DNA of 64,000 bases from IMG/VR virus record IMGVR_UViG_3300020195_000009, positions 1-64,000 of that record, one strand, 5' to 3'. Of the stretch, positions 1 to 64,000 are shown in pieces. The position numbers were made by a program, and so were the translations under genes. Under the pieces are notes generated by a model. That model was not told where the DNA came from. It searched no databases and saw only the letters and a program-made list of their open reading frames with translations. Positions within the stretch are counted from its first letter, which is position 1, and each line of letters opens with the position of its first letter.

Positions 1-644
1 GCTGCAACGACCTTCGGAGCTGCCGGGGGGGCTGCAACGACAGTCTTGCTGCTCTCCGGTGCCGGAGGGACCGCCGCTGCCACGGCCGGGGTGCTCTTGG
101 CTGCTGCGGGAGCCTTCGGCTTGGCGACGCCGTTCGCCTTCGCTGCCTTGCCCTTGCCGAGGTGGTAGTAGCCCCGCTGACCCTCGATGCGGAGGAAGAT
201 GTCCTTGTTCGCACTGAGCGTGTAACGGATGTACCCAAGCGGGTCATCCGACGACGGGAGCCAATGACGCTTCTTCAGCTCTCCGTGAACGTCGATCGCG
301 TTCATCGTACCTGATGCGATGACCGCCTGGATCGCATCGATGAGACGAGGCTTCCCTGATTTCTTGGTGGGCGCCGCCCCCTTCGGTCCCGGCTTCGCTT
401 GGACCTTCTTCGGCTTCTGAGCCGCCGCTGCCTTCTTCGTCTGACCCTTGGTCTTCCAGCCCTTCTTCGGACCCGGCTTCTTCTTCGGGGCTGCCGCTGC
501 CTGAACCTTCCGAGCGGCTGGCTTGGCCGCCACGGGCTTTGCCTGAAGAATGCGATCGTGTCGGAGGACCGACGATTGCAGCTCATCGAGGGCTTCCGAC
601 ACCTCGCTGGTACTCATGTTTGCGAATGACTTGGCCCTGGGCAT
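1..644 (-). CDS. Lys/Ala/Pro-rich histone H1-like DNA-binding protein with a central probable winged-helix domain (partial, runs off the left edge)
   Basis: Not in the ORF track; translated by hand from ATG at 644: MPRAKSFANMST...AAPKKKPGPKKGWKTKGQTKKAAAAQKPKK...RLIDAIQAVIASGTMNAIDVHGELKKRHWLPSSDDPLGYIRYTLSANKDIFLRIEGQRGYYHLGK...PAAAKSTP. Purine-rich SD-like AAGGAAAGGAA upstream. Confidence 0.75.
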   Translation of the reverse strand, partial: MPRAKSFANMSTSEVSEALDELQSSVLRHDRILQAKPVAAKPAARKVQAAAAPKKKPGPKKGWKTKGQTKKAAAAQKPKKVQAKPGPKGAAPTKKSGKPRLIDAIQAVIASGTMNAIDVHGELKKRHWLPSSDDPLGYIRYTLSANKDIFLRIEGQRGYYHLGKGKAAKANGVAKPKAPAAAKSTPAVAAAVPPAPESSKTVVAAPPAAPKVVA

Positions 645-693
645 CTTATCCGTTCCTTTCCTTATTCATCCAATTTGGAGGACTTTAGTGTTG

Positions 694-723
694 TACACCG
701 GAACCAAATCCGTTTCAACACAA
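694..723 (-). promoter_or_regulatory. Sigma70-like promoter containing the GGTGTA motif
   Basis: Minus strand TTGAAA-17 nt (ending CCGGTG)-TACAAC upstream of the H1-like gene. Confidence 0.5.
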
Positions 724-797
724 GTTTCAATTGTCCAGCTCGGAGAATATAAGGCCGCCCCAAGTGGGAATGCAAGGGGTATCAGGGCGGTCAAACT

Positions 798-1097
798 TTA
801 CGGATCTCGGACCAGACCCCGAATGAGTTTCTGGTGAGTAGGGCTCTCTTGACCCTCTTTGATGTTCGCGTAATCACAACGTTTCACCTGGAAGCAGGTC
901 GCAATTACCCCTGGGCCTGCCCGTAACCCGTCGCAATTTTCACACACATTGGACCCAAAGTTCACCTTGAACCGAAGCTTGGAAGCCTCGCTCATCACCT
1001 CTCGGTAGGCCTCGGACAAGTCCTGAGCGGCCTTGTAGGCCGCCTCTGGGTCTCCGTCCAAGAAGGCCTGGTGAAGGGTCTCCGTAGGGTCGATCAG
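798..1097 (-). CDS. Hypothetical protein with Cys motifs; probable CTG start
   Basis: Only the 3' part of the 798..1328 track ORF looks protein-like (LIDPTETLHQAFLDGD...CENCDG...TCFQVKRC). CTG at 1097-1095 overlaps the TGA of 1094..1321. Confidence 0.5.
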   Translation of the reverse strand: MIDPTETLHQAFLDGDPEAAYKAAQDLSEAYREVMSEASKLRFKVNFGSNVCENCDGLRAGPGVIATCFQVKRCDYANIKEGQESPTHQKLIRGLVRDP

Positions 1098-1321
1098 CCG
1101 TTGACCGGGAATTCCCTGTCGAGATCCACGTCCGACAGGATCCCTAGTTGGCGAAGGGCCTTTTCCGCTTTCCCGTCGCCCATCGCCTTGCGGAGCCCCG
1201 GTAGCCTCGGATCTCGGAGCTGCACTGCCCTCTGGATGACCTTCGACAGTAGAGTGTTCCATTGGGTTGGTCCCGCTGGAATGTTGCGGGTTGGGGTCGG
1301 AACGTGTTTTCGGGTGGCCAT
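1094..1321 (-). CDS. Hypothetical protein
   Basis: 75-aa ORF with ATG 4 nt after the upstream stop, co-oriented with its neighbours. Confidence 0.55.
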   Translation of the reverse strand: MATRKHVPTPTRNIPAGPTQWNTLLSKVIQRAVQLRDPRLPGLRKAMGDGKAEKALRQLGILSDVDLDREFPVNG

Positions 1322-1324
1322 GGT

Positions 1325-1780
1325 TCATGGTCTCGTCACAAGGAGGACTAGAGCTTGGATGGCATCGTACTCAGCACGGAAGGAGTCTTCGAGACTCAAC
1401 AGCTCTTGCATGCGCTCTTCACGAGTCATCGAGCTGGACGTGTCGTAGTCACCGAAGAGTACGTGATAGTGGACTCGTAACGAGACGAACCGCTGCTTCG
1501 TCAGTTCGTACTCGAACCCGGCAAACTCCTCCAAGGCCCTAGCCGCCACCATCCGAGCTTCATCGATCTTGTGGACGACTTGCTCGACCCCTTGGAACTG
1601 ACGAGCGGCTTCCTGAACCTGCTCGGCTGCCTCCGTGAAGGTCTCGATCTGCCTCTTGAGGTCGACAAAAGGACCCATGGCGCCAGCCATCGAGAGCCCA
1701 GCTCGATGGCCCACAGCAACGGTTCCGTTACCGCTTTTCTTCTCTAGTCGTCGTTCTTTTCTCGCTGAGCTACTCGACAC
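1325..1780 (-). CDS. Hypothetical helical/coiled-coil protein
   Basis: ORF track; amphipathic helical composition; start uncertain. Confidence 0.6.
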   Translation of the reverse strand: MSSSSARKERRLEKKSGNGTVAVGHRAGLSMAGAMGPFVDLKRQIETFTEAAEQVQEAARQFQGVEQVVHKIDEARMVAARALEEFAGFEYELTKQRFVSLRVHYHVLFGDYDTSSSMTREERMQELLSLEDSFRAEYDAIQALVLLVTRP

Positions 1781-1788
1781 GGTGACCT

Positions 1789-2127
1789 CTACATGTTGTT
1801 CGTGTTGCCCCTGTAGACCGTATAGAACGGAAGACAGTCGGACTGGTTGAGCGCCTTCTGCTGAGCGTCATCCTCTTGCACCGTGCTCAGAAGCGGCACG
1901 AGCTTAAGGAGTTCGAGGATCTCTTCGCACGTAGTGATGCGGGCGAGGTCGTCACGGGCCTTCGGGTTGTGCTCGATCGTGTAGACGATCTGCGCCTTGC
2001 TCATCGTGTCGAGCAGGCAGACGTTGCCTTCCATCCAGACGTTGTTGGTCTTGTCTCCGTCGGCCAGTGTTGGAGGCGGACCCTCTCCCGTAATGCAGGG
2101 GTCGCAGCCGTTCGGATCATCGCTCAT
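1789..2127 (-). CDS. Hypothetical protein
   Basis: ATG at 2127 forms an ATGA overlap with the stop of 2124..2393. Confidence 0.6.
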   Translation of the reverse strand: MSDDPNGCDPCITGEGPPPTLADGDKTNNVWMEGNVCLLDTMSKAQIVYTIEHNPKARDDLARITTCEEILELLKLVPLLSTVQEDDAQQKALNQSDCLPFYTVYRGNTNNM

Positions 2128-2393
2128 GAGCCCCTCCTCAACCACTCGACACGAAAGATGCGTCGATGGCTTCCTACCAGGACACGGCAGTAAAAGATTC
2201 CAGCCTTGCAGCGGCGGTCGTAGTGAGGCTCTCCGCCTTCGACACTCTTCACAAACTCCGCAGCCGACCGAACGAACTCGTCCATCGAAGAGGTCTCGAT
2301 GGCCTCCGCAACCTCTTCGTCGGTGAGGTCAGGTGAGTCCTCCTCCAGATCGATCCCGAGGTCTTCGGGTACCAGTGCGGGCTGAAACTTCAC
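2124..2393 (-). CDS. Hypothetical acidic protein
   Basis: ORF track; packed tightly between its neighbours. Confidence 0.6.
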   Translation of the reverse strand: MKFQPALVPEDLGIDLEEDSPDLTDEEVAEAIETSSMDEFVRSAAEFVKSVEGGEPHYDRRCKAGIFYCRVLVGSHRRIFRVEWLRRGS

Positions 2394-2396
2394 GCT

Positions 2397-3236
2397 TTAC
2401 CTTACCAGGGGGAGACGACGGGTCGTGTTGCGCTTCTTGTCCGTCAATGTCTTGTCCGCAGCATAGCAATATTTGCAGCCTAGTGAGCACGACTCGTTGA
2501 TCGTGAAGGGGTCAACCATCAAAACGCACCCACATCCCTCGGAAGGGGGGAGCGCCCGGCCAGCCAACGCAAAGTCCTCCGGGGGTGCGCAAACGCCGGA
2601 GCCAAGGTTGGGATGGTACCCAGGATGCTTGGCAAGAAGCCGATCTTCATTACAGAGAAGCACCTGAACCCCACGATTTTGACCCACCTCAGCCACCTGA
2701 GCCAAGACGTTGAGGCGTTCCTGCTCGCTTCTCGTCTCAGGTAGGAGGTCGTTTTCCTGTAGGAAGGAAAGGTAGACCCTCTTGAGGCCGGCGTGAGCCG
2801 CCATCGCCGAGATGGTGTCGAACCGCTGGACAACATCAGGGACGATAGGGACAGGAGAAAACCGCCAGGTGATGTTCTCCGGCCCGAAGACGCTGGCAGC
2901 CATCAACAGCGAGTTGGCCCCATCCCGAAGGCTTGGGGCGCCCTTTTCGACCTCTTCCCAGCCGGTAACGGTGATGTGGATCTTGGTGGGTCGATTCTGA
3001 AGCCGATCCTTGTCGAAGATGAGATTGGTGGGGTCCTTCGTCCAAAAGACGAGCCCAAGCACGTCATCGGGACGCAGCGACCATCGGCCTGGAATGGCCG
3101 TTGTAGGGTCGAATCCAATCATGTAGCCCCGCTCCAACTGCGACAAAAACCAAGGCCATTTGGCATGAGGCAAATCCGTCCACCGGGAGAGGGAGTAAGG
3201 GAAGCCTTCTTCTTTACCGCTTCGGATCTGGGCCAC
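2397..3236 (-). CDS. DUF1848-family protein (radical-SAM-like, C-terminal Cys cluster)
   Basis: SRWTDLP...WF (family SRRTDIP), LVFWTKDP, GCGC and CSLGCKYCYA motifs. Confidence 0.8.
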   Translation of the reverse strand: MAQIRSGKEEGFPYSLSRWTDLPHAKWPWFLSQLERGYMIGFDPTTAIPGRWSLRPDDVLGLVFWTKDPTNLIFDKDRLQNRPTKIHITVTGWEEVEKGAPSLRDGANSLLMAASVFGPENITWRFSPVPIVPDVVQRFDTISAMAAHAGLKRVYLSFLQENDLLPETRSEQERLNVLAQVAEVGQNRGVQVLLCNEDRLLAKHPGYHPNLGSGVCAPPEDFALAGRALPPSEGCGCVLMVDPFTINESCSLGCKYCYAADKTLTDKKRNTTRRLPLVR

Positions 3237-3245
3237 GTTTTGATT

Positions 3246-3304
3246 TACACCGGGTTGAAGGTTGAACTTGAATCAAAATTGCGGTCGGTCGAGGGTCCGG
3301 TGTA
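3246..3304. promoter_or_regulatory. Divergent pair of CGGTGTA motifs serving the DUF1848 gene (minus) and the MazG gene (plus)
   Basis: TACACCG at 3246-3252 and CGGTGTA at 3298-3304, within about 10 nt of each start codon. Confidence 0.7.
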
Positions 3305-3313
3305 TGCGGGGGC

Positions 3314-3961
3314 ATGATCGACCTGAACCAACTCGCCCAAGTCTCGAACACCATTGCCTGCGAAAAGGGCTGGTGGGACGGCTCACCCCGTTCAGTAGCT
3401 GCCTTGACGCTCCTCATGCAATCGGAAAATGCCGAAGCTCTGGAGGACTACCGAGCCAACAAGGGCCTGAAAGACATCTGGTACGAGGTGAAGTATGAGC
3501 CGGATCCGGGAACCCTGTTGGCGAACCCTGTCAAGGCCAGCATGACCGAGGAAGAGATCCAGCGGATGATAGCTACGGCGCAAGCCAACAACTTGAGCGT
3601 CAAGATCCTCGATCAGAAGCCATGCGGAATCGCCGTGGAGTTAGCAGATACGATTATCCGAGTCGCTGATTTCGCGGCTCATCGAAGCCTAGACCTCAAC
3701 GTGGAGTACGATAAACTCCCTTCCGGGCGGCCCTCCTTGGACTTTGAGGAGGCATTGGCGGAGTCAAACTACTGGTTCTCCAAGGTTTGGCATAGCCACA
3801 AGCACCGGGACGAAGGCGGCATCGCCTTCCAGCTCGTCAAGTCCGTGGACTGCCTTCTCCTCATGTGCGCCAACAAGGGCATTGACATCGAGAAGGCGAT
3901 CGAGATCAAGACCGCTTTCAATAGAACGAGACCCGTTAGGCACGGTAACAAAAAGATATAG
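3314..3961 (+). CDS. MazG-like NTP pyrophosphohydrolase
   Basis: EKGWWD...SENAEALEDYR, IAVELADTIIRVAD, and IDIEKAIEIKTAFNRTRPVRHGNK, typical of all-alpha NTP-PPases. Confidence 0.8.
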   Translation: MIDLNQLAQVSNTIACEKGWWDGSPRSVAALTLLMQSENAEALEDYRANKGLKDIWYEVKYEPDPGTLLANPVKASMTEEEIQRMIATAQANNLSVKILDQKPCGIAVELADTIIRVADFAAHRSLDLNVEYDKLPSGRPSLDFEEALAESNYWFSKVWHSHKHRDEGGIAFQLVKSVDCLLLMCANKGIDIEKAIEIKTAFNRTRPVRHGNKKI

Positions 3962-4231
3962 CTTTGGTGCCGGGAGTGCCGCCGCCTCGGAAGATACAAC
4001 CTCACCCCTCAACAATTCGCTGATTTACTAGAGAAACATCGGGGTATGTGCCCCCTCTGCCTCACGAGAAAGGCCGACGTGATTGATCACGACCACAGTT
4101 GCTGCTCAGGTCAACGCTCGTGTGGGGAGTGCGTCCGAGGGGTTATCTGCAAGCAGTGCAACGCAGCGTTGGGGATTCTGACTGAACAAGGGGTGAGGCG
4201 AGCAATGCTCTACTTGAGGAAGCCCAAATGA
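3962..4231 (+). pseudogene. Endonuclease VII-like (His-Me finger) domain with no start codon before its N-terminal part
   Basis: In frame from 3962: LWCRECRRLGRYNLTPQQFADLLEKHRGMCPLC...IDHDHSCC...VRGVICKQCNAALG. The first ATG (4046) lies inside the domain. Confidence 0.7.
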
Positions 4232-4893
4232 ACTGGAGAGAGGAAGCCAAGACCCGAACCCACATCCTCGGAGCTGACGAGTCGGGTTTCGGGTCCTATG
4301 CGGGGCCGCTCGTCGTTTGTGCCGCCGTCGTACCCGTCAATTGGAGCCGACCGAGGGGGCTTAACGACTCCAAGAAGATTCGGAAGGCGGAGCACGAGCG
4401 GCTCTTCTACATCCTGAAAGACGTGATCCCGTATCAGGTCGAGATGGCCCAACCGGATGAGATCGACCGGGACGGGATCATGCTCGCCCTGAAGAGGTGC
4501 TACCGTGTGGTGGTGCGGGGCTTACTGGAGCGATTCCCAGACGCCCTGGTCATCCTGGACGGTGAGGTGACCCTCCGAGCCGATGGGATTCAACACCTGA
4601 ACTTCCCAAGAGCTGACGGTGAGGTCCCTGCGGTCATGGCCGCCAGCGTCCTGGGAAAGTTCACCCACGATCGCTACATGCTCAAACTCGCTGAGGAATA
4701 TCCTGGCTACGGATTCTCAAGACACTGCGGCTATGGCACCCCAGAGCACGAAGCGGCCATCGTAAAGAAGGGCATGTGTCCGGCTCATCGACGAAGCTAC
4801 GTCCCAATGGGTAAGCTCAAGACAGCCGAGGAGATGTCTCAAGCTCATGATGAAGGGATGGTAGTTGACGACGAAGGGACTACTCCCGAGTGA
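4228..4893 (+). CDS. rnhB: Ribonuclease HII
   Basis: GADESGFGSYAGPLVV, LNDSKK, ILDG, AVMAASVLGK, YPGYGF...GYGTPEH...HRRSY. Confidence 0.9.
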   Translation: MNWREEAKTRTHILGADESGFGSYAGPLVVCAAVVPVNWSRPRGLNDSKKIRKAEHERLFYILKDVIPYQVEMAQPDEIDRDGIMLALKRCYRVVVRGLLERFPDALVILDGEVTLRADGIQHLNFPRADGEVPAVMAASVLGKFTHDRYMLKLAEEYPGYGFSRHCGYGTPEHEAAIVKKGMCPAHRRSYVPMGKLKTAEEMSQAHDEGMVVDDEGTTPE

Positions 4894-5317
4894 CGTAATC
4901 CAAAGCCTCGCCAGCGCTCTTTACCAGCTCTGAGAAGTTGGAGTGCTGCTCTTCGAGTTGGTCGAGGATCCACTCCATCGCAGGCTCCGTCCGAAGTTGA
5001 CGGGAGAACTGGACGGCTCGGTGCATCTTGGCTTCCGCCTCTTGCATCTCCTCCAACATCGACTTGGCGCTTCGGATGATGTTCGGTTCGATGGGCATCC
5101 GAGCGCTCATGTATCGGGCAACGACGCGGTTGACCATGGGACCCATCTCCGCCTTCTTCCCTTTGAGGTACTCATTCGTTGGCTTGTGGCAGGAGTCCGA
5201 GCCTGGGCTGACGTGCTTACAAAACACGGACCAGGCGGTTGCCCATGCCTGCTCGTCACTGTACGACGGGTTGGACTTCTTGATATCCTTGAACAGCTCA
5301 TCGACCTTAGCCGGCAT
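4880..5317 (-). CDS. Hypothetical protein carrying an RVVARY motif
   Basis: ORF track; motif VNRVVARYMSA; converges on rnhB with a 14-nt overlap. Confidence 0.7.
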   Translation of the reverse strand: MPAKVDELFKDIKKSNPSYSDEQAWATAWSVFCKHVSPGSDSCHKPTNEYLKGKKAEMGPMVNRVVARYMSARMPIEPNIIRSAKSMLEEMQEAEAKMHRAVQFSRQLRTEPAMEWILDQLEEQHSNFSELVKSAGEALDYVTRE

Positions 5318-5395
5318 CGTTGGTCACCCCTACATAGCGGATGATCCCCGCATCACGAGGGTCCGCTAGAGTGTAGATGTGCCACTGCATCATGG

Positions 5396-5818
5396 TCAGG
5401 TCAGAAACTTGAGGATGGCCTCACCAACGTCCTTGTAACCAGGCTTCTTACCTGAGTCCTTCAAGGCCTTGGTCACCCCGTCGGTGAGCTTCTTGAGGTC
5501 CTTCTTGCCCTTGTCGGACTCCAGGTACTTGCGAGCCGCCTTACCCTTGTCGGTCTTGGGTTCGGGAGCCCCGTGGAACCAATCATCGAGAGCTTCTCGG
5601 ACGTCCTTCATCCCGAACTGACCCGCACCACCCTTCTTGGCCTCAGCGCTCATCCCGTGGGAGAGGTCGCTGATCGACTTGACGTTGTCTTGGAGGAACT
5701 TGGTTACAGGATCCGACTCGGCGGCGAACCGAGTGACAACACGGCGAACTAGCGCCTCCGGGGAGGACTTGGACTTGGCGAACCGAGCCGCTACCCGTAA
5801 CGCAAGAACATCGCTCAT
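5396..5818 (-). CDS. Hypothetical Lys-rich protein with RVAARF and RVVTRF motifs
   Basis: ATG at 5818 forms an ATGA overlap with the stop of 5815..7170; begins MSDVLALRVAARFAKSKSSPEALVRRVVTRFAAE. Confidence 0.75.
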   Translation of the reverse strand: MSDVLALRVAARFAKSKSSPEALVRRVVTRFAAESDPVTKFLQDNVKSISDLSHGMSAEAKKGGAGQFGMKDVREALDDWFHGAPEPKTDKGKAARKYLESDKGKKDLKKLTDGVTKALKDSGKKPGYKDVGEAILKFLT

Positions 5819-7170
5819 GGGTTCACCCCATGCAACGCCTGGAAGAAGTCGTAGGGGCTCATCTCGGCGATCTTGGCGGCTTCCCTGAGGGTGTAGCGAT
5901 CCCGAAGATCCATGAGGGCTGCTGTCTTCGGCTCCTCCCACTCCTCAGCCGCCTTCTCCATGGCGATGTGGACCCAGGAGGGTTCCCCAGTCAGGCAGTT
6001 GGCAAGCTCTCGAATGGCCGTCGCTGCGTCAAACGTAAGCCGACCCCCGCCCCGCATACGGGTGAGGTTCTTGGGGGCCCCTTCCGAGATTTCCCACTTC
6101 AAGACCCACGGAATGAACACCCGCTCCATCTTGGTGATGGTGTCGTCCGAGAGCTGTTCCGTCTTACCGTTCACTCGGACGAAGAAGTCGTACTGATGGG
6201 CGTTGTTGATGTGCTTGAGTTTGCCTTCATCCCTCAGCTTCTTCATTCGGGTGAGGCGCTCTTTGCTGTACTTGGTGAAGACCTCGATTACGCTCTTCCG
6301 ACCGGCAACGGACGGGTCTTCATCATTGAGAAGTCCCGTGCCGACGAGGATCTCTTTGAGGCCAGCCCCACCCGACCGAGGCATCTTCTCGACGATGGCT
6401 TGGGTGGGCTTACCCCCCGGCCAAGCGAGGAACTTCTTCGGAGGCTTGGGGGAAATCCCGTCAGCCCAAGCCGTCCCAACGGTCTTCAGGTACTTCGGGG
6501 AAATCTTGGCGATGTTTTGAGCGAGGGGGACGTCCACCATGCTCGACTGCCAATCCTCTTCGACCTTGATGTACTTGCTCTCCGTATCTGTTTCTTCACG
6601 TTTCCAGTAGAAGCCCTCCCCTCGCTCCCGGAGAGCCACGAAGATGTGCTTCTGTTCCGTCTGTCCGTAGAGAACCCAAACCCTGTACCCAGGGTGGGTT
6701 GAGGAGAAGGATGACTTCGGCCAAACGAACTCAGGGATCGAGATAAACTTCCACTCCACGTTGGCAGGTGCCCCAGAGTCACCCCACGCCTTGTTGAAGT
6801 CCTGACCCTTATCCACCGCATCCGGCTCTCTCGCCTTCGGCTTCTCTCGCTTGGGAGCCGGCTCGGGGGTCGCTCGCCCCTTGCCCTCCAAGACATCCTT
6901 GGCCACGTTGATGTCGACCATCTTCTTGGGGTCACCCCCGCGATCAGGATGGTTCTCGAACGCCTTGGTTCGGTAAGCCTTCGTGACTTCCTCAGAGCTG
7001 GGGGAAGCAGTTGGAGGGAAGCCAAGAATGGTCTTGGCTTCCTGCATCGACATGGCGATGAGAAGACGAGCGTAGCGTTCCTCGAAGAACCTGGAGGCTA
7101 CCCTGTACTCGATTCGGTTGCGAAATCGAGCTACAACATGGCGTACGATTCGGATGTCGTCAGGCTGCAT
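5815..7170 (-). CDS. J-domain (DnaJ-like) protein with N-terminal HVVARF/RVASRF motifs and an unknown C-terminal region
   Basis: AKTILGF...EEVTKAYRTKAFENHPDRGGDPKKMVDINVAKDVL, with an intact HPD motif. Confidence 0.85.
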   Translation of the reverse strand: MQPDDIRIVRHVVARFRNRIEYRVASRFFEERYARLLIAMSMQEAKTILGFPPTASPSSEEVTKAYRTKAFENHPDRGGDPKKMVDINVAKDVLEGKGRATPEPAPKREKPKAREPDAVDKGQDFNKAWGDSGAPANVEWKFISIPEFVWPKSSFSSTHPGYRVWVLYGQTEQKHIFVALRERGEGFYWKREETDTESKYIKVEEDWQSSMVDVPLAQNIAKISPKYLKTVGTAWADGISPKPPKKFLAWPGGKPTQAIVEKMPRSGGAGLKEILVGTGLLNDEDPSVAGRKSVIEVFTKYSKERLTRMKKLRDEGKLKHINNAHQYDFFVRVNGKTEQLSDDTITKMERVFIPWVLKWEISEGAPKNLTRMRGGGRLTFDAATAIRELANCLTGEPSWVHIAMEKAAEEWEEPKTAALMDLRDRYTLREAAKIAEMSPYDFFQALHGVNP

Positions 7171-7214
7171 GGATAGGCGTCTCTGCTGTGGCAGCGCCTA
7201 TCAAAAGATCCCTG

Positions 7215-8498
7215 TCAGGCCTGTTTGACTTCTTGCTCCGAATTCTCATCCCGAAGAGTGTGGACCGCCTGACCCGTCTTGAGGGTTTGCTCCGTGATGA
7301 GTACCCGCTCAATCCTCGTGTCCCCAGGGAGGTCGTAGGAGAGCTGGCGAAGTGTAGACTCCACGATGGATCGAAGAGCACGAGCCCCAGTCGGGCGGGT
7401 CTTGGCTTCTTTGGCGATAGCCCGCAAGGCTTCAGGCTCAAAGTCCAGGTTCACCCCATCCATTTGGAACAAGGCCTTGAATTGCTTGACGATAGAGTTG
7501 CGAGGGTCCGTGAGAACCCGGACCATGTCATCCTCGGTCAACTCCACCGTGGTCGTGAGAACCGCCAACCGACCCATCATTTCGGGGATGATCCCGAACT
7601 CCAAGAGATCCTCTTCGGTGGTGGAAAGGTAGGTCTTGGTCTGGTCGATCTTCTCACGGGCCGAGGCTCCGAAGCCGAGACGAGACCCCTTGTTGATCCG
7701 AGCTTCCACGATGGGCTCGATCCCCGCAAACGAGCCCGCACAGATGAACAGGATGTTCGTGGTGTCGATCGTATCGTAGGCCGTCATCATACCGGCCTTG
7801 CCGGCACGAGGTACGTTGACCTTCGACCCCTCCAAGAGCTTCAAGAGCGACTGCTGGACACCCTCTCCCGTGACGTCACGGTACCCGGCTCGGTCCCGAC
7901 CACCCTTCCGTGCGATCTTGTCGATCTCATCGAGGAAGATGATGCCCCACTCCGCCCGTTGGATGTCCCCTTGAGCTTCCTGAATGAGCCCCTGGAGCAA
8001 CGTCTCTACATCATTGCCAACGTAGCCAGCTTGGGTGAGCCCCGTCGCATCCCCGACGAAGAACGGAACGTTGAGCATCCTCGCAATAGTGCGGGAAATA
8101 TGAGTTTTACCCGTGCCCGATGGACCGAGGAGAAGGATGTTGCTCTTGTCGATCTCGACGTCCTCTTTCTTGCCGTCGACTTCGATCTCGGTCTTCCCCT
8201 CCTTCGACTTTCGGCGCTTGAAGTGGTTGTAGACCGCAATGGCGATGTCCATCTTGGCCTTGTCTTGGCCGATGACGAAGTCGCTGAGGTAGGCCCGGAT
8301 TTCCTTGGGGGTCTTGAGGGCCTCTTCCTTGGCCTTGGTCTCGAAGTTTCCCTTGCGGGACCCAGCCTCCATCTCTTTGGTGGCCATCTCGACGCAGCGG
8401 TTGCAGATGAACGGACCCTCCTCAGGGTCCGCAGCAATGAGGTTTTTCACCTCGTTCCTGGGCCTTTTGCAGAAACCGCAGCAAACCGGATTGCTCAT
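7215..8498 (-). CDS. clpX: ATP-dependent Clp protease ATPase subunit ClpX
   Basis: C4 zinc finger (CGFC...ICNRC), Walker A GPSGTGKT, pore-1 GYVG, Walker B IFLDEIDK, pore-2 RDVTGEGVQQSLLK, LGF loop, sensor II GARALR. Confidence 0.95.
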   Translation of the reverse strand: MSNPVCCGFCKRPRNEVKNLIAADPEEGPFICNRCVEMATKEMEAGSRKGNFETKAKEEALKTPKEIRAYLSDFVIGQDKAKMDIAIAVYNHFKRRKSKEGKTEIEVDGKKEDVEIDKSNILLLGPSGTGKTHISRTIARMLNVPFFVGDATGLTQAGYVGNDVETLLQGLIQEAQGDIQRAEWGIIFLDEIDKIARKGGRDRAGYRDVTGEGVQQSLLKLLEGSKVNVPRAGKAGMMTAYDTIDTTNILFICAGSFAGIEPIVEARINKGSRLGFGASAREKIDQTKTYLSTTEEDLLEFGIIPEMMGRLAVLTTTVELTEDDMVRVLTDPRNSIVKQFKALFQMDGVNLDFEPEALRAIAKEAKTRPTGARALRSIVESTLRQLSYDLPGDTRIERVLITEQTLKTGQAVHTLRDENSEQEVKQA

Positions 8499-8508
8499 AC
8501 TTGATCCT

Positions 8509-8515
8509 TACACCG
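8509..8515 (-). promoter_or_regulatory. CGGTGTA motif upstream of clpX
   Basis: CGGTGTA-10 nt-ATG; one of 14 such upstream sites. Confidence 0.65.
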
Positions 8516-8517
8516 GA

Positions 8518-9444
8518 TCAGGAGCCCATGAGGGCTTCAAATCGTTCGATGCGATCTTGGGCCCATTCCCCCTTGAGCCCGAAGTTTGAGATGGCGAAAA
8601 GCTCAGCAAAGGCCTCACCTTCCTTCCTACTATACTTCGAGGTCCACCACTCAGGGCGCTCAAAATCAACGGAAAGGCGGTTTTTTCGCTCATACCTATG
8701 CCCAAGCTCATGGATGAGGATGTAGTCCAGGGCTCCGTAGGTACCACTGGTTCGCTTGAGGACGTTGGGGGTGGCTCGGACGTACAGGGTATCCTCCCCC
8801 GACTTGTAGACCCCTCCTGCGGTACCTCGGAACTCCTTGGGACCTGCCAGGGCAACCTTGAGTCCCCCAAGGGCCTTCCGCCGCCACCCCTTCACTTCGT
8901 CGAAGACCGCCTCCATCGAGGTCACGTAATGGCCGATCTTCTTCTGGTCTAACCCTACAAGGTTTAGGTAGGTGTTGCCCCCTGCCTGGATTTCCTTGGG
9001 AACAATCTTGCCCCCCTCGTTCGAGAAGTACCGGACGAGGTCTCCAGCGAGGGGTTTGATCTCTGACTTCCAGAGGCGCTCCGCCTCCGCTCGGCTGTTC
9101 ACTTGAGGCATCTTGGCCCCCGAGTCTCGCAGGAACCAGTGGAATTTACTGGCTTTATCTTTGAGATCCTTCTGCCCCTGGGGGGTCTTCGGAGTCTCGA
9201 AACGGAAGTTGTCTTTGAACCACTCGGCTGTTTTAGCGGCCTCTTCGGGGATGAAGTCCGCGAAAAGGCGGTCCATCTTGGTGTTCAGCTCATCATTGAG
9301 CGTTGAACTGAACATGAACTTGGCTGCCACCCGGCGAGCCATCCGGTCCTGGTAGAAGAAGGCGACCCGCTCAACGATGTCCACGGGCTCTCGAAAGGGG
9401 GCTGATTCCGAATGACAACCCCAAGCTATTTCTAAGTCCGTCAT
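8518..9444 (-). CDS. Zincin-type metallopeptidase-domain protein with N-terminal RVAFFY/RVAAKF motifs
   Basis: LIHELGHRYE (HExxH) plus downstream EAFAELF. ATG at 9444 forms a TGATG overlap with the upstream stop. Confidence 0.75.
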   Translation of the reverse strand: MTDLEIAWGCHSESAPFREPVDIVERVAFFYQDRMARRVAAKFMFSSTLNDELNTKMDRLFADFIPEEAAKTAEWFKDNFRFETPKTPQGQKDLKDKASKFHWFLRDSGAKMPQVNSRAEAERLWKSEIKPLAGDLVRYFSNEGGKIVPKEIQAGGNTYLNLVGLDQKKIGHYVTSMEAVFDEVKGWRRKALGGLKVALAGPKEFRGTAGGVYKSGEDTLYVRATPNVLKRTSGTYGALDYILIHELGHRYERKNRLSVDFERPEWWTSKYSRKEGEAFAELFAISNFGLKGEWAQDRIERFEALMGS

Positions 9445-10223
9445 CAACTCACTTCGGCATACACAATGCAATCCGTGCTCCACACGAGGCCTTTGCAGTG
9501 AACCTTCCCACAAGGTTCAACGACGCAAACCCCACCCCCACCGAACCGATTGGGCTTGTCACCTTCTTCGCCGTAACGGTTGGATACAACAAGGAAGACC
9601 TTGTTCTCCATAGCGAAGTCCATCCAAGCAGTGGCCGGGAAGCCCCCCTCACCCCAGTTGGATGAAAACGCTACGATGTCTGCATCCCCTGGGGAGTAGA
9701 GGTTCTTCCAATCGTCATTCACCTTGTCACGAACGTCTCGACAGATAAGAAGCCCCACCTTCTTTTCAACGCCGTCGATCGTGGCTTGAACGATAGGGGG
9801 GTTGGCCCGGCCGGACTCTGCCCATAGGAAGTCATTGGCCCAGCGGTTGATCTTCCGCATGCTTTCGAGGTAACCAAAGGGATCAACGTAGACCTGGCTG
9901 TTGTACAGCTTCCCGGTTCCCGCCTCTTCCTCGATCATCCCCCACACGAGGTGGACGTTGAACTTGGAGGCTAGGGCCGCCATGAGCCTCGTTGTAGGGA
10001 TTTCGTCGTTCGCTCGGATCGCCGGCTCCAACGTGATGATCTCAGCGTCAACCCGTGCCTCTTCCGGGCTCATGTATGAATACCCAGTAGTTGCAAGCTC
10101 CGGCATCACGATAAGCTTCGCCCCCGCCCCGGCAGCCTGCTCGATGAGCTTCACAAGCCGACGCTGATTCTCACGTTTCTGACGGAAGACAGGGGCGAAC
10201 TGGATGGCTGCTACGAGGGGCAT
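9444..10223 (-). CDS. Carbon-nitrogen hydrolase (nitrilase superfamily)
   Basis: Start MPLVAAIQFAP; catalytic triad motifs VMPELATTGY (E), RKIN (K), GLLICRD (C); VVSNRYGEE. Confidence 0.9.
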   Translation of the reverse strand: MPLVAAIQFAPVFRQKRENQRRLVKLIEQAAGAGAKLIVMPELATTGYSYMSPEEARVDAEIITLEPAIRANDEIPTTRLMAALASKFNVHLVWGMIEEEAGTGKLYNSQVYVDPFGYLESMRKINRWANDFLWAESGRANPPIVQATIDGVEKKVGLLICRDVRDKVNDDWKNLYSPGDADIVAFSSNWGEGGFPATAWMDFAMENKVFLVVSNRYGEEGDKPNRFGGGGVCVVEPCGKVHCKGLVWSTDCIVYAEVS

Positions 10224-10228
10224 CGGGC

Positions 10229-10885
10229 TTACCAGTTGGAGAGTTCCTGAGCCTTGCTGCCGTCGAAGGGTACGAGGATCTTCTTCGTACGAAGCCGGTT
10301 GACACCCCACCGACGAGTCGCGACCTTGGCGGCGTCTTTGACGAGGCTAGCTTCAACCGAACTAGGGATCTTCACCCCAAACTTCGACTCGACCCAACGA
10401 AGCTCGTTTTTGACGGTATCTTGAACCGAAGGCTGACCCTTCGTGTACTTCGTCAAGATTTCAGCGACCTTCAACGAATGGTCCACGGTGTTCCCGCCCG
10501 TAGGATCGGAGCTTCCGGTCGGCTTCCAACTAGGATCAATCACAAGCCCCTCAAGCTGTTCACGCTCGGGGTTGGCCGGACGGTACGCCATCTTCTCCGC
10601 AAACATGGGGAGGATGCCGAACCGCCACGTATTGAGCCCCATGATGGCCGAGTTGATGACGTAGTTGCGTGGAGGATCCCACCACGCCCCCTGCTTGTCC
10701 TTTGCGAATCGGGACAAGTTGGCGTTGAGATAAGCCTCCATCGCTTGGTATGAAGACTCTTCCTCTTCGGCCTTAACCAGCCTCATCGCCTCGTTAGCGA
10801 GGAACAGACGCTCCGCCTGAACGAGGTGCCCGGCCTTCATGAAAGCTACAGCGAGGGAGCGGATCTCTTCGGCGGTCTTCTTCAT
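10229..10885 (-). CDS. Hypothetical protein
   Basis: Start MKKTAEEI with GGAAGGA SD upstream. Confidence 0.65.
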   Translation of the reverse strand: MKKTAEEIRSLAVAFMKAGHLVQAERLFLANEAMRLVKAEEEESSYQAMEAYLNANLSRFAKDKQGAWWDPPRNYVINSAIMGLNTWRFGILPMFAEKMAYRPANPEREQLEGLVIDPSWKPTGSSDPTGGNTVDHSLKVAEILTKYTKGQPSVQDTVKNELRWVESKFGVKIPSSVEASLVKDAAKVATRRWGVNRLRTKKILVPFDGSKAQELSNW

Positions 10886-10950
10886 GGTTCCTTCCAGCGC
10901 TCCTCGGGAGTTTTCACCCAAGGCTGCCTTACAAGAACCTTCTCACGCCT

Positions 10951-11313
10951 TTAGGGGAACTGGCGATCCCAATAAGGGTCCGACGGTCCACGATAGACCC
11001 GAGGGGGCCTCAGGGTCGTTTGCATCGTGGAGATCGGAACAACCCCCTTCCGCTCTCCGATGCGGAGAGTGAAGTTACCATTTTCGTGACCTATGACGGC
11101 ACGACCCTCTGCTAGGAGGGCATCGAGAAGAGGGGTCATACTCACAAAGGAAAGACCCGCATCCATCCGAAAGTAGCGGGCTGTCCCTATGCTCACGGGC
11201 TCAAGAACATCGAGCCTTTTGAATTGAAGGCCCATCTCGTGAGCCTTCCTGATGACAGCCTCCGCAACATGAAGGTCTGCCTCCCCAGGGTGCGCTTGGA
11301 CTCCGAACCTCAT
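10951..11313 (-). CDS. Hypothetical protein
   Basis: ATGA overlap with the DHFR stop. Confidence 0.6.
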   Translation of the reverse strand: MRFGVQAHPGEADLHVAEAVIRKAHEMGLQFKRLDVLEPVSIGTARYFRMDAGLSFVSMTPLLDALLAEGRAVIGHENGNFTLRIGERKGVVPISTMQTTLRPPRVYRGPSDPYWDRQFP

Positions 11314-11825
11314 ACCCTAGTATACGTTCGATGGATCAGCGTCGGGTCGTCTGGGTTCTGCTCTTCGCTGGCGACTTTGAACCCTTCGACCTGCCCCTCC
11401 TTGAACCAGTTGAGGGTGGTGATCTTGTAGACTCCGTGCGGGTTGGGATGTTGGTACTCCTCGTTCACGAGCGTCACGTCAAGCTCATCGCAGAACTTGA
11501 GACCCTCTTCGTAGATCGAAGCGCCCCCAGCCAACCAGATCGGGGTGCCTTCCTTCCCTGCCACGAGGATGGCGTCCGCTAGCTCCGAGAAGACGGTCAC
11601 CCCATCCCAATGAGGGTGAGCATCATTCTTGGTGAGAACGAAGGTCTTGCGACCGGGTAACGGTCGGCCGATCGACTCCCATGTGACGCGACCCATGATG
11701 AGAACGCCACCCATCGTGGTCTTTTTGAATCGCTTGAGGTCCGCTGACTTCCGCCAGGGGAGTTGGCCGTCAACTCCGATGAGTCCATTGGAGCTTGTTG
11801 CCACGATGATCTTCGGTGTAGTCAT
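11310..11825 (-). CDS. folA: Dihydrofolate reductase
   Basis: NGLIGVDGQLPWRKSADLKRFKKTTMGGVLIMGRVTWESIGRPLPGR; WLAGGASIY. Confidence 0.95.
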   Translation of the reverse strand: MTTPKIIVATSSNGLIGVDGQLPWRKSADLKRFKKTTMGGVLIMGRVTWESIGRPLPGRKTFVLTKNDAHPHWDGVTVFSELADAILVAGKEGTPIWLAGGASIYEEGLKFCDELDVTLVNEEYQHPNPHGVYKITTLNWFKEGQVEGFKVASEEQNPDDPTLIHRTYTRV

Positions 11826-11855
11826 TCAGGAGTTCCCCCAGTTTGCTGAAACGGC

Positions 11856-12404
11856 TTACTCATCATCAACCCTTTCAAGTCTCGTTCGAGGAGGTGGGTC
11901 AGGGACATAAGGGATCGTGCCTCGGTCCCACTCGTCCCCGGATTCTTGGACGATGTAGACCTCACCCATGAAACCCTTGAGCTGATCCTCAGCCTTCGAG
12001 AAGGCTCGAAACCGTAAATCCCCGCCACCTAACAAGAGAACCCGATCAGCGGTCTCCTGCTTGACCCTCACGTCAGGGATGGAGGCCCTTGCGGCTATCT
12101 TGAGGTCCTCAGCCGCTCGTTGATTGGTCGTCGTAACAAGGACCCGTTCACCAGAGAGAGCCTTTGTCACAGCCTCCTGAAGCATCTGGACTTGCTTCAT
12201 TGACCTTCGGGCCGACTGGAAGATCAGGGCTCCGCCCCCACGTAGCATGAGGACTCCCGACCGACGAGAGACGGGACCGAAGCTGAGGCGACTCTCGATA
12301 CCCGCTTGAACGTGCATAGCCTCGTCGTCGTTTTCGCATCGAATGACGACACGTTCCCCAGCTTCCGCTCGTCTCGCCAGTTCGATCATCTCCTCGTGAG
12401 TCAT
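11856..12404 (-). CDS. Hypothetical protein with an internal duplication
   Basis: Start MTHEEMIE after the HU stop. Repeated segments AEAGERVVIRC / ALSGERVLVTT and LMLRGGGALIF / LLLGGGDLRF. C-terminus PPPRTRLERVDDE. Confidence 0.6.
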   Translation of the reverse strand: MTHEEMIELARRAEAGERVVIRCENDDEAMHVQAGIESRLSFGPVSRRSGVLMLRGGGALIFQSARRSMKQVQMLQEAVTKALSGERVLVTTTNQRAAEDLKIAARASIPDVRVKQETADRVLLLGGGDLRFRAFSKAEDQLKGFMGEVYIVQESGDEWDRGTIPYVPDPPPRTRLERVDDE

Positions 12405-12409
12405 CAGAG

Positions 12410-12703
12410 TTATGAAACGACGGCCTTTTTCAAAGGCGACACGGGCCGAACTTTCACCTTTTTTGAAGCGGGTTTCGCAGCAACCGTCGCCATCTGTTTG
12501 GTGAAGGGATTCATCCGCTGACACTCTGGTGTTGCAGGGGTGTCCTTGAGTGTGATCTTCACAAGACCGGGAAGTGTGATCTCCCCTTCCGCCTTGAGGG
12601 CCTCGACAACGGCCGCTGCGTAGTGGTCGACGTACTTGGCGGCATCACCCTTAGTGATGCCAAGACGGGTGGCGAGGGATTCAACGAACTGGGACTTGGA
12701 CAT
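12410..12703 (-). CDS. HU-family nucleoid-associated protein
   Basis: MSKSQFVESLATRLGITKGDAAK...EGEITLPGLVKI...RMNPFT...AAKPASKKVKVRP...LKKAV matches the HU/IHF fold pattern. Confidence 0.9.
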   Translation of the reverse strand: MSKSQFVESLATRLGITKGDAAKYVDHYAAAVVEALKAEGEITLPGLVKITLKDTPATPECQRMNPFTKQMATVAAKPASKKVKVRPVSPLKKAVVS

Positions 12704-12713
12704 GGGAGTTTAC

Positions 12714-13592
12714 CTACACCAACTTGTAGTTTTTCTGGAAGTTACCTGCGAAGGATGGAGTCTGCTTGTGGCACGGGACGCATAGAGTCCGCCCGTTTGA
12801 GATGTCCCACATAGCTTCGCAACCGTAGGCGTCTTCGAGGGTTCGGATGTTGTACTCCACGAGGAGGACGGCGAATGGCTTGATGTGATCGGCGTGAAGT
12901 GGACCTCCAACCCGACCACACTCTTGGCACGTGAACTTGTCGCGGTTGAAGACAGCCTTCCTCCAGGTAACGGAGCGTTCGGTGTTGCGAATCAAGAGCG
13001 CAAGCGAAGTCTTGCCGCCCTGCCAGTTGGAACCGTTGGGGCCTTGAAAGCGACCTCGATTAGCTTGAGAGATCCGTTGTTTAGCTTCCGAACTGTGAGT
13101 ACGACCAAAGAAAGGGTTGAGAGGTCCCACCTTTTTGGACCCCGCTTCTGATAGAGCCTGGCGGACTTCGGGTCGGGCCATTGCCTCGCGATTAGCAGCC
13201 CTCCAAGTTTCCGTTTGAGTGATAGCCTTGAGTCTAACGCCTGCCGCCGCTTTAACCTCCTCCGAGTGGGTTCGACCAAACATCGGATTCCTTGACCCAG
13301 AGACCGCCACACTTCGACGAGCTTTGACCTCTGGTTTCAGGTTGGTCTCCCGAAGGGTTTCCGAAGTTCGTTTGCGTGCCTCTTCGGACTTGGGCTTCCC
13401 GAACATCGGGTTTCGGGGACCTGAGAGAGCTTCGGACTTGGACCTGGCGGGGATGCCTTGAATCTTCATCCACTTGCGGATCGAAAGCTCCGAAATCCCG
13501 TCCAAGCGGGCAATCTGTCGTATCGAGAGGCCCTCCACAACATAGCGCTGATACAGGTATTCTTTGGTGAGGTTGAGCGCTTTCACACTCAA
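12714..13592 (-). mobile_element. Free-standing HNH homing endonuclease with NUMOD3-like repeats
   Basis: Repeats NPMFGK, NPMFGRTHSEE, NPFFGRTHSSEAK; C-terminal CQECG...LHADHIKP...NGRTLCVPCHK. Confidence 0.9.
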
Positions 13593-13631
13593 CCATCTGT
13601 ATCAAAGAACTAATGATCCTTCTCTGGGAGC

Positions 13632-14678
13632 TTAGACTGCCACCTTCATACTGAGAGCAGGCCAGGGGGTGTACCCTTCGAGAACGAAGTGCTTCATAAC
13701 CTCTTCGGTCGAAATCGTTGGGTCCATGAGCGCTTCGATGTCGGTGAGATCCTTGATTTGATCCGATATGATCAGCTTCGGGAGTGGGCGAGGCTCTCGG
13801 GTCAACTGCTCCTTGAGCGCAGGCACGTGGTCGTACTCGGCTTTTGAGCCATCTGGTTTCGCTGTGTATATGTGTGCATCGACGAGTGCGTGACCGAAGA
13901 TACCCGGCTCGATGCCGGAAAACCTTGAAAACAGGTGAATAAGCAAAGCATAGCTCGCGATGTTGTAACCGACACCTAATCCGACATCCGCGCTCCTCTG
14001 CGTCAGGTGGAGACAGAGGCGCCGCACAGCAGGGTAGTTCGGAACAGTCACCGAGAAGTGTCGATCCAGGTCGTCGCGGGAAGTCCTTGAGAGCACCTCA
14101 CCGACTGTTTCTTTAGATGCGGCCCGCTTGAGGTCTTCACCCACGAAGTGCTCCAGCGGACGTGGCTCGTTCTGCACGTTGAACATGAACAGGCAGTGGC
14201 ACGGCGGGAGCTTGCTCGTCTGAGCGTTTCCCGGAGCCCACGCTGAGACGATCATGCGCCGGGACATGGGGTTCTTCTTCAACTCGGCGAGAACCCACGC
14301 GATCTGGTCGTTGAACTTGCAGGCGTCCATACCGTCGATCGTGTGGTCCGACGAGTCGATGGTCCCGTGAACGGGGAACTGCCGCCAGAAGTTGCCGTAG
14401 GCGCTCGGGACCTTGCCGCTGGAATCCGCCCACGCGTCCCAGAACTTGCAGCCGTGCTGCTTGAGGATCGAGATGTCAGTCTGGCCGCTGAGGAACCATA
14501 ACATTTCAATGACGATGTTCTTCCAGCTCACCGACTTGGTGGTGAGGAGAGGGAAGCCGGTCCTCAAGTCGTGCTCGTAGTAGTACCCGAAGGTCGAGAG
14601 CGTATCCACGCCCGTTCGGTTTTCCTTGCGAGTCCCCGTCTCCAGCACGTGCTTCACGAGATCGATGTAGGCTTTCAC
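13632..14678 (-). CDS. thyA: Thymidylate synthase with an insertion of about 49 aa
   Basis: RTGVDT, GFPLLTTK, EMLWFLSG, NPMSRRMIVSAW, LPPCH, QRSAD...YNIASYALL, DAHIY. Confidence 0.95.
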   Translation of the reverse strand: MKAYIDLVKHVLETGTRKENRTGVDTLSTFGYYYEHDLRTGFPLLTTKSVSWKNIVIEMLWFLSGQTDISILKQHGCKFWDAWADSSGKVPSAYGNFWRQFPVHGTIDSSDHTIDGMDACKFNDQIAWVLAELKKNPMSRRMIVSAWAPGNAQTSKLPPCHCLFMFNVQNEPRPLEHFVGEDLKRAASKETVGEVLSRTSRDDLDRHFSVTVPNYPAVRRLCLHLTQRSADVGLGVGYNIASYALLIHLFSRFSGIEPGIFGHALVDAHIYTAKPDGSKAEYDHVPALKEQLTREPRPLPKLIISDQIKDLTDIEALMDPTISTEEVMKHFVLEGYTPWPALSMKVAV

Positions 14679-14737
14679 TTAAGCACCTCTCCGAGACTCA
14701 CTACACCCAGGAGCCCTGAATAACCTGAGAATAATAT

Positions 14738-15463
14738 TCAGACGGGGTCTTCTCTGTCGAATCGGGTTGGGATCTTCTTGCGGTTGATGGGTTCATGCCC
14801 CATCCGAAGGTCCTTAATCATCCATTTGTCCGTGAACTTGAGGATGCAACTAGGGTTATCCCCGACAAGCCCGAAGCGATCCTTCGTCACCGTAGCCTCG
14901 ATACCGTCCTCGTGGGGTTCGAGGCGCAAGCTGACGGCGCTTCCGTGTGCAATCGCTGTCGGAGTTCCAAAGTTGGCGGTCTTCATCTCTGCTCTCGTGG
15001 CCTGTTTTCTGAGCTGCCACGTCATGAGCAACGCTACTCCCGGTCTTTCCGCCAACGCCTTGCCAACTTTCGGCACCCAATTTGTGAACATACCGGCGAT
15101 GGAGACGTTGCGCCGATCCGTGGTGAGCATATTGGGTGAGTCTAGGACGACCAATCCGCATCCATCCGACGTTACCGAGCGAAGAGCTGCTGCGAGACAC
15201 TCCTCCAGGCTGGTCGGATTCATCGTGTTGAAGCTAAGGTTGGAGTTCAACCCCAAGGTGAAGAGACGATCAGAAGAGACCGACGCTTCGCAGTCGAAGT
15301 ACATCGTCTTGCGGTTTCGTCGTGCTGCCGCCGCCGCTACCGCAAGACCGAGAGTCGTTCGACCTGTCCCCGTTTCCCCCATGATCACGGAGAGACATCC
15401 CCCAGGAAACCCCCCTTGGAGGATCTTGTCGAGATTCTTGCTTCCGGTCCCGAACGAGATCAT
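14738..15463 (-). CDS. RecA/RadA-like ATPase-fold protein with a non-canonical Walker A
   Basis: TGSKNLDKILQGGFPGG...GETGTGRTT, YFDCE, LVVLDS. ATG at 15463 forms an ATGA overlap. Confidence 0.75.
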   Translation of the reverse strand: MISFGTGSKNLDKILQGGFPGGCLSVIMGETGTGRTTLGLAVAAAAARRNRKTMYFDCEASVSSDRLFTLGLNSNLSFNTMNPTSLEECLAAALRSVTSDGCGLVVLDSPNMLTTDRRNVSIAGMFTNWVPKVGKALAERPGVALLMTWQLRKQATRAEMKTANFGTPTAIAHGSAVSLRLEPHEDGIEATVTKDRFGLVGDNPSCILKFTDKWMIKDLRMGHEPINRKKIPTRFDREDPV

Positions 15464-16020
15464 GAGCGGCGAGCTTTCATCCTGGCGATGACCTCGGACC
15501 AAGACTTCACTCGAAGGTCATCTAGGCCAAGGTTCCGGGTGTTAGGGCACTGCCATAGCATGGCAGTGCCCTGAGGGTGACGTTCTGCCCAGCCCGACAC
15601 GTGAGAAGGATTGTCATCCAGGAGCCCGCCCCCTTGGACCATGTGTTTGCTCGACGTGTAGATGATATCCTTGGACGAGAAGGAGAAGTGTTCCTTGAGC
15701 CACTCCGTCCGCTCGTAGGTCCAGTTGCGGCTATGTTGGGGCGTCGTCACGGCCACCACGTGAACGAAGGTCCGAAGCTCCCGGATCGCTTCGAGGGCCT
15801 CCGGGTAGGCCTTGAGAGACTGGCAGAATCCGTGCTTCTCGAACAGGGTGAAGCACACCTTTTTCTGGTCTTCGGTCAGGACCGTGAAGATGTCCCACAC
15901 GTCGAAGTCGGCCGGTTGGTACCTTCGGCCCGTGATGACGGCCATGATGTCGAGAGCCGGAGTTTGGAAGTCACATAGAACTTCATCTACGTCTACGAGG
16001 AGAACCTCACTGTCAGTCAT
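15460..16020 (-). CDS. 5'(3')-deoxyribonucleotidase (HAD family)
   Basis: LVDVDEVLCDF (DxD), ERTEWLKEHF, KHMV...LLDDNP. Confidence 0.85.
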   Translation of the reverse strand: MTDSEVLLVDVDEVLCDFQTPALDIMAVITGRRYQPADFDVWDIFTVLTEDQKKVCFTLFEKHGFCQSLKAYPEALEAIRELRTFVHVVAVTTPQHSRNWTYERTEWLKEHFSFSSKDIIYTSSKHMVQGGGLLDDNPSHVSGWAERHPQGTAMLWQCPNTRNLGLDDLRVKSWSEVIARMKARRS

Positions 16021-16307
16021 CCCACCTGTACACCATGCTTAGCCAGCATGGCCTTCAAGGCGGGGTCGTCCTCTTCGTCTGGGTCCTCATGGGCCATCTG
16101 GAGAACCCTAGAAAAGCGGTCCGTCCCGGTCTTCCAGCCGTCGATGGCCTCGTGGACCACCTTGGTTACTTGGTCTTGCTCTTCCGGGGTCCGAGCCCTG
16201 GCGTACATGAGCCGGAAGGTCTCGACTTGCTCAGCATTCAGCTCTTTCCCGACGTGGCGAGCTTTGAGAGCGAGAATCAGCGTGTTTTTACGTTGCCTCA
16301 GACCCAT
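16017..16307 (-). CDS. Hypothetical protein
   Basis: ORF track; ATGA overlap with the downstream gene. Confidence 0.6.
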   Translation of the reverse strand: MGLRQRKNTLILALKARHVGKELNAEQVETFRLMYARARTPEEQDQVTKVVHEAIDGWKTGTDRFSRVLQMAHEDPDEEDDPALKAMLAKHGVQVG

Positions 16308-16334
16308 AACTTCGACCTGTATGGGAGATATAGC

Positions 16335-16532
16335 TCAGATTTCACGGCCACAGCCTCGGCAGATGAGGACGAGGAGGTAATCATCCTTGTCCAGAAACGA
16401 ACCCCTCCGCGACCCACAATGAGGGCACGGCTCTGGTCCCGTGTCAGGTCGGTCGGGCGGAAGCGCCACTTTACGGCCCGATGGAGCCTTCAAGTGGCTC
16501 AGGTCCCGCACGCCTTGCTTCGTGAGCTTCAT
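16335..16532 (-). CDS. Small zinc-ribbon protein
   Basis: CPHC...ICRGC; GGTGTA motif upstream. Confidence 0.6.
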   Translation of the reverse strand: MKLTKQGVRDLSHLKAPSGRKVALPPDRPDTGPEPCPHCGSRRGSFLDKDDYLLVLICRGCGREI

Positions 16533-16547
16533 TCGATCGTACCTACT

Positions 16548-16874
16548 TTACACCGGATCCCGAGCATCGGCTCGAAGACGAGCCTGGTCCGCCATCATAC
16601 GATCAAACTTCTTGCGGTTGGACTTGCCGGCCTTGACGATCAGGCTCAGTTCCGTCTGAAGGTTTGCCCGGACCTTGGGGTCGGAGGCGGTCTTGATAGC
16701 CCTGGAGGTGCGCACGAACTCCTGACGGGCTCGAACCAGCCAGTTGGACAGGCCCTTGATCTCGCCCGTCACGTCCTCGCCCGTCCCCCAGCAGCGGAAG
16801 CAGATGCCCCGGCAAACATGGGAAAAGCGGGAAAGTACCCCTTCACCCTTACAACGTTCGCATGTAGTTCCCAT
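16548..16874 (-). CDS. Small protein with a DnaJ-type CxxCxGxG zinc finger
   Basis: CERCKGEG...CFRCWGTG. Confidence 0.65.
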   Translation of the reverse strand: MGTTCERCKGEGVLSRFSHVCRGICFRCWGTGEDVTGEIKGLSNWLVRARQEFVRTSRAIKTASDPKVRANLQTELSLIVKAGKSNRKKFDRMMADQARLRADARDPV

Positions 16875-16909
16875 GAGAGAGGAACACCTGGGATCCGTCG
16901 AGATTCAAC

Positions 16910-17137
16910 CTAAATCGGCGGGACACTACTGTAACAGTGCTTTACTCCGTGCTGGCGAGCTTCTTGGGCCGTCATCAGGCGAATGAGCCCCTCCCGCTCA
17001 AGGCTCATGAGGTACTTCTCTGCCTCAATCAACGAGCACTTCGCCATCATGGCCACTTGGCCGATGAGTACGTAGGGGCGTTCGGCAAAGTACTTCAGGA
17101 TTTCTTTGCGGTACTCCTCCGGCTTGTCGTACTTCAT
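16910..17137 (-). CDS. Small protein, possible winged HTH
   Basis: EILKYF...IGQVAMMAKCSLIEAEKYLMSLEREGLI has the wHTH pattern. Confidence 0.55.
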   Translation of the reverse strand: MKYDKPEEYRKEILKYFAERPYVLIGQVAMMAKCSLIEAEKYLMSLEREGLIRLMTAQEARQHGVKHCYSSVPPI

Positions 17138-17364
17138 TTGAGCAGTGGTGGGAGATTCTCCGTCAAAGTCGTCGGAGATACAGGGTCCAAACCGTCAAGT
17201 TGATGAACTTCAAGGATTTTGACCCCCTCGGCCTCCAGCTTGACTCGGAACGCATCGAGGTCGTCCACCCTAGCGTTGAAAATGTCGAGCCCCGACCCGA
17301 TGATCAAGAGGTGCTCAGGCAGCGGGACGTCACGCTCTGAGCGGACAACAAACGAGTAGTACAT
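17134..17364 (-). CDS. Hypothetical protein
   Basis: ORF track; ATGA overlap with the downstream gene. Confidence 0.55.
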   Translation of the reverse strand: MYYSFVVRSERDVPLPEHLLIIGSGLDIFNARVDDLDAFRVKLEAEGVKILEVHQLDGLDPVSPTTLTENLPPLLK

Positions 17365-17389
17365 TCACCTTGACCATTGAATCAAAGGC

Positions 17390-18565
17390 TTAGATGACTT
17401 CGACGCTAGTACCCGTGACAGGAGCCTCAGCCACCTCGACCGCGTAGATTTTGCTCCAATCGACCCAAAGGTCGGCGCCAATCTCCGTCTCGATAGCCCA
17501 CCTATCGTGGATTTCTTGGGTCCGGCACCAAAAGCCCCCCTCATCCACATCAAGGTACCCGGCAGGTTCGGACAGATAGATCCCGATCTCCAGCTCTACG
17601 GACACGGGGAGAACCCGAGCCCTTCCCTGGAGGAGTTTGGCCACATTGGGAGTGGCAATCCAAAACCCACTCGTTCTACCTTCGATGACCTCTGGGAAGG
17701 GGGTCGCTGGCTTGGTTCTCCCCCCTTGGATAGCCGCCGAGGCCAACTGTCGAGCAAGGTCTCTCACCCAACCCGTTGCCGTAGCTCCAAGAATGGCCCG
17801 TCGAACGTCGAACCTAAGGTTCCGGGCAGTCGGGTCTTGGATGGGGTACTTCGAGGTCCCAAAGCCCTTGAGGCCTCGTATGCGGTCCAACCCACCTCCA
17901 GAGGGCTTACCTAGCGGGAAGAAGTCCTGGAAGGCTCTGGCCATCCCTGTTGAGGAAGCGAGAAGGGTCGGAAGAGCGCTTTGAACTTGGGAAGTAAGCA
18001 TCCGTCGTCCTGCTCTGGACGTGAACAGGAGCCGGCTGTCCCCATCGTCTCGGAGCAGGGCCGTTTGCGGTATCCGCTCCAGGAGGCGCTCTAAGACATC
18101 CCGCTCCCGCCCTTGGTCGAAGGCCCATTGGACGATGAAACCCTCTACCTCGGGCTTTAGGCGCTTCGCAGGGAGCACCATGTTGCCACTCTCCCTTGGG
18201 ACGGGAGCCGGCTGGTAGAGGTCGTCGTCCGTGATGCGAGCTAAAGCCCGGCCGGTCTCAGCAGACACGAGAAGGATTGAGTCCCCGATCTGCGTGTATT
18301 CATCTGCGAGGTACCCGGCTTCTTCTTGAACGTCATCGTGTGGGAAGGACTTTTTTAACTCCTGGATCAGACGCTCTTTGAGCCAGTCTGCCGGTCGCCC
18401 TTCCGTTCGAGCCTGCTTGAAAAGGTCAGATATTTCAGGGGTCTGTTGAACCACGACACGAGCAAGTCGAAGAAGCCCAGGGCTTGGGTTCGTGTGCGAG
18501 AGGACCTTCACGTCCACTCGTGACAAACCTACCTCAGGGGCAGGCTTCGTAAGCTCGTCGATCAT
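17390..18565 (-). CDS. Hypothetical protein (391 aa)
   Basis: Long ORF with an ATGA overlap; no family recognised. Confidence 0.7.
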   Translation of the reverse strand: MIDELTKPAPEVGLSRVDVKVLSHTNPSPGLLRLARVVVQQTPEISDLFKQARTEGRPADWLKERLIQELKKSFPHDDVQEEAGYLADEYTQIGDSILLVSAETGRALARITDDDLYQPAPVPRESGNMVLPAKRLKPEVEGFIVQWAFDQGRERDVLERLLERIPQTALLRDDGDSRLLFTSRAGRRMLTSQVQSALPTLLASSTGMARAFQDFFPLGKPSGGGLDRIRGLKGFGTSKYPIQDPTARNLRFDVRRAILGATATGWVRDLARQLASAAIQGGRTKPATPFPEVIEGRTSGFWIATPNVAKLLQGRARVLPVSVELEIGIYLSEPAGYLDVDEGGFWCRTQEIHDRWAIETEIGADLWVDWSKIYAVEVAEAPVTGTSVEVI

Positions 18566-18816
18566 AGCTTGGGGTAATGCCGGATGTAGCGACTACACGC
18601 AAGACAGTGCATGACCTGATCCCCGCGTTTGATGAGACCCCTGTTCCGGGTATCTACGTCTTGAGGAAGCGTTGCGATTTGGACGCTGGCATCTGGATGG
18701 GGGCAAGCCAGTTGGGACTCTTCCACAAGGTCAGCAAGGCGAGCCTCATCCTCGACTCGCCCTGCTTTTCGAGCGGTCTCATGATCCCGAATGAGCTGCC
18801 AGTTTCGAGTTCCCAC
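18562..18816 (-). CDS. Small Cys/His protein
   Basis: ACPH...HCLAC. Confidence 0.55.
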   Translation of the reverse strand: MGTRNWQLIRDHETARKAGRVEDEARLADLVEESQLACPHPDASVQIATLPQDVDTRNRGLIKRGDQVMHCLACSRYIRHYPKL

Positions 18817-18856
18817 GGTTCAACCTTTGCGGAATCCAAGGTCAGGCGTCGCACGA

Positions 18857-20437
18857 TCAGGTACTTGAACCCCCACCTCTGATCATCTTGAACTGCTCGC
18901 TCCTGTGATTAGAGGCCAAACGAGCACGAATTCCGTCGTCTACGGTTTCGTCGTAACCGACCCACTCCAGGATCTCTTTGATCTCGTCCGTCATCGTCTT
19001 GATGATGCGAGGGCGACGGGACAGCTCGGTACCCAGAATCTCTTCATCGAGACCAGGCTTTCCTTGCGTGAACGACTCAACCATCGCCTCTTGGATCGAT
19101 TGCTCGATCTCACGACCAACGAGGTTTTTCCCCTTGTCTGCGAGGTCTGCGAGGTTGAAGCTGGACATGTCTTGCCCGGACTTTTTGGCGTGGATCTTCA
19201 GGATGTCGATCCGGTCTTCTTCGTTGGGAAGATCAAAGAAAAACCGTTGGGGCATCCGGTTGACCATCTCGACCGGGAGGGTCTTGAGACTGTTGGCCGT
19301 CATGGCAATGCACACAGGAGTCTTGGACTCCTGAGCCCACGTGGACAGGATGCCGAGAAGACGAGACGTGGTACCAGCATCCGACTGAGCCGACGACTGG
19401 CCACCCGCGAGAGACTTCTCCGCCTCATCGATCCACATGACGCAGGGGGAGACGGACTCCACGATGCGGAGGGCTCGGTAGAGGTTACCTTCCGAGTCTC
19501 CAACGCCCGAAGACCGGAGCTTTCCCATCTCGAATTGAACGAGGGGGAGGTCCCATTCCCGAGCCATGGCTTTGGCGCAGACACTCTTGCCGCACCCGTA
19601 GACGCCGACGAGGAGAACACCCCGAGGCGGCTTGAGGCCGAACTTTTGCCCCTTGTCGGACCAACACGCCTTGGACTTCTTAGCCCAAGCCTTGAATCGC
19701 TGGGCTCCGCCGATCGTGTCGAAGGTCTCTTCCGTCGTATCGACGAACGACACAAGGTCCGTTTTTTTGAGCTGGTTTCGCTTGTACTCCGCCACGAACT
19801 TGGGATCGACTCGACGGGGCTCAACAGGGTCCTTCTTGGTCCTCACGACCGACTGAGTGATCGCCTGCTCAACTTCGTACGAGGTCATCCCCTTGAAGAT
19901 GTTGGCGGAATCCTTCGGTACTGGCGACCGGAGTTGCTTGCAGAACGTCTCCACGAGCGAGTTGATTTCCTCGCCCGTCATCCCGGTGTCCTGAACGACC
20001 TCGATGTACCGCTGGAGCTTTTCCGGAATCACCTTCCGGGGACCCGCGAAGATCAAGCACTTGACGATGCGAAGGTCCTGATGGAGCTGGTGGATGATGT
20101 TGAGAACCCGGCGAACGACTTGCTCATCCTTGAGGAACCGATCCGGGTCCGTGATGATGTAGAAGTTCTCGTTGTCCTTCGGGTCATCCTGGTAAATCTT
20201 GATCAGGGCATCGTTGATGGTCGCCGCATCCGGCGAAACCGTATGCGAACGGCTAGACCAATCACGGATGATGTTCCCGATCGGCTGGAGCCCAAGGGCT
20301 CCGTTGTAAACCCAGGTCCGGTTCTCGTGCTTCTTCATTTGCTCGTGAAAGCGAACGATGAAGCGGTCTTCTTCGTCGGTCACGAAGTAGAGGGCGCGAG
20401 TTAGAGACCGAAGGTGGTGGATCAGTTCGGGGGTCAT
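18857..20437 (-). CDS. Ycf46-like AAA+ ATPase
   Basis: N-terminal inactive AAA-like domain (LYFVTDEEDR); PPRGVLLVGVYGCGKSVCAKA, MWIDEAEK, TANS, RFFFDLPNEEDR. Confidence 0.9.
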   Translation of the reverse strand: MTPELIHHLRSLTRALYFVTDEEDRFIVRFHEQMKKHENRTWVYNGALGLQPIGNIIRDWSSRSHTVSPDAATINDALIKIYQDDPKDNENFYIITDPDRFLKDEQVVRRVLNIIHQLHQDLRIVKCLIFAGPRKVIPEKLQRYIEVVQDTGMTGEEINSLVETFCKQLRSPVPKDSANIFKGMTSYEVEQAITQSVVRTKKDPVEPRRVDPKFVAEYKRNQLKKTDLVSFVDTTEETFDTIGGAQRFKAWAKKSKACWSDKGQKFGLKPPRGVLLVGVYGCGKSVCAKAMAREWDLPLVQFEMGKLRSSGVGDSEGNLYRALRIVESVSPCVMWIDEAEKSLAGGQSSAQSDAGTTSRLLGILSTWAQESKTPVCIAMTANSLKTLPVEMVNRMPQRFFFDLPNEEDRIDILKIHAKKSGQDMSSFNLADLADKGKNLVGREIEQSIQEAMVESFTQGKPGLDEEILGTELSRRPRIIKTMTDEIKEILEWVGYDETVDDGIRARLASNHRSEQFKMIRGGGSST

Positions 20438-20460
20438 TTTCAAAGGCTCCGTGATTAATG

Positions 20461-20467
20461 TACACCG
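20461..20467 (-). promoter_or_regulatory. CGGTGTA motif upstream of the AAA ATPase gene
   Basis: Lies just after the 16-bp hairpin; reads CGGTGTACATT. Confidence 0.6.
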
Positions 20468-20477
20468 ACGAAAGCGA

Positions 20478-20514
20478 AGAGCCGCACCTTTCTAACTCAG
20501 AAAGGTGCGGCTCT
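20478..20514 (-). terminator. 16-bp perfect hairpin between DUF1257 and the AAA gene
   Basis: AGAGCCGCACCTTTCT-AACTC-AGAAAGGTGCGGCTCT, followed on the minus strand by TCGCTTTC (weak U tract). Confidence 0.6.
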
Positions 20515-20533
20515 CACGCTAACCCTTCGGTGT

Positions 20534-20866
20534 TCACGCCATCCGGCAGAACTGGGTCACGTCCCCGTTCTTCTCGATGATGCGTTCCCCGAGGATGTGA
20601 CCCTCTTTGAAGGCCACGGCCCGGAACTTGGCCTCAGCATAGTCCTGACGGAGCAAGCCGAGCTTGCCCTGGTCGGCTCGGTAGTAGTCGACATCCCCGC
20701 TCCTGATCACCCCCGTCTTGAGGTTGATCTCGGCGCCGTTGAAGTCGCCGGAGAGCATGTGGATCGTGTCCCCCTGCTCTCGGAACTCGATGTTCTTGCC
20801 CTTGAGGGCCGTGATGAGGTGCTCGCGCTCCTTCATGTCCGACTGAACCGTAACTCGATGCGACAT
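20534..20866 (-). CDS. DUF1257 (Ycf35-like) protein
   Basis: MSHRVTVQSDMKEREHLITALK...LRQDYAEAK...KEGH, in the usual position beside a Ycf46-like AAA gene. Confidence 0.7.
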   Translation of the reverse strand: MSHRVTVQSDMKEREHLITALKGKNIEFREQGDTIHMLSGDFNGAEINLKTGVIRSGDVDYYRADQGKLGLLRQDYAEAKFRAVAFKEGHILGERIIEKNGDVTQFCRMA

Positions 20867-20894
20867 GTTCTCTTCCTTTCCTTGAACTTGTGAG

Positions 20895-20920
20895 GGGTGA
20901 TAGGGTTTACCCTATCACCC
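20895..20920. other. 11-bp perfect inverted repeat overlapping the DUF2997 stop
   Basis: GGGTGATAGGG-TTTA-CCCTATCACCC; no U tract follows on the minus strand. Confidence 0.6.
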
Positions 20921-21100
20921 GCTGTTGACTTCGTGAACCGTCGGGCAGTTGCCGTCGGGGAGGTGCTCGTCCGAGACCAGCGTACCCATCTGCTGGGTCA
21001 CCTTGCTGATTTCGTTGCAGTCGTGATCCCGACGGTTGATGACCTCGTGGACCACCTTTCCGTCTGGCTTGAAGGTGACCTTGTATTCCATCGATTCCAT
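20915..21100 (-). CDS. DUF2997 protein
   Basis: YKVTFKPDGKVVHEV...DC...TQQMGTLVSDE; synteny with DUF1257 and the AAA gene. Confidence 0.7.
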   Translation of the reverse strand: MESMEYKVTFKPDGKVVHEVINRRDHDCNEISKVTQQMGTLVSDEHLPDGNCPTVHEVNSG

Positions 21101-21140
21101 CAGAAATGCTCCTTATGGTCCCCCGAAGTCCAGGGCTCCC

Positions 21141-21776
21141 TTACTCTACACCGTTTCCCCCGAAACGAACAGTAGCTCCTCGTTTGACGACGACAACCCC
21201 TTCTTCGGGAGCTTCGGCGCCTTTCGGGCCAGCCCATGGGTCTTTGGGTGGCGTCGGAGAAGATCCTGACAACATTCTACCACTTTGGCTCGGAGTGTTC
21301 AGAGCTAGAAGTTGAGGCGTTAGCCTCACTGGCTCCTTTTTTTGTGGATCCTCGGTTGAAACATGAGCCTGAGGTTGGGGTTTTGGGGGACTCTCCGGTA
21401 CCATTTCGATCGGAGGTGGGGCTTCTTCCACCGGGAGACTCATGATCGGAATGGGAACCGAGACCGCAGGCTCCACGAGGTCTCGTGGGTCCATCCACGC
21501 AGATTGCCCTCTTACCGTAGGCAGGGGCCCAGGGTCAAACATCTTGAATTGTTTGCCTTGGATCTGCGAAAACCTTGGGTCAGAGGGATCCATTCGAGGG
21601 ACTTCCGAAAAGAGCCGCTTCTCCCAGGTCATCACCCGCTGGTCGAACTTGCTGGTACCATGCTGAGACCGGGTACATTCGGGTTGAACGCACCGATCAC
21701 AAAACTGCAACTTGAAGTCCTCGTAAGGGACCTGTTGATTGTTGCACTCCCCGAGCTGGTCCAGACGCCTGACCAT
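21141..21776 (-). CDS. Hypothetical protein with N-terminal Cys cluster and Pro-rich C-terminus
   Basis: C...FCDRCVQPEC; Pro-rich tail. Confidence 0.65.
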   Translation of the reverse strand: MVRRLDQLGECNNQQVPYEDFKLQFCDRCVQPECTRSQHGTSKFDQRVMTWEKRLFSEVPRMDPSDPRFSQIQGKQFKMFDPGPLPTVRGQSAWMDPRDLVEPAVSVPIPIMSLPVEEAPPPIEMVPESPPKPQPQAHVSTEDPQKKEPVRLTPQLLALNTPSQSGRMLSGSSPTPPKDPWAGPKGAEAPEEGVVVVKRGATVRFGGNGVE

Positions 21777-21801
21777 CTATCTTACCGATCTCATAAAGAA
21801 A

Positions 21802-24800
21802 CTAGAGCCCATGGTCACGCAACCTACGGGCAAATTCTTCGGGATTGATACGAATCCCCAGGTTAGGGTCGATGAGGGTCTCGTTCGTCTGCCCACATAC
21901 AAGGTGAAGAATTTTGCAGCTCCCCACATCCAAAAGGTTGATGCAGACCCCTGCAACCTGTCGAATAGAGAGGAGGGTGGTGACAGGAAGCTGGTAGGTG
22001 AAGACCTCTAGTTTCCCGTTACCGTTCGTTTTCCCATTCACTTGAGGGGTTGGTGGGGCTGGAGTCGCTTGCACGGGAGCCGCAACCGCTGGGGTTGTAG
22101 GTAGAACCGGAGCCGGAGTCTCCGGTCCCTTTGGAGTGATTGAGGTTGAGACGGGGGCAGCTACGGGCACCGGAGGAAGAGGAGCTACGGCTTGAGACTC
22201 CTCGCCTTCAAGTTGGGGCATGTAGTCAGGGCGTAGGTGACCTTCGAGCCACTCAGGTACCTTCTGGTAAACCTTGTCCCCAATGCGAACCTCGGTGGCC
22301 TTGAGGGGCTTCTCACCCTCTTTCGGGGGCCGAAGCTCCCCCTTCATGATTTTCTTGTAGTCGTACTTGGCGTCCCATGTCGTGTCGATGAGGGCTTCTA
22401 CTTCCAGCTCAACCTCCCAACGAATCAACCGACCGGGGAGCGTCATCAACCTGTCGATGACAGGCATCGCCTTTTGAAGGATGTGGTGCTTGACCTCGAA
22501 CACGATTTCGTCGTGAACCGTCATGAGCATCCGAATGAGATCCTGTTGCATCCACCCAAGGCGGTAGAACTCCTTGTGTAGGAGAACTAGCGCCATTTTC
22601 ATGATGTCGGCGCCGGCCCCTTGAATCGGGTAGTTGATTGACCAACGCTCGGCTGCTCCAACGAGGGGCTTGTCCTCGCTGTCGATCTCTGGGATGTAAA
22701 TCCACCGACCGAAGGGGGTCTTGATGCCCTTTTTGGCGTGAACGTAAGCCTTTTGCTCTTTCACCCACTTGGTGAAGATGGGCATGGCTTTGTCGAAGTT
22801 GGCCTTCCTTCGAGCCCCTTCCTGCTGGCTGCACCCGGTTGCACGCATAATCGCCTGTGCTCCACCTCCGTACACGAGGGAGAAGTTGGCGATCTTGCCT
22901 TGCTGACGCTCTTGCTTGGTGATTTCAGCCTTGTTGAAGAAGGCTCGGGCCGTGATGCTGTGGAGGTCTCCGGTACCTTCCTTGAACTCCTTGATCCAAA
23001 CCGGCTCTTTTGAGAGGTTGGTGACGATGCGTAGCTCTTCGCCAGCAAAGTCCACCTTGACCATCGTGAAGCCTTCCCGAGCTTTGAAGGCTTGTCGGAG
23101 AGCGGTCGCTACCTTGGGCTTCTTCTCGTCGTATGTCCCAGGGATCCCGTGAGGAGGGAACCCGCAGAAGCCATGCTCAGGCTTACCGCCTGGCGCTGAG
23201 ATACGACCTGTAGCAGCTCCGTGCTGCTTGAACTGGAGCCTAGCTTCATTGTTCGAGTCGCAGTTCGCGACCATAGATTCAAGGTAGGTTCCGATGACCT
23301 TCTCGACCTGTCGGTACTTGACGATGACGAGGAGAACCGAGTTGACCTTGGCATCCCCCTCAACGAGCTTCTCCAGAGTGTCTGCGTCGGTCTTGAACCA
23401 TCCGGACTTCTCGTTTCGCTCCGGCTTGGGGGTGATGTTGAGACCGTTCGGGCTGTCGAAGAGGAACTCCGAAAGCTGCTGTGGGGACTGAGGGTCGAAC
23501 CCATGAAAGCCGTGCTGGTCGGCAAGAGCTACGATTTGCTCCCGATACCCATCCGCTTCCTTTCGGGCGGTCTCAAAGAGAGACTTAACGTAGGGAATGT
23601 CGAGGTAGACTCGGTTCCGTTCCATGCCTCGAAGGGCCTGAGCCGTCTGTTTCTCCAGACGGTAGGTGCTGGCGTAGAGCGGATCCCGAGCAAGAAGAAT
23701 AAGGGCTGGGTTGTCGCAGTGAAGGTACGTGCAGATGGCGTCCGAACAGGCGTAGCGAAGACCCTCTTCTGGGTGAAGGCTTGCGAACTGAATCTCCCGC
23801 CTTGCCCCACGTGAGGTGACAAACAGCTCTTTTAGCTCGATCATCTCGTAGGGGATCGACATACCCCGTTCATCTTTGATCGGCCCGTTGGGGCCTTGAA
23901 CGAACAACGTCTTCTCAGATTTGGTCTTGAGGCTCAGGTTCTTGTCGTTCGTGTACTTGCAATAGTAGAGAAGAAGCCCGTCCTCATGGGATTCTGGGTG
24001 CCAGAAGTCGATCCCTGTCACCGGATAGAGCATCTCCTGGTCGAACTTGGCGTTCCAGAAGAACAGTTTGACCTTGCCCTGCTCTTTGATGAGTGGGCTT
24101 CCAAGCGGGTCGTTCTTGAACCCCTCCTCCGTGAGAACAGGTTGCGCTGCCCTGCAAAGGCGCTGAATGGCCCTACCCGCACCCACGATGTCAACGTTGA
24201 CGGACTCTTCCGCTACGTGACGAACCGGGCAGTAGTACCCGGTTTTACCATCGGGGCTGAGGCAGTAGCCGACGATCTTGTGAACCGTTTGAGGGATCCG
24301 CTCAGGTCGAGCTGTACCCTCATCCCAATACTCCTCGAACACCTCACGGATGTCTTCGGGACGACGCCAGTAAACCCTGGTGTCGAGGCCCTGAGTTTCA
24401 AGATCGAGAGCGCACTTGCCGGATTTGAGAGCCGCATCCACGACTTCGTTGAGTTGCTCGACGCTCTTGATGAGGATGAACTCGTGGTACTTCATCCACG
24501 GCTTGATGATGTCTGGGACCTCGCGTTGCTGACGAAGCCCCATGTCGGCCATGTAGCTAGCCGCATCGGCACCCTCATCGCCTCCAGCCCCCCCGCCAAA
24601 CATGTCGTCATCTGAACTCTCTACGCTTGGAGCCGGAGAGAGTTGAATTGGGGCTTCATCATCAGACGGGTCCGGGGGCTCTTCCAAGACAACGGGAGCC
24701 AACCCCACCACGAGGTCGAGTGGTGAGTCTTCCTCCTCGGGTACCTCCTCGGAGGCCTCGAAGCGCTTGAGGATCTCTTCGATGGGTGTGGGGGTGATCT

Positions 24801-24873
24801 CTTCCTCTCCCGCCCAATCAGCGAGGCCCAGCACTTCCCCCAAGGGCTCGAAATCGCTATTGTTCGGCATCAA
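21802..24873 (-). CDS. polA: Family A DNA polymerase with a 3'-5' exonuclease domain and no 5'-3' exonuclease
   Basis: ExoI LDLETQG, ExoII NAKFD, ExoIII YACSDA; ATGRIS, motif A VDFAGEELRI, motif B RQQGKIANFSLVYGGG, NYPIQGAGAD, motif C VHDEIVFE. Confidence 0.95.
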   Translation of the reverse strand: MMPNNSDFEPLGEVLGLADWAGEEEITPTPIEEILKRFEASEEVPEEEDSPLDLVVGLAPVVLEEPPDPSDDEAPIQLSPAPSVESSDDDMFGGGAGGDEGADAASYMADMGLRQQREVPDIIKPWMKYHEFILIKSVEQLNEVVDAALKSGKCALDLETQGLDTRVYWRRPEDIREVFEEYWDEGTARPERIPQTVHKIVGYCLSPDGKTGYYCPVRHVAEESVNVDIVGAGRAIQRLCRAAQPVLTEEGFKNDPLGSPLIKEQGKVKLFFWNAKFDQEMLYPVTGIDFWHPESHEDGLLLYYCKYTNDKNLSLKTKSEKTLFVQGPNGPIKDERGMSIPYEMIELKELFVTSRGARREIQFASLHPEEGLRYACSDAICTYLHCDNPALILLARDPLYASTYRLEKQTAQALRGMERNRVYLDIPYVKSLFETARKEADGYREQIVALADQHGFHGFDPQSPQQLSEFLFDSPNGLNITPKPERNEKSGWFKTDADTLEKLVEGDAKVNSVLLVIVKYRQVEKVIGTYLESMVANCDSNNEARLQFKQHGAATGRISAPGGKPEHGFCGFPPHGIPGTYDEKKPKVATALRQAFKAREGFTMVKVDFAGEELRIVTNLSKEPVWIKEFKEGTGDLHSITARAFFNKAEITKQERQQGKIANFSLVYGGGAQAIMRATGCSQQEGARRKANFDKAMPIFTKWVKEQKAYVHAKKGIKTPFGRWIYIPEIDSEDKPLVGAAERWSINYPIQGAGADIMKMALVLLHKEFYRLGWMQQDLIRMLMTVHDEIVFEVKHHILQKAMPVIDRLMTLPGRLIRWEVELEVEALIDTTWDAKYDYKKIMKGELRPPKEGEKPLKATEVRIGDKVYQKVPEWLEGHLRPDYMPQLEGEESQAVAPLPPVPVAAPVSTSITPKGPETPAPVLPTTPAVAAPVQATPAPPTPQVNGKTNGNGKLEVFTYQLPVTTLLSIRQVAGVCINLLDVGSCKILHLVCGQTNETLIDPNLGIRINPEEFARRLRDHGL

Positions 24874-25291
24874 TCACCACAACTGTATACACCCCCTGCC
24901 GCCAGAACTGGACCAGCTCCGCAACCAAACGTCGAGCATTTGGGTCTTCGATGCCAGAGGGCTCAAAGCACCATGGCATCTTAGTGGCCGTTGGGACGCA
25001 CTCCTTAGGTCGATAGAAAGGGCAGGGATCTCGTCTCTCACACACACGATTGTCAACAGGCAACTTTCGCAGAGCCCCATCGGGGGGGATCCCAAGAGCC
25101 TTCACAAGGGGTGAAGTCCACCCCGCCAGAGCATGATCCATGACCGCTTTCTGGACCTTTGTAAGCAAGCTCATTGCGGGGACCTCTTGGGCCGGAGCCC
25201 ACGTGTCTTCCCACCGATCCCCGTACTGGTAGATGAGGTACAACTCCAAGTCCCCCAGCTCAGAGGTCTTGATTTTTAGGCGTCTAGGCAC
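24857..25291 (-). CDS. Hypothetical Cys-containing protein
   Basis: CERRDPCPFY...C...WC. Confidence 0.65.
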   Translation of the reverse strand: MPRRLKIKTSELGDLELYLIYQYGDRWEDTWAPAQEVPAMSLLTKVQKAVMDHALAGWTSPLVKALGIPPDGALRKLPVDNRVCERRDPCPFYRPKECVPTATKMPWCFEPSGIEDPNARRLVAELVQFWRQGVYTVVVIDAEQ

Positions 25292-25937
25292 CTCGGATCT
25301 TCTCGCCGATCTTGTCCAAGAGGAGCTGTGTTCGTTTGCGGGCCTCTCCTGTTGCGATCAGCCTATTTTGAACATCATGGTGAAGGTGGTCGAGAAGTTT
25401 GCCGACGACAAGAAATCCCTTCATCTCGAAGTGGGGCTTCGCTTGCCTCAGTCGGCTCTCACACACGGCAAGTAGATCGAGAAGATCGTGTTCCTCCTCC
25501 GTGGGCCCACTCTTCTTGGACTTCCAGTCCGGAGCCGGCCCCTCGGGGGTGATGATGCCGTACGCTTTCTCCAACCCGAGAAGAACTTGGGTGAACTTGG
25601 CGTCCGTCTCCCCCGTGTACTTCTTCCAAAGAGCGAAGATGTCCCATCTCTCTTGGCATACGAAACACCAGACGTGGGACGGGGATCTTGCGCTTTCTGG
25701 GTACACCCTAGCGGAAGGATCCGCGTCCTTACCATGAAAAGGACAGGAGACCTGCTCTTCGTTGGAAGACCCCGAATACCGTAGCGTGGCTCCAAACCGT
25801 CGAAGCAAATCGTGAGCTGATACACTTACCTTGAGGGTTTCGGCCCGTTGCTTGACCCACTCACGGTAGGCGTCGTTGCGTTCGGCATCCCGCAGGGCCT
25901 CCTTGTAGTTGTCTCCAAATCCGTCATCGCGAGCCAT
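25284..25937 (-). CDS. Primase-type CHC2 zinc-finger protein without a TOPRIM domain
   Basis: VSCPFHGKDADPSARVY...HVWCFVC...DIF; 217 aa with a helical C-terminus. Confidence 0.8.
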   Translation of the reverse strand: MARDDGFGDNYKEALRDAERNDAYREWVKQRAETLKVSVSAHDLLRRFGATLRYSGSSNEEQVSCPFHGKDADPSARVYPESARSPSHVWCFVCQERWDIFALWKKYTGETDAKFTQVLLGLEKAYGIITPEGPAPDWKSKKSGPTEEEHDLLDLLAVCESRLRQAKPHFEMKGFLVVGKLLDHLHHDVQNRLIATGEARKRTQLLLDKIGEKIRGA

Positions 25938-26155
25938 TACAGTTCATCCCAATCGTCTGGGAGTTCAGAGGGTACCCCAGCGATGATCTGGCTTCGGATG
26001 ATCATGCACTCACACGATGTGTAAAGAGTCGAAGCGTAGAACGTGCTGGCATATGGGTTTTGAAAGACTGAAACGAGGTCGCCCTGCTTGTGGACAACCC
26101 GCACCCCAGTCCCACCGCACGCAAAACACCCCGTTGAAAATGTCGTGGAGGACAT
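25937..26155 (-). CDS. Small Cys protein
   Basis: CFACGGTG...CEC; GGTGTA motif just upstream. Confidence 0.5.
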   Translation of the reverse strand: MSSTTFSTGCFACGGTGVRVVHKQGDLVSVFQNPYASTFYASTLYTSCECMIIRSQIIAGVPSELPDDWDEL

Positions 26156-26157
26156 GC

Positions 26158-27642
26158 TTACACCGAGAACATCCCCTCTACCGATTTCTCGATAGAGTGA
26201 GCCACGTTACGGTGATCTTCGAGACTCATACCCTTGTCACTACTCGTCCCAGCAAACTGGTCACGGTTGTAGATGCTCCTTGTCTTCCAGTCGACACCAG
26301 CCACGAAGGGGGCGAAGAACTGCCCATCTCTTCGTTTTAGGCAGTCGAAGAGTGTCGTCCCAGCAGTCCGGTGCTCATCATTCAGGTACGTCGTTGTAAC
26401 GACGTCAGCACTCCGCTCAGCCTCGTTGGCGTAGCTGAGGGCTCGGAGCTTGTAGCGACCTTCGGACTTGTCTGCATAATCCTTACCGTCACGGTTGATC
26501 TGGAAGAGCAGGAGAACAGCTACTTTCTCACCGTGGTTGAAGTGCAACGCAAGCTTCTTTGAGTCACGAATGACCGAGTTCAACTCGATCGTGTAGTCCT
26601 TGCCACGCTTCTTTCGACGGGGCTCTACGAGGCCACCGTGGTCGATGATGAGCAGGTGGATCTCGTTCTTCTGGTGAGCAAGCTCCGCTTGCATCTTGAT
26701 GTCGTCAGGGGTGACGTCATCATCGGGACTCCAAACGTCGAAGGACCCGTACTCAGGGTTGTTGACGAAGTCGTCGATCACAATCTTGTAGAACTGCTCT
26801 TCCGCCGCTGTCAGAGTGCCCGCACAAATCTTGTCGTACTCAAGAGGATCGTAACCCAGGGCCTTAAACCTTGGGTTCGCCGAGTGGAGGGCGTAGATCA
26901 TCTGCCGTAGTTGCTCGTACGGCATCTCCAGCGTTATGTAGTAGACGTTGGAGCGGTAGCGGGTAACCAGATTGTACGCCCAATTGAGGGCAAAGGTAGT
27001 TTTCAGCTCACCTGTGAATGCAGCATGCAACCAAAGTTCACCCTTCTTGACTCCTCGGATGATCTTGTCGATGTCGTTGAGCCCGCAGAACTTACCCCAG
27101 GCGAGCCCCTTGTTGGCCTTGGCCTCCTGGTACTGATCCCAAACGTCTTGCCCGTCTTCACGGAGGTTTCCTTGAAGGCGTGTGTTGTGCTGGTAGACCA
27201 GAAGCTTGTGGGCATTCTGGGAGAAGTGAAGGACGCCCTCACGAAGCCCCTGCTTCTTCTCCTTGTCAATGACAAGACCCTTGGCGATGATTTCTTGAGC
27301 TTCTTTTAGAAGCGTGATGGCCTTGATCTTGTTCTGCTCTTCGACCGTGGAAGAGAGCAGGTGGGAGTAATTTGTACGGATGTAAGGCTTCGCACCGTCG
27401 AAGTCCTTGATTCTTTCGGAAACCTCCTGGTCCCGACGGGTCTCGAAGTAGTCCGAGATGGTCTGCCGAGCTGGGATCTCCAACCGCTGCTGGAAGAAGT
27501 TGAGAATGAACTCGTAGATGCGTTGGTCGGCTGGCTGCGTCCACTCGACGTGGGCAGCAATGAGCTTTTGAAAATTGCCGATGAGGTTCTCTTGAGAGAC
27601 CCCACCATCCACATCGATGACCGAACGAAGAAGGCCTTTCAT
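26158..27642 (-). CDS. DnaB-like replicative helicase (SF4)
   Basis: GLNDIDKIIRGVKKGELWLHAAFTGELKTTFALN, YITLEMPYEQL, LLIIDH, LLFQINR, ERSADVV. Confidence 0.85.
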   Translation of the reverse strand: MKGLLRSVIDVDGGVSQENLIGNFQKLIAAHVEWTQPADQRIYEFILNFFQQRLEIPARQTISDYFETRRDQEVSERIKDFDGAKPYIRTNYSHLLSSTVEEQNKIKAITLLKEAQEIIAKGLVIDKEKKQGLREGVLHFSQNAHKLLVYQHNTRLQGNLREDGQDVWDQYQEAKANKGLAWGKFCGLNDIDKIIRGVKKGELWLHAAFTGELKTTFALNWAYNLVTRYRSNVYYITLEMPYEQLRQMIYALHSANPRFKALGYDPLEYDKICAGTLTAAEEQFYKIVIDDFVNNPEYGSFDVWSPDDDVTPDDIKMQAELAHQKNEIHLLIIDHGGLVEPRRKKRGKDYTIELNSVIRDSKKLALHFNHGEKVAVLLLFQINRDGKDYADKSEGRYKLRALSYANEAERSADVVTTTYLNDEHRTAGTTLFDCLKRRDGQFFAPFVAGVDWKTRSIYNRDQFAGTSSDKGMSLEDHRNVAHSIEKSVEGMFSV

Positions 27643-28571
27643 CCGAGTGGCCCCCCGCCTTGTTTCTTCTTCCCGTACTTGTTCTTGGGGTAACCCGGCC
27701 CTGAAAGGACGGAATCACGCTCTGAAGGCTGGTGCGCATCGGAATCCACATGGGATGGTCGATCCGAAATGGGCGCACGGGGAGCTTTGCGGACTACAGC
27801 GACGGGCTCTTCGTCGTCCTTGTCAATGGTCATCCCTGGCTCTTCCCGAGGTCTTGCACCCACTACCCCTCGGTACTCAACCTGACCGGAACGTTCTTTC
27901 ACGAGATCGATAACTTCAAACTTGCCTTGAATGTAATCCCCGACGTCACGGCTCCACGTGTAGTGACCTTCACCAAATGGGCTGTCAGGCTCTTCTACGA
28001 GCCAGGTGGGCAGATTCAACGACTGCCGGACCATCAACGCCTCTTTGAGGATGCCCCCCATGGCCTGGTTCTTCCAACCAAGAAACCCGAGGCGAATGAT
28101 GGCAAGATGGTACGTTGAACCTATGAGATCCTCAACCGTGTTGTAGGTGGCGACCTCATCCCGTTGCTTTCGGGTACGTGATGTCACGGACTCTCTACCA
28201 AACCAGACGTTCTTGAGTTTCTCGTCGGTGATAATTTGAAAGTTGAACCCCTCCACCTTCACCGTGCCCCACTTGGCGATGAACGTCCACTTGAAGTGGC
28301 AGAGTAGGTCTGTCCACCAACCCTTCAAAAGAAGGTTGATCCTGGTCTTGTCGACGACCGGGGGGCCCCCATGTTCGACGTGGGGTATATAGAGCGGGCT
28401 ATCATCACGGGCCGGCTTGGCTTGCGCAAGTTCAGGCCCAAGCTTGGCGATCACCCTCTTGTTGTAGAGGCACCAGCACTCCTGCATCTTGGCCTCACCG
28501 CCCTTATGGACGATGATGTTCCCAACCCCGTGGCACACGGGGCAGTCCTTGTTGGCTGCGACAGGTCCCAT
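27639..28571 (-). CDS. Possible DnaC/DnaI-like helicase-loader derivative with an N-terminal Zn motif and no intact P-loop
   Basis: CPVCHGVG...ECWC; LAIIRLGFLGWKNQAMGGILKEALMVRQSLNLPTWL resembles the loader core; adjacent to the helicase gene. Confidence 0.5.
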   Translation of the reverse strand: MGPVAANKDCPVCHGVGNIIVHKGGEAKMQECWCLYNKRVIAKLGPELAQAKPARDDSPLYIPHVEHGGPPVVDKTRINLLLKGWWTDLLCHFKWTFIAKWGTVKVEGFNFQIITDEKLKNVWFGRESVTSRTRKQRDEVATYNTVEDLIGSTYHLAIIRLGFLGWKNQAMGGILKEALMVRQSLNLPTWLVEEPDSPFGEGHYTWSRDVGDYIQGKFEVIDLVKERSGQVEYRGVVGARPREEPGMTIDKDDEEPVAVVRKAPRAPISDRPSHVDSDAHQPSERDSVLSGPGYPKNKYGKKKQGGGPLG

Positions 28572-28599
28572 CCCGAGGGGATCTACACCGGCTCCTAAG

Positions 28600-30318
28600 T
28601 CACGCAGTTTCCTTTTCCCGAAGGGCAGCGACAAGGTCTCGAAGTTCCCCTTCCCCACGCTCGAATTTGAGCGCCCCGACGGCTGCCTCCCCGATGACTT
28701 GGTCAATGAGGCCTTTCTTCTTCCGAAGCTTTTGAACGACCTTGTGATCGATCGTCTCTCTCTTCTTACCTTCCCTATTGGGGCGTTCGGCGATGAGATG
28801 TACCGCAAGGACCTTTTGGTGAGGGGAGCCGATGCGGATCATACGACCGAGAAGTTGGACGTACTGACCCCAGCTCCAGGGGGAGTCGAAGAAGACCATC
28901 CCGACGGCCGCCTGGAGGTTGATGGCCTCTGAACCGGCATCCGTGATGAAGATGACCTTCGTGTCACTGCTGAGGTCCTGGAAGAGGTCCTGGGCCTTCT
29001 TGCGGTCCGTGTCCTTCTCCTTGCCCGTGATGCGGACGCTCTTGATGCGCTCTACTGCAAGAAGCTTTTGAAGCCTTCCCACAAGCTTCTCGAACCGGGT
29101 GTAGACGATGACCTTCTCGTCCCCTAGCTCCTCGGAGAGAAGGTCGATGAGGGCCGATTCCTTGGCGCTCTTCCCCTCGAAGTGCTCACCTTCCTCGAAC
29201 TTGAGAAGGGCGAGGGAATCCACTACCTCTTGGGCGTAGATGAGGCTCGTCAGCTCTTTGGTGTCCCGGTAATCCTTCAGGTCACCGTCACCCATTTCCA
29301 GCATCCCAGCGAGGGCTTCCGCGTACTTCTTGTCCTCGGCTGAGGATAGCTCGCAGATGATCTCACGGGTCGTCAGGGAGGGTAGCTCGTCGCTCACCAC
29401 GTGTTTTGGTCTTCCGTAGAAGTAGGGATCGATAGTCGACCGAAACTGACCGAGATTCTTGTAGCCAACGATGATCGGGATCTTCACCCCACCCTTTACC
29501 CGCTGCAATTCCGTGACGCAGTAGGTGTTCATGAAGGAGGTTTTTGACGCGAAAGTCTCCGACCGTATGACCTTGTAGACCCCGAATCCTTCGATCAAGT
29601 TGTTCTTCAAGAGAGTTGCCGTAAGCCCCCAGCATCGAATCGAGCGTTCGGATAGGAATTTACACGTTTGATGGGTCTTTGTGCTGGGGTTCTTGAAGGC
29701 CGTGGCTTCATCGAAGATGGTGAGGATCTTCGGAACTCGAAGGGTCAGTTCATCGAGGTACCCCCGGCCCGCCGTGGGTTGGGTTCCGGGTTTTGCATCG
29801 GACCCTGGGGCTACCTTCTGGATGCCTTGATCCCAGTCTCGGACAAGCACGTGGTAATTTGTGACAAGGATTGCTCGGGGTTGGCCGGGATCCGAGGAAG
29901 CCTTTGCCCAAGCCAAGTAGGCAGCCTTCCTTTGGTCCAACGTTCCTGTGGCCACGTAGGTCTTGATACCCACCGTGAACTTCTCGACTTCGGACGCCCA
30001 CTGCCGGATGGCCGACTTCGGGCAAATGACGATGGCTTTGATCGCCGGATCTCTCTCCCAAAGGTAGCAAAGAGCGCCAATTGCCTGAATGGTCTTACCT
30101 AAGCCCGTGCCGTCACCGAGCACCATTCGGTTGATCATGAGCAGGTGGTAGATCCCCTGCGCTTGGTAGTACCGAAGACGGAAAGGCTGAGGTGTCCCGT
30201 CGAGCCCCATGAACTCGGTCCGAAACATCGACGTCGGCTTCAACTCCAACGTCTTGGACGCTCGAACCTGCTTGATCTGTTCGTAGACCGGGTTCGGATT
30301 TGAAACAGCAGCCGTCAT
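28600..30318 (-). CDS. SNF2-family helicase/ATPase
   Basis: LRYYQAQG, GDGTGLGKT, FDEAT, LTATLLKN, KVIVYT, AGSEAINLQAA, DSPW...GRMIRIG. Confidence 0.9.
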   Translation of the reverse strand: MTAAVSNPNPVYEQIKQVRASKTLELKPTSMFRTEFMGLDGTPQPFRLRYYQAQGIYHLLMINRMVLGDGTGLGKTIQAIGALCYLWERDPAIKAIVICPKSAIRQWASEVEKFTVGIKTYVATGTLDQRKAAYLAWAKASSDPGQPRAILVTNYHVLVRDWDQGIQKVAPGSDAKPGTQPTAGRGYLDELTLRVPKILTIFDEATAFKNPSTKTHQTCKFLSERSIRCWGLTATLLKNNLIEGFGVYKVIRSETFASKTSFMNTYCVTELQRVKGGVKIPIIVGYKNLGQFRSTIDPYFYGRPKHVVSDELPSLTTREIICELSSAEDKKYAEALAGMLEMGDGDLKDYRDTKELTSLIYAQEVVDSLALLKFEEGEHFEGKSAKESALIDLLSEELGDEKVIVYTRFEKLVGRLQKLLAVERIKSVRITGKEKDTDRKKAQDLFQDLSSDTKVIFITDAGSEAINLQAAVGMVFFDSPWSWGQYVQLLGRMIRIGSPHQKVLAVHLIAERPNREGKKRETIDHKVVQKLRKKKGLIDQVIGEAAVGALKFERGEGELRDLVAALREKETA

Positions 30319-30319
30319 G

Positions 30320-30907
30320 TCAGTCCTTGGTGGGCCAGAGGTCGACCGAGATCGGAGGCAAGCGTTCGCCCGCCTCGATGGCATGACGCCGCTCTTCGTC
30401 CATCTGGGCTTCCATCTCCCGCATCCGTTGGTGGTCCGCTTCCGTTGGCATGGGCTCCTCAAAGCGGCCATTTGAAGCTGACCTTGCCATCTTGACGTGA
30501 TCGATGAACTCTTTCGGGGGTCGAACGTTGTGGGCCTCGACGTAGTGTGCGAACCCCTGTGGCCAAACGAAGACGGAGTCCCCGAGGCACATCGAGCCGT
30601 TGTGAATCTTGCAGAGACGGCACCCCGAATAGCCCCTCCACTGCATGAGGGACTTCCCGCCTTTGAGGAAGGACGCGACCAGGCGTCTCTCTTCTTCACT
30701 CCACGTGTTGTCGATGAAGTCCTTGGGGTCCGGAAGCGAGGCATACTTCGCCACGTAGTCCTTTTGCCAGGCGGACATCGCCGGATTCGAGTCCGGCTCC
30801 CCCGCGTAGACCTTCCAGTACCCGATGCCCTTGAGCCCTTGAATTTCCGAGTAGAACCTCCCGGAGGACCCGTCGATGAGGAACGTCGGATGGGCAGTAA
30901 GGATCAT
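30320..30907 (-). CDS. Hypothetical protein with a Cys/His motif
   Basis: WRGYSGCRLC...NGS...FVWPQGFAHYVEAHNV; GGTGTA motif upstream. Confidence 0.65.
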   Translation of the reverse strand: MILTAHPTFLIDGSSGRFYSEIQGLKGIGYWKVYAGEPDSNPAMSAWQKDYVAKYASLPDPKDFIDNTWSEEERRLVASFLKGGKSLMQWRGYSGCRLCKIHNGSMCLGDSVFVWPQGFAHYVEAHNVRPPKEFIDHVKMARSASNGRFEEPMPTEADHQRMREMEAQMDEERRHAIEAGERLPPISVDLWPTKD

Positions 30908-30929
30908 GCCCTCGTTACACCGAGGTAGG

Positions 30930-31535
30930 TCACCAAAACGAGAAGTAGAGCCCCGCTTGCGGGTTGTGAAGGAGCGTCCACCATGAAAAGGCGTACCCGG
31001 CGTAAACGCCGAAGTTCTTGGTGACGTCCATCCCAAGCCCGGCCCCAACAGAACGGAACCCCGTGGCCACGTTCAAGTTGAACGAGCGGTAGTAGGCGAG
31101 GTCCCAAAGGATCCCGACATCAACGGCTTCACCTGCGGAAGACTGCTTGAAGGCGTCAACGAAAAGGAAACTGCCCGCAAACTTTGGCCTGAAACGGAAC
31201 CCCCAGACGGGAGGCTCTCGTTTGGCAACCGTGACTTCGAGCTTGCCTTGTCCAACCACCTCGTAGTTGCACCACTTCATCGTGACGGAGTACGGAACTG
31301 GCTGAGACCCCGAGTAGTAGACCCGACCCTCTACGTCGGTGATGATAACGATCGGATCAAGCTGAAACTTGGGCTTCTCCTCTTGAAGACACTTCTTTTC
31401 GCGAAGTGCTCCCACAAAAACATCTAGATCCTCTTTCGGAACACATCGACCTGAGAGGGAGCATTCCTCTGCTAAGGCTGACCTAGCGATGAGTAAACAC
31501 CCAAGTGTACAAATAGCGGTAGGGTAACAGCTCAT
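30930..31535 (-). CDS. Exported protein with a probable signal peptide and C-terminal amphipathic beta-strands
   Basis: LLIARSALA|EEC signal-peptidase-like site; C-terminus FGVYAGYAFSW...AGLYFSFW. Confidence 0.6.
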   Translation of the reverse strand: MSCYPTAICTLGCLLIARSALAEECSLSGRCVPKEDLDVFVGALREKKCLQEEKPKFQLDPIVIITDVEGRVYYSGSQPVPYSVTMKWCNYEVVGQGKLEVTVAKREPPVWGFRFRPKFAGSFLFVDAFKQSSAGEAVDVGILWDLAYYRSFNLNVATGFRSVGAGLGMDVTKNFGVYAGYAFSWWTLLHNPQAGLYFSFW

Positions 31536-32107
31536 ACCTCCGCCTCCTGATTGGCCTTACTTGCCTCTAAGGCCCGTCTTGCCTGTTGAGCGGCGGTCAT
31601 TCTCGCTACGGCCTCAGGAGACCTCTTACGGCCTCGATTTGAAGAGGCTCTTTTTTCAACCACCTCGGGGGTCGGCTTCTTCCCCCTCAACGCAGCGGAC
31701 ATCTTGGCCCGTGCTTCAGGCGTTTGACCTTGCTCAACCCACCAGGCCCGTGACGCTGCGATTTTTGCGATCACTTCAGGTGGACGCTTTTTACCACGAT
31801 TCCCGGCTGCTGTTTTCGCACATGCTTCAGGTGATCGTTTTTTACCCCTTTGGGATGCCGCCATTCTCGCTCTAGTTTCGAGGGAAGGTCTCTTACCAAG
31901 ACGGGCTGCCGACATTTTCTTGCGTGTGGATTCGGTCACGGTCTTACCCCCAAGCCCCCCGACTTCGAGGTTGTAACCAACCCCAGACCTATTCGACCCA
32001 AGGTGTTGAATCCACCAAGTCTCCCGTTTATAGGCTTCTTCTTCACTTGAAAGTGTTTCTATTACCTCAAAGCGGAAGTTATTGGCCCCGTACTTTCGGA
32101 TAGCCAA
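31532..32107 (-). pseudogene. GIY-YIG homing endonuclease lacking its N-terminal catalytic motif, with NUMOD3-like repeats
   Basis: LAIRKYGANNFRFEVIE...E..WI..L.S...GYNL..GG followed by RGKKRSPE-type repeats; no GIY/YIG segment upstream in frame. Confidence 0.75.
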
Positions 32108-32237
32108 CGAAACTCTGCTCTGCCTTCTTGAGGTCCCGAGCTGCGGAGGTGACGAACTGACGGGTGTTCCGAACCCGGTTCGATGCCGTGTCACCAAGGC
32201 GTTCGTCGCTAGCTGTTCGATCGTAGTCGTGGCTCAT
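32079..32237 (-). CDS. Small hypothetical ORF (52 aa) overlapping the endonuclease remnant out of frame
   Basis: MSHDYDRTAS...VRGQ; its last 10 codons overlap the GIY-YIG frame. Confidence 0.4.
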   Translation of the reverse strand: MSHDYDRTASDERLGDTASNRVRNTRQFVTSAARDLKKAEQSFVGYPKVRGQ

Positions 32238-32304
32238 TTTCAAAGCCCGTGGTCGACCCCAAGCCCCAACCGCTTGCACTCTTCGTAGGCGGCCTTCGCC
32301 ATGG

Positions 32305-32880
32305 TTACTTCCCGTACTTCAAAAGTAGGTCATCGACGGTCTTCGCCGGGATCCCCGACTTGTCTTTCACCGTCACGACCATGACATCAGGTCGCACGAC
32401 TACGACCTGATCGACGTCCTTGTTGGTCACCCCATCGGGCAGGATGATCTCCGTGGGTTTGTCTTTCCCAGGCTCCGTGAAGACCACCTTCTTGGGGTCC
32501 GAGAAGAAACCAGGCTCCTTGATGGGAACCACAACGGCCTGAGTCATCCCCTTGGAGTCCGGGTCCCCCGGTTGAATGAGCTTGCCATCAGGGCCGATAC
32601 GGTCAGGGTCGACCGTGTTCGCAAGATCGACCGTGCTGCCTTCACCCTTAGGGTCCTTCTTGCCGAGGAGCTTGCCCAGCAGACCGCCGATCTGAAGGTC
32701 TTTGAAACCCATCGAGACGAGCACCACGGCCACGATGATGACGACCCCCGCCAGGATAGGACCAAGCCCTTTGGCCCCTATCCAACCCATCGTCGCCTTG
32801 AAGCCAGCCCAAACCCGAGCCCCAAACGAAGGGGTCTCAGGTTCTACGGGCTTCTTTTCTACTTCGGACGTGTCACCCAT
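32305..32880 (-). CDS. Membrane protein with a single N-terminal TM helix
   Basis: GPILAGVVIIVAVVLVSMGF followed by a Pro/Val/Asp-rich soluble region. Confidence 0.7.
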   Translation of the reverse strand: MGDTSEVEKKPVEPETPSFGARVWAGFKATMGWIGAKGLGPILAGVVIIVAVVLVSMGFKDLQIGGLLGKLLGKKDPKGEGSTVDLANTVDPDRIGPDGKLIQPGDPDSKGMTQAVVVPIKEPGFFSDPKKVVFTEPGKDKPTEIILPDGVTNKDVDQVVVVRPDVMVVTVKDKSGIPAKTVDDLLLKYGK

Positions 32881-32883
32881 GAC

Positions 32884-33357
32884 TCACCCACGGCCAGTGG
32901 GGGGTTTCGGAGGATCTTCGCCTTGAGCTGCCCCGTCCGCAGGGGGGTCTGAGGGCATCTCAGCCGGAGGCTCTGACGCCCCAGGCAGAATAGCTGGGCC
33001 AGCAGGACCAAGGGGCTTACCACCCTTCTTGGCAGGTGCGCTCTGGAGCCAGGACCGGATACGGCTGTACAAGAGAGCCGAGAAGACTCCGCAGATGGCT
33101 CCGTACATGATTCGACCGGACATGGAGGTCCCGATGGCCGTTGGCCAGACGAACTGCTTGGCAAAGACGCCAAGAGCGCCGCCGTTCACGATTGGCCCGA
33201 TCGGCAACCACACTTCACGCCAGATGCGGTTTTCCTTGGCACCCTTCCAGAAACCCTCCACGACCTTGCGGATCATGTAGGTCATCAAATAGATGCCTAG
33301 ACACAAGATCACGGTCTGTGCATTTATGAAGGCCTCGAAAATCTTGTCTAAGTCCAT
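32884..33357 (-). CDS. Holin-like membrane protein (about 3 TM helices)
   Basis: TVILCLGIYLMTYMI, VWLPIGPIVNGGALGVFA, IMYGAICGVFSALLY; charged Pro-rich tail. Confidence 0.55.
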   Translation of the reverse strand: MDLDKIFEAFINAQTVILCLGIYLMTYMIRKVVEGFWKGAKENRIWREVWLPIGPIVNGGALGVFAKQFVWPTAIGTSMSGRIMYGAICGVFSALLYSRIRSWLQSAPAKKGGKPLGPAGPAILPGASEPPAEMPSDPPADGAAQGEDPPKPPTGRG

Positions 33358-33403
33358 TGCGGGGCTCCCTTCAATGGGCCGGCTCATAAAACAAACCGTA
33401 GAA

Positions 33404-33706
33404 CTACACGTCTGCTTCTTTGACGGTCAGGGTCTCGGTCAGTTCCACGGTGTGATTTTGAGGCTCCCGTGCGGGCGGGGGCGGCGGAGCCTCTGGTGGT
33501 GGAGCCGGTCTGGGGACGATCTCTTCCACATTTGCCGACTCCCACTTGGAAATCCAAGCAAGACGCTCCAAGAGGTCTTTCTTCTGACGCGCCGTAAGGT
33601 GCGGATTGGATAGGAGCATGTGGAGTTGCTGCCTAGCCTGAGCCGCCCCTTTGGCGCGAACTTCAGGCGGAACATCGTAGATGGTCAAGGTTCCACGGGC
33701 CATCAC
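33404..33706 (-). CDS. Hypothetical protein, probably virion-associated
   Basis: ATGA overlap with the upstream structural gene; C-terminal ELTETLTVKE motif. Confidence 0.6.
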   Translation of the reverse strand: MMARGTLTIYDVPPEVRAKGAAQARQQLHMLLSNPHLTARQKKDLLERLAWISKWESANVEEIVPRPAPPPEAPPPPPAREPQNHTVELTETLTVKEADV

Positions 33707-36700
33707 AGACTCCCAGGCGGCAACTTGTTCGGCAACTGAATCGTCGTCGGATCGACTTCGTAGCGAACGTGATTCGCGATGAGGGGGTGCCCTTCGATAC
33801 GGTACAGCTCGGCTGCGGACAACCCTTCGCCGGTTCCGTTCGTTCCGATGAAGAGGGAGCCCCCTTTGGGTACTCCACTCTCAAGGGTTTGGGTCGTGGT
33901 CACAATCGCCAGCATCAACTCATCACCTGCGGAGGCTTCATTTCCGCCTACGTTGGTGACGCTGTTCCGAACGAGGAAGGCTCGCCCTACAAGAACACGG
34001 GACGATTTGTTGAGAACCATCAGGTTGTCGTAGACAACGAAGACTTCACCTCCAGGACGATCTCCGCTGGCCGTAAAGGCCGAGCCTCCTCGGAACGTTC
34101 GGAAGTTGGTGAGGAGAGTGTAGTTCCCGGATTCACCGTCGACTTCAACGACCACTTCACCCGCTTGACCCGCCGCAATAGACGCAGGAAGAAGGTTGAT
34201 TTCGTCTTGTTCGAGGAGCTTAGTTTTGGCAAGGCTGGCCGCTCCAAACCCGACCCCTGTTTTATCCAGGTAGGCAAGCGGGGAGAGGTTCGCGTTCGTG
34301 AAGTAACCCCCTCGGAAGTCCTTGTCCTTCCAAAATCCCCCAAGAGGCAGACGCTCCGAACACCCTAGGTACTCGGGGTTTACCTCAGGGGCCGTTAGGT
34401 CCGAGATAGCCCCCATGAGGATCTTTGGGCGAGGGGCTACGCCACTGGTAGGCGGGTAGACCGTCTGGTCCTCGAAGCCGACGTTCCTGAAATCGTAGAC
34501 GTTGCCGGGGACCACATCCCCAGAGAACCGACCGGACCCCAGCGTTGTGATGAACCCAATGGAGGCTAGGATCTCCAAAGCCTTCTGATTGGGTCTTGTC
34601 AGAGACGCCTCATCAAGCTGCGAAGAAGCGAGCTGATAGGCCGTTGTCGTCTGGAACGGACCAGGACTGTGGCCGAGGTCGAGGTAGTTTGACTGACTCC
34701 CCCACGGATCCCCTAGGTAAGGGGTCCGAGAATAGTTGAGGAGCGCCGTATCCGACGCCGACATCGGACCTGGAAGGATGGATACCGGGCCGAAAATAGC
34801 AACGTCCGTGTTGGTAGAGCGAACTCCCGTGTTTGCCGCTGATCGGTCCCTAGAGAGAACCATCTTGAAAGGTTTGTTCAGGTCGAACGCGCCTCGGTCA
34901 AACCCAAAGATCGACGCCTCCACAACATAGTGTTTTGAGGTGAAGCTCGGGATGGGTACGGGAGACTTCGACAGGTCCAAAGTCTCAGCGTTTAGGATGA
35001 ACGTCGAGTCCCCATCATCGTCGATCTCGATCCAGAAGGTAGGACCGTTAAAGTTCTGACGAAGAAGGTTCACAGCTCCGACGCCCGTTGACTCACGCGT
35101 AGAGGGGTTGACCCCAGACCCATTGGCCTTGTAGTCACTGGCCTCATAGACCGCCCAAATACGAGCGATTCCGTAGAACGGGGGGAGTTCAATACCTTGC
35201 CGCCCAAGACCTCGTGAGTCGGTGAAGAACCGAGACCCGGCATGGGTGATACCCCCAAACGAGAACGTCGAGTTGTACGTCGCTGGAACGATCGTCAGAC
35301 CCGTGAAGTTGCCGGTCGAGATCGAAGCGTAGGACAACGGAACGTTGGTCGTGTAGTTGATGTACTGCTTGCAGTGGTCCGAGTCCGTAACCGACGTATT
35401 CAATCCCTCACGGGATTGAAGCATGAAGTTGACGCCTCGATGGAAGATGGTCCCATTGGCCGGGAGGACCGGCGCATGAACCGCCCCAAACCCTGGGACA
35501 AGATGCCTCGGGAGCTGGACGTAGAAGTTCTTTCTGTTCGCATCCGAATCCGTTGAACCAGAGAAGAGACCGAGCGGGTCCGTTGTCGTCCACTTGGCCG
35601 TCGTCCCGTCAAGCTTGTTGACCGGCATGAGACCTTGCGTGTGGTACACGGAGTACGTGATTCCCGTATCCGTGGGGATGTTTCGGTCCACCGTGAGGGT
35701 CGTAACCCCAACTACCGTTACACGGTAGTGACCCTGCCCAAGACCAGAGGGGATGAACAGAAGGTCGTCCACGACCGCACCAGACGCTCCGAAGTTGGCC
35801 GAACCATCCGTGAAAACGGTGGATCCTGAGGTAAAACCTGTCGTCCCCGTTGCAAACGAGGCCATATGCCGGTTGGTATTTGCCCCATCTTGGGTGCGAA
35901 TACCCGTGGGTGTCGCTGGGTAAGCGATACGACGGAAGGGGGTAAGGATGACCGTCTTGCTCCCAAGGTCGGCGTAGGCTTCTGCTGTGACCGGGAGGAG
36001 CCCTTTGTACTGGTCGCTCCGGTACTTGCTCCAAAGCAAGGCCCATGATGTCCGAAGTGGGTAGTTGGTCGCCGGTACAGCCGAGGGTTGGATCAGCAAG
36101 TCCGAGTTTGGGTTGAACAACGAGATGCTGTGAAGCGAGTCCGGTCGACGAGAGATCCCTCTCCCCGGTCCGTACTGGAGGTGCATCGTGATGTAGACTG
36201 TCTTCGCAAACGGGAACGGGACGCCAGCACCCTTGAACTCGATGACCATGTCATCGACCGGCATTGGGTTGGAAGGAGTGATCGTGAAACGCTCTTGTGG
36301 GATGGGGTCTTCCACCCCATCCACGCGAATTTCAACAGCCCCACGACCTTTACGGATGACGTAGGTGCTCGTTGCAGTCGGTACGGGGCGGTCGGTCGTG
36401 AGAGAGGTCTCTGATTCAACGGAGACGATGCCGTAGGTCCCCTTTGCGGCACCCGTGAAGATGACGAGAAGGTCCCCAGGCTCAACCCCAGGTTGGAGGA
36501 AGTTGATCGTTGTGTCCGTGAACGTTGTGGTGTTTGTAGAGGCACCATTGGCGCTCTCTGCTGGAACTTCGTTCAAGTATCGGACCTGATCCGAATCCGC
36601 ACCGGGGACCGTGTTCTTGAACTGAGCGACCGTAATTTTGATACGGTCTCCAAGCCCATCGTTGTCGGCCAGCTCCGTGTCCCACTGGTTCGCCGCCCGC

Positions 36701-38268
36701 TGACGTGTCGTCAGGGCGTTTATCGTGAGCGACCACGATGCCCCTACCGGCTGCTGAGCTGGAATGATGACGGGGGCCGTGAAGGGGGTGCAGAGAACTT
36801 CCACCTTCTGCTGGGCAGCCGCATCCGAGAAGATCATTCGGATGTTGTCGGGGGAGTCCAGCTTCGTGATACCAAGACCAGCCGCAGAGGAGCTGATCTT
36901 GTCCTCGTAGAAGACAAACGGCCCCTGCGGTCCACCACCCGAACGCTTCCAGTTGGCTCGAAGCTGACCCTTCAGAAGCTTGTCGAGGTTGGCAGCCAGA
37001 AGCGTGTTGTAGTTGAACCCATTGGGGTTCACGATGTGACGGAGATCGAGGATGTCCGTTCCCGCGATCTGGTCCGAGAAGACCCCGTCCGGGCGACCCG
37101 AGAGGATCTTGATGGGAGACCCTGCGTTGTGAGGCTCGGCCTTTGAGCCGTTAGCTCCACGAACAAGGCCGCTCACCGTGGTTCCGGTGATGGCCGTGTA
37201 GGTCAGGTACTCATCCCCAATTTGAACGAGAACCGCTGATGCAGGGGTAGCGGGAAGAGGGATGTCAGCCGCCGAAACCAGAGAGATCGTTGTAGAACTC
37301 TCGGTGATGGCGTTGAGTAGGGTGGGGATCGTAGAGAACGTCTTGATTCCCGTACGATCCGTAGCCGTGGGGTTACGGTTGAAACCACCGTTGAGGTTTT
37401 GGCTTGGATCACCCGCCCAAACGACGGAGTTGCGTCGGAAAACAACGCTGAGGGGGATGGCGTAAGTGTAGCCGTCAACGGTACCTAGAGAGTTGGCCGT
37501 CCCGTCACCTGCACGCCAGAGACCGGGATCTCCAAGCTCTTGCCGCATGTTGGTGAAGGTGAACGCGGTATCTACCGTCGCAGCTCCACGAGCCTTCACA
37601 ATGGTCGGGTCAAACCCAGAGGGGTAGGTTGCAAGACCGATGAGCCCCTTGACGACTCGGACCCGATATTGAACCTGAACTCGTTGGGTCGTCTCGACCC
37701 CAATGGCCGGGTCTTGGATATCGTCCGCAAGGAACGAGTAACCACCCTCAACGTTGCCGTAGCGATAGACGGCTGAGGCGCTGGGTTTGTTGAGGCTTGA
37801 TGGTCCGGGAGGCACCCTCGCCAACCAAACCTCAAGGAACACAAAGTCCGCTCGGAAGTCACCGCTGTTGGATGGGGGTGGGTCGAGCGTGATCTTGTTC
37901 CAGGTGTCCGCGTTGTTGGGAGACCCTGGAGGCGTCCCGGTCTTGGTTCCCGTTACGGGAATAAGCCATCCGTTAACGGCAGCCCACATGATCGACTTGG
38001 TCTCGCCCGTTCGCTGACGGCCGAATCGGAACCAGTTGGACCAGTTGGCGTTCGTGAGGAAGTCTTTGGACGGGTTCGTCTCGTTCCCAAGGAAGCCAGA
38101 GGGTGATCCTCGAAGCACGAGCTGTTGGCGCCAGTCTTGGGAAAGCTGCTGGAGAAGATTCAACTCCGCATCAAGCGGGGGCTTTCCTTGCTGCCACAAG
38201 ACGAGCGAAAAGCCCGTCTGCTTCGGGTCAAGGACCCGCGATACCCCCGTTCCGAGATTGTCAACCAT
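33703..38268 (-). CDS. Large virion structural protein (baseplate/tail associated)
   Basis: 1521 aa, Gly/Thr/Ser/Pro-rich and beta-rich; N-terminal WQQGKPPLDAELN; paralog of 45134..47779. Confidence 0.8.
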   Translation of the reverse strand: MVDNLGTGVSRVLDPKQTGFSLVLWQQGKPPLDAELNLLQQLSQDWRQQLVLRGSPSGFLGNETNPSKDFLTNANWSNWFRFGRQRTGETKSIMWAAVNGWLIPVTGTKTGTPPGSPNNADTWNKITLDPPPSNSGDFRADFVFLEVWLARVPPGPSSLNKPSASAVYRYGNVEGGYSFLADDIQDPAIGVETTQRVQVQYRVRVVKGLIGLATYPSGFDPTIVKARGAATVDTAFTFTNMRQELGDPGLWRAGDGTANSLGTVDGYTYAIPLSVVFRRNSVVWAGDPSQNLNGGFNRNPTATDRTGIKTFSTIPTLLNAITESSTTISLVSAADIPLPATPASAVLVQIGDEYLTYTAITGTTVSGLVRGANGSKAEPHNAGSPIKILSGRPDGVFSDQIAGTDILDLRHIVNPNGFNYNTLLAANLDKLLKGQLRANWKRSGGGPQGPFVFYEDKISSSAAGLGITKLDSPDNIRMIFSDAAAQQKVEVLCTPFTAPVIIPAQQPVGASWSLTINALTTRQRAANQWDTELADNDGLGDRIKITVAQFKNTVPGADSDQVRYLNEVPAESANGASTNTTTFTDTTINFLQPGVEPGDLLVIFTGAAKGTYGIVSVESETSLTTDRPVPTATSTYVIRKGRGAVEIRVDGVEDPIPQERFTITPSNPMPVDDMVIEFKGAGVPFPFAKTVYITMHLQYGPGRGISRRPDSLHSISLFNPNSDLLIQPSAVPATNYPLRTSWALLWSKYRSDQYKGLLPVTAEAYADLGSKTVILTPFRRIAYPATPTGIRTQDGANTNRHMASFATGTTGFTSGSTVFTDGSANFGASGAVVDDLLFIPSGLGQGHYRVTVVGVTTLTVDRNIPTDTGITYSVYHTQGLMPVNKLDGTTAKWTTTDPLGLFSGSTDSDANRKNFYVQLPRHLVPGFGAVHAPVLPANGTIFHRGVNFMLQSREGLNTSVTDSDHCKQYINYTTNVPLSYASISTGNFTGLTIVPATYNSTFSFGGITHAGSRFFTDSRGLGRQGIELPPFYGIARIWAVYEASDYKANGSGVNPSTRESTGVGAVNLLRQNFNGPTFWIEIDDDGDSTFILNAETLDLSKSPVPIPSFTSKHYVVEASIFGFDRGAFDLNKPFKMVLSRDRSAANTGVRSTNTDVAIFGPVSILPGPMSASDTALLNYSRTPYLGDPWGSQSNYLDLGHSPGPFQTTTAYQLASSQLDEASLTRPNQKALEILASIGFITTLGSGRFSGDVVPGNVYDFRNVGFEDQTVYPPTSGVAPRPKILMGAISDLTAPEVNPEYLGCSERLPLGGFWKDKDFRGGYFTNANLSPLAYLDKTGVGFGAASLAKTKLLEQDEINLLPASIAAGQAGEVVVEVDGESGNYTLLTNFRTFRGGSAFTASGDRPGGEVFVVYDNLMVLNKSSRVLVGRAFLVRNSVTNVGGNEASAGDELMLAIVTTTQTLESGVPKGGSLFIGTNGTGEGLSAAELYRIEGHPLIANHVRYEVDPTTIQLPNKLPPGSL

Positions 38269-38328
38269 GGACGTTCATCTCCATCTCTTCTAGCCGAGGC
38301 TGGTTCATTAGAAGAGAACCGCGTCCTC

Positions 38329-38994
38329 TCAAAACAGGACCGCCCACGACCCTATGAGCACTCGATCAGGTACGCCAGTCCCGTGTGCCGTCAATCGAGT
38401 GAACCTCAAAACGATTGAAGTCCCTTGATCCGGGAGAGTCAACGAGACAAGTGACTTGTCAGTCGTGGCCACAAACGTAACACCCCCGTTGAAACTAACC
38501 TCTACGGAGACGTCAAGATCCGGGACCAGCTCCTTATAAGTTCGGACGAACACCTCATCCTTGTCGTCCGTGTCCACGTAGGTAAACAACTCGTAGGTCA
38601 CGAGCCCTTGAGGCGGGCCGGGGGGTGGACCACCCCAAATGATCGCCTGAGGGGTCGTTTGAAGAACTGGAGTATGGGCGGCTGCCAGATTCGTATGGTA
38701 AAGCCCTACGGTACCCTTGTCCCCAAGGGTAACCCCAGTCGTAAGTCCAGTATTTACCCCTGTGGCGTCGAGCATGTCGTCAAAGACGATCTGCGTGAAT
38801 AAACCATGCGACCCAAGGATACCCGTGTACTTCTTTGTGAGTAGATCCGAGAGGTTGGTTGGGTTCCTTACTGCAACGTCATCAGGAACCCGAACAACAT
38901 AGTTCCCAGTGACCGGAGTTAAGGCAGCCCCAGATGCGGAGACGACACCGTTGATAGCATCGTCAAACAAGCTGACTAGGTATTGCGTGGACAT
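38329..38994 (-). CDS. Probable virion structural protein
   Basis: Beta-rich composition within the tail module. Confidence 0.65.
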   Translation of the reverse strand: MSTQYLVSLFDDAINGVVSASGAALTPVTGNYVVRVPDDVAVRNPTNLSDLLTKKYTGILGSHGLFTQIVFDDMLDATGVNTGLTTGVTLGDKGTVGLYHTNLAAAHTPVLQTTPQAIIWGGPPPGPPQGLVTYELFTYVDTDDKDEVFVRTYKELVPDLDVSVEVSFNGGVTFVATTDKSLVSLTLPDQGTSIVLRFTRLTAHGTGVPDRVLIGSWAVLF

Positions 38995-39000
38995 GCTTTG

Positions 39001-39318
39001 TCACCCCCCCATAGACCGCACGACGCACTGCCGACAGGCTTTGATTGAGGCGTTGAGTTGATCAGCGAGCCCCTCCGTAGGTAAGCCGTGGACCTCACAT
39101 TGGACCGGAACGTCATAACGCCCTGGCGCTTGAAACGTCGAGAGGAACGTCTCGATGACAGACCTTTCGTCCTCTCGGGTGGATTCACTAGAGAACCCCC
39201 ATGTCCCATCAGGAGCTTGGTCCGCGAAGACGGTGAGCCCCTCGTAGCTAATCAGGACCCTCGACTCGCCGAAGCTGTGAACGACCTCGTACTCCGTGCT
39301 GGCGATCAGGATGTTCAT
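39001..39318 (-). CDS. Hypothetical protein
   Basis: ORF track; follows the tailspike gene after a 1-nt gap. Confidence 0.5.
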   Translation of the reverse strand: MNILIASTEYEVVHSFGESRVLISYEGLTVFADQAPDGTWGFSSESTREDERSVIETFLSTFQAPGRYDVPVQCEVHGLPTEGLADQLNASIKACRQCVVRSMGG

Positions 39319-39319
39319 A

Positions 39320-42300
39320 CTAGGGGGTCTTCAATGAAGCGTTGTTATGAACCATGAGGGAGGTAGTTAGGAATTTGTAAGCTACGGAGCTTGCGGTGGA
39401 ATGGCCCGTCTCAGCATTTGTGTAGTAGGCGCCACCATTTAGGGTGTCATTTGTTAGAGCCGTACCATTACCGATCTGCAACTGAATGTAATTGAGAATG
39501 TTGTCGAACCCCCCGAACTTACCCCCACAGAAGTTGCCGGAGATGTGAAAAGCCGGCGTACTGGCGACATTCCCACTGATGACGGCAATCCCCGCACCCA
39601 AGGCGCCAATGAATCCAGCGCCGTAGTCTGTATAGACGTAGTTATCGTGAACCACACACTCCATTTTCCGCTGCCAGGTCGTACCTTGGAAATGGATCCC
39701 AATGAAGTTCGATGTGTCTTTTTGAGAAGTGAGGGATTGACAGTTTTTCACAACCAGACGGTTGAAATCGATGCTCGTGGAGACGAGACGGATCCCATAT
39801 TGCGGATCGTAGTTGTTGGGCCAAGTGCCGCCAACGCAACGATACCGCAACCCATCGATGATGATTGGGCCCATCGGACCACCGCTAACAAGCCCGCCGT
39901 TGTGGTCGATGGCAAGCCAGCAATTCTCGATTTTCGGCCGTAGAATTTGAAGGGGGCCGAGGTCCATCGCGAGACCAGTACCGCTTGAACCTCCTCCTGG
40001 ACCCCACGGGAACTTGATGCCGATACCATTGCTCGTGTTGGGGTCAGTGCCTCCAACAAGAGCGGGGTGAATAACCGGGTCCTCGACGACGAGACGTCCC
40101 TCTGGCTGAAGCACGAGGAAGCTTCCCGCAACCCACTGATCGGGGTTAGCTCCCGTAGGGCTCGACGAGGTGTTGTTAACCGTGATGGTGATCCCCCGGA
40201 AGGAGCCGTTAGTTCCTCGATTTACCGTAGACGACCCCAAGCCCCCAGTGATGATGAAAATCCAATGCAGAGGGACGTTCGTGTTGTTAGCACTCCCGGC
40301 TGCACGCGGACTATGGATGTAAATACCATCCACATCTGCCGGACCGCCTTGTGAGTTAGGACCGACAAGGACCAGGTATCCTGCCCGCCCAGCCTTTCGG
40401 TGGAATCGGGTAAAGGAGATGTCGCGAATTACGAGCCCAGAGTCTATATTCGCGGCGCCGGTCGTGTTCTCGATCGAGGTACCGGAAGCGGCGATTGTCG
40501 CCCACCCGTGGTGAATCAAGTTGTCCGTGACCGAGATGTAGTCCGTGCTGCTAAGAGACACTCGCTGGGCTACGGAATAGAAACCGTTACCTCTAAACCC
40601 AGGGGAGGTGTTGAACGCGAGTGTTTCCTGGCCACCACCTACGAACGCTACGTTCTTGACTATTGGCTTGAAGCACTGGAGGAAGAAGGGTACGAAGTCC
40701 GTTCCACGATCGAGCGGAACGGACCATACACCACCCGAGATTTCGACCGTGCCGATGATTGCCCGTTCGGTTGTCGCATTCGCTGCATTGAAGGGGAGCG
40801 GCATCAGATGCAGCAACACGGTGTTGTTGCGGGTATTATCCACGACACTGACCGTACAGTCGAGGAAGCGTACCTTGTCCACGGTTAGTACATCAACCGT
40901 GAGTTCAGGATCAACCGCGAGTACTCCTGCGGAAGTGGCGATAGCCGTGGCCGAAGTAGTGTCAACCGCAGGGAGGTCGATCACACAGTTCTCGAACGCG
41001 ACGTCGCTGACCGTAGCAGCGAGCGAACCCGCACCGAACGTCGTGACGTAAACCACCACTCCACCAGCGGTAGCACTACGCATGTAGCAGTTACGGAACA
41101 CGAAACCCTTCATGCTCGTACCGCTCGCGTAGATCGAGATCGCAGATCGAGGTGCCCCCGCAAAGGGGTGGCTGAGGTCGTTGTTGAACTCGCAGTCCGT
41201 AAAGATCGAAAGAAACGGATTCGGTCCAGTCGTCGATGCCTTGTAGGGCGTCGCGTTGGAGTACGAAATGCTGATCTCCTCAAACAGGCAGCGGTCTGCG
41301 CTGACGGAGCCCTGTGCAGAGAGGTAACCACCCGCCCCATATCTGATCGCGAGATCAGCGAGATGGAGACGCGATCCAGCATTAACACCGATGCAGGTAG
41401 TGATGGAGGAGCCGCCATCAAAAAGGATGTGGGTGGCTTCACGCCCCTCGCCTTGGATAATGACCTCTTTACCCGCTGGGACATTGAAGTTGCTGTTACC
41501 CAGCGTATAATCCCCACCCTTCAAGAAGATCGTCAGCGAATCGTTGAGAGGGGCGGTACCAATCCAGTACGCTATCACCTGTTCGAGAGCGGTCGCTCCG
41601 TTAAAGTCCCCGAACGACTTCACACCGTCACCACACGTGACACCTTGCGCGTTAAGCTTCTTAGTGATGGACTGGGTGCTGTCATCCACCCCCAACGTGT
41701 GAATGTTACGATCGCCTACGGCATTGCCGCTGAGTTGAATCTGCGGCTGACCAACCCCTGTAATCCACTGGTTGACGAACACCCACGAGATACCGTTGTT
41801 GCGTAGAGCCGCAAAGGCGGTGGGGGTCGTTCCGTTCTCGTTCGGGACGTAGAGTCCACGTGCAGTCGAATTCGTGTAAGTGTCCGCGTACCCGGCGGAT
41901 CTCTTGTCGATCGCCCAGAAGACCGCGTACAGATTGAGCCGCCCAGTGGTACCATTAACGCCACCAGCGACCTTGATTTGACCGCTGAGGGTTGGGGCAC
42001 ACGAGAATCGTACTGTACCTGCTGCGTAGTCGATCGTCATCCGCTGATCGTCAGCGGGGATCGCCGGGTCAATGACCGGGTTCAGCGACGTGATCGGACT
42101 CGACAGATCCGGGGCCGTACCCGAGCCGTCGTCGGGGTAGAGAACGACACGATACCCGAGGCCCGATAGCGTTGTGTGAGGGGCCGGAGAAACGTAGACG
42201 GCATCCGCTCGATCGACGGTGGTGTCGAGCGCGTAGCGGGGCGATACGATGTTCCGCACGCGATCGAGGTTGACGGCGTCTGTTGTCGGACCAACCGTGT

Positions 42301-42955
42301 TGTGCAACGTCGAACCAGGAATGACGAACAGGAACGTCTGTTCTTGTCCGACAGGGCCTGAGCCCGGTACGGCAAAAAGTTGGACCGCGTTGGGACGAAC
42401 AATTTGGTACCAGTTGACGGTATTGGCTGCCCAAGAGCCGCCTGTAATGTCCGTGACGGTGAGCGTGGAAAGATTGTCAACGACAGAGACGACAGCCACC
42501 TTGTTACCTTGCGCAGGCATCTCAATGAGGATCAGATCCCCGGCTTGAACTCCATCAGTGATGAAGTCAGCAGCCAAGTCCTGAAACTGAGAGGCCGTCG
42601 GGAAGGCGGTCATTGCGGTGGGACTATCGAACTCCGCGCCGAACGAAATCTCTGTAGGACCGTACCACTCCGCGCTCTCCGAGCCGTTCGGGTAGATGTT
42701 GAGATTCTTTTGGAGGAAATCCCCGGGCTTGCTCGGCGGGAGAACGCTGAGCACCTCCTTTAGCATTATCGAGGCGTTAGAGTAGAACGACTCGGAATTG
42801 ACGTTACCCTTGCCGACGATCCCCTCAGGCAAGAGGGCAGAGTCCCCGATCGTTAGGGCCTTACCCCCGGCCGTGAAGTCTCCACGCCGAAGCTGCTCCA
42901 GCTCCAGTCGCGTGATATTCGAGTAGGCGCCTGTTGAGGTGAAGGTTCCAGCCAT
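39320..42955 (-). CDS. Tailspike/tail-fibre protein with a probable right-handed beta-helix (pectin-lyase-like) region
   Basis: VTCGDGVKSFGDFNGATALEQVIAY...IFLKGGDYTL typical of beta-helix caps; later FxNC/FxDC-type periodic strands. Confidence 0.7.
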   Translation of the reverse strand: MAGTFTSTGAYSNITRLELEQLRRGDFTAGGKALTIGDSALLPEGIVGKGNVNSESFYSNASIMLKEVLSVLPPSKPGDFLQKNLNIYPNGSESAEWYGPTEISFGAEFDSPTAMTAFPTASQFQDLAADFITDGVQAGDLILIEMPAQGNKVAVVSVVDNLSTLTVTDITGGSWAANTVNWYQIVRPNAVQLFAVPGSGPVGQEQTFLFVIPGSTLHNTVGPTTDAVNLDRVRNIVSPRYALDTTVDRADAVYVSPAPHTTLSGLGYRVVLYPDDGSGTAPDLSSPITSLNPVIDPAIPADDQRMTIDYAAGTVRFSCAPTLSGQIKVAGGVNGTTGRLNLYAVFWAIDKRSAGYADTYTNSTARGLYVPNENGTTPTAFAALRNNGISWVFVNQWITGVGQPQIQLSGNAVGDRNIHTLGVDDSTQSITKKLNAQGVTCGDGVKSFGDFNGATALEQVIAYWIGTAPLNDSLTIFLKGGDYTLGNSNFNVPAGKEVIIQGEGREATHILFDGGSSITTCIGVNAGSRLHLADLAIRYGAGGYLSAQGSVSADRCLFEEISISYSNATPYKASTTGPNPFLSIFTDCEFNNDLSHPFAGAPRSAISIYASGTSMKGFVFRNCYMRSATAGGVVVYVTTFGAGSLAATVSDVAFENCVIDLPAVDTTSATAIATSAGVLAVDPELTVDVLTVDKVRFLDCTVSVVDNTRNNTVLLHLMPLPFNAANATTERAIIGTVEISGGVWSVPLDRGTDFVPFFLQCFKPIVKNVAFVGGGQETLAFNTSPGFRGNGFYSVAQRVSLSSTDYISVTDNLIHHGWATIAASGTSIENTTGAANIDSGLVIRDISFTRFHRKAGRAGYLVLVGPNSQGGPADVDGIYIHSPRAAGSANNTNVPLHWIFIITGGLGSSTVNRGTNGSFRGITITVNNTSSSPTGANPDQWVAGSFLVLQPEGRLVVEDPVIHPALVGGTDPNTSNGIGIKFPWGPGGGSSGTGLAMDLGPLQILRPKIENCWLAIDHNGGLVSGGPMGPIIIDGLRYRCVGGTWPNNYDPQYGIRLVSTSIDFNRLVVKNCQSLTSQKDTSNFIGIHFQGTTWQRKMECVVHDNYVYTDYGAGFIGALGAGIAVISGNVASTPAFHISGNFCGGKFGGFDNILNYIQLQIGNGTALTNDTLNGGAYYTNAETGHSTASSVAYKFLTTSLMVHNNASLKTP

Positions 42956-43002
42956 GTGTCCTGTTCGAGCTAAAGGATAAAAAGCCTAGCGACTTTTAGG
43001 GC

Positions 43003-45132
43003 TCACGGCGGAAGCCACTCAACTTCTTGAAGATCGAGAGTCTCTCCTGTTCCGTTTTTGATGAACGACACCCGGACGAAGATGAGGAAGTCACCGAAGC
43101 CATTATCCACAGTGAATGCTGTGGTGTCGTAGGAAACCGTAACATCAGGACCCGACGTACCCGTAGCGCAACCCCGGAAGTCCGTCGTCGCAAGGTCTGG
43201 GTCACCTTTGGAGCGACCCAGATCCAACCAACCCGTCGATCCAGGGACCTTGACTTGGACGATCGCCCCACCAGTGTGATCGTTAACCTCGCTACCCGTG
43301 AAGGCCCCGGTCGAGGCAAACGCTACCGAAGCAAGACCCTTAAGGCGGATCTTGCCCGTGTTACGAGCGATGCCCGTATTGAACGCTCGAACATGCCGAC
43401 GAATGTGGTTCGCGAAATCTCCGGCCAGAACGGCTGCATAATCCCCTCCAGGGGTGGTTGGGTTATACGGAGCCACGGTGAAGTTCGTAGAGGGGTAGAT
43501 GAGCCTCCCCGAATGGACCTGAAGGTTACCGTCCCCCGATGCAAGCAAAGTTGCGGAAACTAAGACGTTAACTCCCGCAGGAAGGATGGGTGTCGCCGGA
43601 CTACCCGCCGCAAACGACGAGATGTGCCTGTACGACTCATCGTTGAGAGGTTCGTAGGTGTTCGTCGTGAGGCTACCCGCAACAGGATTATAAATGTAGC
43701 GTTCCGTGCTTGCCTGCGTAGCAAGACCCCCAAAGGGACTACGCCACTCGACCCCAACCTGACCGTAAGGCCATGGAATCGTAGAAGCAGCCCCACCGAT
43801 GGCTTGCGAGGGGTTTTGAGCCCTCGCCACATCGAGAATTTGAGGAGGTGAACCAAGCGTGAACGCCAAACCCGTTCCGTCATCCACGAAGAGGAGCCCG
43901 TTGTCGTACAAACGATACGGATGAACCAGACCCCCAAATGCGGTCAAATCGATTTTAGCAGGGGTTTCCGTAGACTCAAAACCAGCAGGCACGCTTCCAG
44001 TTGCGACTTGGTTGGTGAGGTACGAGTTCTTGAAGACATCGGTTGCCGTCGCCGTGAAGTTGAAGGTCAACCCCGTTGAGTTGTAATGCTCGATGCCCGA
44101 ATAGGGGGTGGAGGTTATCGTACCCGCTGGTGCCGTTGTCATCGATCCAACCGTAGGACCCGATGCGGAATCCGTGTCCAGGAAGATGTTCTTCCTGTTG
44201 ACGGTCTCGAATTCGATAGGCAACGAGGGTACAGCCGAGTAGCAATTCCCTGCTACTAACGTGAGAGCCGTCAAGGCCGCCGGCTGAATCGCAGCAAGTG
44301 AGGCCGCATAGCCCTCCTTCCAGTGGCCAATCAGGTAGCTATCGTTGTCCCCTGCAACCAACGTGATTGAGAAGTTGTACTTCGCAAGTTGGTACGACGA
44401 GAAATTCGTGGAGTAGGCGGTATACTCCAACCCAGGGTAGCTGGAGAGATAGGGTAGGCGATCGATCAAGCTGATCTTGTCAAGGCCCGCAAGCGACGCA
44501 ACGTAATCCGACTGGCTTACGGGGCGGGTAGCCTCAACGAAAGCAGCCCCAGGGATGCCCGCAGGGGGAGGATTCGCCCCTAACCAAAGGGCCATCACAA
44601 GTGTAGTTTGTCCCGAATTGAAGAAATCCGCATCGGTCGTCTTGTAGACAGCAAGAACCCCCCGATCGGCCGGGTAGACGATACCCGTAATCGCATGGGC
44701 TCCTAAGCTACCGTTCGGGGTGAGGTACTTCGTGACGATACCCGTCGCGTCGGTCCAACCTCCGTGTTCGGCCAAACCCCCAACGGTCAGAGCCGAAGTC
44801 CAATCGGGAAGCCCAGAGTTTGGGACGACATTGTTGAAGCCGATAGCATCCGGTCTCACCGGAAGAAGATCAGCTAGAGCCGCGAGTGCATCGAGAACGG
44901 ACTCCCCATCGTAAGGCCCACCTGCCGTTGAAAGGAGTGGTTGTCCCGTCGTAGGGTTGAATTCCGGGATACCAACCGCCCCGCTCATGTGGGCGTCGAT
45001 CGGGTCAGTGATGTGAGAGGAAAGGTCCCCCGACCCAGAAAAGGGGAATGCAAGAGCACTCGCAGGAACTTGACCCCCCGCTAGCTTTCCGGGGCCGGGT
45101 TGTACGACAGAGGGATCCTTGTTGGACGGCAT
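43003..45132 (-). CDS. Virion structural protein (tail-fibre/baseplate associated)
   Basis: LSSHITDPIDAHMSGAV motif as in phage fibre proteins; location in the tail module. Confidence 0.7.
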   Translation of the reverse strand: MPSNKDPSVVQPGPGKLAGGQVPASALAFPFSGSGDLSSHITDPIDAHMSGAVGIPEFNPTTGQPLLSTAGGPYDGESVLDALAALADLLPVRPDAIGFNNVVPNSGLPDWTSALTVGGLAEHGGWTDATGIVTKYLTPNGSLGAHAITGIVYPADRGVLAVYKTTDADFFNSGQTTLVMALWLGANPPPAGIPGAAFVEATRPVSQSDYVASLAGLDKISLIDRLPYLSSYPGLEYTAYSTNFSSYQLAKYNFSITLVAGDNDSYLIGHWKEGYAASLAAIQPAALTALTLVAGNCYSAVPSLPIEFETVNRKNIFLDTDSASGPTVGSMTTAPAGTITSTPYSGIEHYNSTGLTFNFTATATDVFKNSYLTNQVATGSVPAGFESTETPAKIDLTAFGGLVHPYRLYDNGLLFVDDGTGLAFTLGSPPQILDVARAQNPSQAIGGAASTIPWPYGQVGVEWRSPFGGLATQASTERYIYNPVAGSLTTNTYEPLNDESYRHISSFAAGSPATPILPAGVNVLVSATLLASGDGNLQVHSGRLIYPSTNFTVAPYNPTTPGGDYAAVLAGDFANHIRRHVRAFNTGIARNTGKIRLKGLASVAFASTGAFTGSEVNDHTGGAIVQVKVPGSTGWLDLGRSKGDPDLATTDFRGCATGTSGPDVTVSYDTTAFTVDNGFGDFLIFVRVSFIKNGTGETLDLQEVEWLPP

Positions 45133-45133
45133 C

Positions 45134-47779
45134 TTAGCTTCTCCGGTTCAGGAGGTTCCCGGACAGTCGGAAGACGCTCGCTATGGTCGTGTTGTTTGCC
45201 GCCAAGAATTTGACGCTGTTCTCAGCGTCAAATTCCGCCCATCGAACGAAGAGAACCATGAACAAGGTCCCCTTCTTACCAAGGACCGAGTCCGAAGTCG
45301 TCTCCATGACGGTCGGCATGACCACCTTGTGGATACGTTCGTCGGATAGAGGCTGACCAAAGGCGTTCGGCTTGTAAGAAGTCGGAACCGAAGGAAAGTA
45401 GGTTCGATTCTCAATGTCCGCGTCGATCAAAGCCCGAGTGAACGTCACCGACTCCGGATTCGGGACATACGGAATGACCGAGTGGGTCCGCAAGAAGCCG
45501 GTTGAGGCGTTGAACTCCGCTACGAAGATGCCGAGATCCCCATCCAGCTCGTGCTCCCCTGACCACCCACCACCATCCTTAATGACCCCGCCCGTCTGAA
45601 CGTAAGCGAAGGGGTAGGGGTAGCCTTCTCCTTGAGAACCAGATCCGGTCGTGATCGAATAGAGGAAAGGCGAGATCCATCTGGGAACCATCGTGAGGCT
45701 CGTACCAAGGAGCGCGGAGCGGACCGTCTGCGAAGCTCTAGCCTCATAGTAAACCGTCATCTGAACGCTGGATTGAGGCATCGGCCGGATGGCCTGATAA
45801 TCCACGTCGATGATGTCACCAGGGGCAGCCGTCCCACCACTGAGGGTGAGAAGACGACCTTTCGCATCGAGCGATCCACCTGCACCCGGAAGGGGGCCTC
45901 CGTTGATCCTTACTTGAATGAGCGTCTCAACTCGCTCAGGGAGCACGTACTTCGTTGACGTAGCCACACCCGAATCAGCCGACAGCGTATGCGTGATGGT
46001 GCTTGTCTTGTACTGAAGCTGAACCTCTCGATGAGGGGCATCGATCGCCTGCGTCTGCATCGCACTGAAGCTGACAGGAGCGGTTGCAGGTAGAGCCGGA
46101 GGTCCTGGGTTGTTGATGTAGAAACTAGGGGTCCCGAAGTCATCAGTCGGCGTCTTGGTCAGACCCACTCCAGGGGGGTAACCAATGAGAAGATCGATGT
46201 ACATCGGTTCGGTGGTCAACCCACCGATCGGAGGAGTCCCAAGGGTGATAAAAACGTTTCCAGGTGGGTACTGACCTAGCCCGGAAATACTCGTAACAGG
46301 AAACGGAACATAGAGAGGGATGGCCGTAGGGGAGGCTTGAGCGAAACCTACTTCAATCCCCTTTTCAAGGGCAGTCGTCCCGTGGATCCTAGCCCCCACA
46401 ACATCCACAATTCGAGTCCCCGAGGGAGCACGACTGATGAACCCGATCGCCCCAGAAAAAGGGTACTGCGCCATCGCCGCAGGATTGATCGTTACGACTG
46501 TTCCCGTGGTCCACGTAGCCGTGGAGACGTTGGGATCTCCAGGGGAAATTTGGAATGTCAGCACTTCGTAGACCACACGGTCAGAAAAGAACCGGCGGGT
46601 GCAGTCAAACTGACCTATGAAATCAGCTCCGGGGGTGTCCCCAGTGAGGACACCATCACCTGGTAGGGTTCCGATTTCATCGGCCCAAAAGAGGGTATGA
46701 CCGGCAACGCCGCCCCCAAGGGCCGTGACTTCCCACTCCGTCTTGAGCGAGTTGTCGAGGAGGTAGTTGAAGTTTTTCTCCCCCACCTCCAAATAGCTGC
46801 CCCAACCCGTGATGGAGGTAGCTTGACGAAGATCAGCCACATCGTTGGCTACAAAGATGTCGTAGAGCAAACCATCAGGACGATCCGACGGTCCAGGTGA
46901 TGCAACCCCACCGTTATGGTTAAGGTTACGCTCGAAGGCTGTTGTATTTCTACGGAAAACAGCCACGAGGGGGATGGCGTACATGTACCCATCAACTGAA
47001 TCAATCGTGTTTGTGGGAAGGCCATCCCCTGCCCTCCAAAGTCCAGGGTCGCCGTTAGCGCTCTGGTTTTGGTATACGAAGGCTGTAACCACCCCGTTGG
47101 GTGCCCCCGCACTAGGAGGAACCGAGTTGGCCAAGACTACGGGATCATCGATTCCGTTGGGGTACGCGAAAATGTCGACGCCTGGGATGACCCGGATTCG
47201 GTATTGAATCTGAACCCGTTTGGTCGTCTCAGAGGCGACGATGGCATCCAGGATGTCATCCGCAAAGTTGAGGACCGCATCATCCGCTGCTTGAATCTTG
47301 ACGTTGCCGTTCCGCCAGATCCGACCCGTAGGGCTCTTGCCGTCCGTGCTGGGGGAAGCCGAGATGAGCTTCCTCCACACTTCGAGAATCACGATGTCGG
47401 TACGCTTGGCTCCGTTACCAGCAGGACCGGCTCCCAAGTCCAACGTGTTCGTAGAAGCACTTCCAGTGTAGGCGAGAAGGATGGGCCAGCCGTTGACGAG
47501 GGCCGTGAGGTTGTTTGCTAGGACCAGGGTGTTCGCGATGACCGACGGGACGAAGAGCGAGGCGGTTGGGTCCGACTTGTTGAGGTGGTCGTTCGTGAGC
47601 CACCCAGAAGGCGCCAGCCTTCTGACCAGCCCCAAGGCTGCCCCGAAGTCCAAGTCCTCGGAGAGGTTGAGTTCCTTGTCGAGAACAGGCTTGCCAGCCT
47701 GGAACGCAACAGACTCAAAACTCCGGCCATCCGGGTCGAGGTACCCACTGACTGCCGGGCCTAAATTCTTGGTCCCCAT
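45134..47779 (-). CDS. Virion structural protein, paralog of 33703..38268
   Basis: FQAGKPVLDKELN, RTDIVILEVW, ETTKRVQIQYRIRV, GDPGLWRAGDG, VDGYMYAIP. Confidence 0.8.
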   Translation of the reverse strand: MGTKNLGPAVSGYLDPDGRSFESVAFQAGKPVLDKELNLSEDLDFGAALGLVRRLAPSGWLTNDHLNKSDPTASLFVPSVIANTLVLANNLTALVNGWPILLAYTGSASTNTLDLGAGPAGNGAKRTDIVILEVWRKLISASPSTDGKSPTGRIWRNGNVKIQAADDAVLNFADDILDAIVASETTKRVQIQYRIRVIPGVDIFAYPNGIDDPVVLANSVPPSAGAPNGVVTAFVYQNQSANGDPGLWRAGDGLPTNTIDSVDGYMYAIPLVAVFRRNTTAFERNLNHNGGVASPGPSDRPDGLLYDIFVANDVADLRQATSITGWGSYLEVGEKNFNYLLDNSLKTEWEVTALGGGVAGHTLFWADEIGTLPGDGVLTGDTPGADFIGQFDCTRRFFSDRVVYEVLTFQISPGDPNVSTATWTTGTVVTINPAAMAQYPFSGAIGFISRAPSGTRIVDVVGARIHGTTALEKGIEVGFAQASPTAIPLYVPFPVTSISGLGQYPPGNVFITLGTPPIGGLTTEPMYIDLLIGYPPGVGLTKTPTDDFGTPSFYINNPGPPALPATAPVSFSAMQTQAIDAPHREVQLQYKTSTITHTLSADSGVATSTKYVLPERVETLIQVRINGGPLPGAGGSLDAKGRLLTLSGGTAAPGDIIDVDYQAIRPMPQSSVQMTVYYEARASQTVRSALLGTSLTMVPRWISPFLYSITTGSGSQGEGYPYPFAYVQTGGVIKDGGGWSGEHELDGDLGIFVAEFNASTGFLRTHSVIPYVPNPESVTFTRALIDADIENRTYFPSVPTSYKPNAFGQPLSDERIHKVVMPTVMETTSDSVLGKKGTLFMVLFVRWAEFDAENSVKFLAANNTTIASVFRLSGNLLNRRS

Positions 47780-47838
47780 CAGTGGATCTCCACGATTGAA
47801 CGATTACCTACAGATTTGGTGCGGAGCTTATCCATGGC

Positions 47839-48483
47839 TCAGAAGCTCAAACGCCAGACGATCTCCAGCGTGGAAGTCGCTGGTTTCGAGATTATTGGGA
47901 ACGTTAAATAGTTCACCATCGTCTCTTTTGTGGTCAAATCGACCAACGGGTTGTAGGGCCCGTTTGGGGGAAGCACGGGGTTGCGAATGGACAGGTTCGT
48001 CGAGATGTTGCCCCCAAGGAGGCCCATCTCGACAAGAGGTCCGACCGCTTCAGACTCCGTGTAGATGGTCGAGAAGTCGACCACGTTTGTCGGGATGGCC
48101 GTTGGGACACCTGCGGCGTCGATGAACTGTGTCGTTGAGAACGTCTTGCGAGTCAACTCCGAGTAGAGAGACCTCTGCGTGTTCGTTGGAGCTGGCGGAG
48201 CCAGTGGATTCCAGCCGATGTCACCCGTCCCGACTGCAAGGACAAAGCACCCCTTCGTGGGCTCTGCGTTGTCCTTCATCAGACGAGCCACAAGGATAGA
48301 GGCATCCTTGACAATGATGTTCTTGATCTCCCGTCGGTCTTGCTCAACCCCGGAGGCCCCATCCCGAAGGATGAGGGAAACATCACCTCGAATGCCCGGC
48401 GCTTTCTCCTCGTAGCGAGACTTCAAGGCTCCGAAGAACCGAGAGCCTACGCGGGAGAACACCTCATCCAATTTCATGTGCAT
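47839..48483 (-). CDS. Tail-collar/baseplate fibre-attachment-like protein
   Basis: NIIV...LAVGTGD...PAPTNTQRSLYSELTRK...EAVGPLVEMGLLG, a tail-collar (DUF3751-like) pattern. Confidence 0.6.
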   Translation of the reverse strand: MHMKLDEVFSRVGSRFFGALKSRYEEKAPGIRGDVSLILRDGASGVEQDRREIKNIIVKDASILVARLMKDNAEPTKGCFVLAVGTGDIGWNPLAPPAPTNTQRSLYSELTRKTFSTTQFIDAAGVPTAIPTNVVDFSTIYTESEAVGPLVEMGLLGGNISTNLSIRNPVLPPNGPYNPLVDLTTKETMVNYLTFPIISKPATSTLEIVWRLSF

Positions 48484-48557
48484 CTTCTCCGGTCTGGAAA
48501 GCTCGCCTGCTGGGACGAACGAGCTTCAACACACCGACGAAGCTATAAGAACAACCG

Positions 48558-50306
48558 TCAGAGGGTTGATAGACTCTCACCAAGGGTCAGAGTCTCAAAG
48601 AGATTCACACCAAGCTTGGTCTCGATAGCTTCCGAAAGCGTCAGGCTATCGAAAACGTTGACTTGAACAACGTTCTCCCCCGGTACCAAGTCGAAGTTCT
48701 CGGTGATCCCAAAGGTCTCCCCGACCAAGATGCTCGTCGCAGCCGAGGTGAAGAGACCTTCCCCAAGGGACAGGACCTCGGCTGGGTTCACGAAGTAGCG
48801 CCTCTCGTTCACCACGGGAGCGGGCAGCGGGGAGAGGTTGTCGACCGTCACGAAAACATACGGAGGCGGGACCGTGTTGTTGAACAGAGCCCAGGTAGGG
48901 CTGTTCAATAGAGCGACGTCGGACGGTGTGACGGTCGTTGTGAGAGTGAACACCGCTCCGATGTCCACCAAAGGGGTGACTACCTCCGAGCGCTTGTCGC
49001 CAAGGTTGTGCTTTGCTTCTCCAAGTAGATAGAAGCCAGCAAAGAGAACGCCGGAGTTCAGGAAAGAGGCGACAGGAGTTGGTACAACACCCCCACCATG
49101 CGTAAAGAGAGGAGGAGGGTCAACGGGTCGAGGGAACTCGTAGCGCTCGAAGGCCTGCGTACAAGCTTTGACGTCATCGACTTGAATCGAAGAGGAAGGG
49201 GCACCTCCAGACTTGAGAGCTGGGGAAAAGAACACGAGCCCGTTGGGGTTACCGAAAAGGTCTCGAACTCCTGGGTCGATACCGGACTGAACCGGAGGCA
49301 GTACCGTAAGCGACTCCAGGAAGCTCAAGGTCTCAGCGAGACTCATCTCGACCGTAGACCGGCTGTCAGGTTGCTTAGATACCGCAGATTTCTCCTCGAA
49401 TTGAATGGTCTCGGAAAGTTGAATGGCATGCCGAACGGCCGTATCCACCCCACTCCCAGAGACCTGGAGACGTTCTGAAAGCGTTAGAGTCTCAGGTAGA
49501 GCGTCAGCAAAGGCTGGGCCAAAGCGAAGCGGGTCCAGCACCACAGAGAGCGCTTCATTGAGCGATAGGACCTCTTCGAGACTTGGCCCTGCCGACTTCT
49601 TCGCTCGCACCTCCCCAGTGAACTTAGAGAGGGGGACGGACGTTCGGAGCTGCGTCTTCGACCATACCAAGATGGCCGTGTTGGGGAGAACGACCCGACC
49701 ATCGGCTGCTTTGACGTTGGGGGAAATCGTTAGAACGTAAGGGATCCCAGAGGTGAGGGAGATGACGGTCAGAATAACACGGGTAGCATTAGCGACCAGG
49801 TTGGGGGTAGCAGCCGTGACCGGCAACGGGGAACCGTCGATCGTTTGCAGCGTATAGTTCGCTGGATCCGATAGCTCAGAGTCCACCAACATGGGCTGGT
49901 GGAAGACAAGGTTGATGGCGGTTGCGCTTTGAGTCCGAGCCGCAAAACGGTTGGAAGAGGGGAATCCTGTGAAGGTCGCTTCATCTGCATCCGGGTCGAT
50001 AGTAGACCCGTCATAGCTCTCAACGTCCTCTGAAACCGTAACCGTGAAGAGCTGGTAGTCTTGCTCCGTCGTGATGACTCGAAGCGAATTGACGTCGGAG
50101 GGATCAGCTACGACCTGAAGCGCTTGAAGATTGGGTCCAAATGTGTAGCTCGACGTATCTATCGTCGCCGGGACCGACAGGTCCGGCCCTTCCGAAAAGG
50201 TGATGCGGACAGTGAACGGGTTGAGAGCCGTAGCACTGACCACTTGGAAGAGGCTTCCGCCCCCTCCAAACGGTGTTCCTCCGTACGACCCTCCTCCAAA
50301 CGACAT
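48558..50306 (-). CDS. Virion protein with Ig-like domains and E-x-L-x-L-x-E repeats
   Basis: VRITFSE...DTSSY and NLVFHQ...DPANYT Ig-like starts; ETLTLSE-type repeats. Confidence 0.7.
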   Translation of the reverse strand: MSFGGGSYGGTPFGGGGSLFQVVSATALNPFTVRITFSEGPDLSVPATIDTSSYTFGPNLQALQVVADPSDVNSLRVITTEQDYQLFTVTVSEDVESYDGSTIDPDADEATFTGFPSSNRFAARTQSATAINLVFHQPMLVDSELSDPANYTLQTIDGSPLPVTAATPNLVANATRVILTVISLTSGIPYVLTISPNVKAADGRVVLPNTAILVWSKTQLRTSVPLSKFTGEVRAKKSAGPSLEEVLSLNEALSVVLDPLRFGPAFADALPETLTLSERLQVSGSGVDTAVRHAIQLSETIQFEEKSAVSKQPDSRSTVEMSLAETLSFLESLTVLPPVQSGIDPGVRDLFGNPNGLVFFSPALKSGGAPSSSIQVDDVKACTQAFERYEFPRPVDPPPLFTHGGGVVPTPVASFLNSGVLFAGFYLLGEAKHNLGDKRSEVVTPLVDIGAVFTLTTTVTPSDVALLNSPTWALFNNTVPPPYVFVTVDNLSPLPAPVVNERRYFVNPAEVLSLGEGLFTSAATSILVGETFGITENFDLVPGENVVQVNVFDSLTLSEAIETKLGVNLFETLTLGESLSTL

Positions 50307-50316
50307 CAGATTCCTT

Positions 50317-53300
50317 TCAAGGATCGATCAGGAAGTCGAGGGTACCATTCCCAACGTTCTTGACGAGAGAGTACACATGATAAGATCCATCGAGGAAGTC
50401 GAACGGGATGGCTCCCAAAGTCGTGTTCGAGAGCAAGTCGAGGAGCCGGACCTCCCGGTCCCCCAAAGGCGTACTAACGAAGGCTAGAGCTGCCGTGAGC
50501 CCGAAAGCATTGAACCCGAACCGGACTCCCGTGTCTCCAGTTCCAGAGGTCGCGTCATTCAATAACTTCAACTTGAAGCTCACCGTCGTCTGGAGCCCCG
50601 CCGGGTCCGTTAGAGGAGTGGGATTACGATAGATCGTGTTTGTAGGGGAGGCTAAGGTCGAATAGGTGAGAACTCCAGCGAAGGCGGTGGCGGTCACTTG
50701 CCCAGGATCGTCGGACTCCAGGACCCACTGCGTCTTGAAGTCCGGGTCGTTCTCTGGAAGGACATCCCCCGAGTAGACAGCACAGACGTCCTTGGTCCAG
50801 TTGAGCTTCTTGAGGGCGATGGGGTTGTACTCATCCGAAAACGGAGCAATATGCTCCGCTTCTCCGGTTGATTGCTCGATGATCTTGAGGTCGTTGTAGA
50901 GTACGTCCTTGGGGACGAGGAGACGGACCCTCAGCGTTGCATCGTTGGTAACGAAGTCCCCGTCGTTGTTAAGTACATCCTCGGGTCGGTTCAAACCTGA
51001 GACGAACTCAAAGACCGGGGAGGGCCGGCGAACTTCATACGTCTGCGTCGAAGGGACCAGGGGAGTGCCCTCATTGAGTCGCGTGAAGGCGATCACGGCT
51101 GGATTCTCGGCAAATTCCTCCCAAGGGTACGGGATACCCGTAGAAGAGGAAGAGAATTGAGTATGGTTGTGCGCGACCGTTGTAAAAAGGTGCTCCGGGG
51201 AGGACATGACGTTCCGCTGATTCAAGAACTGGTGGTGCGGAACAATTCGGATCTCTGTGGGGGATCTCGTGATGCCGTAGCGCACGAAGTCCCACGAGGT
51301 CTGAGAGATATTGGTGGGATCGAAGGCCCCCCATGTGATCGAAGCCAACCCCTGGTTGATGATCGAGGAGATTCCCAAAGAACTCGCAGGAAGGACCACC
51401 TCGCTGTAGTCGAGCCGAATGACGGGCGACGGGATCGCATCGAGCAAGAGCGAAACGGACCCTCCAGGGTCTCGTACGAGACGGTACTTGTGAGCCACAG
51501 TCCAATCCGTCTCGGTGGGGATCCGGTAATCGGCCTCACTAGGCGTAAAGGGAAACGTGCTCAGGATCGTCAAGACCGTGGGGGCCACCGTAGCAATCGA
51601 GTAAACCCCCTTGTTTGGGCCTATATCAATCACAAGATCGCCCCCTACGGCAACCCCAGCGGCCACGAAGTTTGCCGATAGATCCGTCAAAACGTTACCG
51701 GCAAGCGCCGCATGCCCGGAGGTCTTCAACTGGAAGTAGTAACCCGTCAGGGATGTAGGATCCGTTCCCTTCCAGATCCCGACGTACTTCCGCACACCAC
51801 TTGTCGGCTGAGCCCGCCAAACGTTGACGTAGATCCAATCCACCACGGAGGTGGAGGACACGCTTCCTGCCGTCGCAGACCCGAATGAAATCGTTGGGTT
51901 CCCCCCACTGACGAGGAAGGACGAGTAGGGGTATGTCCCGATCAGCGTATTATCGATGAAGAGGGTGACGAGATCCCCTCCCGTACTCTTGGTGATTCGG
52001 TAGGTGTGGGTCAGCCCATCGTTCCAGTTGAAGTTGAACTGCGACCCGATCCCTAGAAGGGTGCCGTCCGAGTGGAAAGCCACCTGAGGGACTCCCACCG
52101 ACTCCCGCAGCATCACTCCAATAGACCGGGTGCCGTCAAACACATCCACCGTAGCGCCGCAGAAACCAACGGGGGTGCCGTCGTTGAGGAACGAAACGAC
52201 CTGAAACCGGAACTCCGCGAAGTAATCGATCAAGGCTTCGATGATGCGATCTGGAGACGCCATCGGAGCGAGGTCTTCAATGAAGTAGACCAGCCCATCA
52301 AGAAGGGTGTCGTCTTCGATTCGTAACGTCCGACCCACCATCCTGGCGGTGGCCGAGCCAAGAGCCCCCCAGGGGGATGGGGTGGCATCTTCCGGCAAAG
52401 ACCGGCCGGGGTAGCTCACCTTCGGCTGCGATTGAGTTGGGAAAAAGCAAAGCTGAATCAGGCGAGAGCCGTCATCGACCGCAGCCATAACGGCGTTGGG
52501 GGTGATCCCGTGGGTGAACGTCCGAAGCTGGACGTTCACATCAAGAACAACATCTGCGGAGACGAGCAGCAAGGGCTCGATTCTCGTGAACCCTCGGAAA
52601 TCCCCCCCTACGAGCCCAACCTCTTCTGAGGTAGCCTGCGTCGTGGCAGATGTTGAATCGAGGATGAGTGAACCCCCAAGGAGAGACTCCGTTCCATGGT
52701 AACCAACCAACGTCCACGGAGCGGGGGAGTTCTCTGGAAGAAGATCCCCTTCATACGAGGCAAAGATGGACGGGGCCGTCTGAGACGGATTAGTCGGGAG
52801 CACCAAGTAGCGGACGACATCCCACGTGCTCAGACTCTCAGCCTGTCGATCCAAAGATCCGAAGAAGATACCCTGGAGTTGATCGAAGGGATCCCCCAAT
52901 TCCTCCAGGTAGGGGAGGTCTTCTTCAAGCACACGAAGGCTTTCTACGACTTCCCCGTCAACGAAGAGGCGAACAATCTCATCTCGACCCCGAAAGAAGC
53001 GGTAGCTGTGGGAGATCGACCAGTCAAAGTTAAAGGGTAGACCGGACGGATCGTTGCTTGGAAGAATACCCCCAACCCAAGCTGAAAGAGTCGACGGATC
53101 GTTACCAAATCCCTTCTTCAAGAAGCCTAGCTTCCGTACCCCTCCGTCGAGCAAGTAGCCCATCACGATAGCCCGGCGATCGTTCGACCAACCGACGGCT
53201 ACGCCAGTGAAGATTCCGTTCGGCGTAGTCGAATTGATCTCCATGCGCCACGTAGCAGCAAATACGTGAGGGAAGGTCAGATCCACGGAGCGGGACCAAA

Positions 53301-55737
53301 AGAGTGGGTTCCCCGTGGGAAACGGCCCAGGGGTGTTGCTTTGTACGGTCAGTAGACCGCTGCCGACGCTGGCAATACCGAGACCCTTGCGCTCCCAGGG
53401 GACCAGGTCGTTTTCGGGGAGCACATCCGCCGTATAAGAAACTGACGTAGATTCAATCGATCTTGATAGAGGCGGATACGCGATCTTGTGGATCGGCGTA
53501 TTGAGGACCAGAAGGTTGGGATCGTTCAACGCAACCGAGTAGGCTCTCTCAAACGCCCGGTAATGCAGCTCTCGAAACAAGGGTTGGATGAGATCCGCCC
53601 GAATATCATCCGGCATAAACGTCGCCGGTTGAATCGTAACGTTCCGGTATCGGTACGCATGTTGAGTCGGATTTTGGCGGCCTACGTCGTTGTTCCAGTT
53701 GTTGAGCCGGAACTCCTTTGAATTCAACCGTCTAAACTCGATGGTCGGATCCTTGATCCAAGAATAATCGACCTTCACGTCGTCCGTGGGGGCCGGAGCG
53801 ACAGGAAGGACGACTTGACCAAGCAACCCGACGACTGCTTGAACCGCTGTGATGGTGTTGTTGATCTTAACAACTACATCCGCCGGATCGTCAGCGATCT
53901 CCCCCGTTCTTGGATCCACGAGCTTCCAAGTCATCGAACCGTTGTTAGGGTCAGGCAAACTGAAGCTCGCCTGGAGTCTCAGACGGGTGGCGTTGACCTG
54001 CCCCGTGATGAGGAACGAGCCGCTATTTAGGGTTGTCCCCCCAAGCTCAATCCGAAGCCCTACGTGACTCGATGTAAACGAACCCCCAGGAAGCACAACA
54101 TCATTGGAGGTGAACTGTGTTGCCCCAAAGGCGCTCGTTGTGTAGGTCTGGATCTCCCCGTCCACTCCGGTTTGTATGGTTAGCGGAGGTTTGACAATGG
54201 GCCCCTTGTCCGTGAACACGGACCGACTAACGAGGGGGGTGGCCGCCGAGAAGATGGCCATGTTGAAGATGGGATCAATCGGGTTACCCGCAGCGTCTTT
54301 AGGGGTCCCCGTTGCATTCACGATGAGCGTGTAGTTGCCGGAGCTGAACCCAACGGTCTCAAGAGCTACGGTTCGCTCATCGAGTGCCCTGACGGAACGG
54401 ATAGCTACCGGAGTAGGGCCTGTAAACGAGTACTCCCCAACCGAGAGAAGTGCCTCATCTATACGCATCAACTCATCGAATGACACCAAGAGCGTCCCAT
54501 CTTCGGGGAAGAATTGGACACTTACGACTTGGGGTTTCGAGGCGTTAGCCGTGAAGACACGTTGCCCAGAGAGGAAAGAACCGTGTATGGTCTTGAGCCT
54601 TATGACCGCTCCAACGTAGACCTTGCCGTTCGTTGACTTCGTTGTGTGCAGAAGGGCTCCTGTTGCCCCTCGGGTGAATTTCCACTGGAGCAGCCCCGTT
54701 CCAGGAGTGTATCCAGAACCAGGGACATACGTTCCGTTTGACGGATCATTGCCAGGAAGGTCTCGATCCACCGTGACCTTCGATCCATCAAAGTCGATGA
54801 CCCGGTAAGGCTCACCGGGTTCAAATGCGAAGGACGTTCCAGGGGACCCCGTGATGTAGAGGTACTGACCCACCTGAGAAGGGAGGAAGCTGCCTATGAC
54901 TGTATCGAATACTCTGGAATGAAAGGTCCCAGGATTCGTTTCAACGACCTGACCCGTCGTGCCCGTCTGAAGGGTCTCGATGACCAACTCAACCGTGTTT
55001 ATTGTGACCGGGTAGGCCTCTGCCTCGTTCGCAGTTACGGAGTAACGGTTCACATCGGAGGCCTCATCCAGATCCATTTCCTCAGGGAAATCAACGCTAA
55101 CCGTCAACCCATCCACACTTACAAAGTTCAGAGCCCCAACTTGCAAACCCTCATCTAGGGAAAGGACTTCAACCGTGGAGGGGTTGGCGTTGTATGCTTG
55201 CGTACCTCCTTCGGAAAGAAGGAGTGTGTCTACAGCTATCGCCACGAACGGCGACATACCTTCCACGAAGGTGAGGGTTTCTCCAACCTCAACCTGAAAC
55301 CCTATACTGAGGGTTTCTAGGAGGGTGAGGGTCTCTGCTCCAGCAAACGCTGCCTCATCCACATTGAACAAATAGGAGACGGTTTGGAGATCACCGTGGA
55401 GATCCACGATCTCGATGTCCACAGTGACTGGGTTGCCGTCTGCAAAAGCCGGGTGGGAGCTGATCGTGACGATAAGGTCAGGCCCGTCAAAGACGATCGT
55501 ACCCCCGAAGGATACGAGAAACTCGGAGTTTAGGATGACTTGTACGCCGTTGAGCTGCACCTTTAGGCTCAGGTCGTCGAACTCTGCGGAGGCATTGACC
55601 TGAAACTGTACCGGAGCCGCGATCGAGACTCCGGTTCCGTTCGGAATAGGTGACGCCGAAACAAGTGCGAACCCACCGGAGATCAGGGCCGAGCCGCCGT
55701 ATGGGGTCGTACCGTATGGGCTTCTCGCGAAGGACAT
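50317..55737 (-). CDS. Very large virion protein with Ig-like and about four lectin-like repeats
   Basis: 1806 aa; four Y-x-G/A-D/R-x-L-P-E starts and F/W...H-x-Y-R-type ends. Confidence 0.75.
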   Translation of the reverse strand: MSFARSPYGTTPYGGSALISGGFALVSASPIPNGTGVSIAAPVQFQVNASAEFDDLSLKVQLNGVQVILNSEFLVSFGGTIVFDGPDLIVTISSHPAFADGNPVTVDIEIVDLHGDLQTVSYLFNVDEAAFAGAETLTLLETLSIGFQVEVGETLTFVEGMSPFVAIAVDTLLLSEGGTQAYNANPSTVEVLSLDEGLQVGALNFVSVDGLTVSVDFPEEMDLDEASDVNRYSVTANEAEAYPVTINTVELVIETLQTGTTGQVVETNPGTFHSRVFDTVIGSFLPSQVGQYLYITGSPGTSFAFEPGEPYRVIDFDGSKVTVDRDLPGNDPSNGTYVPGSGYTPGTGLLQWKFTRGATGALLHTTKSTNGKVYVGAVIRLKTIHGSFLSGQRVFTANASKPQVVSVQFFPEDGTLLVSFDELMRIDEALLSVGEYSFTGPTPVAIRSVRALDERTVALETVGFSSGNYTLIVNATGTPKDAAGNPIDPIFNMAIFSAATPLVSRSVFTDKGPIVKPPLTIQTGVDGEIQTYTTSAFGATQFTSNDVVLPGGSFTSSHVGLRIELGGTTLNSGSFLITGQVNATRLRLQASFSLPDPNNGSMTWKLVDPRTGEIADDPADVVVKINNTITAVQAVVGLLGQVVLPVAPAPTDDVKVDYSWIKDPTIEFRRLNSKEFRLNNWNNDVGRQNPTQHAYRYRNVTIQPATFMPDDIRADLIQPLFRELHYRAFERAYSVALNDPNLLVLNTPIHKIAYPPLSRSIESTSVSYTADVLPENDLVPWERKGLGIASVGSGLLTVQSNTPGPFPTGNPLFWSRSVDLTFPHVFAATWRMEINSTTPNGIFTGVAVGWSNDRRAIVMGYLLDGGVRKLGFLKKGFGNDPSTLSAWVGGILPSNDPSGLPFNFDWSISHSYRFFRGRDEIVRLFVDGEVVESLRVLEEDLPYLEELGDPFDQLQGIFFGSLDRQAESLSTWDVVRYLVLPTNPSQTAPSIFASYEGDLLPENSPAPWTLVGYHGTESLLGGSLILDSTSATTQATSEEVGLVGGDFRGFTRIEPLLLVSADVVLDVNVQLRTFTHGITPNAVMAAVDDGSRLIQLCFFPTQSQPKVSYPGRSLPEDATPSPWGALGSATARMVGRTLRIEDDTLLDGLVYFIEDLAPMASPDRIIEALIDYFAEFRFQVVSFLNDGTPVGFCGATVDVFDGTRSIGVMLRESVGVPQVAFHSDGTLLGIGSQFNFNWNDGLTHTYRITKSTGGDLVTLFIDNTLIGTYPYSSFLVSGGNPTISFGSATAGSVSSTSVVDWIYVNVWRAQPTSGVRKYVGIWKGTDPTSLTGYYFQLKTSGHAALAGNVLTDLSANFVAAGVAVGGDLVIDIGPNKGVYSIATVAPTVLTILSTFPFTPSEADYRIPTETDWTVAHKYRLVRDPGGSVSLLLDAIPSPVIRLDYSEVVLPASSLGISSIINQGLASITWGAFDPTNISQTSWDFVRYGITRSPTEIRIVPHHQFLNQRNVMSSPEHLFTTVAHNHTQFSSSSTGIPYPWEEFAENPAVIAFTRLNEGTPLVPSTQTYEVRRPSPVFEFVSGLNRPEDVLNNDGDFVTNDATLRVRLLVPKDVLYNDLKIIEQSTGEAEHIAPFSDEYNPIALKKLNWTKDVCAVYSGDVLPENDPDFKTQWVLESDDPGQVTATAFAGVLTYSTLASPTNTIYRNPTPLTDPAGLQTTVSFKLKLLNDATSGTGDTGVRFGFNAFGLTAALAFVSTPLGDREVRLLDLLSNTTLGAIPFDFLDGSYHVYSLVKNVGNGTLDFLIDP

Positions 55738-55772
55738 CGCTCAGACTGTTTTATAGGAAGACCCGTGGGTGC

Positions 55773-56099
55773 TTAGACGGTCTTGATGCTCAAGACCGCA
55801 AGCTCGACCAAAGGACCCCCACACGGCAAAACTCCTGGGTAGCTAGCCACCGTGAGCGGAAACGTGGTCGTCTCCCACTCGACGTATTTGTTGGGGTTAC
55901 TCAGCACGCACGCCGAGTCACGAGCCCGGAGTTTGTAGTAGGTGATAGTAGCGGCACCACCGCCCGAACTGAACAGCTCGCCGGTCCCGTGCTGCCCCCC
56001 GTCCGGCGTGAACGGCGAAGTGAAGACACCTCCGGCCCCGTCTTGGCCTCCGTCCGGCGTGAACGGCGAAGTGAAGCTCTCTCCGGTGAAGTTCGCCAT
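55773..56099 (-). CDS. Small virion-module protein with a duplicated FTSPFTPDGGQ segment
   Basis: ATG at 56099 forms a TGATG overlap with the upstream stop. Confidence 0.6.
   Translation of the reverse strand: MANFTGESFTSPFTPDGGQDGAGGVFTSPFTPDGGQHGTGELFSSGGGAATITYYKLRARDSACVLSNPNKYVEWETTTFPLTVASYPGVLPCGGPLVELAVLSIKTV
55999..56076. repeat. 27-nt exact direct repeat with 51-nt period
   Basis: CCGTCCGGCGTGAACGGCGAAGTGAAG at 55999-56025 and 56050-56076. Confidence 0.9.
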
Positions 56100-57142
56100 C
56101 AGATTGTCGGCGACACGCCGGCCCAGACCGCCCAGACCTGTTGTGCCGTGGAAATCGCGCCTGGTCCGCCGATGTAAATCTTGTCCTTGGTGCCCACGGT
56201 ATCCGCCGTGTCTAGGTTCGTACGAAGGACGCTTCCGAAGCGGAAGAGAGTCGAAGCTCCCTTGCAGCCCGTCGCTATCGCCGACGCACCGGGTCGTATC
56301 CACCAGGCAGGAAGGAGGCTGTCTTTGCTCGTGAACGGGTTGGTGCCGGCAGTTGTGGTACCCCCCTCGATCGATCCGTTTGTACCTCCGTACGGAGCCA
56401 GACCGATGCGTTGGCTATTGCTCGTCGTAGATGCTTGAGCCAGGCTTGTGGCGCCAAGCCAGGCACGTGCATGTGCCGGATTTGTCGTGGTAGGGATGGC
56501 ACCGCCGACATGCCCGAAGGTAACCTGTTGCCCCCACGCGTTGAGGGGCGCTGCCGTCTCCGAAACGAACATGACTGCTGGATCGACGTCGGCGGACGGG
56601 AAGCTTCCAGCCGCCATGACGTCAAGGAAGAGACCGTTCTGGTAGCTCGTTGCTCCGATGAGCACGCCGAACGCGTAGAAGGAGTAGAACTCTGCTGAGC
56701 CGCCGCAGGCGATGTGCCACCGATAGGTGGCCTCGGTGTTGAACCACGACGCCAGAGGAGTAGCGGCGGTTCCAGCGCCGATCATGTAGACTTCGTCGGT
56801 CGCAGTCGGCGTCACGGTCGCAGCAGGAGAGCCACCAATGAACCCTGCCGAAGCAGAGTATTTGATCTGCCATCCGCGATTATCGGTCGTTCCGCGTTGG
56901 AAGATCAGCTCACGTGTTTGACCGCTAACGGCTGGAGCCCGCATCCGAACCCAAGCACTGCTGTTGCCGAGTCCGTTCGTACCTGAGGCACCACTCGTTA
57001 CCTGCGTGCCGCCAGCGCTGTAAGTAGTGCCGTCGCTGTCGTTCACCTTCGTCCATCCCGCCGTCATAAGGGTGGAGATGAGGAGGTACATGGCGACGGC
57101 GCCAGTAGCGGGGGTGTTGTTAACAGAGAACGAGTAGGCCAT
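56099..57142 (-). CDS. Probable tail-fibre/receptor-binding accessory protein
   Basis: Ala/Gly/Thr-rich; LISTLMTAGWTKV...GLGNSSAWVRM; located in the tail module. Confidence 0.6.
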   Translation of the reverse strand: MAYSFSVNNTPATGAVAMYLLISTLMTAGWTKVNDSDGTTYSAGGTQVTSGASGTNGLGNSSAWVRMRAPAVSGQTRELIFQRGTTDNRGWQIKYSASAGFIGGSPAATVTPTATDEVYMIGAGTAATPLASWFNTEATYRWHIACGGSAEFYSFYAFGVLIGATSYQNGLFLDVMAAGSFPSADVDPAVMFVSETAAPLNAWGQQVTFGHVGGAIPTTTNPAHARAWLGATSLAQASTTSNSQRIGLAPYGGTNGSIEGGTTTAGTNPFTSKDSLLPAWWIRPGASAIATGCKGASTLFRFGSVLRTNLDTADTVGTKDKIYIGGPGAISTAQQVWAVWAGVSPTI

Positions 57143-57164
57143 TTATTTCTTCGCTCCTATACCT

Positions 57165-58346
57165 TCAACCCCACGTGAGAATAACTTTCGCACTTGTACA
57201 CTCGACGTGATCCGTTGGCGCTCCGCTGTCCATGAAAAGCTGGACCTCGTAGTCCTTCAGGGCCGAAGGTAACGTCAGGGCTCCCGAAGTGAGGAATGCT
57301 GTAGTCGTAGACGTAGACGTCAACACAGAGCCGGCAACGATACCGCTGTCCGTGAGGTTGTAGAGCTGCACGGTCAGTTGAGGGGCCGTCGTATCCACCG
57401 CCACCTGGAACGTGATCTGTGCGTTGGCGGGGAACTTCGATGGGTCTAGTCGAAAGGACCCGATGCGCGTGGCAACCGTCTGACTCGTCGATTGAAGCCC
57501 AGAAACGCCGTTGAACTCTTTGAACTTGGGGAGGCCCAGAGGATCTGGAGTACCCACGCGGAGCACCTGCCAGTTGGTGCCATCAAAGGCCGTTTCGACT
57601 TCATAGGAGACCGTCCCATTAGGCGGGGCAACAAGAGCCAAAATGGTGGGACCAGCAATGCCGTTGAGTAGAGCGAACCCACCAGAGCCAGTTGTGAGGT
57701 TGATCTTGTACTTGAACCGCTTGCCGGTCGGAACGCCGGTCGAGTCGATCTGCTCGCTGTAGAGCCCGGTTCCCGTCAAGTTCAGGGTGCGCCAAGGCTT
57801 GTCCACGTCGTCCGTGATCGTGACCGTGCTTGGACTTGAAGATGTGAAGTTGACGGTCTGCTCCAACCCTATGAAGCGGCCGACACGGGAACGTAGGAAC
57901 CGGAACAAGAAGTCGAGGAACACATTGGCCCCTCCGTCTGCGCCCCCTTCCCATCCGGTTCGCTGAGCAGCGGCCGAACCTCCGATGTTGGTCATCGCGC
58001 CAGTCATGCCGGCACTCGGAAGGACGATGCCGTAATCCGTGTCCCCGATGCCGAAGAACCTCGTATCTGTCGTGACGACAGGCCCCGGATCCGTACGGAT
58101 CAAATGAACGAGGTAGACGCCATCGAGCGTCGGTGTCGCGTTTGCAACCTGCAAAGAGCTGTTATTGACTGTAGGTGGCGATGAAAGGGGGGCGGGCCAA
58201 GAGATGATCGTCCAAGCCCACGAGGTCGCACCACCTCCGGCGGCATCGGTAAGAATCACCGATACCCCGGTCACAAGCCCCAAGACCGACTGGCCGTCGC
58301 CGCCGATGTTGAGTCCTTGAGTGATTTGGATGGTCGCCTGGGGCAT
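57165..58346 (-). CDS. Virion protein with an N-terminal PKD/Ig-like domain
   Basis: ATSWAWTIISWP...TPTLDGVYLVHL. Confidence 0.65.
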   Translation of the reverse strand: MPQATIQITQGLNIGGDGQSVLGLVTGVSVILTDAAGGGATSWAWTIISWPAPLSSPPTVNNSSLQVANATPTLDGVYLVHLIRTDPGPVVTTDTRFFGIGDTDYGIVLPSAGMTGAMTNIGGSAAAQRTGWEGGADGGANVFLDFLFRFLRSRVGRFIGLEQTVNFTSSSPSTVTITDDVDKPWRTLNLTGTGLYSEQIDSTGVPTGKRFKYKINLTTGSGGFALLNGIAGPTILALVAPPNGTVSYEVETAFDGTNWQVLRVGTPDPLGLPKFKEFNGVSGLQSTSQTVATRIGSFRLDPSKFPANAQITFQVAVDTTAPQLTVQLYNLTDSGIVAGSVLTSTSTTTAFLTSGALTLPSALKDYEVQLFMDSGAPTDHVECTSAKVILTWG

Positions 58347-58349
58347 GGG

Positions 58350-58448
58350 TTAGGCTGCCTTCCTTAGCCGCCTGGCAATCGTGATCCGAAGCTCCCCGGT
58401 AATCGGATCGTACAGTCCGTAGACGATTCCATACTTAACCTTAGACAT
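58350..58448 (-). pseudogene. 32-codon remnant of a GIY-YIG-type endonuclease N-terminus
   Basis: Hand translation MSKVKYGIVYGLYDPITGELRITIARRLRKAA*, resembling the IY.L.DP.TG..RY.G.T start of GIY-YIG proteins. Confidence 0.6.
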
Positions 58449-58467
58449 GAGACCTTAGCCTCTAAAT

Positions 58468-59001
58468 CTATGATAACGTTATGGAAAACGTCACGGTAAG
58501 TGTGTCATTGGTGAACAAAGTGCGAGGCGAGAACTGGATCTCGTGGGCCATGACTCCGACGGTGGCGTCGTCGAACAGGGCCGTCTTCTGGACGGTCTGA
58601 GGACCGGGGACGCCCGTGTACGTGAAAATCTTCTGGAGGACGGTCTGCGTTCCAACGCCCGTTGGGAGCGTGACGGTCGACAGAGCCCTTTGAAGACCGG
58701 CCGTGCTGGGAGTGTTCGTGATCTCCCCTGTCAGGACGGTGTCCGTCTGGGCCGGAGCGGCCGAGTCGTTGGTCAGGGCGATGTAGTTGAGACCGCCTCC
58801 AAGACCCGTACGCTGCCCGGCGGCACCGTAGAGGTAGGTGTGGATCTGAACTCGACCCGCGTTGGTGACGATGTTGTGAGCCTCTTGCTCATCGATCACA
58901 CGGCGAAGCCACAGGCCCGTCTTGTCATCGAAGTCATAAGCCCGCTCGTGACGGATGACAGCCCGTGCTCGGGGTCCGCGCATGGATTCTTGGATGAGCA
59001 T
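58468..59001 (-). CDS. Tail-collar/fibre-attachment-like protein
   Basis: NIVTNAGR...YIALTNDSAAPAQTDTVLTGEI; start MLIQES with GAGGAGG SD. Confidence 0.6.
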   Translation of the reverse strand: MLIQESMRGPRARAVIRHERAYDFDDKTGLWLRRVIDEQEAHNIVTNAGRVQIHTYLYGAAGQRTGLGGGLNYIALTNDSAAPAQTDTVLTGEITNTPSTAGLQRALSTVTLPTGVGTQTVLQKIFTYTGVPGPQTVQKTALFDDATVGVMAHEIQFSPRTLFTNDTLTVTFSITLS

Positions 59002-59048
59002 GAAGTTCCTCCTCTCGGGGCTGCGGATAAAAGGTTCCGCGAAGACCC

Positions 59049-59864
59049 TCAAAAGTCCATCGAATGATCTTCATCGGAGACGGTTTGGTTTTCCTTGACG
59101 CCAAGCCGGTCACGGTCCTTCAAGCCTTGAGGGAAGACCCGAAAGTCCTCGTAGTAGTAGTTCGCCAATCGCCAGCGATGGGAATCAAGAATCTTCCCCC
59201 CTTGGTCCTCGTTGGGCTTGTACGTGTCTCGGAAGAGGTAGCGGATCCGAAAGAGCGTGTGAGCCGGACGGATGATGTCGAGGATCAACCGGATGTTGGA
59301 ATCCAGGGTGAACACGTCCGGGGGGAAGCCACCTCCGATCGCTTCAATGTCAATTTGGAACCCGAACTGATCACTGATGTCGAGACCTGAAGCCCCGGCC
59401 CGGACCAAGAGGAAGTTTTCCGTGACGGTCACCCCCTCAGAGACGAAGAGGGTCACCCCGTCCCGCATGCTTGAAGGGACCGAGCCTTGGAAGTAGATGC
59501 GGATGACGTTCAGAAGGAACTGCTTGAATTCAACATCATCGAAGGTGGTCGTAGGTAGCCGCCCATTCAAGAAGACCAAGTACCCGATGAGACTGTAGAG
59601 GAAGTCTGAGCGAGTGTTCTGGAAGTTGGAGTCGAAGTCCACGTCCTCCAGGGCCAGCTCCAAACGAGCCAACTCGACGGCAACAGCCTTGATCTCGTTC
59701 GTGTAATTTGGCCCTTGAACCGTCGAGATCCAGTTGGACGGGAGCAGGTTCAAGAGGGTCGTGAAGACCGCTTGAGACCTCTGGGCGAGGCGGAAGTTGT
59801 ATTCTTTGCCCCGCTGTTGGATGGTAAAATTTACGCGATCAGGATCCCTATTGAAGCGAGCCAT
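59049..59864 (-). CDS. Baseplate wedge subunit (P2 gpI-like)
   Basis: ELARLE...DFLYSLIG...FKQFLLNVIRIYFQGS, IIRPAHTLF; immediately downstream of the baseplate J gene. Confidence 0.7.
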   Translation of the reverse strand: MARFNRDPDRVNFTIQQRGKEYNFRLAQRSQAVFTTLLNLLPSNWISTVQGPNYTNEIKAVAVELARLELALEDVDFDSNFQNTRSDFLYSLIGYLVFLNGRLPTTTFDDVEFKQFLLNVIRIYFQGSVPSSMRDGVTLFVSEGVTVTENFLLVRAGASGLDISDQFGFQIDIEAIGGGFPPDVFTLDSNIRLILDIIRPAHTLFRIRYLFRDTYKPNEDQGGKILDSHRWRLANYYYEDFRVFPQGLKDRDRLGVKENQTVSDEDHSMDF

Positions 59865-59867
59865 GAT

Positions 59868-62800
59868 TCACCTTGCCGTTGCTTCGCGGAAGGTAATCGT
59901 AAAATTGCCCAGGTCCACGAACTCCACCCCGGAGGACGTGATGTCCTTGGTCCCCGAGTCCCCTCGAATCACGTAGCTGGCAGCATAGACGTGGTTCGTA
60001 GGTTCATCTGGAGGGAGATCCGTACCTGAGAGAGAGATCACGATGTGGTTAGCGGTCCTCCGAAGAAGTTCTGCTTCTTGGGATGCCAGCGTAACGAAGC
60101 CATCCGCAACAAGCGTAGGGGTGTCCGTGTACCCGATGATCGAGGCACCTCCAGAACCAATGATGAAGGCTTGGTTAGGTCCTGTGGCAACCGCCGTGAG
60201 AGATTCAGCGAGGGTGAGAGGCTCATCATCTTGGAACACCCCCTTGTGTTCCGTGATGAGCCCACCTCCGTCCGTGGTGGGGAACCTCAACGCACTCGTC
60301 AAAAGGAATACTTGATTACCGCCGATGTCCAGGGAGGAGGTATGAACGTTGGCTGTAGACAAGCTCTCGCGAAGTTTCCTAGACCCGTCGGCGTAAGCCA
60401 TGCGGGCCAGAGGGATGACCTGGAAGTCAACGCCCCCCGTCGAATCGACGGTGTTGATCAGGTCCGACTGTGCAATCCCTTGCCCAATGAGTCGCCGGTT
60501 CAACTCGATGCTCACGTTGGATCGGATGTCCGGGTCGGCTTTATCTCGGGTTGCACCGGGAAGAAGCTGAACCGTGGTTTCAACCTCGACCGAGTTCTGA
60601 ACAGATTGCTTGACGATTACGTCAGCCGTGGTGTGCCGTCGCGCGTTGATCGTTCGCTGGAGCTGCTGGAGCAAGTCGTTGATGACGTAGTTGACCGTGA
60701 AGTTCTCATCATGGACGTAGTCGATCGAGACAGTCGCTCCGTTCGGGATGTCGCTACTGCTGGTACGAACGAGCCGCACTGGGGTCGTGGAGGTCCCGTC
60801 GATGATCTCGTAGTCTGGGACCGTGGTGTCCGGGCTATCGTACTCAATAGAACGATCCGCATTGAAAACTCGGATCGTCTTCGTGTTGATGCCAATGCTG
60901 AGAAGCGGCTCCTCGATGAAACCGATGAGGACGTGCTGCTCATCGTTGACCGTGATGCTGTCTCCAGAGGGGATGCCTCCGACTTGGTTGATTGACAGGA
61001 AGTCTCCAGCGATGGTGCTCTCACCCTCCAGGAGAGGGTCCTCAATCTTGTAGAGGTCGTACCCTAGCGTTGAGTTGAGTGTGCCCGAGATTTCACCTAC
61101 AACCGACACGACACGGCGAACCGGCTGAAAAGTGAACTTGAATTGATTGAGCGTTCGGAACCGATAATCCGCAGTGATGACGTCATCGATCCCCGTAACG
61201 GGTTGACCAGAGAGCAACGGGTTCAACTTGAACGTCTGGTAGTCCACGAGGGTGACGCCCGTGAGATCGTAGTCGAGCCCTTGAGTCACATTTCGGACGC
61301 CAAGGCTCTGACCTATGTTGTCTAGGATCTCCGTGATCGGGGTCGTGGGGCTGACGCGGCTGTCTTGGACTCGGAAGATGAGGTTTGTCAGATCGAGGAT
61401 TTGGCATTGGATGTCTCTAGCCACCTCGAACGTGAAAGCGAACTTCTCGGTTACCTGACGCTCCCGAAGACCCTGGACCCAGATGTCTACCTTCCCACCA
61501 ATGTGCTTTCGTCGCACATCATCGTAATCACGCATCATCAGAGCATCGCCGGACTTGATGACCTTGGCTTTGAGAACCCCGATTTGCTCTGCCGTGGTTG
61601 AGGCGTAGCCGCCTTCCGTTCCAGTATCAACGGAGATGAATCCCAACATAGCCCGAACAGCAAGGTCGGCATTTGATTCACGGTCATTACCAAAGACAGT
61701 CGCTTCCGTGTTCGTTACCAGGAGCCCTGAAACTCCTTGGGCGCTCTTGATCTGACCCGCCGGACGGTTACCTGCGTCCCCGATGGTCTCAGCAACGATA
61801 TCGACGACAAGTTCATAACGCTTCGTGTCGAAATTGAAGAAGGCGTCAGCGTTGGCAGCCGAGAGGATAAAGGTCCCGCCGACTCTGAAACGGACTGAAG
61901 GAACGCCTAGTGTGGCATCAGCATCGGTTGCCAGGAGAGTTCCTGAGGGGACGGGAACGTCAAAGAGGGGCTTCGAGGTCGTGTAGAAGACCGCCTGACC
62001 AACGGCGGGGCGACCTGGAAGCCTCTTCTTGCTGGCGTTACCCGCCAGCTTGTCAAAGGCAGAGTCGATGAGGCCCTGAACGGCCGTGTTGCTGGTGAAC
62101 CCAAGAGCTGCCCGAAGAGCTGTCTTGTAAGCGCTCGCTTCAACCGGATCCGACACCCCATCATTGTTGGTGTCATCGATCTGAATGAGAGTGAGGAAAC
62201 TCTGAGCCCGGTGAACGAAGTCGAGCAAGAAGTACAATCGCTCAGCTTCGGATGAGAACGGGTCTACAGACACGTCACGTGTCGTAGAGCCTGGAACCAA
62301 GCTGATTTCTTGGTTCACCCGCTGGATGGCCGTGATGAAATCAGCCGTGACGTTGAACTGGGTTCGACCAGGGAGGTCGCGGATAGCCGTGTCAATGGTG
62401 AGTGGAGCCCCAAGAACCTCTTGGGAGAAGGGGCTCTCAATCTCGATACTCGTTGAGCTATCAAAGTAGACGCCAGTTACAACGTAGAAGATGGGGTCTG
62501 CGTCCGAGACGTTGTTAAATTGATCCTCATTCAAGATCCCAGCCCCACCCGATCGGATATGCCGGAAGGTGATGAACTTGGTGAGAGTCCTGTCTTGAAG
62601 AGTCGCGCTGAACTTGAGGTCGTTAGTGAATTCGATCGCGGAGTATTTCCGGTCCAGTCGAACCCCTAACTCATTCCCGAAAGAGTCTTCCTCACTAACG
62701 CGAACACGAACGAAATCCCTGCTTTCAGTCGCCCATACAACCGAGTCAGCTCCAATTTCAAAGAGGTCTTCCTCGAATACATCGGAGGAGGCGGTAACGA

Positions 62801-63326
62801 TATTCTCGTTGATCCTGTAATACCCGCTCGTACCCCCAGGGGTAACAGAGGCGTAAAAGTTAAATCCAACAAAGTTGTTCCCGGTGGGCCCACCCGCCGA
62901 CCCAAGCACATCGCGAGGGATCGCCGCAAGAATGTCCACAGCATCACGGCGACGATGTACTCGAATCCCAGATGGTGGGTCGACCGTAGCGATGTCCGCC
63001 GCTCGAACCTTGGTGACTTTGACGGATGATGCCCCGCTCACTCCTCCAATGATGTCGATCGTTCGGATGAGGATGGTGTTGACGCCAGGCTCCAGAATGA
63101 GCCCCGTCGGGTAGCTGTCTGGGTTCGGGATCGTAAAGGCTGGGAGATCAAATTTCACCAACGTGGGGTCAGAGACGAACGCACCCCCGTTGACCGAAAT
63201 TTGAATGTCCGCCGTGCTGACGTCTACCAGACCCTCGATGAAGATGGCCTCCTGGTTCGTTGTGAACGTCAATGTCTGAGTGAACCCAGACCCATCTCTC
63301 AGTGCTATTTGCGGTGCGAAGGCCAT
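59868..63326 (-). CDS. Baseplate J-like wedge protein with a long N-terminal extension
   Basis: PGSTTRD, DKLAGN...R...AVGQAVF, VPSGT, GNRPAGQI, NTEATVFGNDRESNADL..R, GTEGGY, GKVDIWV. Confidence 0.85.
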   Translation of the reverse strand: MAFAPQIALRDGSGFTQTLTFTTNQEAIFIEGLVDVSTADIQISVNGGAFVSDPTLVKFDLPAFTIPNPDSYPTGLILEPGVNTILIRTIDIIGGVSGASSVKVTKVRAADIATVDPPSGIRVHRRRDAVDILAAIPRDVLGSAGGPTGNNFVGFNFYASVTPGGTSGYYRINENIVTASSDVFEEDLFEIGADSVVWATESRDFVRVRVSEEDSFGNELGVRLDRKYSAIEFTNDLKFSATLQDRTLTKFITFRHIRSGGAGILNEDQFNNVSDADPIFYVVTGVYFDSSTSIEIESPFSQEVLGAPLTIDTAIRDLPGRTQFNVTADFITAIQRVNQEISLVPGSTTRDVSVDPFSSEAERLYFLLDFVHRAQSFLTLIQIDDTNNDGVSDPVEASAYKTALRAALGFTSNTAVQGLIDSAFDKLAGNASKKRLPGRPAVGQAVFYTTSKPLFDVPVPSGTLLATDADATLGVPSVRFRVGGTFILSAANADAFFNFDTKRYELVVDIVAETIGDAGNRPAGQIKSAQGVSGLLVTNTEATVFGNDRESNADLAVRAMLGFISVDTGTEGGYASTTAEQIGVLKAKVIKSGDALMMRDYDDVRRKHIGGKVDIWVQGLRERQVTEKFAFTFEVARDIQCQILDLTNLIFRVQDSRVSPTTPITEILDNIGQSLGVRNVTQGLDYDLTGVTLVDYQTFKLNPLLSGQPVTGIDDVITADYRFRTLNQFKFTFQPVRRVVSVVGEISGTLNSTLGYDLYKIEDPLLEGESTIAGDFLSINQVGGIPSGDSITVNDEQHVLIGFIEEPLLSIGINTKTIRVFNADRSIEYDSPDTTVPDYEIIDGTSTTPVRLVRTSSSDIPNGATVSIDYVHDENFTVNYVINDLLQQLQRTINARRHTTADVIVKQSVQNSVEVETTVQLLPGATRDKADPDIRSNVSIELNRRLIGQGIAQSDLINTVDSTGGVDFQVIPLARMAYADGSRKLRESLSTANVHTSSLDIGGNQVFLLTSALRFPTTDGGGLITEHKGVFQDDEPLTLAESLTAVATGPNQAFIIGSGGASIIGYTDTPTLVADGFVTLASQEAELLRRTANHIVISLSGTDLPPDEPTNHVYAASYVIRGDSGTKDITSSGVEFVDLGNFTITFREATAR

Positions 63327-63327
63327 G

Positions 63328-64000
63328 TCAGCTCACTAGAGTGAAGTCACGGAGGGTTTGCCGGAACACGCCCTCTAGCTGCGTGGAACCAAGAAGGTCT
63401 TCAGGTTGGGGCAAACGGATCCCTCTTGTTAGTTGAAGAGCCTGTAGAGAACGGCTCTGCACCTCTAGGTTGACGAAGATCACGGTCGGGTCTTGCTGGC
63501 TCTGGTCCAGCGTCACTGAGACCAACCTAAAGGGAAATTCTCCATCCTCCACGAACTGGCCGACTGCTTCTTCTTGTTGCCGCTTGATCGATTGCCAGCG
63601 ACCAAAGGTCGTGTAGATGTCCGAAGTGATGGCGTTCTGGACGATCCCCCTAGCAGACAACTTCTGCCCGATCTGTTCCACAATGGTGGCCCCGTACCAC
63701 GGATGAAAAGGGTTGGACCCTCGAACTGTATAGAAGACCTTCTGGAGTTCCTGGATGAGGAGAGCTTCTTGTCGGACCTCAGCTACCGACCCGTTCGTCC
63801 CATAACGCCAGTCGTTCTCCACCCCAACCCCACCGCACCGTCGGCACTCCTGCCGGACGGTCGTGTAGTTGATCTCTGCGTAATCATTGAAACCACGGAG
63901 GGGGGAGTCGAAGATAATCTGACGGACGGGACGATCCAGCTCCGTGTTGGGATCGTTCACAAGCGTCCAACCTGGAGCAACCTCCTGCCCTCGAAACACA
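63328..64000 (-). CDS. Baseplate gp25/GPW-like protein (probably partial at the right edge)
   Basis: GSNPFHPWYGATIVEQIG...ITSDI...LVSV...DPTVIFVNLEVQS. Confidence 0.75.
   Translation of the reverse strand, partial: VFRGQEVAPGWTLVNDPNTELDRPVRQIIFDSPLRGFNDYAEINYTTVRQECRRCGGVGVENDWRYGTNGSVAEVRQEALLIQELQKVFYTVRGSNPFHPWYGATIVEQIGQKLSARGIVQNAITSDIYTTFGRWQSIKRQQEEAVGQFVEDGEFPFRLVSVTLDQSQQDPTVIFVNLEVQSRSLQALQLTRGIRLPQPEDLLGSTQLEGVFRQTLRDFTLVS

What the first reader, a model, noticed from the sequence alone, without database searches (positions are those of the whole stretch)
694..30922. (C)GGTGTA motif just upstream of 14 non-structural genes: phage-specific promoter class
GGTGTA, mostly as CGGTGTA, was found at 694, 3246, 3298 (plus strand), 8509, 12715, 14702, 16029, 16549, 20461, 21147, 24888, 26159, 28584 and 30916. 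Most lie 3-25 nt before a start codon, with about 46-49 nt at two sites. It often sits inside the last codons or the stop of the previous gene (dnaB ...TCG GTG TAA; HNH ...TTG GTG TAG; ...GAT CCG GTG TAA), which suggests selection on the DNA motif. I saw none before structural genes (33.4-64 kb). At 694 it overlaps a -10 box 17 nt from TTGAAA; elsewhere no -35 is evident. Inference: an early/middle promoter read by a phage-encoded or alternative sigma factor, often giving leaderless or short-leader mRNAs.
Basis: partly seen in the sequence, partly recalled or inferred. Interest (0 to 1): 0.7.

Follow-up and report, generated by a model that had tools for sequence, protein, structure and literature searches.

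The report
Huge-phage GGTGTA promoter for leaderless genes
A six-base word, GGTGTA, sits 9-10 bases before the start of many non-structural genes (and some tRNAs) in this uncultivated huge phage and all its relatives. It is most likely a phage-specific promoter read with a phage-encoded sigma factor, giving messenger RNAs with little or no leader.

Summary
The window is the first 64 kb of a 286-kb metagenomic huge-phage contig. Of all 4096 hexamers, GGTGTA is the most enriched in the 40 nt before predicted starts: 26 seen against 1.9 expected (P 5e-21). It also ranks first in three relatives with 49, 58 and 68% GC. Its end lies 9-10 nt before ATG, and single-base variants are not enriched. It is also enriched 14-50 nt upstream of genes that carry their own Shine-Dalgarno sequence. 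It lies 9-45 nt before eight tRNA genes, directly after a terminator hairpin, and on both sides of a divergent gene pair. In a few sites it replaces the -10 part of a second, bipartite promoter class (TTGAWTC-N13/14-GTGTTC-N7-ATG) that I found. The clade encodes a conserved sigma-70-family protein with an HNH-like insertion, and no RNA polymerase was detected. The closest precedent is phage phiEco32, whose sigma gp36 reads AATGTA centred at -11.5. My best reading (about 0.7) is a -35-independent, -10-type promoter for a phage sigma that gives leaderless or 1-2-nt-leader transcripts. No RNA data could be found, so start sites are inferred. Rivals are a non-SD ribosome signal, a regulator site, or an RNA processing site.

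The parts
694..699 (-). GGTGTA. Hybrid site with a -35-like TTGAAAC at 712-718, 13 nt upstream of GTGTA. An ATG follows 49 nt downstream (644-642), with an SD-like AAGGAAAGGA in the leader. The ORF runs off the window's left end.
712..718 (-). -35-like TTGAAAC of the hybrid promoter. Its spacing to GTGT is the same as in the class-2 promoters (TTGAWTC-N13/14-GTGTTC).
3246..3251 (-). GGTGTA 9 nt before GTG 3236 (gene 2397-3236, 279 aa). One half of a divergent pair.
3299..3304 (+). GGTGTA 9 nt before ATG 3314 (gene 3314-3961, 215 aa). The other half of the divergent pair.
8509..8514 (-). GGTGTA 10 nt before ATG 8498 (ClpX-like AAA+ gene, 7215-8498).
12715..12720 (-). GGTGTA 11 nt before ATG 12703 (gene 12410-12703). 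Its TA plus the next G form the TAG stop of gene 12714-13592.
14702..14707 (-). GGTGTA 23 nt before GTG 14678 (thymidylate synthase, 13632-14678). The leader holds an SD-like GGAGAGG.
16029..16034 (-). GGTGTA 8 nt before ATG 16020 (gene 15460-16020). It lies inside the end of gene 16017-16307.
16549..16554 (-). GGTGTA 16 nt before ATG 16532 (gene 16335-16532). It overlaps the TAA stop of gene 16548-16874.
16882..16908 (-). The only full class-2 promoter in the window: TTGAATC-N14-GTGTTC, then 7 nt, then ATG 16874 (gene 16548-16874).
20461..20466 (-). GGTGTA 23 nt before ATG 20437 (AAA ATPase, 18857-20437), with an SD-like GGAG in the leader. It is the only invariant block in the orthologous region of six phages.
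20480..20512 (-). Terminator-like hairpin (15 bp stem, -25.3 kcal/mol, z -5.8) with a U-rich tail, ending 13 nt before GGTGTA 20461. Two relatives have the same layout with different stem sequences.
21147..21152 (-). GGTGTA 46 nt before ATG 21100 (gene 20915-21100). The leader holds an SD TAAGGAG.
24888..24893 (-). GGTGTA 17 nt before ATG 24870 (family A DNA polymerase, 21802-24870). It lies inside the upstream gene, where it codes G-V-Y, and is kept in relatives of 47-67% GC.
26159..26164 (-). GGTGTA whose TA plus A is the TAA stop of the DnaB-like helicase (26158-27642). The ATG of the next ORF follows only 3 nt later (25937-26155). This does not fit the 9-10 nt class. Here GGTG may simply act as an SD in stop-start coupling.
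28584..28589 (-). GGTGTA 12 nt before ATG 28571 (gene 27639-28571), in the 28-nt gap after the SNF2 helicase stop.
30916..30921 (-). GGTGTA 8 nt before ATG 30907 (gene 30320-30907).

Best explanation
GGTGTA (fuller form t-Y-GGTGTA-R) is the core of a phage-specific promoter that works like an extended -10 element and needs no -35 element. Host RNA polymerase carrying a phage-encoded sigma-70-family factor binds it and starts transcription about 9-10 nt after the final A.

The best sigma candidate is the conserved 412-aa sigma with an HNH-like insertion at G000 208445-209683, outside the window.

At most sites the start point is the A of the ATG or 1-2 nt before it, so the mRNA is leaderless or nearly so. 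At a minority of sites the motif lies 14-50 nt upstream, and the leader then carries an ordinary Shine-Dalgarno sequence. The same element drives some tRNA genes.

It serves replication, nucleotide-metabolism, tRNA-region and small unknown genes, but not the virion genes. It is therefore probably an early or middle class.

Shown: the motif, its position, its strand, its clade-wide invariance and the presence of the sigma gene.
Inferred: that the motif is read as DNA by RNA polymerase, which sigma reads it, the exact start site and the timing.
For: Enrichment and specificity:
- Rank 1 of 4096 hexamers upstream of starts in this genome and in three relatives of 49-68% GC: P 5e-21, 1e-31, 5e-21, 2e-35.
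- Pooled over the four genomes, 112 seen against 4.3 expected. That far exceeds any SD hexamer.
- Single-base variants are not enriched.

Position:
- Without gene calls, ATG peaks at offsets 9-10 after the motif.
- With independent public gene calls in three more distant relatives, it lies 9-10 nt before called ATGs.
- Unrelated phages show no such signal.
- It is also 3.5-7x enriched at 14-50 nt, where it cannot act as a ribosome site. 54% of those genes have an SD-like word.

Non-coding and operon context:
- It lies 9-45 nt before 8 tRNA genes (about 1.4 expected). Two of them start exactly 9 and 10 nt after it.
- It follows a strong terminator hairpin, and it is the only invariant block in six orthologous regions.
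- It flanks both sides of the divergent pair at 3246/3299.
- Divergently placed first genes carry it twice as often as co-directional genes (20% vs 11%, P 0.001).

Link to the bipartite class:
- A bipartite class keeps TTGA at -33..-30 and Y-G-T-W at about -12..-9 from ATG in three genomes.
- GGTGTA takes the -10 place at the same 13-14 nt spacing in hybrid sites.

Leaderless signature:
- C at -1 in 61% vs 41.5% of other genes; ATG starts in 84% vs 68%. This fits the known pyrimidine -1 / purine +1 start-site preference and the AUG need of leaderless mRNAs.
- A -10-like signal 10-12 bp before the start codon is the accepted signature of leaderless genes (PMC3160421).

Machinery:
- The sigma family has 72 homologues, on contigs of up to 512 kb. 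49 of 63 match Pfam Sigma70_r2.
- The model's sigma-2 domain matches sigE, sigH, sigB and sig28 at Z 7-8.
- No RNA polymerase family was detected, including in two complete relatives.

Precedent: phiEco32 sigma gp36 reads AATGTA centred at -11.5, with the fork junction at T-12/G-11 (PMC12276001).
Against: - No transcription start site data exist. No RNA run was listed.
- The tight 9-10 nt coupling to ATG is also what a translation signal would show.
- About 60 of the 113 sites in this genome are not near starts, about what composition predicts. A 6-8 bp element alone would therefore fire inside genes unless other context matters.
- If T-G-T-A sat at -12..-9 as in phiEco32 and in class 2, the start would fall 1-2 nt before the ATG at the modal spacing, not on it.
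- The site at 26159 (3 nt) cannot give a leaderless start at that ATG.
- The link between this particular sigma and this motif rests only on co-occurrence. The genome has two more sigma-4-like ORFs.
- The sigma shows no sequence similarity to gp36.
Confidence: 0.7

Rival explanations
1. GGUGUA acts in the mRNA as a ribosome-recruitment signal that is not a Shine-Dalgarno sequence. It sits 9-10 nt before AUG and is read by the ribosome or a phage-modified ribosome. Transcription starts elsewhere.
For: - The spacing to ATG is very sharp, at 9-10 nt, close to where SD sequences lie.
- GGUG can pair with CACC of the 16S 3' end.
- The motif occurs before single genes inside tightly packed arrays and sometimes overlaps the upstream stop.
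- The 3-nt site at 26159 looks like ordinary GGTG-SD coupling.
Against: - It stands before tRNA genes, twice exactly 9-10 nt from the first base.
- It is enriched 14-50 nt upstream, where genes carry their own SD.
- GGTGAT, the true complement of the anti-SD extension, is barely enriched (14 vs 6.2). GGTGTG, which from my memory of the 16S sequence is complementary to the 1395-1400 region, is not enriched (5 vs 3.1).
- Canonical AAGGAG and GGAG(A) are used by other genes, so the host anti-SD is ordinary.
- Pairing GGUG with CACC would call for a spacing of about 3-5 nt, not 11-12 (established SD geometry; inference).
- Hybrid sites place it at a fixed 13-14 nt from a -35-like box.
- No S21 or S1 homologue was found in the contig.
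Confidence: 0.12
2. GGTGTA is the binding site of a phage-encoded transcription regulator (activator or repressor) placed next to the start of its target genes. It is not the core promoter element itself.
For: - It is a short, invariant, clade-specific word near gene starts.
- The phage encodes further HTH/sigma-4-like proteins.
Against: - The word is asymmetric and strictly strand-oriented, with a 2-nt spacing tolerance to the start. That is unusual for operators.
- No other conserved promoter element is present around these sites.
- Sigma-70-type consensus promoters are not enriched in 12-32 kb: 8 against 5.0 +/- 2.3.
- It occupies the -10 slot of the bipartite class in hybrid sites.
Confidence: 0.08
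3. GGUGUA marks an RNA processing site. A phage or host endonuclease cuts about 9-10 nt downstream, which releases leaderless mRNAs and mature tRNA 5' ends from long precursors.
For: - The same 9-10 nt distance to ATG and to the first base of two tRNAs.
- Many sites lie directly after tRNA 3' ends in the 186-204 kb tRNA array.
Against: - Sites directly after a strong terminator hairpin and in a divergent intergenic region would have no precursor to cut and no other promoter candidate.
- Hybrid sites have a -35-like box at fixed spacing.
- No known ribonuclease measures 9-10 nt from a hexamer (my knowledge).
Confidence: 0.06
4. The pattern is an artefact of composition, codon usage at gene ends (Val-stop), or my gene calls.
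For: - The total count in the window is not above shuffles.
- Some sites code for conserved residues, such as G-V-Y before the polymerase gene and the V-stop of DnaB.
Against: - The ATG peak at offsets 9-10 needs no gene calls.
- Independent public gene calls agree.
- 77 of 98 sites are intergenic and only 12 overlap a stop.
- The signal holds from 47 to 68% GC and is absent from unrelated phages.
Confidence: 0.01

Closest known systems
Middle/late promoters of Escherichia phage phiEco32, read by the phage sigma gp36 (PMC12276001)
   Same: - A short single element with the same T-G-T-A core (AATGTA vs GGTGTA), placed at about -14..-9.
- It is read by a phage-encoded, highly divergent sigma-70-family protein on the host core enzyme.
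- G rather than A sits at the position where strand opening begins (T-12/G-11).
- It is used for non-early phage genes.
   Different: - The two upstream bases are GG, not AA.
- The sigma shows no detectable sequence similarity to gp36, is twice as long and carries an HNH-like insertion.
- Here the element is locked 9-10 nt from ATG (leaderless), which I did not find reported for phiEco32 in the passages read.
- gp36 also contacts a -35 region and is helped by gp79. No -35 conservation is seen here, and no gp79 equivalent was looked for.
Leaderless genes of Actinobacteria and Deinococcus-Thermus, with a -10 box about 10-12 bp before the start codon (PMC3160421)
   Same: - A promoter-type signal at a fixed short distance from the start codon.
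- No SD in between.
- A preference for ATG.
   Different: - There the signal is the housekeeping TANNNT. Here it is GGTGTA, which lacks A at the second position and T at the last.
- It belongs to a phage clade, not to a host genome.
T4 late promoters (TATAAATA, read by gp55 with gp33 and the sliding clamp) and other phage sigma cascades such as SPO1 gp28 and gp33/34. This comparison is from my own knowledge, not tested here.
   Same: - A -35-independent single-element promoter.
- It is read by a phage-encoded, minimal or divergent sigma.
- It defines a temporal gene class.
   Different: - Different sequence and different gene class (here not the virion genes).
- T4 late mRNAs have leaders with SD.
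- Clamp dependence is unknown here.
ECF (group 4) sigma promoters, for example GGAAT/GGAAC-N16-18-GTT for SigR/SigH. The consensus is from my own knowledge.
   Same: - The class-2 promoters found here (TTGAWTC-N13/14-GTGTTC, that is GAAT-N16-GTT) resemble this layout.
- The phage sigma matches ECF sigma-2 domains best.
- The sigma gene is itself preceded by a class-2-like promoter in two genomes, as ECF sigmas often are.
   Different: - Class 1 (GGTGTA) has no -35 element, which ECF sigmas normally require.
- The protein has an inserted HNH-like domain, and its C-terminal HTH does not reach Sigma70_r4 thresholds.
phiKZ-type jumbo phage promoters read by phage multisubunit RNA polymerases (PMC8244752)
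   Same: A huge phage with its own short promoter motifs before many genes.
   Different: - No phage RNA polymerase was detected here.
- phiKZ mRNAs have 31-40 nt leaders, and no leaderless transcript was found there.
- phiKZ DNA shows no GGTGTA-ATG signal.

Membership tests
Sigma-70-family -10-type promoter element (extended -10, -35-independent class) | Strand-specific position just upstream of genes, including genes for non-coding RNAs | tested here: met
   Rank 1 hexamer upstream of starts in four genomes. Eight tRNA genes carry it 9-45 nt upstream.
Sigma-70-family -10-type promoter element (extended -10, -35-independent class) | Lies at about -15..-7 from a mapped transcription start site | not testable with these tools
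   No RNA run was listed for this sequence. The start is inferred from the ATG and tRNA +1 positions.
Sigma-70-family -10-type promoter element (extended -10, -35-independent class) | Housekeeping consensus TAnnnT (A at -11, T at -7) | tested here: not met
   The motif is GGTGTA(R), with no conserved T five bases after TA. So it is not a primary-sigma -10 box.
Sigma-70-family -10-type promoter element (extended -10, -35-independent class) | Can be combined with a -35 element at a fixed spacer length | tested here: met
   TTGAAAC-N13-GTGTA at 694-718. TTGATTY-N13/14-GTGTA occurs three times in G005. These are the same spacings as the 22 class-2 sites. The number of hybrid sites is small.
phiEco32 gp36-type promoter | Consensus AATGTA | tested here: not met
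   Only the TGTA core is shared. The upstream bases are GG, and single-base variants are not enriched.
phiEco32 gp36-type promoter | Cognate sigma homologous to gp36 | tested here: not met
   BLASTP of the phage sigma against gp36 gives E = 2.7. Both are sigma-2-like only at the fold or profile level (PMC12276001).
Shine-Dalgarno ribosome binding site | Complementary to the CCUCC core of the 16S 3' end | tested here: not met
   Sequence inspection shows no GGAG or GAGG in the motif. AAGGAG and AGGAGG are separately enriched before other genes.
Shine-Dalgarno ribosome binding site | Found only before protein-coding starts, at 5-10 nt | tested here: not met
   It is also found before tRNAs. It is also enriched at 14-50 nt, with a separate SD in the leader.
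Leaderless mRNA genes | Promoter-like signal about 10-12 bp before the start codon, with no room for an SD | tested here: met
   The motif end lies 9-10 nt before ATG. The criterion is that of PMC3160421.
Leaderless mRNA genes | Strong preference for AUG and a mapped 5' end at the start codon | tested here: inconclusive
   ATG is used in 84% of motif genes vs 68% of others (P 0.001), and C at -1 in 61% vs 41.5%. The 5' ends are not mapped.
Sigma-70 family (group 4 / ECF-like) for the candidate reader protein P0001 | Sigma-2 domain | tested here: met
   49 of 63 family members match Pfam Sigma70_r2, best E 4.6e-7. The protein itself scores 20.9 bits, below the 24-bit cut-off. The model aligns to sigE, sigH, sigB and sig28 sigma-2 at Z 7.2-8.2 and rmsd 2-3 A. 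The tool warns that Z below 8 alone is weak.
Sigma-70 family (group 4 / ECF-like) for the candidate reader protein P0001 | Sigma-4 domain with HTH | tested here: inconclusive
   A C-terminal helical HTH-like segment is present. Only GerE/LuxR-type hits appear, in 3 of 63 members, plus weak PDB hits to RcsB and DesR. No member reached Sigma70_r4 among the families listed at E<=0.01.
Sigma-70 family (group 4 / ECF-like) for the candidate reader protein P0001 | Binds core RNA polymerase and directs initiation at the motif | not testable with these tools
   The complex prediction with DNA was not folded by the tool, so it gives no evidence either way.

The most novel reading that the evidence does not exclude
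GGUGUA is, wholly or in addition, an RNA-level signal: a translation start signal independent of Shine-Dalgarno pairing, or a measuring signal for 5'-end formation. It would be shared by a whole clade of huge phages whose hosts probably differ. These phages would then mark about 10-15% of their genes for a private route of expression, whatever the host's anti-SD.

A second novel element, compatible with the main reading, is the probable reader itself: a sigma factor whose sigma-2 domain is split by an HNH-like zinc module. No such sigma turned up among the structures and papers I searched.
Probability: 0.12. Interest if true: 0.8.

Novelty: new variant of a known kind. Interest (0 to 1): 0.58.

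Why it matters
Huge phages known only from metagenomes have almost no described regulatory signals. This six-base word, with its fixed 9-10 nt distance to ATG, has several uses:

- It gives a simple, testable key to their gene starts and their operon and timing structure.
- It predicts that about a tenth of their genes, plus some tRNAs (including suppressor tRNAs), are made as leaderless transcripts. Leaderless mRNAs can be translated without Shine-Dalgarno pairing, which may suit phages with different hosts.
- It nominates a compact orthogonal sigma/promoter pair for biochemical study: a sigma with an HNH-like insertion reading a single -35-independent element.
- It improves start-codon annotation. 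For example, it favours ATG 28571 and ATG 30907 in the window.

If the main reading is wrong and the signal acts in RNA, the finding would matter more.

Tried and rejected
- Megablast of 12 kb against phage records: no relatives. Relatives were then reached through the DnaB-like protein.
- RNA evidence: no RNA run was listed in two searches.
- Literature: searching the literal motif with 'phage' gave only primers and unrelated hits. No paper on this clade's promoters was found.
- Phage RNA polymerase: Pfam Rpb2_6, Rpb1_2 and T7-type searches of this contig and five relatives all gave nothing. The T7-type family had no positive control. Two-barrel polymerases of the YonO or crAss type are not covered. 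A regex for the DxDGD motif gave only loose hits.
Foldseek on the whole improved model found only the HNH domain. VIA-align was needed to see sigma-2.
- Sigma with motif DNA: the complex job was not folded by the tool, so it counts as no evidence.
- SD depletion: genes with the motif at 8-12 nt have an SD-like word in 11% of cases against 42% for others. I do not count this as independent evidence, because the motif itself occupies the SD position.
- Pairing with 16S rRNA: I considered the anti-SD extension (GGTGAT) and the conserved 1395-1400 region (GGTGTG). Both were rejected because those variants are not, or hardly, enriched.
- Termination-reinitiation signal tied to the upstream stop codon: rejected, since only 12 of 98 sites overlap a stop.
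- Repeat element or mobile cassette: rejected, because the flanks are not conserved.
- Simple terminator scan: it did not list the 20480-20512 hairpin because its T-run rule was not met. Folding shows the hairpin.
- Ribosomal protein S21 and S1 homologues: none found in the contig.

Full report
WHAT THE WINDOW IS

The 64-kb window is the first part of a single 286,005-bp viral contig (57% GC). IMG/VR classes it as linear, and CheckV estimates it at about 60% complete. A microbial-mat metagenome DNA run holds it fully.

No phage record resembles it at the DNA level. Its family A DNA polymerase is only 32% identical to that of a 485-kb uncultured phage.

Nearly all genes lie on the - strand:
- At 0-33 kb: replication and nucleotide-metabolism genes, namely ClpX-like, DnaJ-domain, thymidylate synthase, AAA ATPase, PolA, DnaB-like and SNF2 helicase.
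- At 33-64 kb: large virion and tail genes.

The rest of the contig holds 45 tRNA genes at 187-204 kb and two suppressor tRNAs with anticodon CUA.

CHECK OF THE OBSERVATION

Every listed site exists. The total number of GGTGTA in the window is unremarkable, 20 against 15.7 +/- 3.8 in shuffles. However, 15 of the 20 are on the gene strand, and 14 sites (13 on the - strand plus 3299 on the +) stand within 50 nt of an ORF start.

Distances from the motif end to the start codon:
- 8-12 nt at seven sites;
- 3 nt at one site;
- 14-23 nt at four sites;
- 46-49 nt at two sites.

I built a gene model that knows nothing of the motif (a three-periodic Markov model). I then ranked all 4096 hexamers by enrichment in the 40 nt before the 270 predicted starts of the whole contig. 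GGTGTA came first, with 26 seen against 1.87 expected (P 5e-21). With the motif end restricted to 6-14 nt before the start, it is 20 against 0.48 (P 1e-25). None of the 18 single-base variants is enriched to any comparable degree.

Without any gene model, ATG follows GGTGTA at offsets 8-12 in 29 of 113 sites, against about 7 expected. The only flanking preferences are a pyrimidine before the motif and a purine after it. No -35-like conservation appears.

THE SIGNAL BELONGS TO A CLADE

The DnaB-like protein led to ten related loci with 57-83% amino-acid identity and 47-67% GC. The motif recurs in them on the gene strand, often at orthologous places.

I fetched 400 kb, 251 kb and 400 kb of three relatives and repeated the unbiased ranking. 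GGTGTA is again rank 1 in each: P 1e-31 at 58% GC, 5e-21 at 68% GC and 2e-35 at 49% GC. The distance peaks at 9-10 nt.

In three still more distant contigs, public gene calls made by others place GGTGTA 9-10 nt before called ATGs three, three and four times within 15-21 kb.

A piece of the unrelated 485-kb phage, phiKZ and phiEco32 show no excess of ATG after GGTGTA.

In the orthologous region before the AAA ATPase gene of six phages, GGTGTA is the only invariant block.

DNA-LEVEL OR RNA-LEVEL SIGNAL?

The sharp distance to ATG could mean either a -10-type promoter of leaderless mRNAs or a ribosome site. Several results favour the promoter.

(a) The motif is also enriched 3.5-7-fold at 14-50 nt before starts in all four genomes. 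54% of those genes carry an SD-like word at the usual place. Window examples are 14702, 20461, 21147 and 694.

(b) It stands 9-45 nt before eight tRNA genes, where roughly 1.4 would be expected from site density. In relative G004, tRNA-Lys and a suppressor tRNA begin exactly 9 and 10 nt after it. I checked their acceptor stems.

(c) At 20461 it follows, by 13 nt, a 15-bp hairpin with a U-rich tail (-25.3 kcal/mol, z -5.8). Two relatives keep this layout with different stem sequences.

(d) The divergent genes at 3236 and 3314 each have the motif 9 nt before their start, within a 77-bp spacer. Across the four genomes, first genes of divergent pairs carry it in 20% of cases against 11% for co-directional genes (P 0.001).

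(e) Canonical SD words are used by other genes, above all the virion genes: AAGGAG 37 vs 7.4 and GGAGAC 36 vs 6.6. The word that would truly extend anti-SD pairing, GGTGAT, is barely enriched (14 vs 6.2).

(f) The base before the ATG is C in 61% of motif genes against 41.5% elsewhere. The start codon is ATG in 84% against 68%. This agrees with the known pyrimidine(-1)/purine(+1) preference of transcription starts and the AUG requirement of leaderless mRNAs (established knowledge).

I do not count the lack of SD in the 9-10 nt spacer as evidence, because the motif itself occupies the SD position.

A SECOND, BIPARTITE PROMOTER CLASS

The other enriched words led to about 22 sites of the form TTGAWTC-N13/14-GTGTTC-N7-ATG. 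Most lie on the + strand at 214-277 kb, before small genes. One is in the window, at 16882-16908. The spacing is exact: 8 sites at 13 nt, 13 at 14 nt and 1 at 15 nt, with at most one match at any other spacing.

Relatives have their own versions:
- ggTTGAAA-N16-GTTGTA-N5-ATG;
- TTTTGATTC-N13-GCGTAGTA-N5-ATG.

In all three genomes TTGA lies at -33..-30 from the ATG and Y-G-T-W at -12..-9. The start must therefore be at or next to the A of ATG, which means leaderless mRNAs.

GGTGTA takes the place of the -10 part at the same 13-14 nt spacing in site 694-718 of the window and in three sites of the 68% GC relative. The simplest picture has two layouts. GGTGTA is a strong element that needs no -35. 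Class 2 is a weaker core that depends on a -35.

Whether one factor reads both is open. The class-2 -10 part differs between genomes while GGTGTA never does. This could instead mean that a host sigma reads class 2 and a phage sigma reads GGTGTA.

THE LIKELY READER

A Pfam Sigma70_r2 search finds one ORF in this contig, at 208445-209683 on the - strand (412 aa as called publicly). It scores just below the cut-off. Counterparts exist in all five relatives searched, some of them above the cut-off.

Features of the family:
- It has 72 homologues, on contigs of up to 512 kb. Several are named sigma-24-type by JGI.
- 49 of 63 members match Sigma70_r2.
- An HNH-like domain is inserted between the N-terminal helices and the nearly invariant helix FKLYLARxVHNIYANWCRTRxRRYKE (ZRANB3 HNH, E 1e-7). 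In the alignment the catalytic D-H pair appears replaced.
- A good model (pLDDT 85.6) superposes on the sigma-2 domains of sigE, sigH, sigB and sig28 at Z 7.2-8.2, skipping the insertion. It superposes on the HNH domain at Z 8.5. Taken alone such Z values are modest; together with the profile hits they are convincing.

The sigma gene itself is preceded by a class-2-like promoter with a leader, both in this genome (TTGATAA-N14-GTGTCC) and in G004.

No RNA polymerase family was detected in this contig or in five relatives, two of which are complete. Two further sigma-4-like ORFs exist, at 153399-154028 and 198367-198771. The assignment of GGTGTA to the 412-aa sigma rests on co-occurrence and on the match between an invariant motif and an invariant recognition helix. 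It is an inference.

COMPARISON WITH WHAT IS KNOWN

The nearest precedent is phiEco32. Its sigma gp36 directs host polymerase to middle and late promoters with the consensus AATGTA centred at -11.5. T-12 is the last paired base and G-11 the first unpaired one (PMC12276001).

The core T-G-T-A and its approximate place are the same here. The two upstream bases, the protein (no similarity) and the leaderless arrangement differ.

A -10-like signal 10-12 bp before the start codon is the accepted mark of leaderless genes in bacteria (PMC3160421). In phiKZ, the model jumbo phage, no leaderless transcript was found (PMC8244752).

I file this as a new variant of a known kind, namely phage-sigma-specific, -35-independent promoters. 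I do not file it as a member of the gp36 system.

WHAT DOES NOT FIT

- At the modal spacing, the phiEco32 or class-2 register would put the start 1-2 nt before the ATG rather than on it.
- Site 26159 (3 nt) cannot give a leaderless start at that ATG. There and in two relatives, GGTG may simply serve as an SD in stop-start coupling. Yet the DnaB C-terminal codons keep GGTGTA even at 47-50% GC.
- About half of all sites in the contig are not near starts. So either context matters or internal starts are tolerated.

VERDICT

Direct proof, meaning mapped 5' ends or in vitro transcription, is missing.

Confidence in the promoter/leaderless reading is about 0.7. Interest is moderate to fairly high.

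Noticed in passing
window 16882-16908 (-); about 21 more sites in the contig at 214-277 kb (outside the window): A second promoter-like class, TTGAWTC-N13/14-GTGTTC-N7-ATG, with exact spacing, mostly before small genes. Relatives have genome-specific versions (TTGAAA-N16-GTTGTA-N5-ATG; TTGATTC-N13-GCGTAGTA-N5-ATG). All imply leaderless mRNAs.
   Followed up: yes
G000 208445-209683 (-), outside the window (L001:439-1677): A conserved sigma-70-family protein whose sigma-2 domain is interrupted by an HNH-like zinc domain. The catalytic D-H appears replaced. It has 72 homologues, on contigs of up to 512 kb.
   Followed up: yes
G000 239885-239962 and 241106-241182 (-), outside the window: Two tRNAs with anticodon CUA (amber suppressors; ARAGORN calls them Pyl). 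One has GGTGTA 25 nt upstream. Relative G004 also has two, with GGTGTA 10 and 40 nt upstream. This may point to TAG recoding of some genes. The large virion ORFs in the window are intact under the standard code.
   Followed up: partly
G000 186973-203829 (-), outside the window: An array of 45 tRNA genes interspersed with small ORFs. Many of these ORFs have GGTGTA directly after the preceding tRNA's 3' end.
   Followed up: partly
window 42977-42984, 48545-48551, 55750-55759, 59027-59034 (-), and further sites up to 160 kb: T-rich words (CTTTTTAT, TTCTTAT, TTCCTATAAA, CCTTTTAT) lie 10-70 nt before virion-gene starts. Those genes, unlike GGTGTA genes, have GGAG(A)-type Shine-Dalgarno sequences. 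This may be a late promoter class. The statistics are weak (P about 1e-4 to 1e-5).
   Followed up: partly
window 28600-30907 (-): The 714-aa SNF2 ORF (ATG 30744) overlaps by 425 nt an ORF in another frame (30320-30907) that has GGTGTA 8 nt before its ATG. Coding potential favours two genes, 30320-30907 and 28600-30318, rather than the long ORF.
   Followed up: partly
G000 153399-154028 (-) and 198367-198771 (+), outside the window: Two further ORFs with sigma-4-type helix-turn-helix motifs: one of 209 aa with two such motifs, and one of 134 aa with a cysteine-rich N-terminus. The second sits in a divergent pair whose two GGTGTA motifs lie back to back, 1 nt apart (198378-198390).
   Followed up: no
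G000 about 209760-209800 (-), outside the window: TTGACA-N17/18-(G)TAAGA(C) lies upstream of the sigma gene's class-2-like promoter. It may be a host primary-sigma promoter that starts the cascade.
   Followed up: no

Follow-up and report, generated by a model that had tools for sequence, protein, structure and literature searches.

A short peptide tag on unrelated proteins encoded around a jumbo-phage clpX gene

Introduction

Four clustered genes on the minus strand of a 64,000-nucleotide stretch of viral DNA (hereafter the window, at its full length) encode proteins that share a short Arg-Val peptide. What is this peptide for? The original prediction took it to be a capsid-targeting and processing signal that routes enzymes into the phage head for delivery at infection. 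We find that one part of this reading stands, namely a portable, address-type peptide signal on unrelated proteins, but that a capsid destination and cleavage are without support. We describe the tag, the proteins that carry it and its linkage to a phage-encoded ClpX, and we weigh four explanations of its function.

Results

We confirmed seven copies of the hexapeptide in four proteins, each of which translates from the minus strand at the position given in Table 1. The regular expression [RK][VI][AVS].[RK][FY] matched the window's called proteins 6 times against 0.45 expected (maximum of 500 shuffles, 4) and the relatives' loci 38 times against 3.7 expected, so that the motif is indeed commoner than in shuffled proteins. 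PSSM scores were 20-36 for the four window proteins and at best 8.9 for all remaining window proteins. Six residues proved too short a description, since the full tag extends over ~12-18 residues (D-[PA]-L-[AVI]-x-[RKN]-[VI]-[AV]-x-R-[FY]-[LM]), with R, V, R and F/Y kept at fixed spacing across unrelated tagged proteins; tag-bearing sequences also include MSDVLALRVAARF and MDPLVNRVVARY. An Ala 1-10 residues after the motif, to which the original prediction had drawn attention, was uninformative. Identical residues in the tag copies use the same codon in just 18 of 72 pairs, and no DNA repeats coincide with the copies. Because synonymous codons vary among the copies, the tag is under selection as a peptide. 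Outside the tag, we found no similarity among the four window proteins, in agreement with the view that they are unrelated.

Table 1. Features of the tagged cluster, in window coordinates
Feature	Position	Strand	Detail
p145	4880..5317	minus	145-aa ORF: N-domain, tag, C-domain
p145 tag	5102-5143	minus	GPMVNRVVARYMSA; core 5111-5128
RVVARY	5111-5128	minus	in p145
pLys	5396..5818	minus	140-aa Lys-rich protein, two N-terminal tags
pLys tag	5717-5761	minus	PEALVRRVVTRFAAE; PSSM 23.4
RVVTRF	5726-5743	minus	in pLys
pLys tag	5774-5815	minus	SDVLALRVAARFAK; PSSM 29.6
RVAARF	5780-5797	minus	in pLys
J-domain protein	5815..7170	minus	451 aa
J domain	6886-7053	minus	Pfam DnaJ 1.6e-6, above cut-off
J-protein tags	7084-7143	minus	residues 11-16 and 23-28, on a single long N-terminal helix
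RVASRF	7087-7104	minus	in J-domain protein
HVVARF	7123-7140	minus	in J-domain protein
ClpX	7215..8498	minus	427 aa, untagged
ClpX LGF loop	7671-7679	minus	ClpP docking
ClpX RAGKAGMM	7785-7808	minus	replaces RKH loop
ClpX pore-2 GYRDV	7872-7886	minus	Tyr instead of E. coli Thr199
ClpX GYVG	8016-8027	minus	pore-1 loop
ClpX N-domain	8379-8483	minus	C4 zinc-binding
CGGTGTA element	8509..8515	minus	10 nt upstream of clpX start codon
Zincin metallopeptidase	8518..9444	minus	308 aa, two N-terminal tags
Zincin HELGH	8698-8712	minus	
Zincin tags	9313-9372	minus	ERVAFFYQDRMARRVAAKFM; residues 26-31 and 38-43
RVAAKF	9316-9333	minus	in zincin
RVAFFY	9352-9369	minus	in zincin
Carbon-nitrogen (CN) hydrolase	9444..10310	minus	Pfam CN_hydrolase 2.2e-26, untagged

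Orthologues in ~20 related jumbo-phage genomes retain the tag, mostly at the N-terminus and often in tandem; sometimes it is found at the C-terminus or between the domains of giant polyvalent proteins. Most tags start 4-10 residues past the Met, and N-terminal tags are kept, frequently duplicated, in orthologues at 40-60% identity. Four of 52 tags lie at most 20 residues from the stop codon, and internal tags occur in several proteins of two relatives (L017 and L004). The proposed N-terminal bias is strong overall and the tag is kept across orthologues, but the bias does not extend to p145, a 145-aa ORF whose copy sits at residue 64. It is a short linear motif, and a portable one. Its helical hydrophobic moment is moderate (0.32-0.71), with two Arg and one aromatic residue at the polar/apolar boundary. 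The tag regions are exposed in our models: that of the zincin is a free extension predicted at low confidence, and that of the J protein is a helix protruding at the N-terminus. Most probably the tag forms a short amphipathic helix, borne on a flexible extension of the protein end. Carried by such varied accessory proteins, it looks like an address label made by the phage.

The tagged proteins differ in fold and layout. The J protein contains a J-domain fold with an HPD motif at residues 74-76; its AF2 model (mean pLDDT 92.6) has a helix over residues 3-39, and Foldseek matched its J domain to that of Tim14 (TM 0.74, rmsd 1.1) and returned no match for the 330-aa C-domain. Most of its 89 homologues carry RVAxR[YF] immediately before the J domain; 26 score at least 14 N-terminally, many fall under the PSSM threshold, and some have a C-terminal tag. 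The zincin gene starts at ATG 9444-9442, overlapping the stop codon of the CN-hydrolase gene, a conserved and translationally coupled upstream neighbor (synteny kept in L002, L004, L005, L011, L013, L019 and L027). HELGHRYE and FAELFA are invariant across 20 zincin homologues. Pfam gave no match to the zincin, and its best Foldseek match, to the PPEP-1/Zmp1 and lethal-factor class, was weak (E ~0.1). The AF2 model has pLDDT >85 in the core (50-309) and <50 in the tag region. No other tagged protein is as widely conserved as the zincin; 43 of its 120 homologues have a tag, mostly from residues 4-10.

Neither pLys nor p145 matched a family in Pfam or PHROG. The start codon of pLys (ATG 5818-5816) overlaps the stop codon of the J-protein gene, and its tags occupy residues 8-13 and 26-31. 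In p145, a small mobile N-domain (residues 1-57) is followed by the tag and an 80-aa C-domain, so that the tag is N-terminal only with an internal start. In L004 the homologues of these two domains are separate genes, and the C-domain gene begins MDPLVNRVVARY; in P0143 a p145-type N-domain is fused to a J protein.

The original prediction described a four-gene cluster and omitted clpX, which sits among the tagged genes. We identify this ORF as a ClpX AAA+ unfoldase by its C4 zinc finger, Walker A motif, pore-1 loop, ClpP loop and full-length similarity to E. coli ClpX (E = 7e-109 over residues 6-410; Pfam AAA_2, zf-C4_ClpX and ClpB_D2-small). When the two are aligned, RKH lies opposite K-A-G and Thr199 opposite Tyr. 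Taking as a clade the lineages with ClpX identity of at least 53%, we compared 22 clade loci with ~50-61 other phage ClpX sequences. RKH is absent in 22 of 22 clade loci, and Tyr occupies the Thr199 position in all nine that the pore-2 pattern matched, whereas the other phage ClpX proteins keep RKH or RKN in 41 of 50 cases and S-[IL]-[TS]-RDV in nearly all. Throughout the clade alignment LGF and GYVG do not vary, and the zinc-binding N-domain is also kept; its sequence showed no difference between clade members with strong tags and those with weak ones. We found no ClpP in either the window or the clade loci. By this comparison, the loss of RKH and Thr199, both sites of degron contact, appears confined to the ClpX lineage of the tag clade. 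In E. coli ClpX, contacts to the ssrA degron are made by R228, H230 and T199, and the R228A change moves specificity towards an N-degron (PMC7652416).

In the window, five genes separate the CN-hydrolase gene from that of RNase HII; four of them are tagged, and clpX is the sole exception. The tagged block recurs with eight tagged genes in L002/L048 and seven in L004/L070, and is also present in L005/L054, L011, L019/L047, L027, L030 and L040-42. A tag scoring at least 18 lies within 3 kb of clpX in 15 of 21 clade lineages; the other six comprise five weaker matches (L061 marginal, at 6.9) and one contig that ends too early. On contigs of L008 and L015 the zincin is ~30 kb away, and the gene directly after clpX is still tagged (L058, L055). 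Tags distant from clpX include those of the polyvalent ORFs of L017, of such zincins and of two small proteins of L029, which are encoded beside minor-tail-like genes. Tags were absent from 61 loci that surround more remote phage clpX genes (at most 49% identity), from the neighborhood of clpX in phage G and Phosso, from 23 loci of this clade's structural module, and from the structural half of the window (33-64 kb). The strongest association of the tag is with the co-encoded ClpX. Because all of this co-occurrence comes from a single clade, tag, synteny and altered ClpX loops amount to one evolutionary event, not independent replicates. Among GenBank phages, we found no cultured relative of the clade.

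The tagged cluster is located in a nucleotide-metabolism and replication module, among early/middle-type genes. CGGTGTA occurs 11 times against 4.4 expected, a count that 0 of 100 shuffles reached, and all copies are in the window's replication half. Late expression had been argued from a T-rich element of the TTTTGATA type before the J gene, which was thought to mark structural genes. This argument fails because the element is not enriched (8 against 4.8 expected) and on the gene strand recurs solely before replication-half genes.

Discussion

Known ClpX signals are short, terminal, transferable peptides read via the zinc-binding N-domain or the pore loops (PMC12723719, PMC3983244, PMC9775585), and they need exposure at protein ends (PMC12723719). 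The tag, too, is a short exposed terminal peptide carried by unrelated proteins, and a presumed cognate ClpX with N-domain and pore loops adjoins the tagged genes in nearly all clade genomes. The best explanation that we can offer, and a tentative one, is that the tag may be a recognition signal, degron or tether, for a co-encoded ClpX of altered specificity. Accessory and effector proteins of diverse families would thereby be marked as clients of the phage's own unfoldase, with the tag read either through the ClpX N-domain as a tether (cf. the SspB XB tail) or as a degron at the altered pore entrance. Together with ClpP, presumably that of the host because none was found in the window or clade loci, ClpX would degrade or remodel the tagged proteins. 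The phage might in this way have its own, timed means of controlling takeover enzymes that are potentially toxic, such as the zincin, the J-protein, the ADP-ribosyltransferase, the 2H phosphoesterase and others. Bivalent tethering raises avidity, as with SspB, and tandem tags could give greater avidity for the multivalent ClpX hexamer. Any reason for a phage to destroy 4-8 proteins that it encodes itself would be conjectural.

In line with the original prediction, the tag might instead dock cargo to the scaffold, to the portal or to the inside of the shell; tagged proteins would then be enclosed in the head, injected and perhaps trimmed by a protease. Polyvalent proteins are predicted to be packaged and injected (Iyer et al., PMC5512222), and the tag is found on unrelated polyvalent-type enzymes (ART-PolyVal, InPase, HD, zincin MPTase and 2H/Acb1-like). 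Every unit of the giant L017 proteins (586, 995 and 2233 aa, with ART-PolyVal, InPase, HD and zincin domains) has its own tag, tandem copies would suit lattice binding, and the tagged genes of L029 adjoin minor-tail-like ones. We nevertheless consider a head destination unlikely: tags occur at extreme C-termini and inside proteins, and are not confined to the extreme N-terminus as in T4. We found no consistent cleavage motif after the tag; a Glu within 12 residues is frequent, at about chance level by estimate. Moreover, the genes belong to the module for replication and nucleotide metabolism and have early-type elements upstream, structural loci are free of tags, and the altered ClpX pore loops would be left unexplained.

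Less probable again, and in our view doubtful, is that the co-conserved zincin recognizes or cleaves the tag and so separates the domains of polyvalent precursors; a tag at the end of a gene would in that case be a remnant of a place where a polyprotein gene split. Iyer et al. proposed that polyvalent proteins are processed by enzymes of the lethal-factor/PPEP-like class (PMC5512222), and the wide conservation of the zincin fits such a role, as do the L017 tags in Gly-rich linkers between domains of ORFs that also contain zincins, and the gene boundaries on either side of tags. However, cutting 5-10 residues from a terminus would serve no evident purpose, yet N-terminal tags are conserved and often duplicated, and the J-protein family, in which a tag is kept at one end or the other, suggests a label more than a relic. 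Nor does AF2 put the zincin's own tags into its active-site cleft, and the linkage to clpX is unexplained. We hold it just as improbable that the tag is a generic amphipathic helix, anchoring proteins to membranes or bundling them into a complex without a dedicated receptor: helices that target membranes are typically terminal and present in tandem, and the moderate hydrophobic moment, the boundary Arg pair and aromatic and the long exposed helices in AF2 models agree with this, but specific residues are conserved far beyond what amphipathicity demands, AF2 shows no hairpin between tandem copies, and neither the clpX linkage nor the ClpX loop changes are accounted for.

Among known systems, the T4 internal proteins and the cleaved head proteins of phiKZ-like phages likewise have short N-terminal leaders on unrelated proteins of large phages, and their cargo, like the tagged proteins, includes host-directed enzymes. 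In T4 the capsid targeting sequence is found at the N-terminus alone, and the prohead protease removes it at L/I-x-E, whereas tags are also C-terminal or internal, show no shared cleavage site after them and belong to genes of a replication module. Microcompartment encapsulation peptides are amphipathic helices of ~15-18 residues that serve as address labels, joined by flexible linkers to the N- or C-termini of unrelated enzymes. The tag resembles them in being a probable terminal amphipathic helix on unrelated enzymes, and differs in its phage context and its far more conserved residue identity; no shell genes were seen.

The polyvalent proteins of Iyer et al. (2017) have 2-15 effector domains per polypeptide, whereas the window proteins are single units encoded by separate genes; among the relatives, the polyvalent architecture is met only in L017. 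The polyvalent-protein peptidases have HExxH plus a downstream Glu in a lethal-factor-like fold, and the window zincin probably belongs to the same gluzincin class, to judge by its invariant motifs and the weak fold match noted above. In a keyword search, that paper (PMC5512222) contained 'ClpX' and 'DnaJ' 0 times each and gave no inter-domain or terminal tag and no clpX link.

Closest to our preferred explanation, a ClpX recognition signal, are the SspB XB sequence, RGGRPALRVVK (PMC3983244), and the ClpX N-motifs 1 (TAKI/TAKL) and 2 (MRVVI) (PMC9775585). By eye, the tag has a loose R-V-V and small-small-basic-hydrophobic likeness to these, and matches neither any of the five Flynn et al. 2003 classes (N-motif 1-3, C-motif 1-2) nor the LRVVK of XB. 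Peptides known to bind ClpX do so in extended form, whereas a helix is predicted for the tag; the tag is also longer than known ClpX signals, contains Arg and an aromatic residue, and may be internal. Its presumed ClpX differs in turn, being without RKH and Thr199, and the tags are encoded by the phage itself, beside its own clpX.

A peptide tag shared by four otherwise unrelated proteins

The window spans bases 1-64000 of the 286-kb IMG/VR contig IMGVR_UViG_3300020195_000009, which comes from an uncultured jumbo phage. Profile searches placed replication and nucleotide-metabolism genes at 1-31 kb of the window, including DNA polymerase, DnaB-like and other helicases, a CN-hydrolase and RNase HII; two ORFs in this part are provisionally labelled ThyA and DHFR, and the very large ORFs at 33-64 kb are taken to be structural genes. 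Used as nucleotide or protein queries against GenBank phages, the region, its J-domain protein (J-protein) and its zincin found no relative; ClpX alone was matched, at no more than 46% identity over most of its length.

The original prediction drew on seven hexapeptides around R-V-x-x-(R/K)-(F/Y), hereafter the tag, in p145, the lysine-rich pLys, the J-protein and the zincin. All seven are present where it placed them, on the minus strand, and comparison of the four proteins revealed no similarity beyond the motif. The J-protein stop codon is overlapped by the pLys ATG, and that of the upstream CN-hydrolase by the zincin ATG. For the pattern [RK][VI][AVS].[RK][FY], the expected counts are 0.45 in window proteins and 3.7 in the relatives' loci; it occurs 6 and 38 times, respectively. 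A PSSM built from tag instances scored the four tagged window proteins at 20-36 and all other window proteins at 8.9 or less. Real proteomes yielded 53 matches and shuffled ones 0-2. Where tag copies share a residue, the codon is also shared in only 18 of 72 comparisons, and the copies lie over no DNA repeat; selection on the tag therefore acts at the peptide level. A possible fifth tag, RVGSRF at the N-terminus of a structural-module protein, was dismissed as a chance match, as it is not kept in 23 orthologues.

Features of the window and of IMG/VR loci of its relatives (L numbers)
Feature	Location	Strand	Remark
p145	4880-5317	minus	tagged
pLys, Lys-rich protein	5396-5818	minus	tagged
J-domain protein	5815-7170	minus	tagged
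J-protein C-domain	5818-6819		residues 118-451
clpX-J gap	7171-7214		44 nt
ClpX ORF	7215-8498
Zincin	8518-9444	minus	tagged
RNase HII	4228-4893
Small HNH-like Cys-rich ORF	4046-4231	opposite to tagged cluster	by eye
ORF labelled MazG-like	3314-3961	opposite to tagged cluster	no Pfam match
CGGTGTA (example)	8509-8515		precedes clpX
CGGTGTA (further examples)	3246-3252, 20461-20467, 21147-21153
RVGSRF-bearing structural-module protein	47839-48483		rejected
Intein-bearing clpX	L002:6338-8674		same contig as L007/L048
p145-type N-domain, own gene	L004:15920-16588
p145-type N-domain	L029:2546-3151
Second-motif proteins	L002:11274-12704; L004:12267-13628, 13696-15927; L032:3010-3735; L058:9197-10600
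2H phosphoesterase protein	L009:8976-9998		tagged
1104-aa ORF	L017:16984-20298
TnpB-like ORF, IS200/IS605-type	L017:5854-7146	minus
TnpB-like ORF, IS200/IS605-type	L017:7723-8949	plus

The tag recurs at the ends and inside of relatives' proteins

In 25 IMG/VR loci, on jumbo-phage contigs as long as 530 kb, most zincin orthologues start with the tag (e.g., MDPLAVRVVARFLAAS and MSIALRVAARFMIAS). An ungapped alignment of 39 instances gave the consensus D-[PA]-L-[AVI]-x-[RKN]-[VI]-[AV]-x-R-[FY]-[LM]-x-[AS] (example peptides are MSDVLALRVAARFAKS, MDPLVNRVVARYKIA and PLRDFQDTLIVRNVVARF), and a longer variant, PLxEFxDALIVR-NVVARF, occupies internal and C-terminal sites. Among protein sets drawn from a database of 5.8 billion proteins, a tag could be recognised in 43 of 120 zincin homologues, its first residue usually falling at position 4-10. 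RVAxR[YF] stands immediately ahead of the J domain in most of the 89 J-protein homologues; 26 score at least 14 N-terminally, with many copies under the PSSM threshold, and some of these proteins bear a further tag, or a substitute one, at the very end of the C-terminus. A Met precedes 31 of 52 tags by 3-11 residues, against a 15% background; since the flank is itself part of the PSSM, the comparison is partly circular. The exact DNA pattern for MDPLxxRV[AV]xR[FY] had only 5 IMG/VR matches, and an 8-sequence tag alignment found 4 loci in IMG/VR.

The tag copy of p145 comes after a small mobile N-domain, which is a gene of its own in L004, is joined to a J-protein in P0143 and is also found in L029. 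This N-domain (residues 1-57, ...NPSYSDEQAWATAWS...) is ChaB-like by eye, has no Pfam match, and stands alone or is fused upstream of the tag and varied cargo domains; the L004 zincin has a different small domain (PF18905) in its place. L017 encodes proteins of 586, 995 and 2233 aa that have the tag at their C-termini and within Gly-rich linkers; by their ART-PolyVal, InPase, HD and zincin domains, these are true polyvalent proteins as in Iyer et al. (PMC5512222). The tag offers a practical search handle: in about 20 huge-phage genomes it points to accessory or effector genes, many of them without a known function.

The tagged L009 protein starts its recognisable part with a 2H phosphoesterase domain (LigT, 2_5_RNA_ligase2, weak Acb1-like), after which come two tags and a Cys-rich tail; it could be a counter-defence enzyme degrading nucleotide signals. 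Several Lys/Pro/Glu-rich proteins share a second motif, approximately (M/F)EH(P/A)(S/T)(P/E)EAxxKYLxxHPxADxxxHxV, some 8-12 residues past the tag; it has no Pfam family, and is only faintly present in window pLys (SSPEAL). In L017, two TnpB-like ORFs lie between polyvalent genes, and a 1104-aa ORF adjoining the tagged genes, with two ...VHNC junctions and PHROG matches only to intein-bearing families, appears to have intein-type insertions.

A clpX gene lies within the tagged cluster

The ORF at the centre of the cluster, which was absent from the original prediction, encodes a full ClpX with a C4 zinc finger, Walker A, and GYVG and LGF loops (E = 7e-109 against E. coli ClpX). A block of CN-hydrolase, zincin, ClpX, several tagged genes and RNase HII is repeated in L002/7, L004, L005, L011, L019 and L027, and in shorter form with altered order in L013. 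The relatives' blocks hold up to eight consecutive tagged genes, the sole untagged one being ClpX. Profile searching with ClpX sequences of the clade yielded 80 IMG/VR loci. ClpX identity is at least 53% in 21 lineages, of which 15 have a tag scoring at least 18 within 3 kb of clpX and 5 have weaker, recognisable tags on flanking genes (that of L061, at 6.9, being marginal); the remaining contig ends too early to be judged. In L055 and L058 the zincin is about 30 kb away, yet the gene directly after clpX is tagged. We found no tag in 61 loci at more distant phage clpX genes or in 23 structural-module loci (286 kb) of the tag clade, and no tags, J-domain or zincin near clpX of phages G and Phosso. 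Tags distant from clpX do occur, in L017, in L029 next to minor-tail-like genes, and on relocated zincins.

Several relatives' clpX genes (L002; L011/L043; L041/L042/L057/L059) are interrupted within the P-loop of Walker A by an in-frame intein of some 350 aa, with a homing-endonuclease-like middle and junctions GPSG/CHRKGQ...VTHN/TGKT (779 stop-free codons); window clpX has none. The gap between window clpX and the J gene contains TTTTGATA and then an inverted repeat (TAGGCG...CGCCTA) ending 3 nt ahead of the J-gene ATG, which could be a regulatory hairpin within a putative clpX-J-pLys-p145 operon. Just beyond the tagged cluster, the HNH-like and MazG-like ORFs adjoin RNase HII; in several relatives, RNase HII and the ORF labelled MazG-like again close the tagged block on its downstream side.

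The specificity loops of the clade's ClpX are remodelled

In E. coli ClpX, Arg228, His230 and Thr199 contact the ssrA degron; R228A loses ssrA specificity and gains N-degron specificity, and human ClpX, from which the three residues are absent, fails to degrade proteins tagged with ssrA (PMC7652416). The RKH motif is missing in 22 of 22 tag-clade loci, with RAGKAGMM there in the window, and Tyr occupies the pore-2 Thr199 position (GYRDV) in all 9 tag-clade loci matched by the pore-2 pattern. Other phage ClpX proteins have RKH or RKN in 41 of 50 cases and S-[IL]-[TS]-RDV in nearly all. The clade's ClpX should accordingly read a different signal, and it probably still docks ClpP, since LGF and GYVG are invariant within the clade. 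A search with phage G gp257 found no ClpP homologue in the window or clade loci. The zinc-binding N-domain showed no differences between strongly and weakly tagged members.

The tag is an exposed extension in predicted structures

In the AlphaFold2 model of the zincin, the core (residues 50-309, pLDDT >85) weakly resembles PPEP-1/Zmp1 and lethal-factor gluzincins, and the first 47 residues, including both tags, form a free helix outside the active site (pLDDT <50). We rejected self-inhibition by the zincin's own tags on the basis of this free, low-confidence helix. That the tag is a zincin cleavage site we consider very unlikely. The J-protein model (pLDDT 92.6) places both tags on a single long N-terminal helix (residues 3-39) that leads to a canonical J domain. 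The tag is thus predicted by both models to be an exposed terminal extension, as expected of a docking motif. Its hydrophobic moment is moderate and not discriminating, and a generic membrane or bundling helix seems to us a very doubtful account. A twin-arginine or signal-peptide reading was rejected on inspection, since the tag is followed by no hydrophobic h-region.

The 330-residue C-domain of the J-protein, mostly modelled at pLDDT >90 and conserved in about 89 metagenomic homologues, matched no PDB fold and no family, and an ESM Atlas search returned low-scoring J-domain clusters only; it may be a new fold. Its C-terminal SPYDFFQALHGVNP, considered as a decayed tag, is instead the conserved C-terminus of the entire J family.

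Discussion

ClpX reads short N- or C-terminal peptides, and some clients are tethered by its N-domain (PMC12723719). The best-supported reading of our data is that the tag marks clients of the phage's own ClpX, because a terminal tag across families, a tight and conserved linkage of the tagged genes to clpX and remodelled ClpX specificity loops co-occur in the clade. We hold this reading tentatively, as possible but short of probable; all of the co-occurrence comes from a single clade, which makes it one evolutionary event, and the tag is predicted to be helical, in contrast to known ClpX-bound peptides.

The original prediction, a signal targeting injected cargo to the capsid or marking it for processing, has in its favour that the tagged domain repertoire matches proteins predicted to be injected. 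Phage ClpX has even been speculated to translocate unfolded proteins or help virion assembly (Iyer et al. 2021, PMC7824862). However, tags also lie at C-terminal and internal positions, and no common cleavage site follows them. The supporting argument for late expression fell away, as the T-rich element ahead of the J gene (YTTTGATW) is neither enriched nor specific to structural genes, and recurs before replication-half genes. CGGTGTA precedes clpX and has 11 window copies (4.4 expected), all in the replication half (694-30922). This sequence, which on the gene strand usually precedes start codons by 10-25 nt, is a candidate early/middle promoter or translation-initiation element. We consider capsid targeting unlikely; if it is correct, the tag would give the injected effectors of uncultured jumbo phages their first packaging signal defined by sequence.

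The tag and the remodelled ClpX might form a phage-private protein-handling pair, with ClpX in the role of loader rather than protease partner, an idea to which we give little credence. After recognising the tag and unfolding the effector, ClpX would thread the latter into the procapsid or pass it to the portal, for injection with the DNA. Both the cargo idea and the clpX linkage would then be right, and the tag would serve, much like a secretion signal, as the address for AAA+ driven protein packaging, a route that is not known in phages and would be categorically new.

If the phage ClpX does read the tag as a client signal, an unfoldase with altered specificity loops and a matching portable tag would constitute a natural orthogonal pair, through which the phage would control a whole set of takeover enzymes. 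This would be the first defined substrate/adaptor set of any phage-encoded ClpX, a natural experiment on degron choice by the RKH and pore-2 loops, and a potential orthogonal degron tool.

In the literature on SspB/XB, jumbo-phage capsid targeting, polyvalent proteins, ClpX degrons and phage ClpX, we found neither the tag nor a phage-ClpX client set described. The tag differs from the T4 capsid targeting sequence in its positions, which include C-terminal and internal ones. Its resemblance to the XB tail of SspB (RGGRPALRVVK, PMC3983244) and to N-motif-1 and N-motif-2 (PMC9775585) is only suggestive. Among known systems, we class the tag with address peptides or with the terminal tags that AAA+ machines recognise.

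What the first reader, a model, noticed from the sequence alone, without database searches (positions are those of the whole stretch)
7215..8498. Phage ClpX retains the ClpP-docking and pore loops but lacks the RKH loop
Zinc-binding domain, Walker A/B, GYVG pore-1, RDVTGEGVQQ pore-2 and an LGF (IGF-type) loop are all present. Where bacterial ClpX has GGRKHP, this protein reads VPRAGKAGMM. Established: the RKH loop contributes to substrate and ssrA-tag recognition, and the IGF loop docks ClpX on ClpP. No clpP was seen in the window. Inference: a specificity-altered unfoldase that partners host ClpP to redirect proteolysis.
Basis: partly seen in the sequence, partly recalled or inferred. Interest (0 to 1): 0.6.

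Follow-up and report, generated by a model that had tools for sequence, protein, structure and literature searches.

The report
Huge-phage ClpX with remodelled entry loops
A giant bacteriophage carries its own copy of the protein-unfolding motor ClpX that keeps the motor and the loop that docks on the ClpP protease, but has rewritten the entrance loops that choose substrates. The same change is shared by a whole, undescribed lineage of huge-phage ClpX genes.

Summary
Window 7215-8498 (-) encodes a 427-aa protein that passes both NCBIfam ClpX equivalog cut-offs. It has the zinc finger, Walker A/B, GYVG, RDV pore-2 core, Arg finger, sensor-II and an LGF docking loop. The RKH tripeptide is absent, but the loop itself is not: R228-K229-H230 of E. 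coli ClpX align to K234-A235-G236, and the loop is one residue shorter.

A second ssrA-contact residue has also changed (T199 to Y206).

This is a lineage trait. 140 unique relatives (50-81% identity) form one strongly supported branch and sit on phage contigs of up to about 530 kb with conserved gene order. All lack RKH, 135 have Tyr/Phe at the T199 position, and all keep [LIMV]GF. Their entry loop is Gly/Met-rich, of variable length, and the most variable stretch of the motor.

Most other phage ClpX, and 109 of 110 bacterial ClpX sampled from four phyla, keep RKH and Thr199.

No ClpP was found in the 286-kb record (60% complete) or in 13 of 15 related phage records, including two complete ones.

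Best reading: an orphan unfoldase that docks on host ClpP with a changed substrate range. Binding, substrates and host are untested.

The parts
7215..8498 (-). clpX-like CDS, 427 aa (P0001), stop codon included
   Evidence: NF003745 483.9 bits and TIGR00382 452.8 bits, both above cut-off. E = 7e-109 to E. coli ClpX.
8379..8483 (-). N-terminal C4 zinc-binding domain, residues 6-40 (Cys 7, 10, 32, 35)
   Evidence: PF06689 33.8 bits, cut-off 27. C7, C10, C32 and C35 are invariant in the 28-sequence clade alignment A1.
8103..8126 (-). Walker A GPSGTGKT (K131 = E. coli K125). Five relatives carry an intein at this site.
   Evidence: intein.
8016..8027 (-). Pore-1 loop GYVG (Y159/V160 = E. coli Y153/V154)
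   Evidence: Tyr and Val are present in 140 of 140 clade sequences.
7926..7943 (-). Walker B IIFLDE (E191 = E. coli E185)
   Evidence: D190 and E191 are invariant in A1.
7851..7907 (-). Pore-2 region KGGRDRAGYRDVTGEGVQQ. It is one residue longer than in canonical ClpX. Y206 stands where E. coli has T199; V209 = V202.
   Evidence: Alignment. In the clade this position is Tyr 119, Phe 16, Ser 3, Met 2 of 140, against Thr 48, Ser 5 of 53 in RKH-type ClpX.
7776..7814 (-). RKH-equivalent entry loop VPRAGKAGMMTAY (K234-A235-G236 = R228-K229-H230; R231 is a clade-specific Arg)
7671..7679 (-). IGF-type ClpP-docking tripeptide LGF (= E. coli I268-G269-F270)
   Evidence: [LIMV]GF is present in 140 of 140 clade sequences.
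7569..7571 (-). Arg finger R310 (= E. coli R307)
   Evidence: G309 and R310 are invariant in A1.
7380..7382 (-). Sensor-II Arg R373 (= E. coli R370)
   Evidence: R373 is invariant in A1.
8518..9513 (-). Upstream ORF with HELGH plus a downstream EGEAFAE motif (putative zincin), ending 19 nt before clpX. Context gene; not shown to work with ClpX.
   Evidence: No Pfam, NCBIfam or PHROG hit. It lies between the CN_hydrolase gene and clpX in 11 of 29 clade loci. The motif is invariant in A2. The model is poor and its fold matches are not significant.
9444..10310 (-). Carbon-nitrogen hydrolase (nitrilase superfamily) gene, the conserved upstream neighbour of clpX
   Evidence: PF00795 93.2 bits. tblastn finds it in 27 of the 29 clade loci.
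5815..7170 (-). J-domain (HPD motif) protein gene, 44 nt downstream of clpX
   Evidence: PF00226 28.5 bits, cut-off 27.8. HPD at residue 74. Homologues lie downstream of clpX only in the closest relatives L022 and L028, weakly in L044.

Best explanation
Shown:
- The gene encodes a catalytically intact ClpX-family AAA+ unfoldase.
- It belongs to a distinct clade, not described in the papers searched, carried by uncultivated huge phages (contigs up to about 530 kb).
- The clade keeps the ATPase, the zinc-binding domain, the pore-1 loop and the [LIMV]GF ClpP-docking tripeptide.
- Two of the three elements that read the ssrA tag in E. coli ClpX are rewritten. The RKH tripeptide is replaced by a Gly/Met-rich loop of variable length and sequence. 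The pore-2 Thr199 position holds Tyr or Phe.
- Most phage records carrying this clade have no ClpP.

Inferred: after infection the phage ClpX forms its own hexamer, docks through LGF on the host's ClpP, and feeds it substrates other than those the host ClpX picks (not canonical Ala-Ala-COO- tags). It thereby removes particular host or phage proteins. Which proteins these are is unknown.
For: Identity:
- Both ClpX equivalog cut-offs are passed.
- There is a full-length match to solved ClpX structures.
- All catalytic residues map onto E. coli ClpX.

A separate clade:
- The 120 best word-search hits (56-81% identity, plus a 287-aa fragment at 97%) all lack RKH.
- 29 IMG/VR loci at 50-77% identity do too.
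- In an IQ-TREE tree of 108 rows the clade is one branch, SH-aLRT 100, length 0.49.
- Clade members score 513-733 bits on the clade profile. Canonical ClpX scores 409-497.

Phage origin:
- Gene order is conserved: NT5C, thymidylate synthase, DHFR, CN_hydrolase, clpX, RNase HII.
- Several records have terminal repeats and are 100% complete.
- No carrying contig exceeds about 530 kb.

Loop change:
- RKH is absent in 140 of 140.
- Loop length is 12-24 residues, against a fixed 14 in 52 of 53 RKH-type proteins. Composition is Gly 29% and Met 12.5%.
- The loop is the most variable 8-mer of the AAA+ core, 2.84 bits.
- The T199 position is Tyr or Phe in 135 of 140.
- T199 and H230 are ssrA-contact residues. 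Human ClpX has Leu at both and does not degrade ssrA substrates (PMC7652416).

ClpP docking kept, own ClpP absent:
- [LIMV]GF is present in 140 of 140.
- PF00574 gives no hit in the window's record.
- It hits only 2 of the 15 related clade-bearing records. Both hits are far below the ClpP cut-offs, 93 and 76 bits against 249.
- There is none in the complete relatives G003 and G004; G004's ClpX is 74% identical to this one.
- By contrast, 3 of 4 RKH-type jumbo-phage records have a ClpP hit, two of them full length.

In-silico docking of residues 62-335 on three copies of E. coli ClpP gave weak support:
- Median score 0.43, best control 0.11.
- The mark was reached by 51 of 78 solved complexes and by 2 of 108 mismatched pairs.
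- At 0.60 or under it was reached by only 5 of those 78, and by all 4 mismatches that passed (of 180).
- The runs agree in at least 67% of contacts, and the partner's pLDDT is at least 70.
Against: - No binding, degradation or expression data exist.
- The docking pass is weak and may come from memory of solved ClpXP structures.
- The host, and therefore its ClpP and ClpX, is unknown.
- The window's record is only 60% complete, so a clpP gene in the missing part is not excluded.
- Two distant clade-bearing phages do carry a divergent S14 peptidase.
- The entry loop keeps a net positive charge (+1.8 against +1.6) and Lys or Arg at the R228 position in 81%. Loss of recognition of C-terminal tags is therefore inferred by analogy with human ClpX and E. 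coli mutants, not shown.
- ClpX also has ClpP-independent remodelling roles.
Confidence: 0.5

Rival explanations
1. ClpP-independent remodeller. The phage ClpX works alone as an unfoldase or disassembly chaperone, as ClpX does on the Mu transpososome. It might act together with the neighbouring J-domain protein and host DnaK, in replication, virion assembly or protein quality control for a very large proteome.
For: - No ClpP is found in most clade-bearing phages.
- A J-domain protein gene lies 44 nt downstream in the window and in its two closest relatives.
- Iyer et al. [quoted passage not shown]
- The Atu_ph07 authors proposed a role in regulating replication (PMC6102473).
Against: - [LIMV]GF is kept in 140 of 140 sequences, although the residues around it vary. 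In established ClpX biology this tripeptide is known only for ClpP docking.
- The J-domain neighbour is confined to the closest relatives (3 of 29 loci).
Confidence: 0.22
2. ClpP decoy. The phage ClpX occupies the docking clefts of host ClpP without delivering the usual substrates. It thereby blocks host ClpXP/ClpAP proteolysis of phage proteins, or stress and defence responses that depend on ClpP.
For: The docking loop is kept while the tag-reading residues are changed. There is no phage ClpP.
Against: Walker A/B, the Arg finger, sensor-II and pore-1 Tyr-Val are invariant across the clade. This points to selection for ATP-driven translocation, which a simple plug would not need.
Confidence: 0.1
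3. Self-contained phage ClpXP. A phage clpP gene lies in the roughly 40% of this genome that is missing, and the ClpX works with it.
For: - The record is 60% complete.
- Phage G has adjacent clpP and clpX.
- 3 of 4 RKH-type jumbo-phage records hold ClpP somewhere in the genome.
- Two distant clade members hold an S14 peptidase.
Against: - No PF00574 hit in complete G004 (407 kb, terminal repeats, ClpX 74% identical) or in complete G003.
- None in G005 (79% complete), G006 (76%), G009 (94%), G010 (87%), or in the seven further records at 44-76% completeness.
- The two hits that exist score 93 and 76 bits against the ClpP subfamily cut-off of 249, and they do not match the N-terminal part of the model.
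Confidence: 0.08
4. Split FtsH-like protease. The ClpX feeds the HExxH protein encoded 19 nt upstream instead of ClpP.
For: The two genes are tightly adjacent on one strand, with no terminator-like site between them. The HExxH...E motif is invariant in seven homologues. The weak top fold matches are gluzincin peptidases.
Against: - The gene is present in only 11 of 29 clade loci.
- The model is of low confidence (pLDDT 62) and no fold match reaches E < 0.09.
- No ClpX family member is known to dock on a zincin.
- Retention of the IGF loop points to ClpP.
Confidence: 0.05

Closest known systems
Bacterial ClpX (E. coli ClpX, PDB 8e91/6wrf; NCBIfam NF003745, TIGR00382)
   Same: - Same length and domain order: C4 zinc finger, then large and small AAA+ domains.
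- Walker A/B, pore-1 GYVG, RDV pore-2 core, IGF-type loop of the same length, Arg finger and sensor-II are all present.
- Both equivalog cut-offs are passed.
   Different: - Only 40-48% identical to 110 bacterial ClpX sampled.
- RKH is replaced by KAG in a Gly/Met-rich variable loop.
- Thr199 is replaced by Tyr.
- Pore-2 is one residue longer.
- Arg stands at the Q225 position.
- Pore-1 context is TQAGYVG where nearly all canonical sequences have TEAGYVG.
- The gene is encoded by a phage and has no clpP partner gene.
ClpX of cultivated or named jumbo phages (Bacillus phage G gp258, Prevotella Lak phages, Agrobacterium phage Atu_ph07 gp2, Sinorhizobium phage Phosso)
   Same: ClpX genes carried by phages of 470-550 kb. 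Function is untested, and the literature describes phage ClpXP homologues as of unknown function (PMC12707154; PMC7824862).
   Different: - These are 41-45% identical to the window's protein.
- They keep canonical loops: GGRKHP in phage G and Lak-B2, GGRKNP in Atu_ph07 and Phosso, with Thr or Ser at the T199 position.
- Phage G has clpP immediately upstream.
- RKH-type IMG/VR phage ClpX lie outside the clade in the tree.
Mitochondrial CLPX (human CLPX, PDB 9ykx/9dvy)
   Same: [quoted passage not shown] Transplanting the E. coli pore-2 and RKH loops restores that activity (PMC7652416). It is a precedent that exactly these two positions set tag specificity while ClpP docking is kept.
   Different: - It is a much weaker sequence match: 263 bits over residues 106-394, against 367 bits for E. 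coli ClpX.
- It has different residues at the two positions (Leu/Leu against Tyr/Gly).
- There is no evidence of common descent of the loop change.
Extra ClpX paralogues of Myxococcus xanthus (ClpX2, ClpX3)
   Same: [quoted passage not shown]
   Different: ClpX3 also lacks the N-terminal domain, which the phage clade keeps.

Membership tests
[quoted passage not shown] | Score above the curated equivalog cut-offs | tested here: met
   NF003745 483.9 bits against 359; TIGR00382 452.8 bits against 370.75.
[quoted passage not shown] | N-terminal C4 zinc-binding domain | tested here: met
   PF06689 33.8 bits against 27, residues 6-40. The four Cys are invariant in the clade alignment.
[quoted passage not shown] | AAA+ module with Walker A Lys, Walker B Glu, Arg finger and sensor-II Arg | tested here: met
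   K131, E191, R310 and R373 align to K125, E185, R307 and R370 and are invariant in A1.
[quoted passage not shown] | Pore-1 GYVG loop | tested here: met
   G158-Y159-V160-G161. Tyr-Val is present in 140 of 140.
[quoted passage not shown] | RKH motif in the entry loop (described as unique to the ClpX family, PMC12383707) | tested here: not met
   K234-A235-G236 aligns to R228-K229-H230. RKH is absent in 140 of 140 clade members and present in 109 of 110 bacterial ClpX sampled.
[quoted passage not shown] | Pore-2 ssrA-contact residues Thr199 and Val202 | tested here: not met
   V209 matches V202, but Y206 replaces T199. In the clade the T199 position is Tyr or Phe in 135 of 140; bacterial ClpX have Thr in 109 of 110.
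[quoted passage not shown] | IGF-type tripeptide loop for ClpP docking | tested here: met
   L274-G275-F276 sits in a loop of the same length as in E. coli. LGF also occurs in bacterial ClpX, for example 13 of 29 Acidobacteriota.
[quoted passage not shown] | Physical binding to ClpP and ClpP-dependent degradation | tested here: inconclusive
   Complex prediction with three copies of E. coli ClpP gave weak support: 0.43 against a best control of 0.11. A pass at 0.60 or under was reached by 5 of 78 solved complexes and by all 4 mismatches that passed.
[quoted passage not shown] | Recognition of ssrA-tagged substrates | not testable with these tools
   Only inference from changed contact residues is available.
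Huge-phage RKH-less ClpX clade (defined here) | Falls inside the clade branch; high score on the clade profile | tested here: met
   SH-aLRT 100 for the 46 clade rows, including the window's protein. Clade members score 513-733 bits on the profile, against 409-497 for canonical ClpX.
Huge-phage RKH-less ClpX clade (defined here) | Loop signature P-R-x-G-[KR] without His, Tyr/Phe before RDV, TQAGYVG | tested here: met
   The protein has P230-R231-A232-G233-K234, Y206 and TQAGYVG.
Huge-phage RKH-less ClpX clade (defined here) | Conserved gene order with a CN_hydrolase gene upstream, inside a nucleotide-metabolism block | tested here: met
   In the window: CN_hydrolase at 9444-10310, DHFR at 11310-11825, RNase HII at 4228-4893. 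CN_hydrolase is found in 27 of 29 clade loci.
Mitochondrial-type CLPX | Closer in sequence to eukaryotic CLPX than to bacterial ClpX | tested here: not met
   263 bits over residues 106-394 to human CLPX, against 367 bits full-length to E. coli ClpX.

The most novel reading that the evidence does not exclude
The Gly/Met-rich entry loop, variable in length and sequence, together with the pore-2 Tyr, is a fast-evolving substrate-selection module. Huge phages would use it to aim the host's own ClpP at host-specific targets such as defence or regulatory proteins. That would make this clade a phage counter-defence or host-takeover device built from a housekeeping unfoldase, with the loop diversifying as hosts change.
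Probability: 0.15. Interest if true: 0.85.

Novelty: new variant of a known kind. Interest (0 to 1): 0.55.

Why it matters
Phage-encoded ClpX genes have been noted in jumbo phages, but their function is unknown (PMC7824862, PMC12707154). I found no paper in the library that examines their substrate-entry loops.

The sequences here make a natural experiment. At least 140 distinct sequences hold the motor and the ClpP-docking tripeptide fixed. The two tag-reading positions that also separate human from bacterial ClpX are replaced, and the entry loop is left free to vary.

If the protein does dock on host ClpP, these phages reprogramme a central bacterial protease by supplying only its specificity subunit. 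That can be tested directly with standard ClpXP assays. For AAA+ protease research, the clade offers a ready-made set of natural entry-loop variants for studying how these loops set specificity and aid unfolding.

Tried and rejected
- Megablast of window 1-25000 against deposited phages: no match. The nearest DNA polymerase is 32% identical, in an uncultured 485-kb phage. The lineage has no close deposited relative.
- The genome-contig scan with the single protein used poorly conserved peptides. It returned only canonical ClpX at 43-45% identity, so it says nothing about clade members in bacteria. It was replaced by profile searches of 204 genomes from four phyla. None scored above 497 bits. 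This is a sample: 'not found in those searched', and other phyla, including the unknown host's, were not searched.
There is therefore no read or expression evidence, and read laying was not used.
- ClpS, SspB and Lon_C: no hit in the 286-kb record. No tmRNA was found by ARAGORN, so the idea of a phage tmRNA tag co-evolving with the loop has no support in the sequence held.
- The idea that the loop change removes the positive charge of the entry ring is rejected: net charge is about the same.
- The ClpP-like genes of two distant relatives (L098, L099) have no homologue in the window's record. They fall below all ClpP and head-maturation-protease cut-offs, so they were not taken as the missing partner.
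- The upstream HExxH protein: the AlphaFold2 model has pLDDT 61.9 and no Foldseek match below E = 0.09. No function is assigned.
- The large representative-protein search was not run. The word search, family scans and IMG/VR scan left the protein's identity in no doubt.
- The 438-aa ORF at 7188-8504 (+) is the antisense frame of clpX in 58% G+C DNA. It was rejected as a gene.
- The complex-prediction result is weak support only and is reported as such.
Full report
**1. What is at the coordinates**

Window 7215-8498 on the minus strand is a 427-aa ORF (P0001). It has an ATG start and an AAGGA ribosome-binding site 8 nt upstream. It scores 483.9 bits on the NCBIfam ClpX equivalog NF003745 (cut-off 359) and 452.8 bits on TIGR00382 (cut-off 370.75). 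Pfam finds the ClpX C4 zinc finger, AAA_2 and the ClpB_D2-small domain. phmmer aligns residues 6-410 to E. coli ClpX (PDB 8e91) at E = 7e-109.

The 438-aa ORF on the opposite strand (7188-8504) is the antisense frame of a 58% G+C gene, not a gene.

**2. Residue map and a correction**

The E. coli alignment gives these pairs, E. coli first:

| E. coli | Window protein |
|---|---|
| K125 | K131 |
| Y153 / V154 | Y159 / V160 |
| E185 | E191 |
| T199 | Y206 |
| V202 | V209 |
| Q225 | R231 |
| R228 / K229 / H230 | K234 / A235 / G236 |
| I268 / G269 / F270 | L274 / G275 / F276 |
| R307 | R310 |
| R370 | R373 |

The loop is therefore not deleted. It is one residue shorter, has lost the Lys-His part of the motif, and keeps a basic residue where R228 stands.

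Cryo-EM and mutagenesis name six residues as the ssrA-tag contacts: Y153, V154, T199, V202, R228 and H230. Human ClpX has Leu at the T199 and H230 positions and does not degrade ssrA substrates unless the E. coli loops are transplanted (PMC7652416). The window's protein differs from canonical ClpX at those same two positions.

**3. It is a phage gene**

The window is the first 64 kb of an IMG/VR virus record of 286,005 bp. The record is linear and 60% complete by CheckV. The window also holds a phage DNA polymerase, a helicase, a baseplate-wedge protein and tail proteins. The record has no near relative among deposited phages.

**4. The loop change is a lineage trait**

- The 120 best word-search hits (56-81% identical, plus a 287-aa fragment at 97%) all lack RKH.
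- An IMG/VR scan with a clade alignment returned 29 further loci at 50-77% identity, on phage contigs of 83-529 kb. Several of these have terminal repeats and 100% completeness.
- Three context look-ups and those 29 loci show the same gene order as the window: NT5C, thymidylate synthase, DHFR, CN_hydrolase, clpX, RNase HII.
- No carrying contig exceeds about 530 kb.

Across 140 unique clade sequences:
- None has RKH.
- The loop between P230 and D242 is 12-24 residues long. It is 14 in 52 of 53 RKH-type proteins.
- The loop is 29% Gly and 12.5% Met.
- It is the most variable 8-mer of the AAA+ core.
- The T199 position is Tyr 119, Phe 16.
- The R228 position is Lys 63, Arg 51.
- Arg at the Q225 position is nearly fixed, 134 of 140.
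- Net loop charge is about the same as in canonical ClpX, +1.8 against +1.6.
- Pore-1 Tyr-Val and the [LIMV]GF tripeptide are kept in 140 of 140.

In a maximum-likelihood tree of 108 rows the clade is one branch, with SH-aLRT 100 and length 0.49. It is separate from the bacterial ClpX and from all other phage ClpX sampled.

**5. Others keep the canonical loops**

- Of the 54 other IMG/VR phage ClpX loci (39-46% identical), 42 keep [RK]KH. The other twelve have variants such as GRKTP, RKNP or NKKLGM.
- Phage G and Lak-B2 have GGRKHP. Atu_ph07 and Phosso have GGRKNP.
- I searched 204 species-representative bacterial genomes from four phyla with the clade profile. The best score was 497 bits. Clade members outside the profile score 513-733 bits, median 686.
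- Of 110 bacterial ClpX extracted from those searches, 109 have RKH and 109 have Thr at position 199. The exception is a second, divergent paralogue in one Negativicutes genome.
- One genome (G164, locus L150) is flagged as unpublished.
- These are samples of four phyla. The host's phylum is unknown and may not be among them.

**6. ClpP**

PF00574 finds nothing in the 286-kb record. tblastn with a cyanobacterial ClpP finds nothing either. ClpX is the only Clp-type ATPase in the record, and no Lon, ClpS or SspB is found.

Among 15 related clade-bearing records, 13 have no hit. These include the complete G003 (512 kb) and G004 (407 kb, ClpX 74% identical), and G009 at 94% completeness.

The two hits, in G001 and G002, are 211-216-aa S14 peptidases that lie beside a metallophosphoesterase gene. 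They score 93 and 76 bits against a ClpP subfamily cut-off of 249. Neither has a homologue in the window's record.

By contrast, 3 of 4 RKH-type jumbo-phage records hold a ClpP hit, two of them full length at 260-267 bits. Fisher's p is 0.03, but the lineages are not independent, so this is only suggestive.

**7. Mechanism**

Shown:
- An intact ATPase and translocation apparatus.
- A conserved ClpP-docking tripeptide.
- Changed tag-reading residues.
- No phage ClpP in most of the lineage.

Inferred: the protein docks on host ClpP and delivers a different set of substrates.

The only test of docking available was in silico. Residues 62-335 against three copies of E. coli ClpP gave weak support:
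- Median score 0.43, best control 0.11.
- The mark was reached by 51 of 78 solved complexes and 2 of 108 mismatched pairs.
- At 0.60 or under it was reached by only 5 of those 78, and by all 4 mismatches that passed (of 180).
- The runs agree in at least 67% of contacts, and the partner's pLDDT is at least 70.
- A similar complex has been solved, so the pass may come from memory.

Rivals:
- A ClpP-independent remodeller. This is favoured by the J-domain neighbour and by earlier suggestions in the literature. It is disfavoured by the 140-of-140 retention of the GF tripeptide.
- A ClpP decoy. This is disfavoured by the invariant motor residues.
- A clpP gene in the missing 40% of the genome. This is disfavoured by the complete relatives.
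- A partnership with the upstream HExxH protein. That gene is present in only 11 of 29 loci, and no fold evidence supports it.

**8. Novelty**

ClpX genes in jumbo phages are on record (PMC7824862, PMC6102473, PMC12484599). A recent review calls phage ClpXP homologues 'of unknown function' (PMC12707154). RKH-less ClpX exist in mitochondria and as Myxococcus ClpX3. I found no paper that describes a phage ClpX clade with remodelled entry loops.

I rate it a new variant of a known kind. It is of moderate to good interest because it is large, coherent and directly testable. Its function, partner and host remain open.

**9. Limits**

- The host is unknown.
- The bacterial sample covers four phyla.
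- The tree is a quick search with LG+G4 and few bacterial lineages.
- Loop-column homology inside a variable-length loop is approximate beyond the first six positions.

Noticed in passing
L022, L031, L033, L040, L043 (clpX ORFs of related IMG/VR phages); equivalent site in the window is 8103-8126: In five relatives the clpX ORF is 777-795 aa. An in-frame insert of about 350 aa splits the Walker A motif as GPSG | C...HN | TGKT. This is the signature of an intein (Cys start, His-Asn end, Thr at +1). The window's gene has no insert.
   Followed up: partly
G000 (own record, outside the window) 186,973-203,829; 239,885-239,962; 241,106-241,182: ARAGORN finds 45 tRNA genes in one 17-kb island. It also finds two tRNAs with anticodon CUA (amber suppressors, labelled Pyl by the program). 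There is no tmRNA. The window itself has no tRNA and reads well with code 11.
   Followed up: no
window 5815-7170 (-); G000 248,088-248,192 (-): A 451-aa protein with a J-domain (HPD at residue 74) lies 44 nt downstream of clpX. Homologues are found only in the closest relatives (L022 68%, L028 58%, L044 27%). A second J-domain ORF lies elsewhere in the record. This suggests recruitment of host DnaK.
   Followed up: partly
window 8518-9513 (-): A 331-aa ORF with an invariant HELGH...EGE.FAELFA motif (zincin-like) ends 19 nt before clpX. It has no Pfam, NCBIfam or PHROG hit. It is conserved between the CN_hydrolase gene and clpX in 11 of 29 clade loci. The AlphaFold2 model has pLDDT 62. The best fold matches are gluzincin peptidases but are not significant (E 0.1 or higher).
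   Followed up: partly
window 9444-10310 (-): A nitrilase-superfamily (CN_hydrolase) gene is the near-universal upstream neighbour of clpX in the clade (27 of 29 loci). It falls below every NCBIfam subfamily cut-off, so its substrate is unknown. The pairing may be functional, or may only reflect a conserved nucleotide-metabolism block (DHFR 11310-11825, RNase HII 4228-4893).
   Followed up: partly
L098 1390-2025 (+) and L099 1420-2070 (-) (records G001, G002): Two distant clade-bearing phages encode a divergent S14 (ClpP-like) peptidase. The Ser and His motifs are retained. The gene lies directly after a calcineurin-like metallophosphoesterase gene, not among head genes. It scores below both the ClpP and the head-maturation-protease cut-offs.
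   Followed up: partly
L111 / L012 (Negativicutes MAG, genome G018): A second ClpX-like paralogue with a 534-aa open frame sits beside a canonical ClpX in the same genome. It has GRRHP instead of GRKHP, Lys at the T199 position and NGYAG instead of AGYVG in pore-1. It is a bacterial example of a diverged extra ClpX.
   Followed up: no
window 7188-8504 (+): A 438-aa open frame runs antisense over the whole of clpX. It is a by-product of high G+C and can mislead longest-ORF gene callers; it misled my own first pass.
   Followed up: yes
H41, LR745208.1 285,026-289,891: The nearest deposited homologue of the window's DNA polymerase (32% identity, in an uncultured 485-kb phage) matches in four separate pieces over 4.9 kb. 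This suggests inserts such as inteins or introns in that gene.
   Followed up: no
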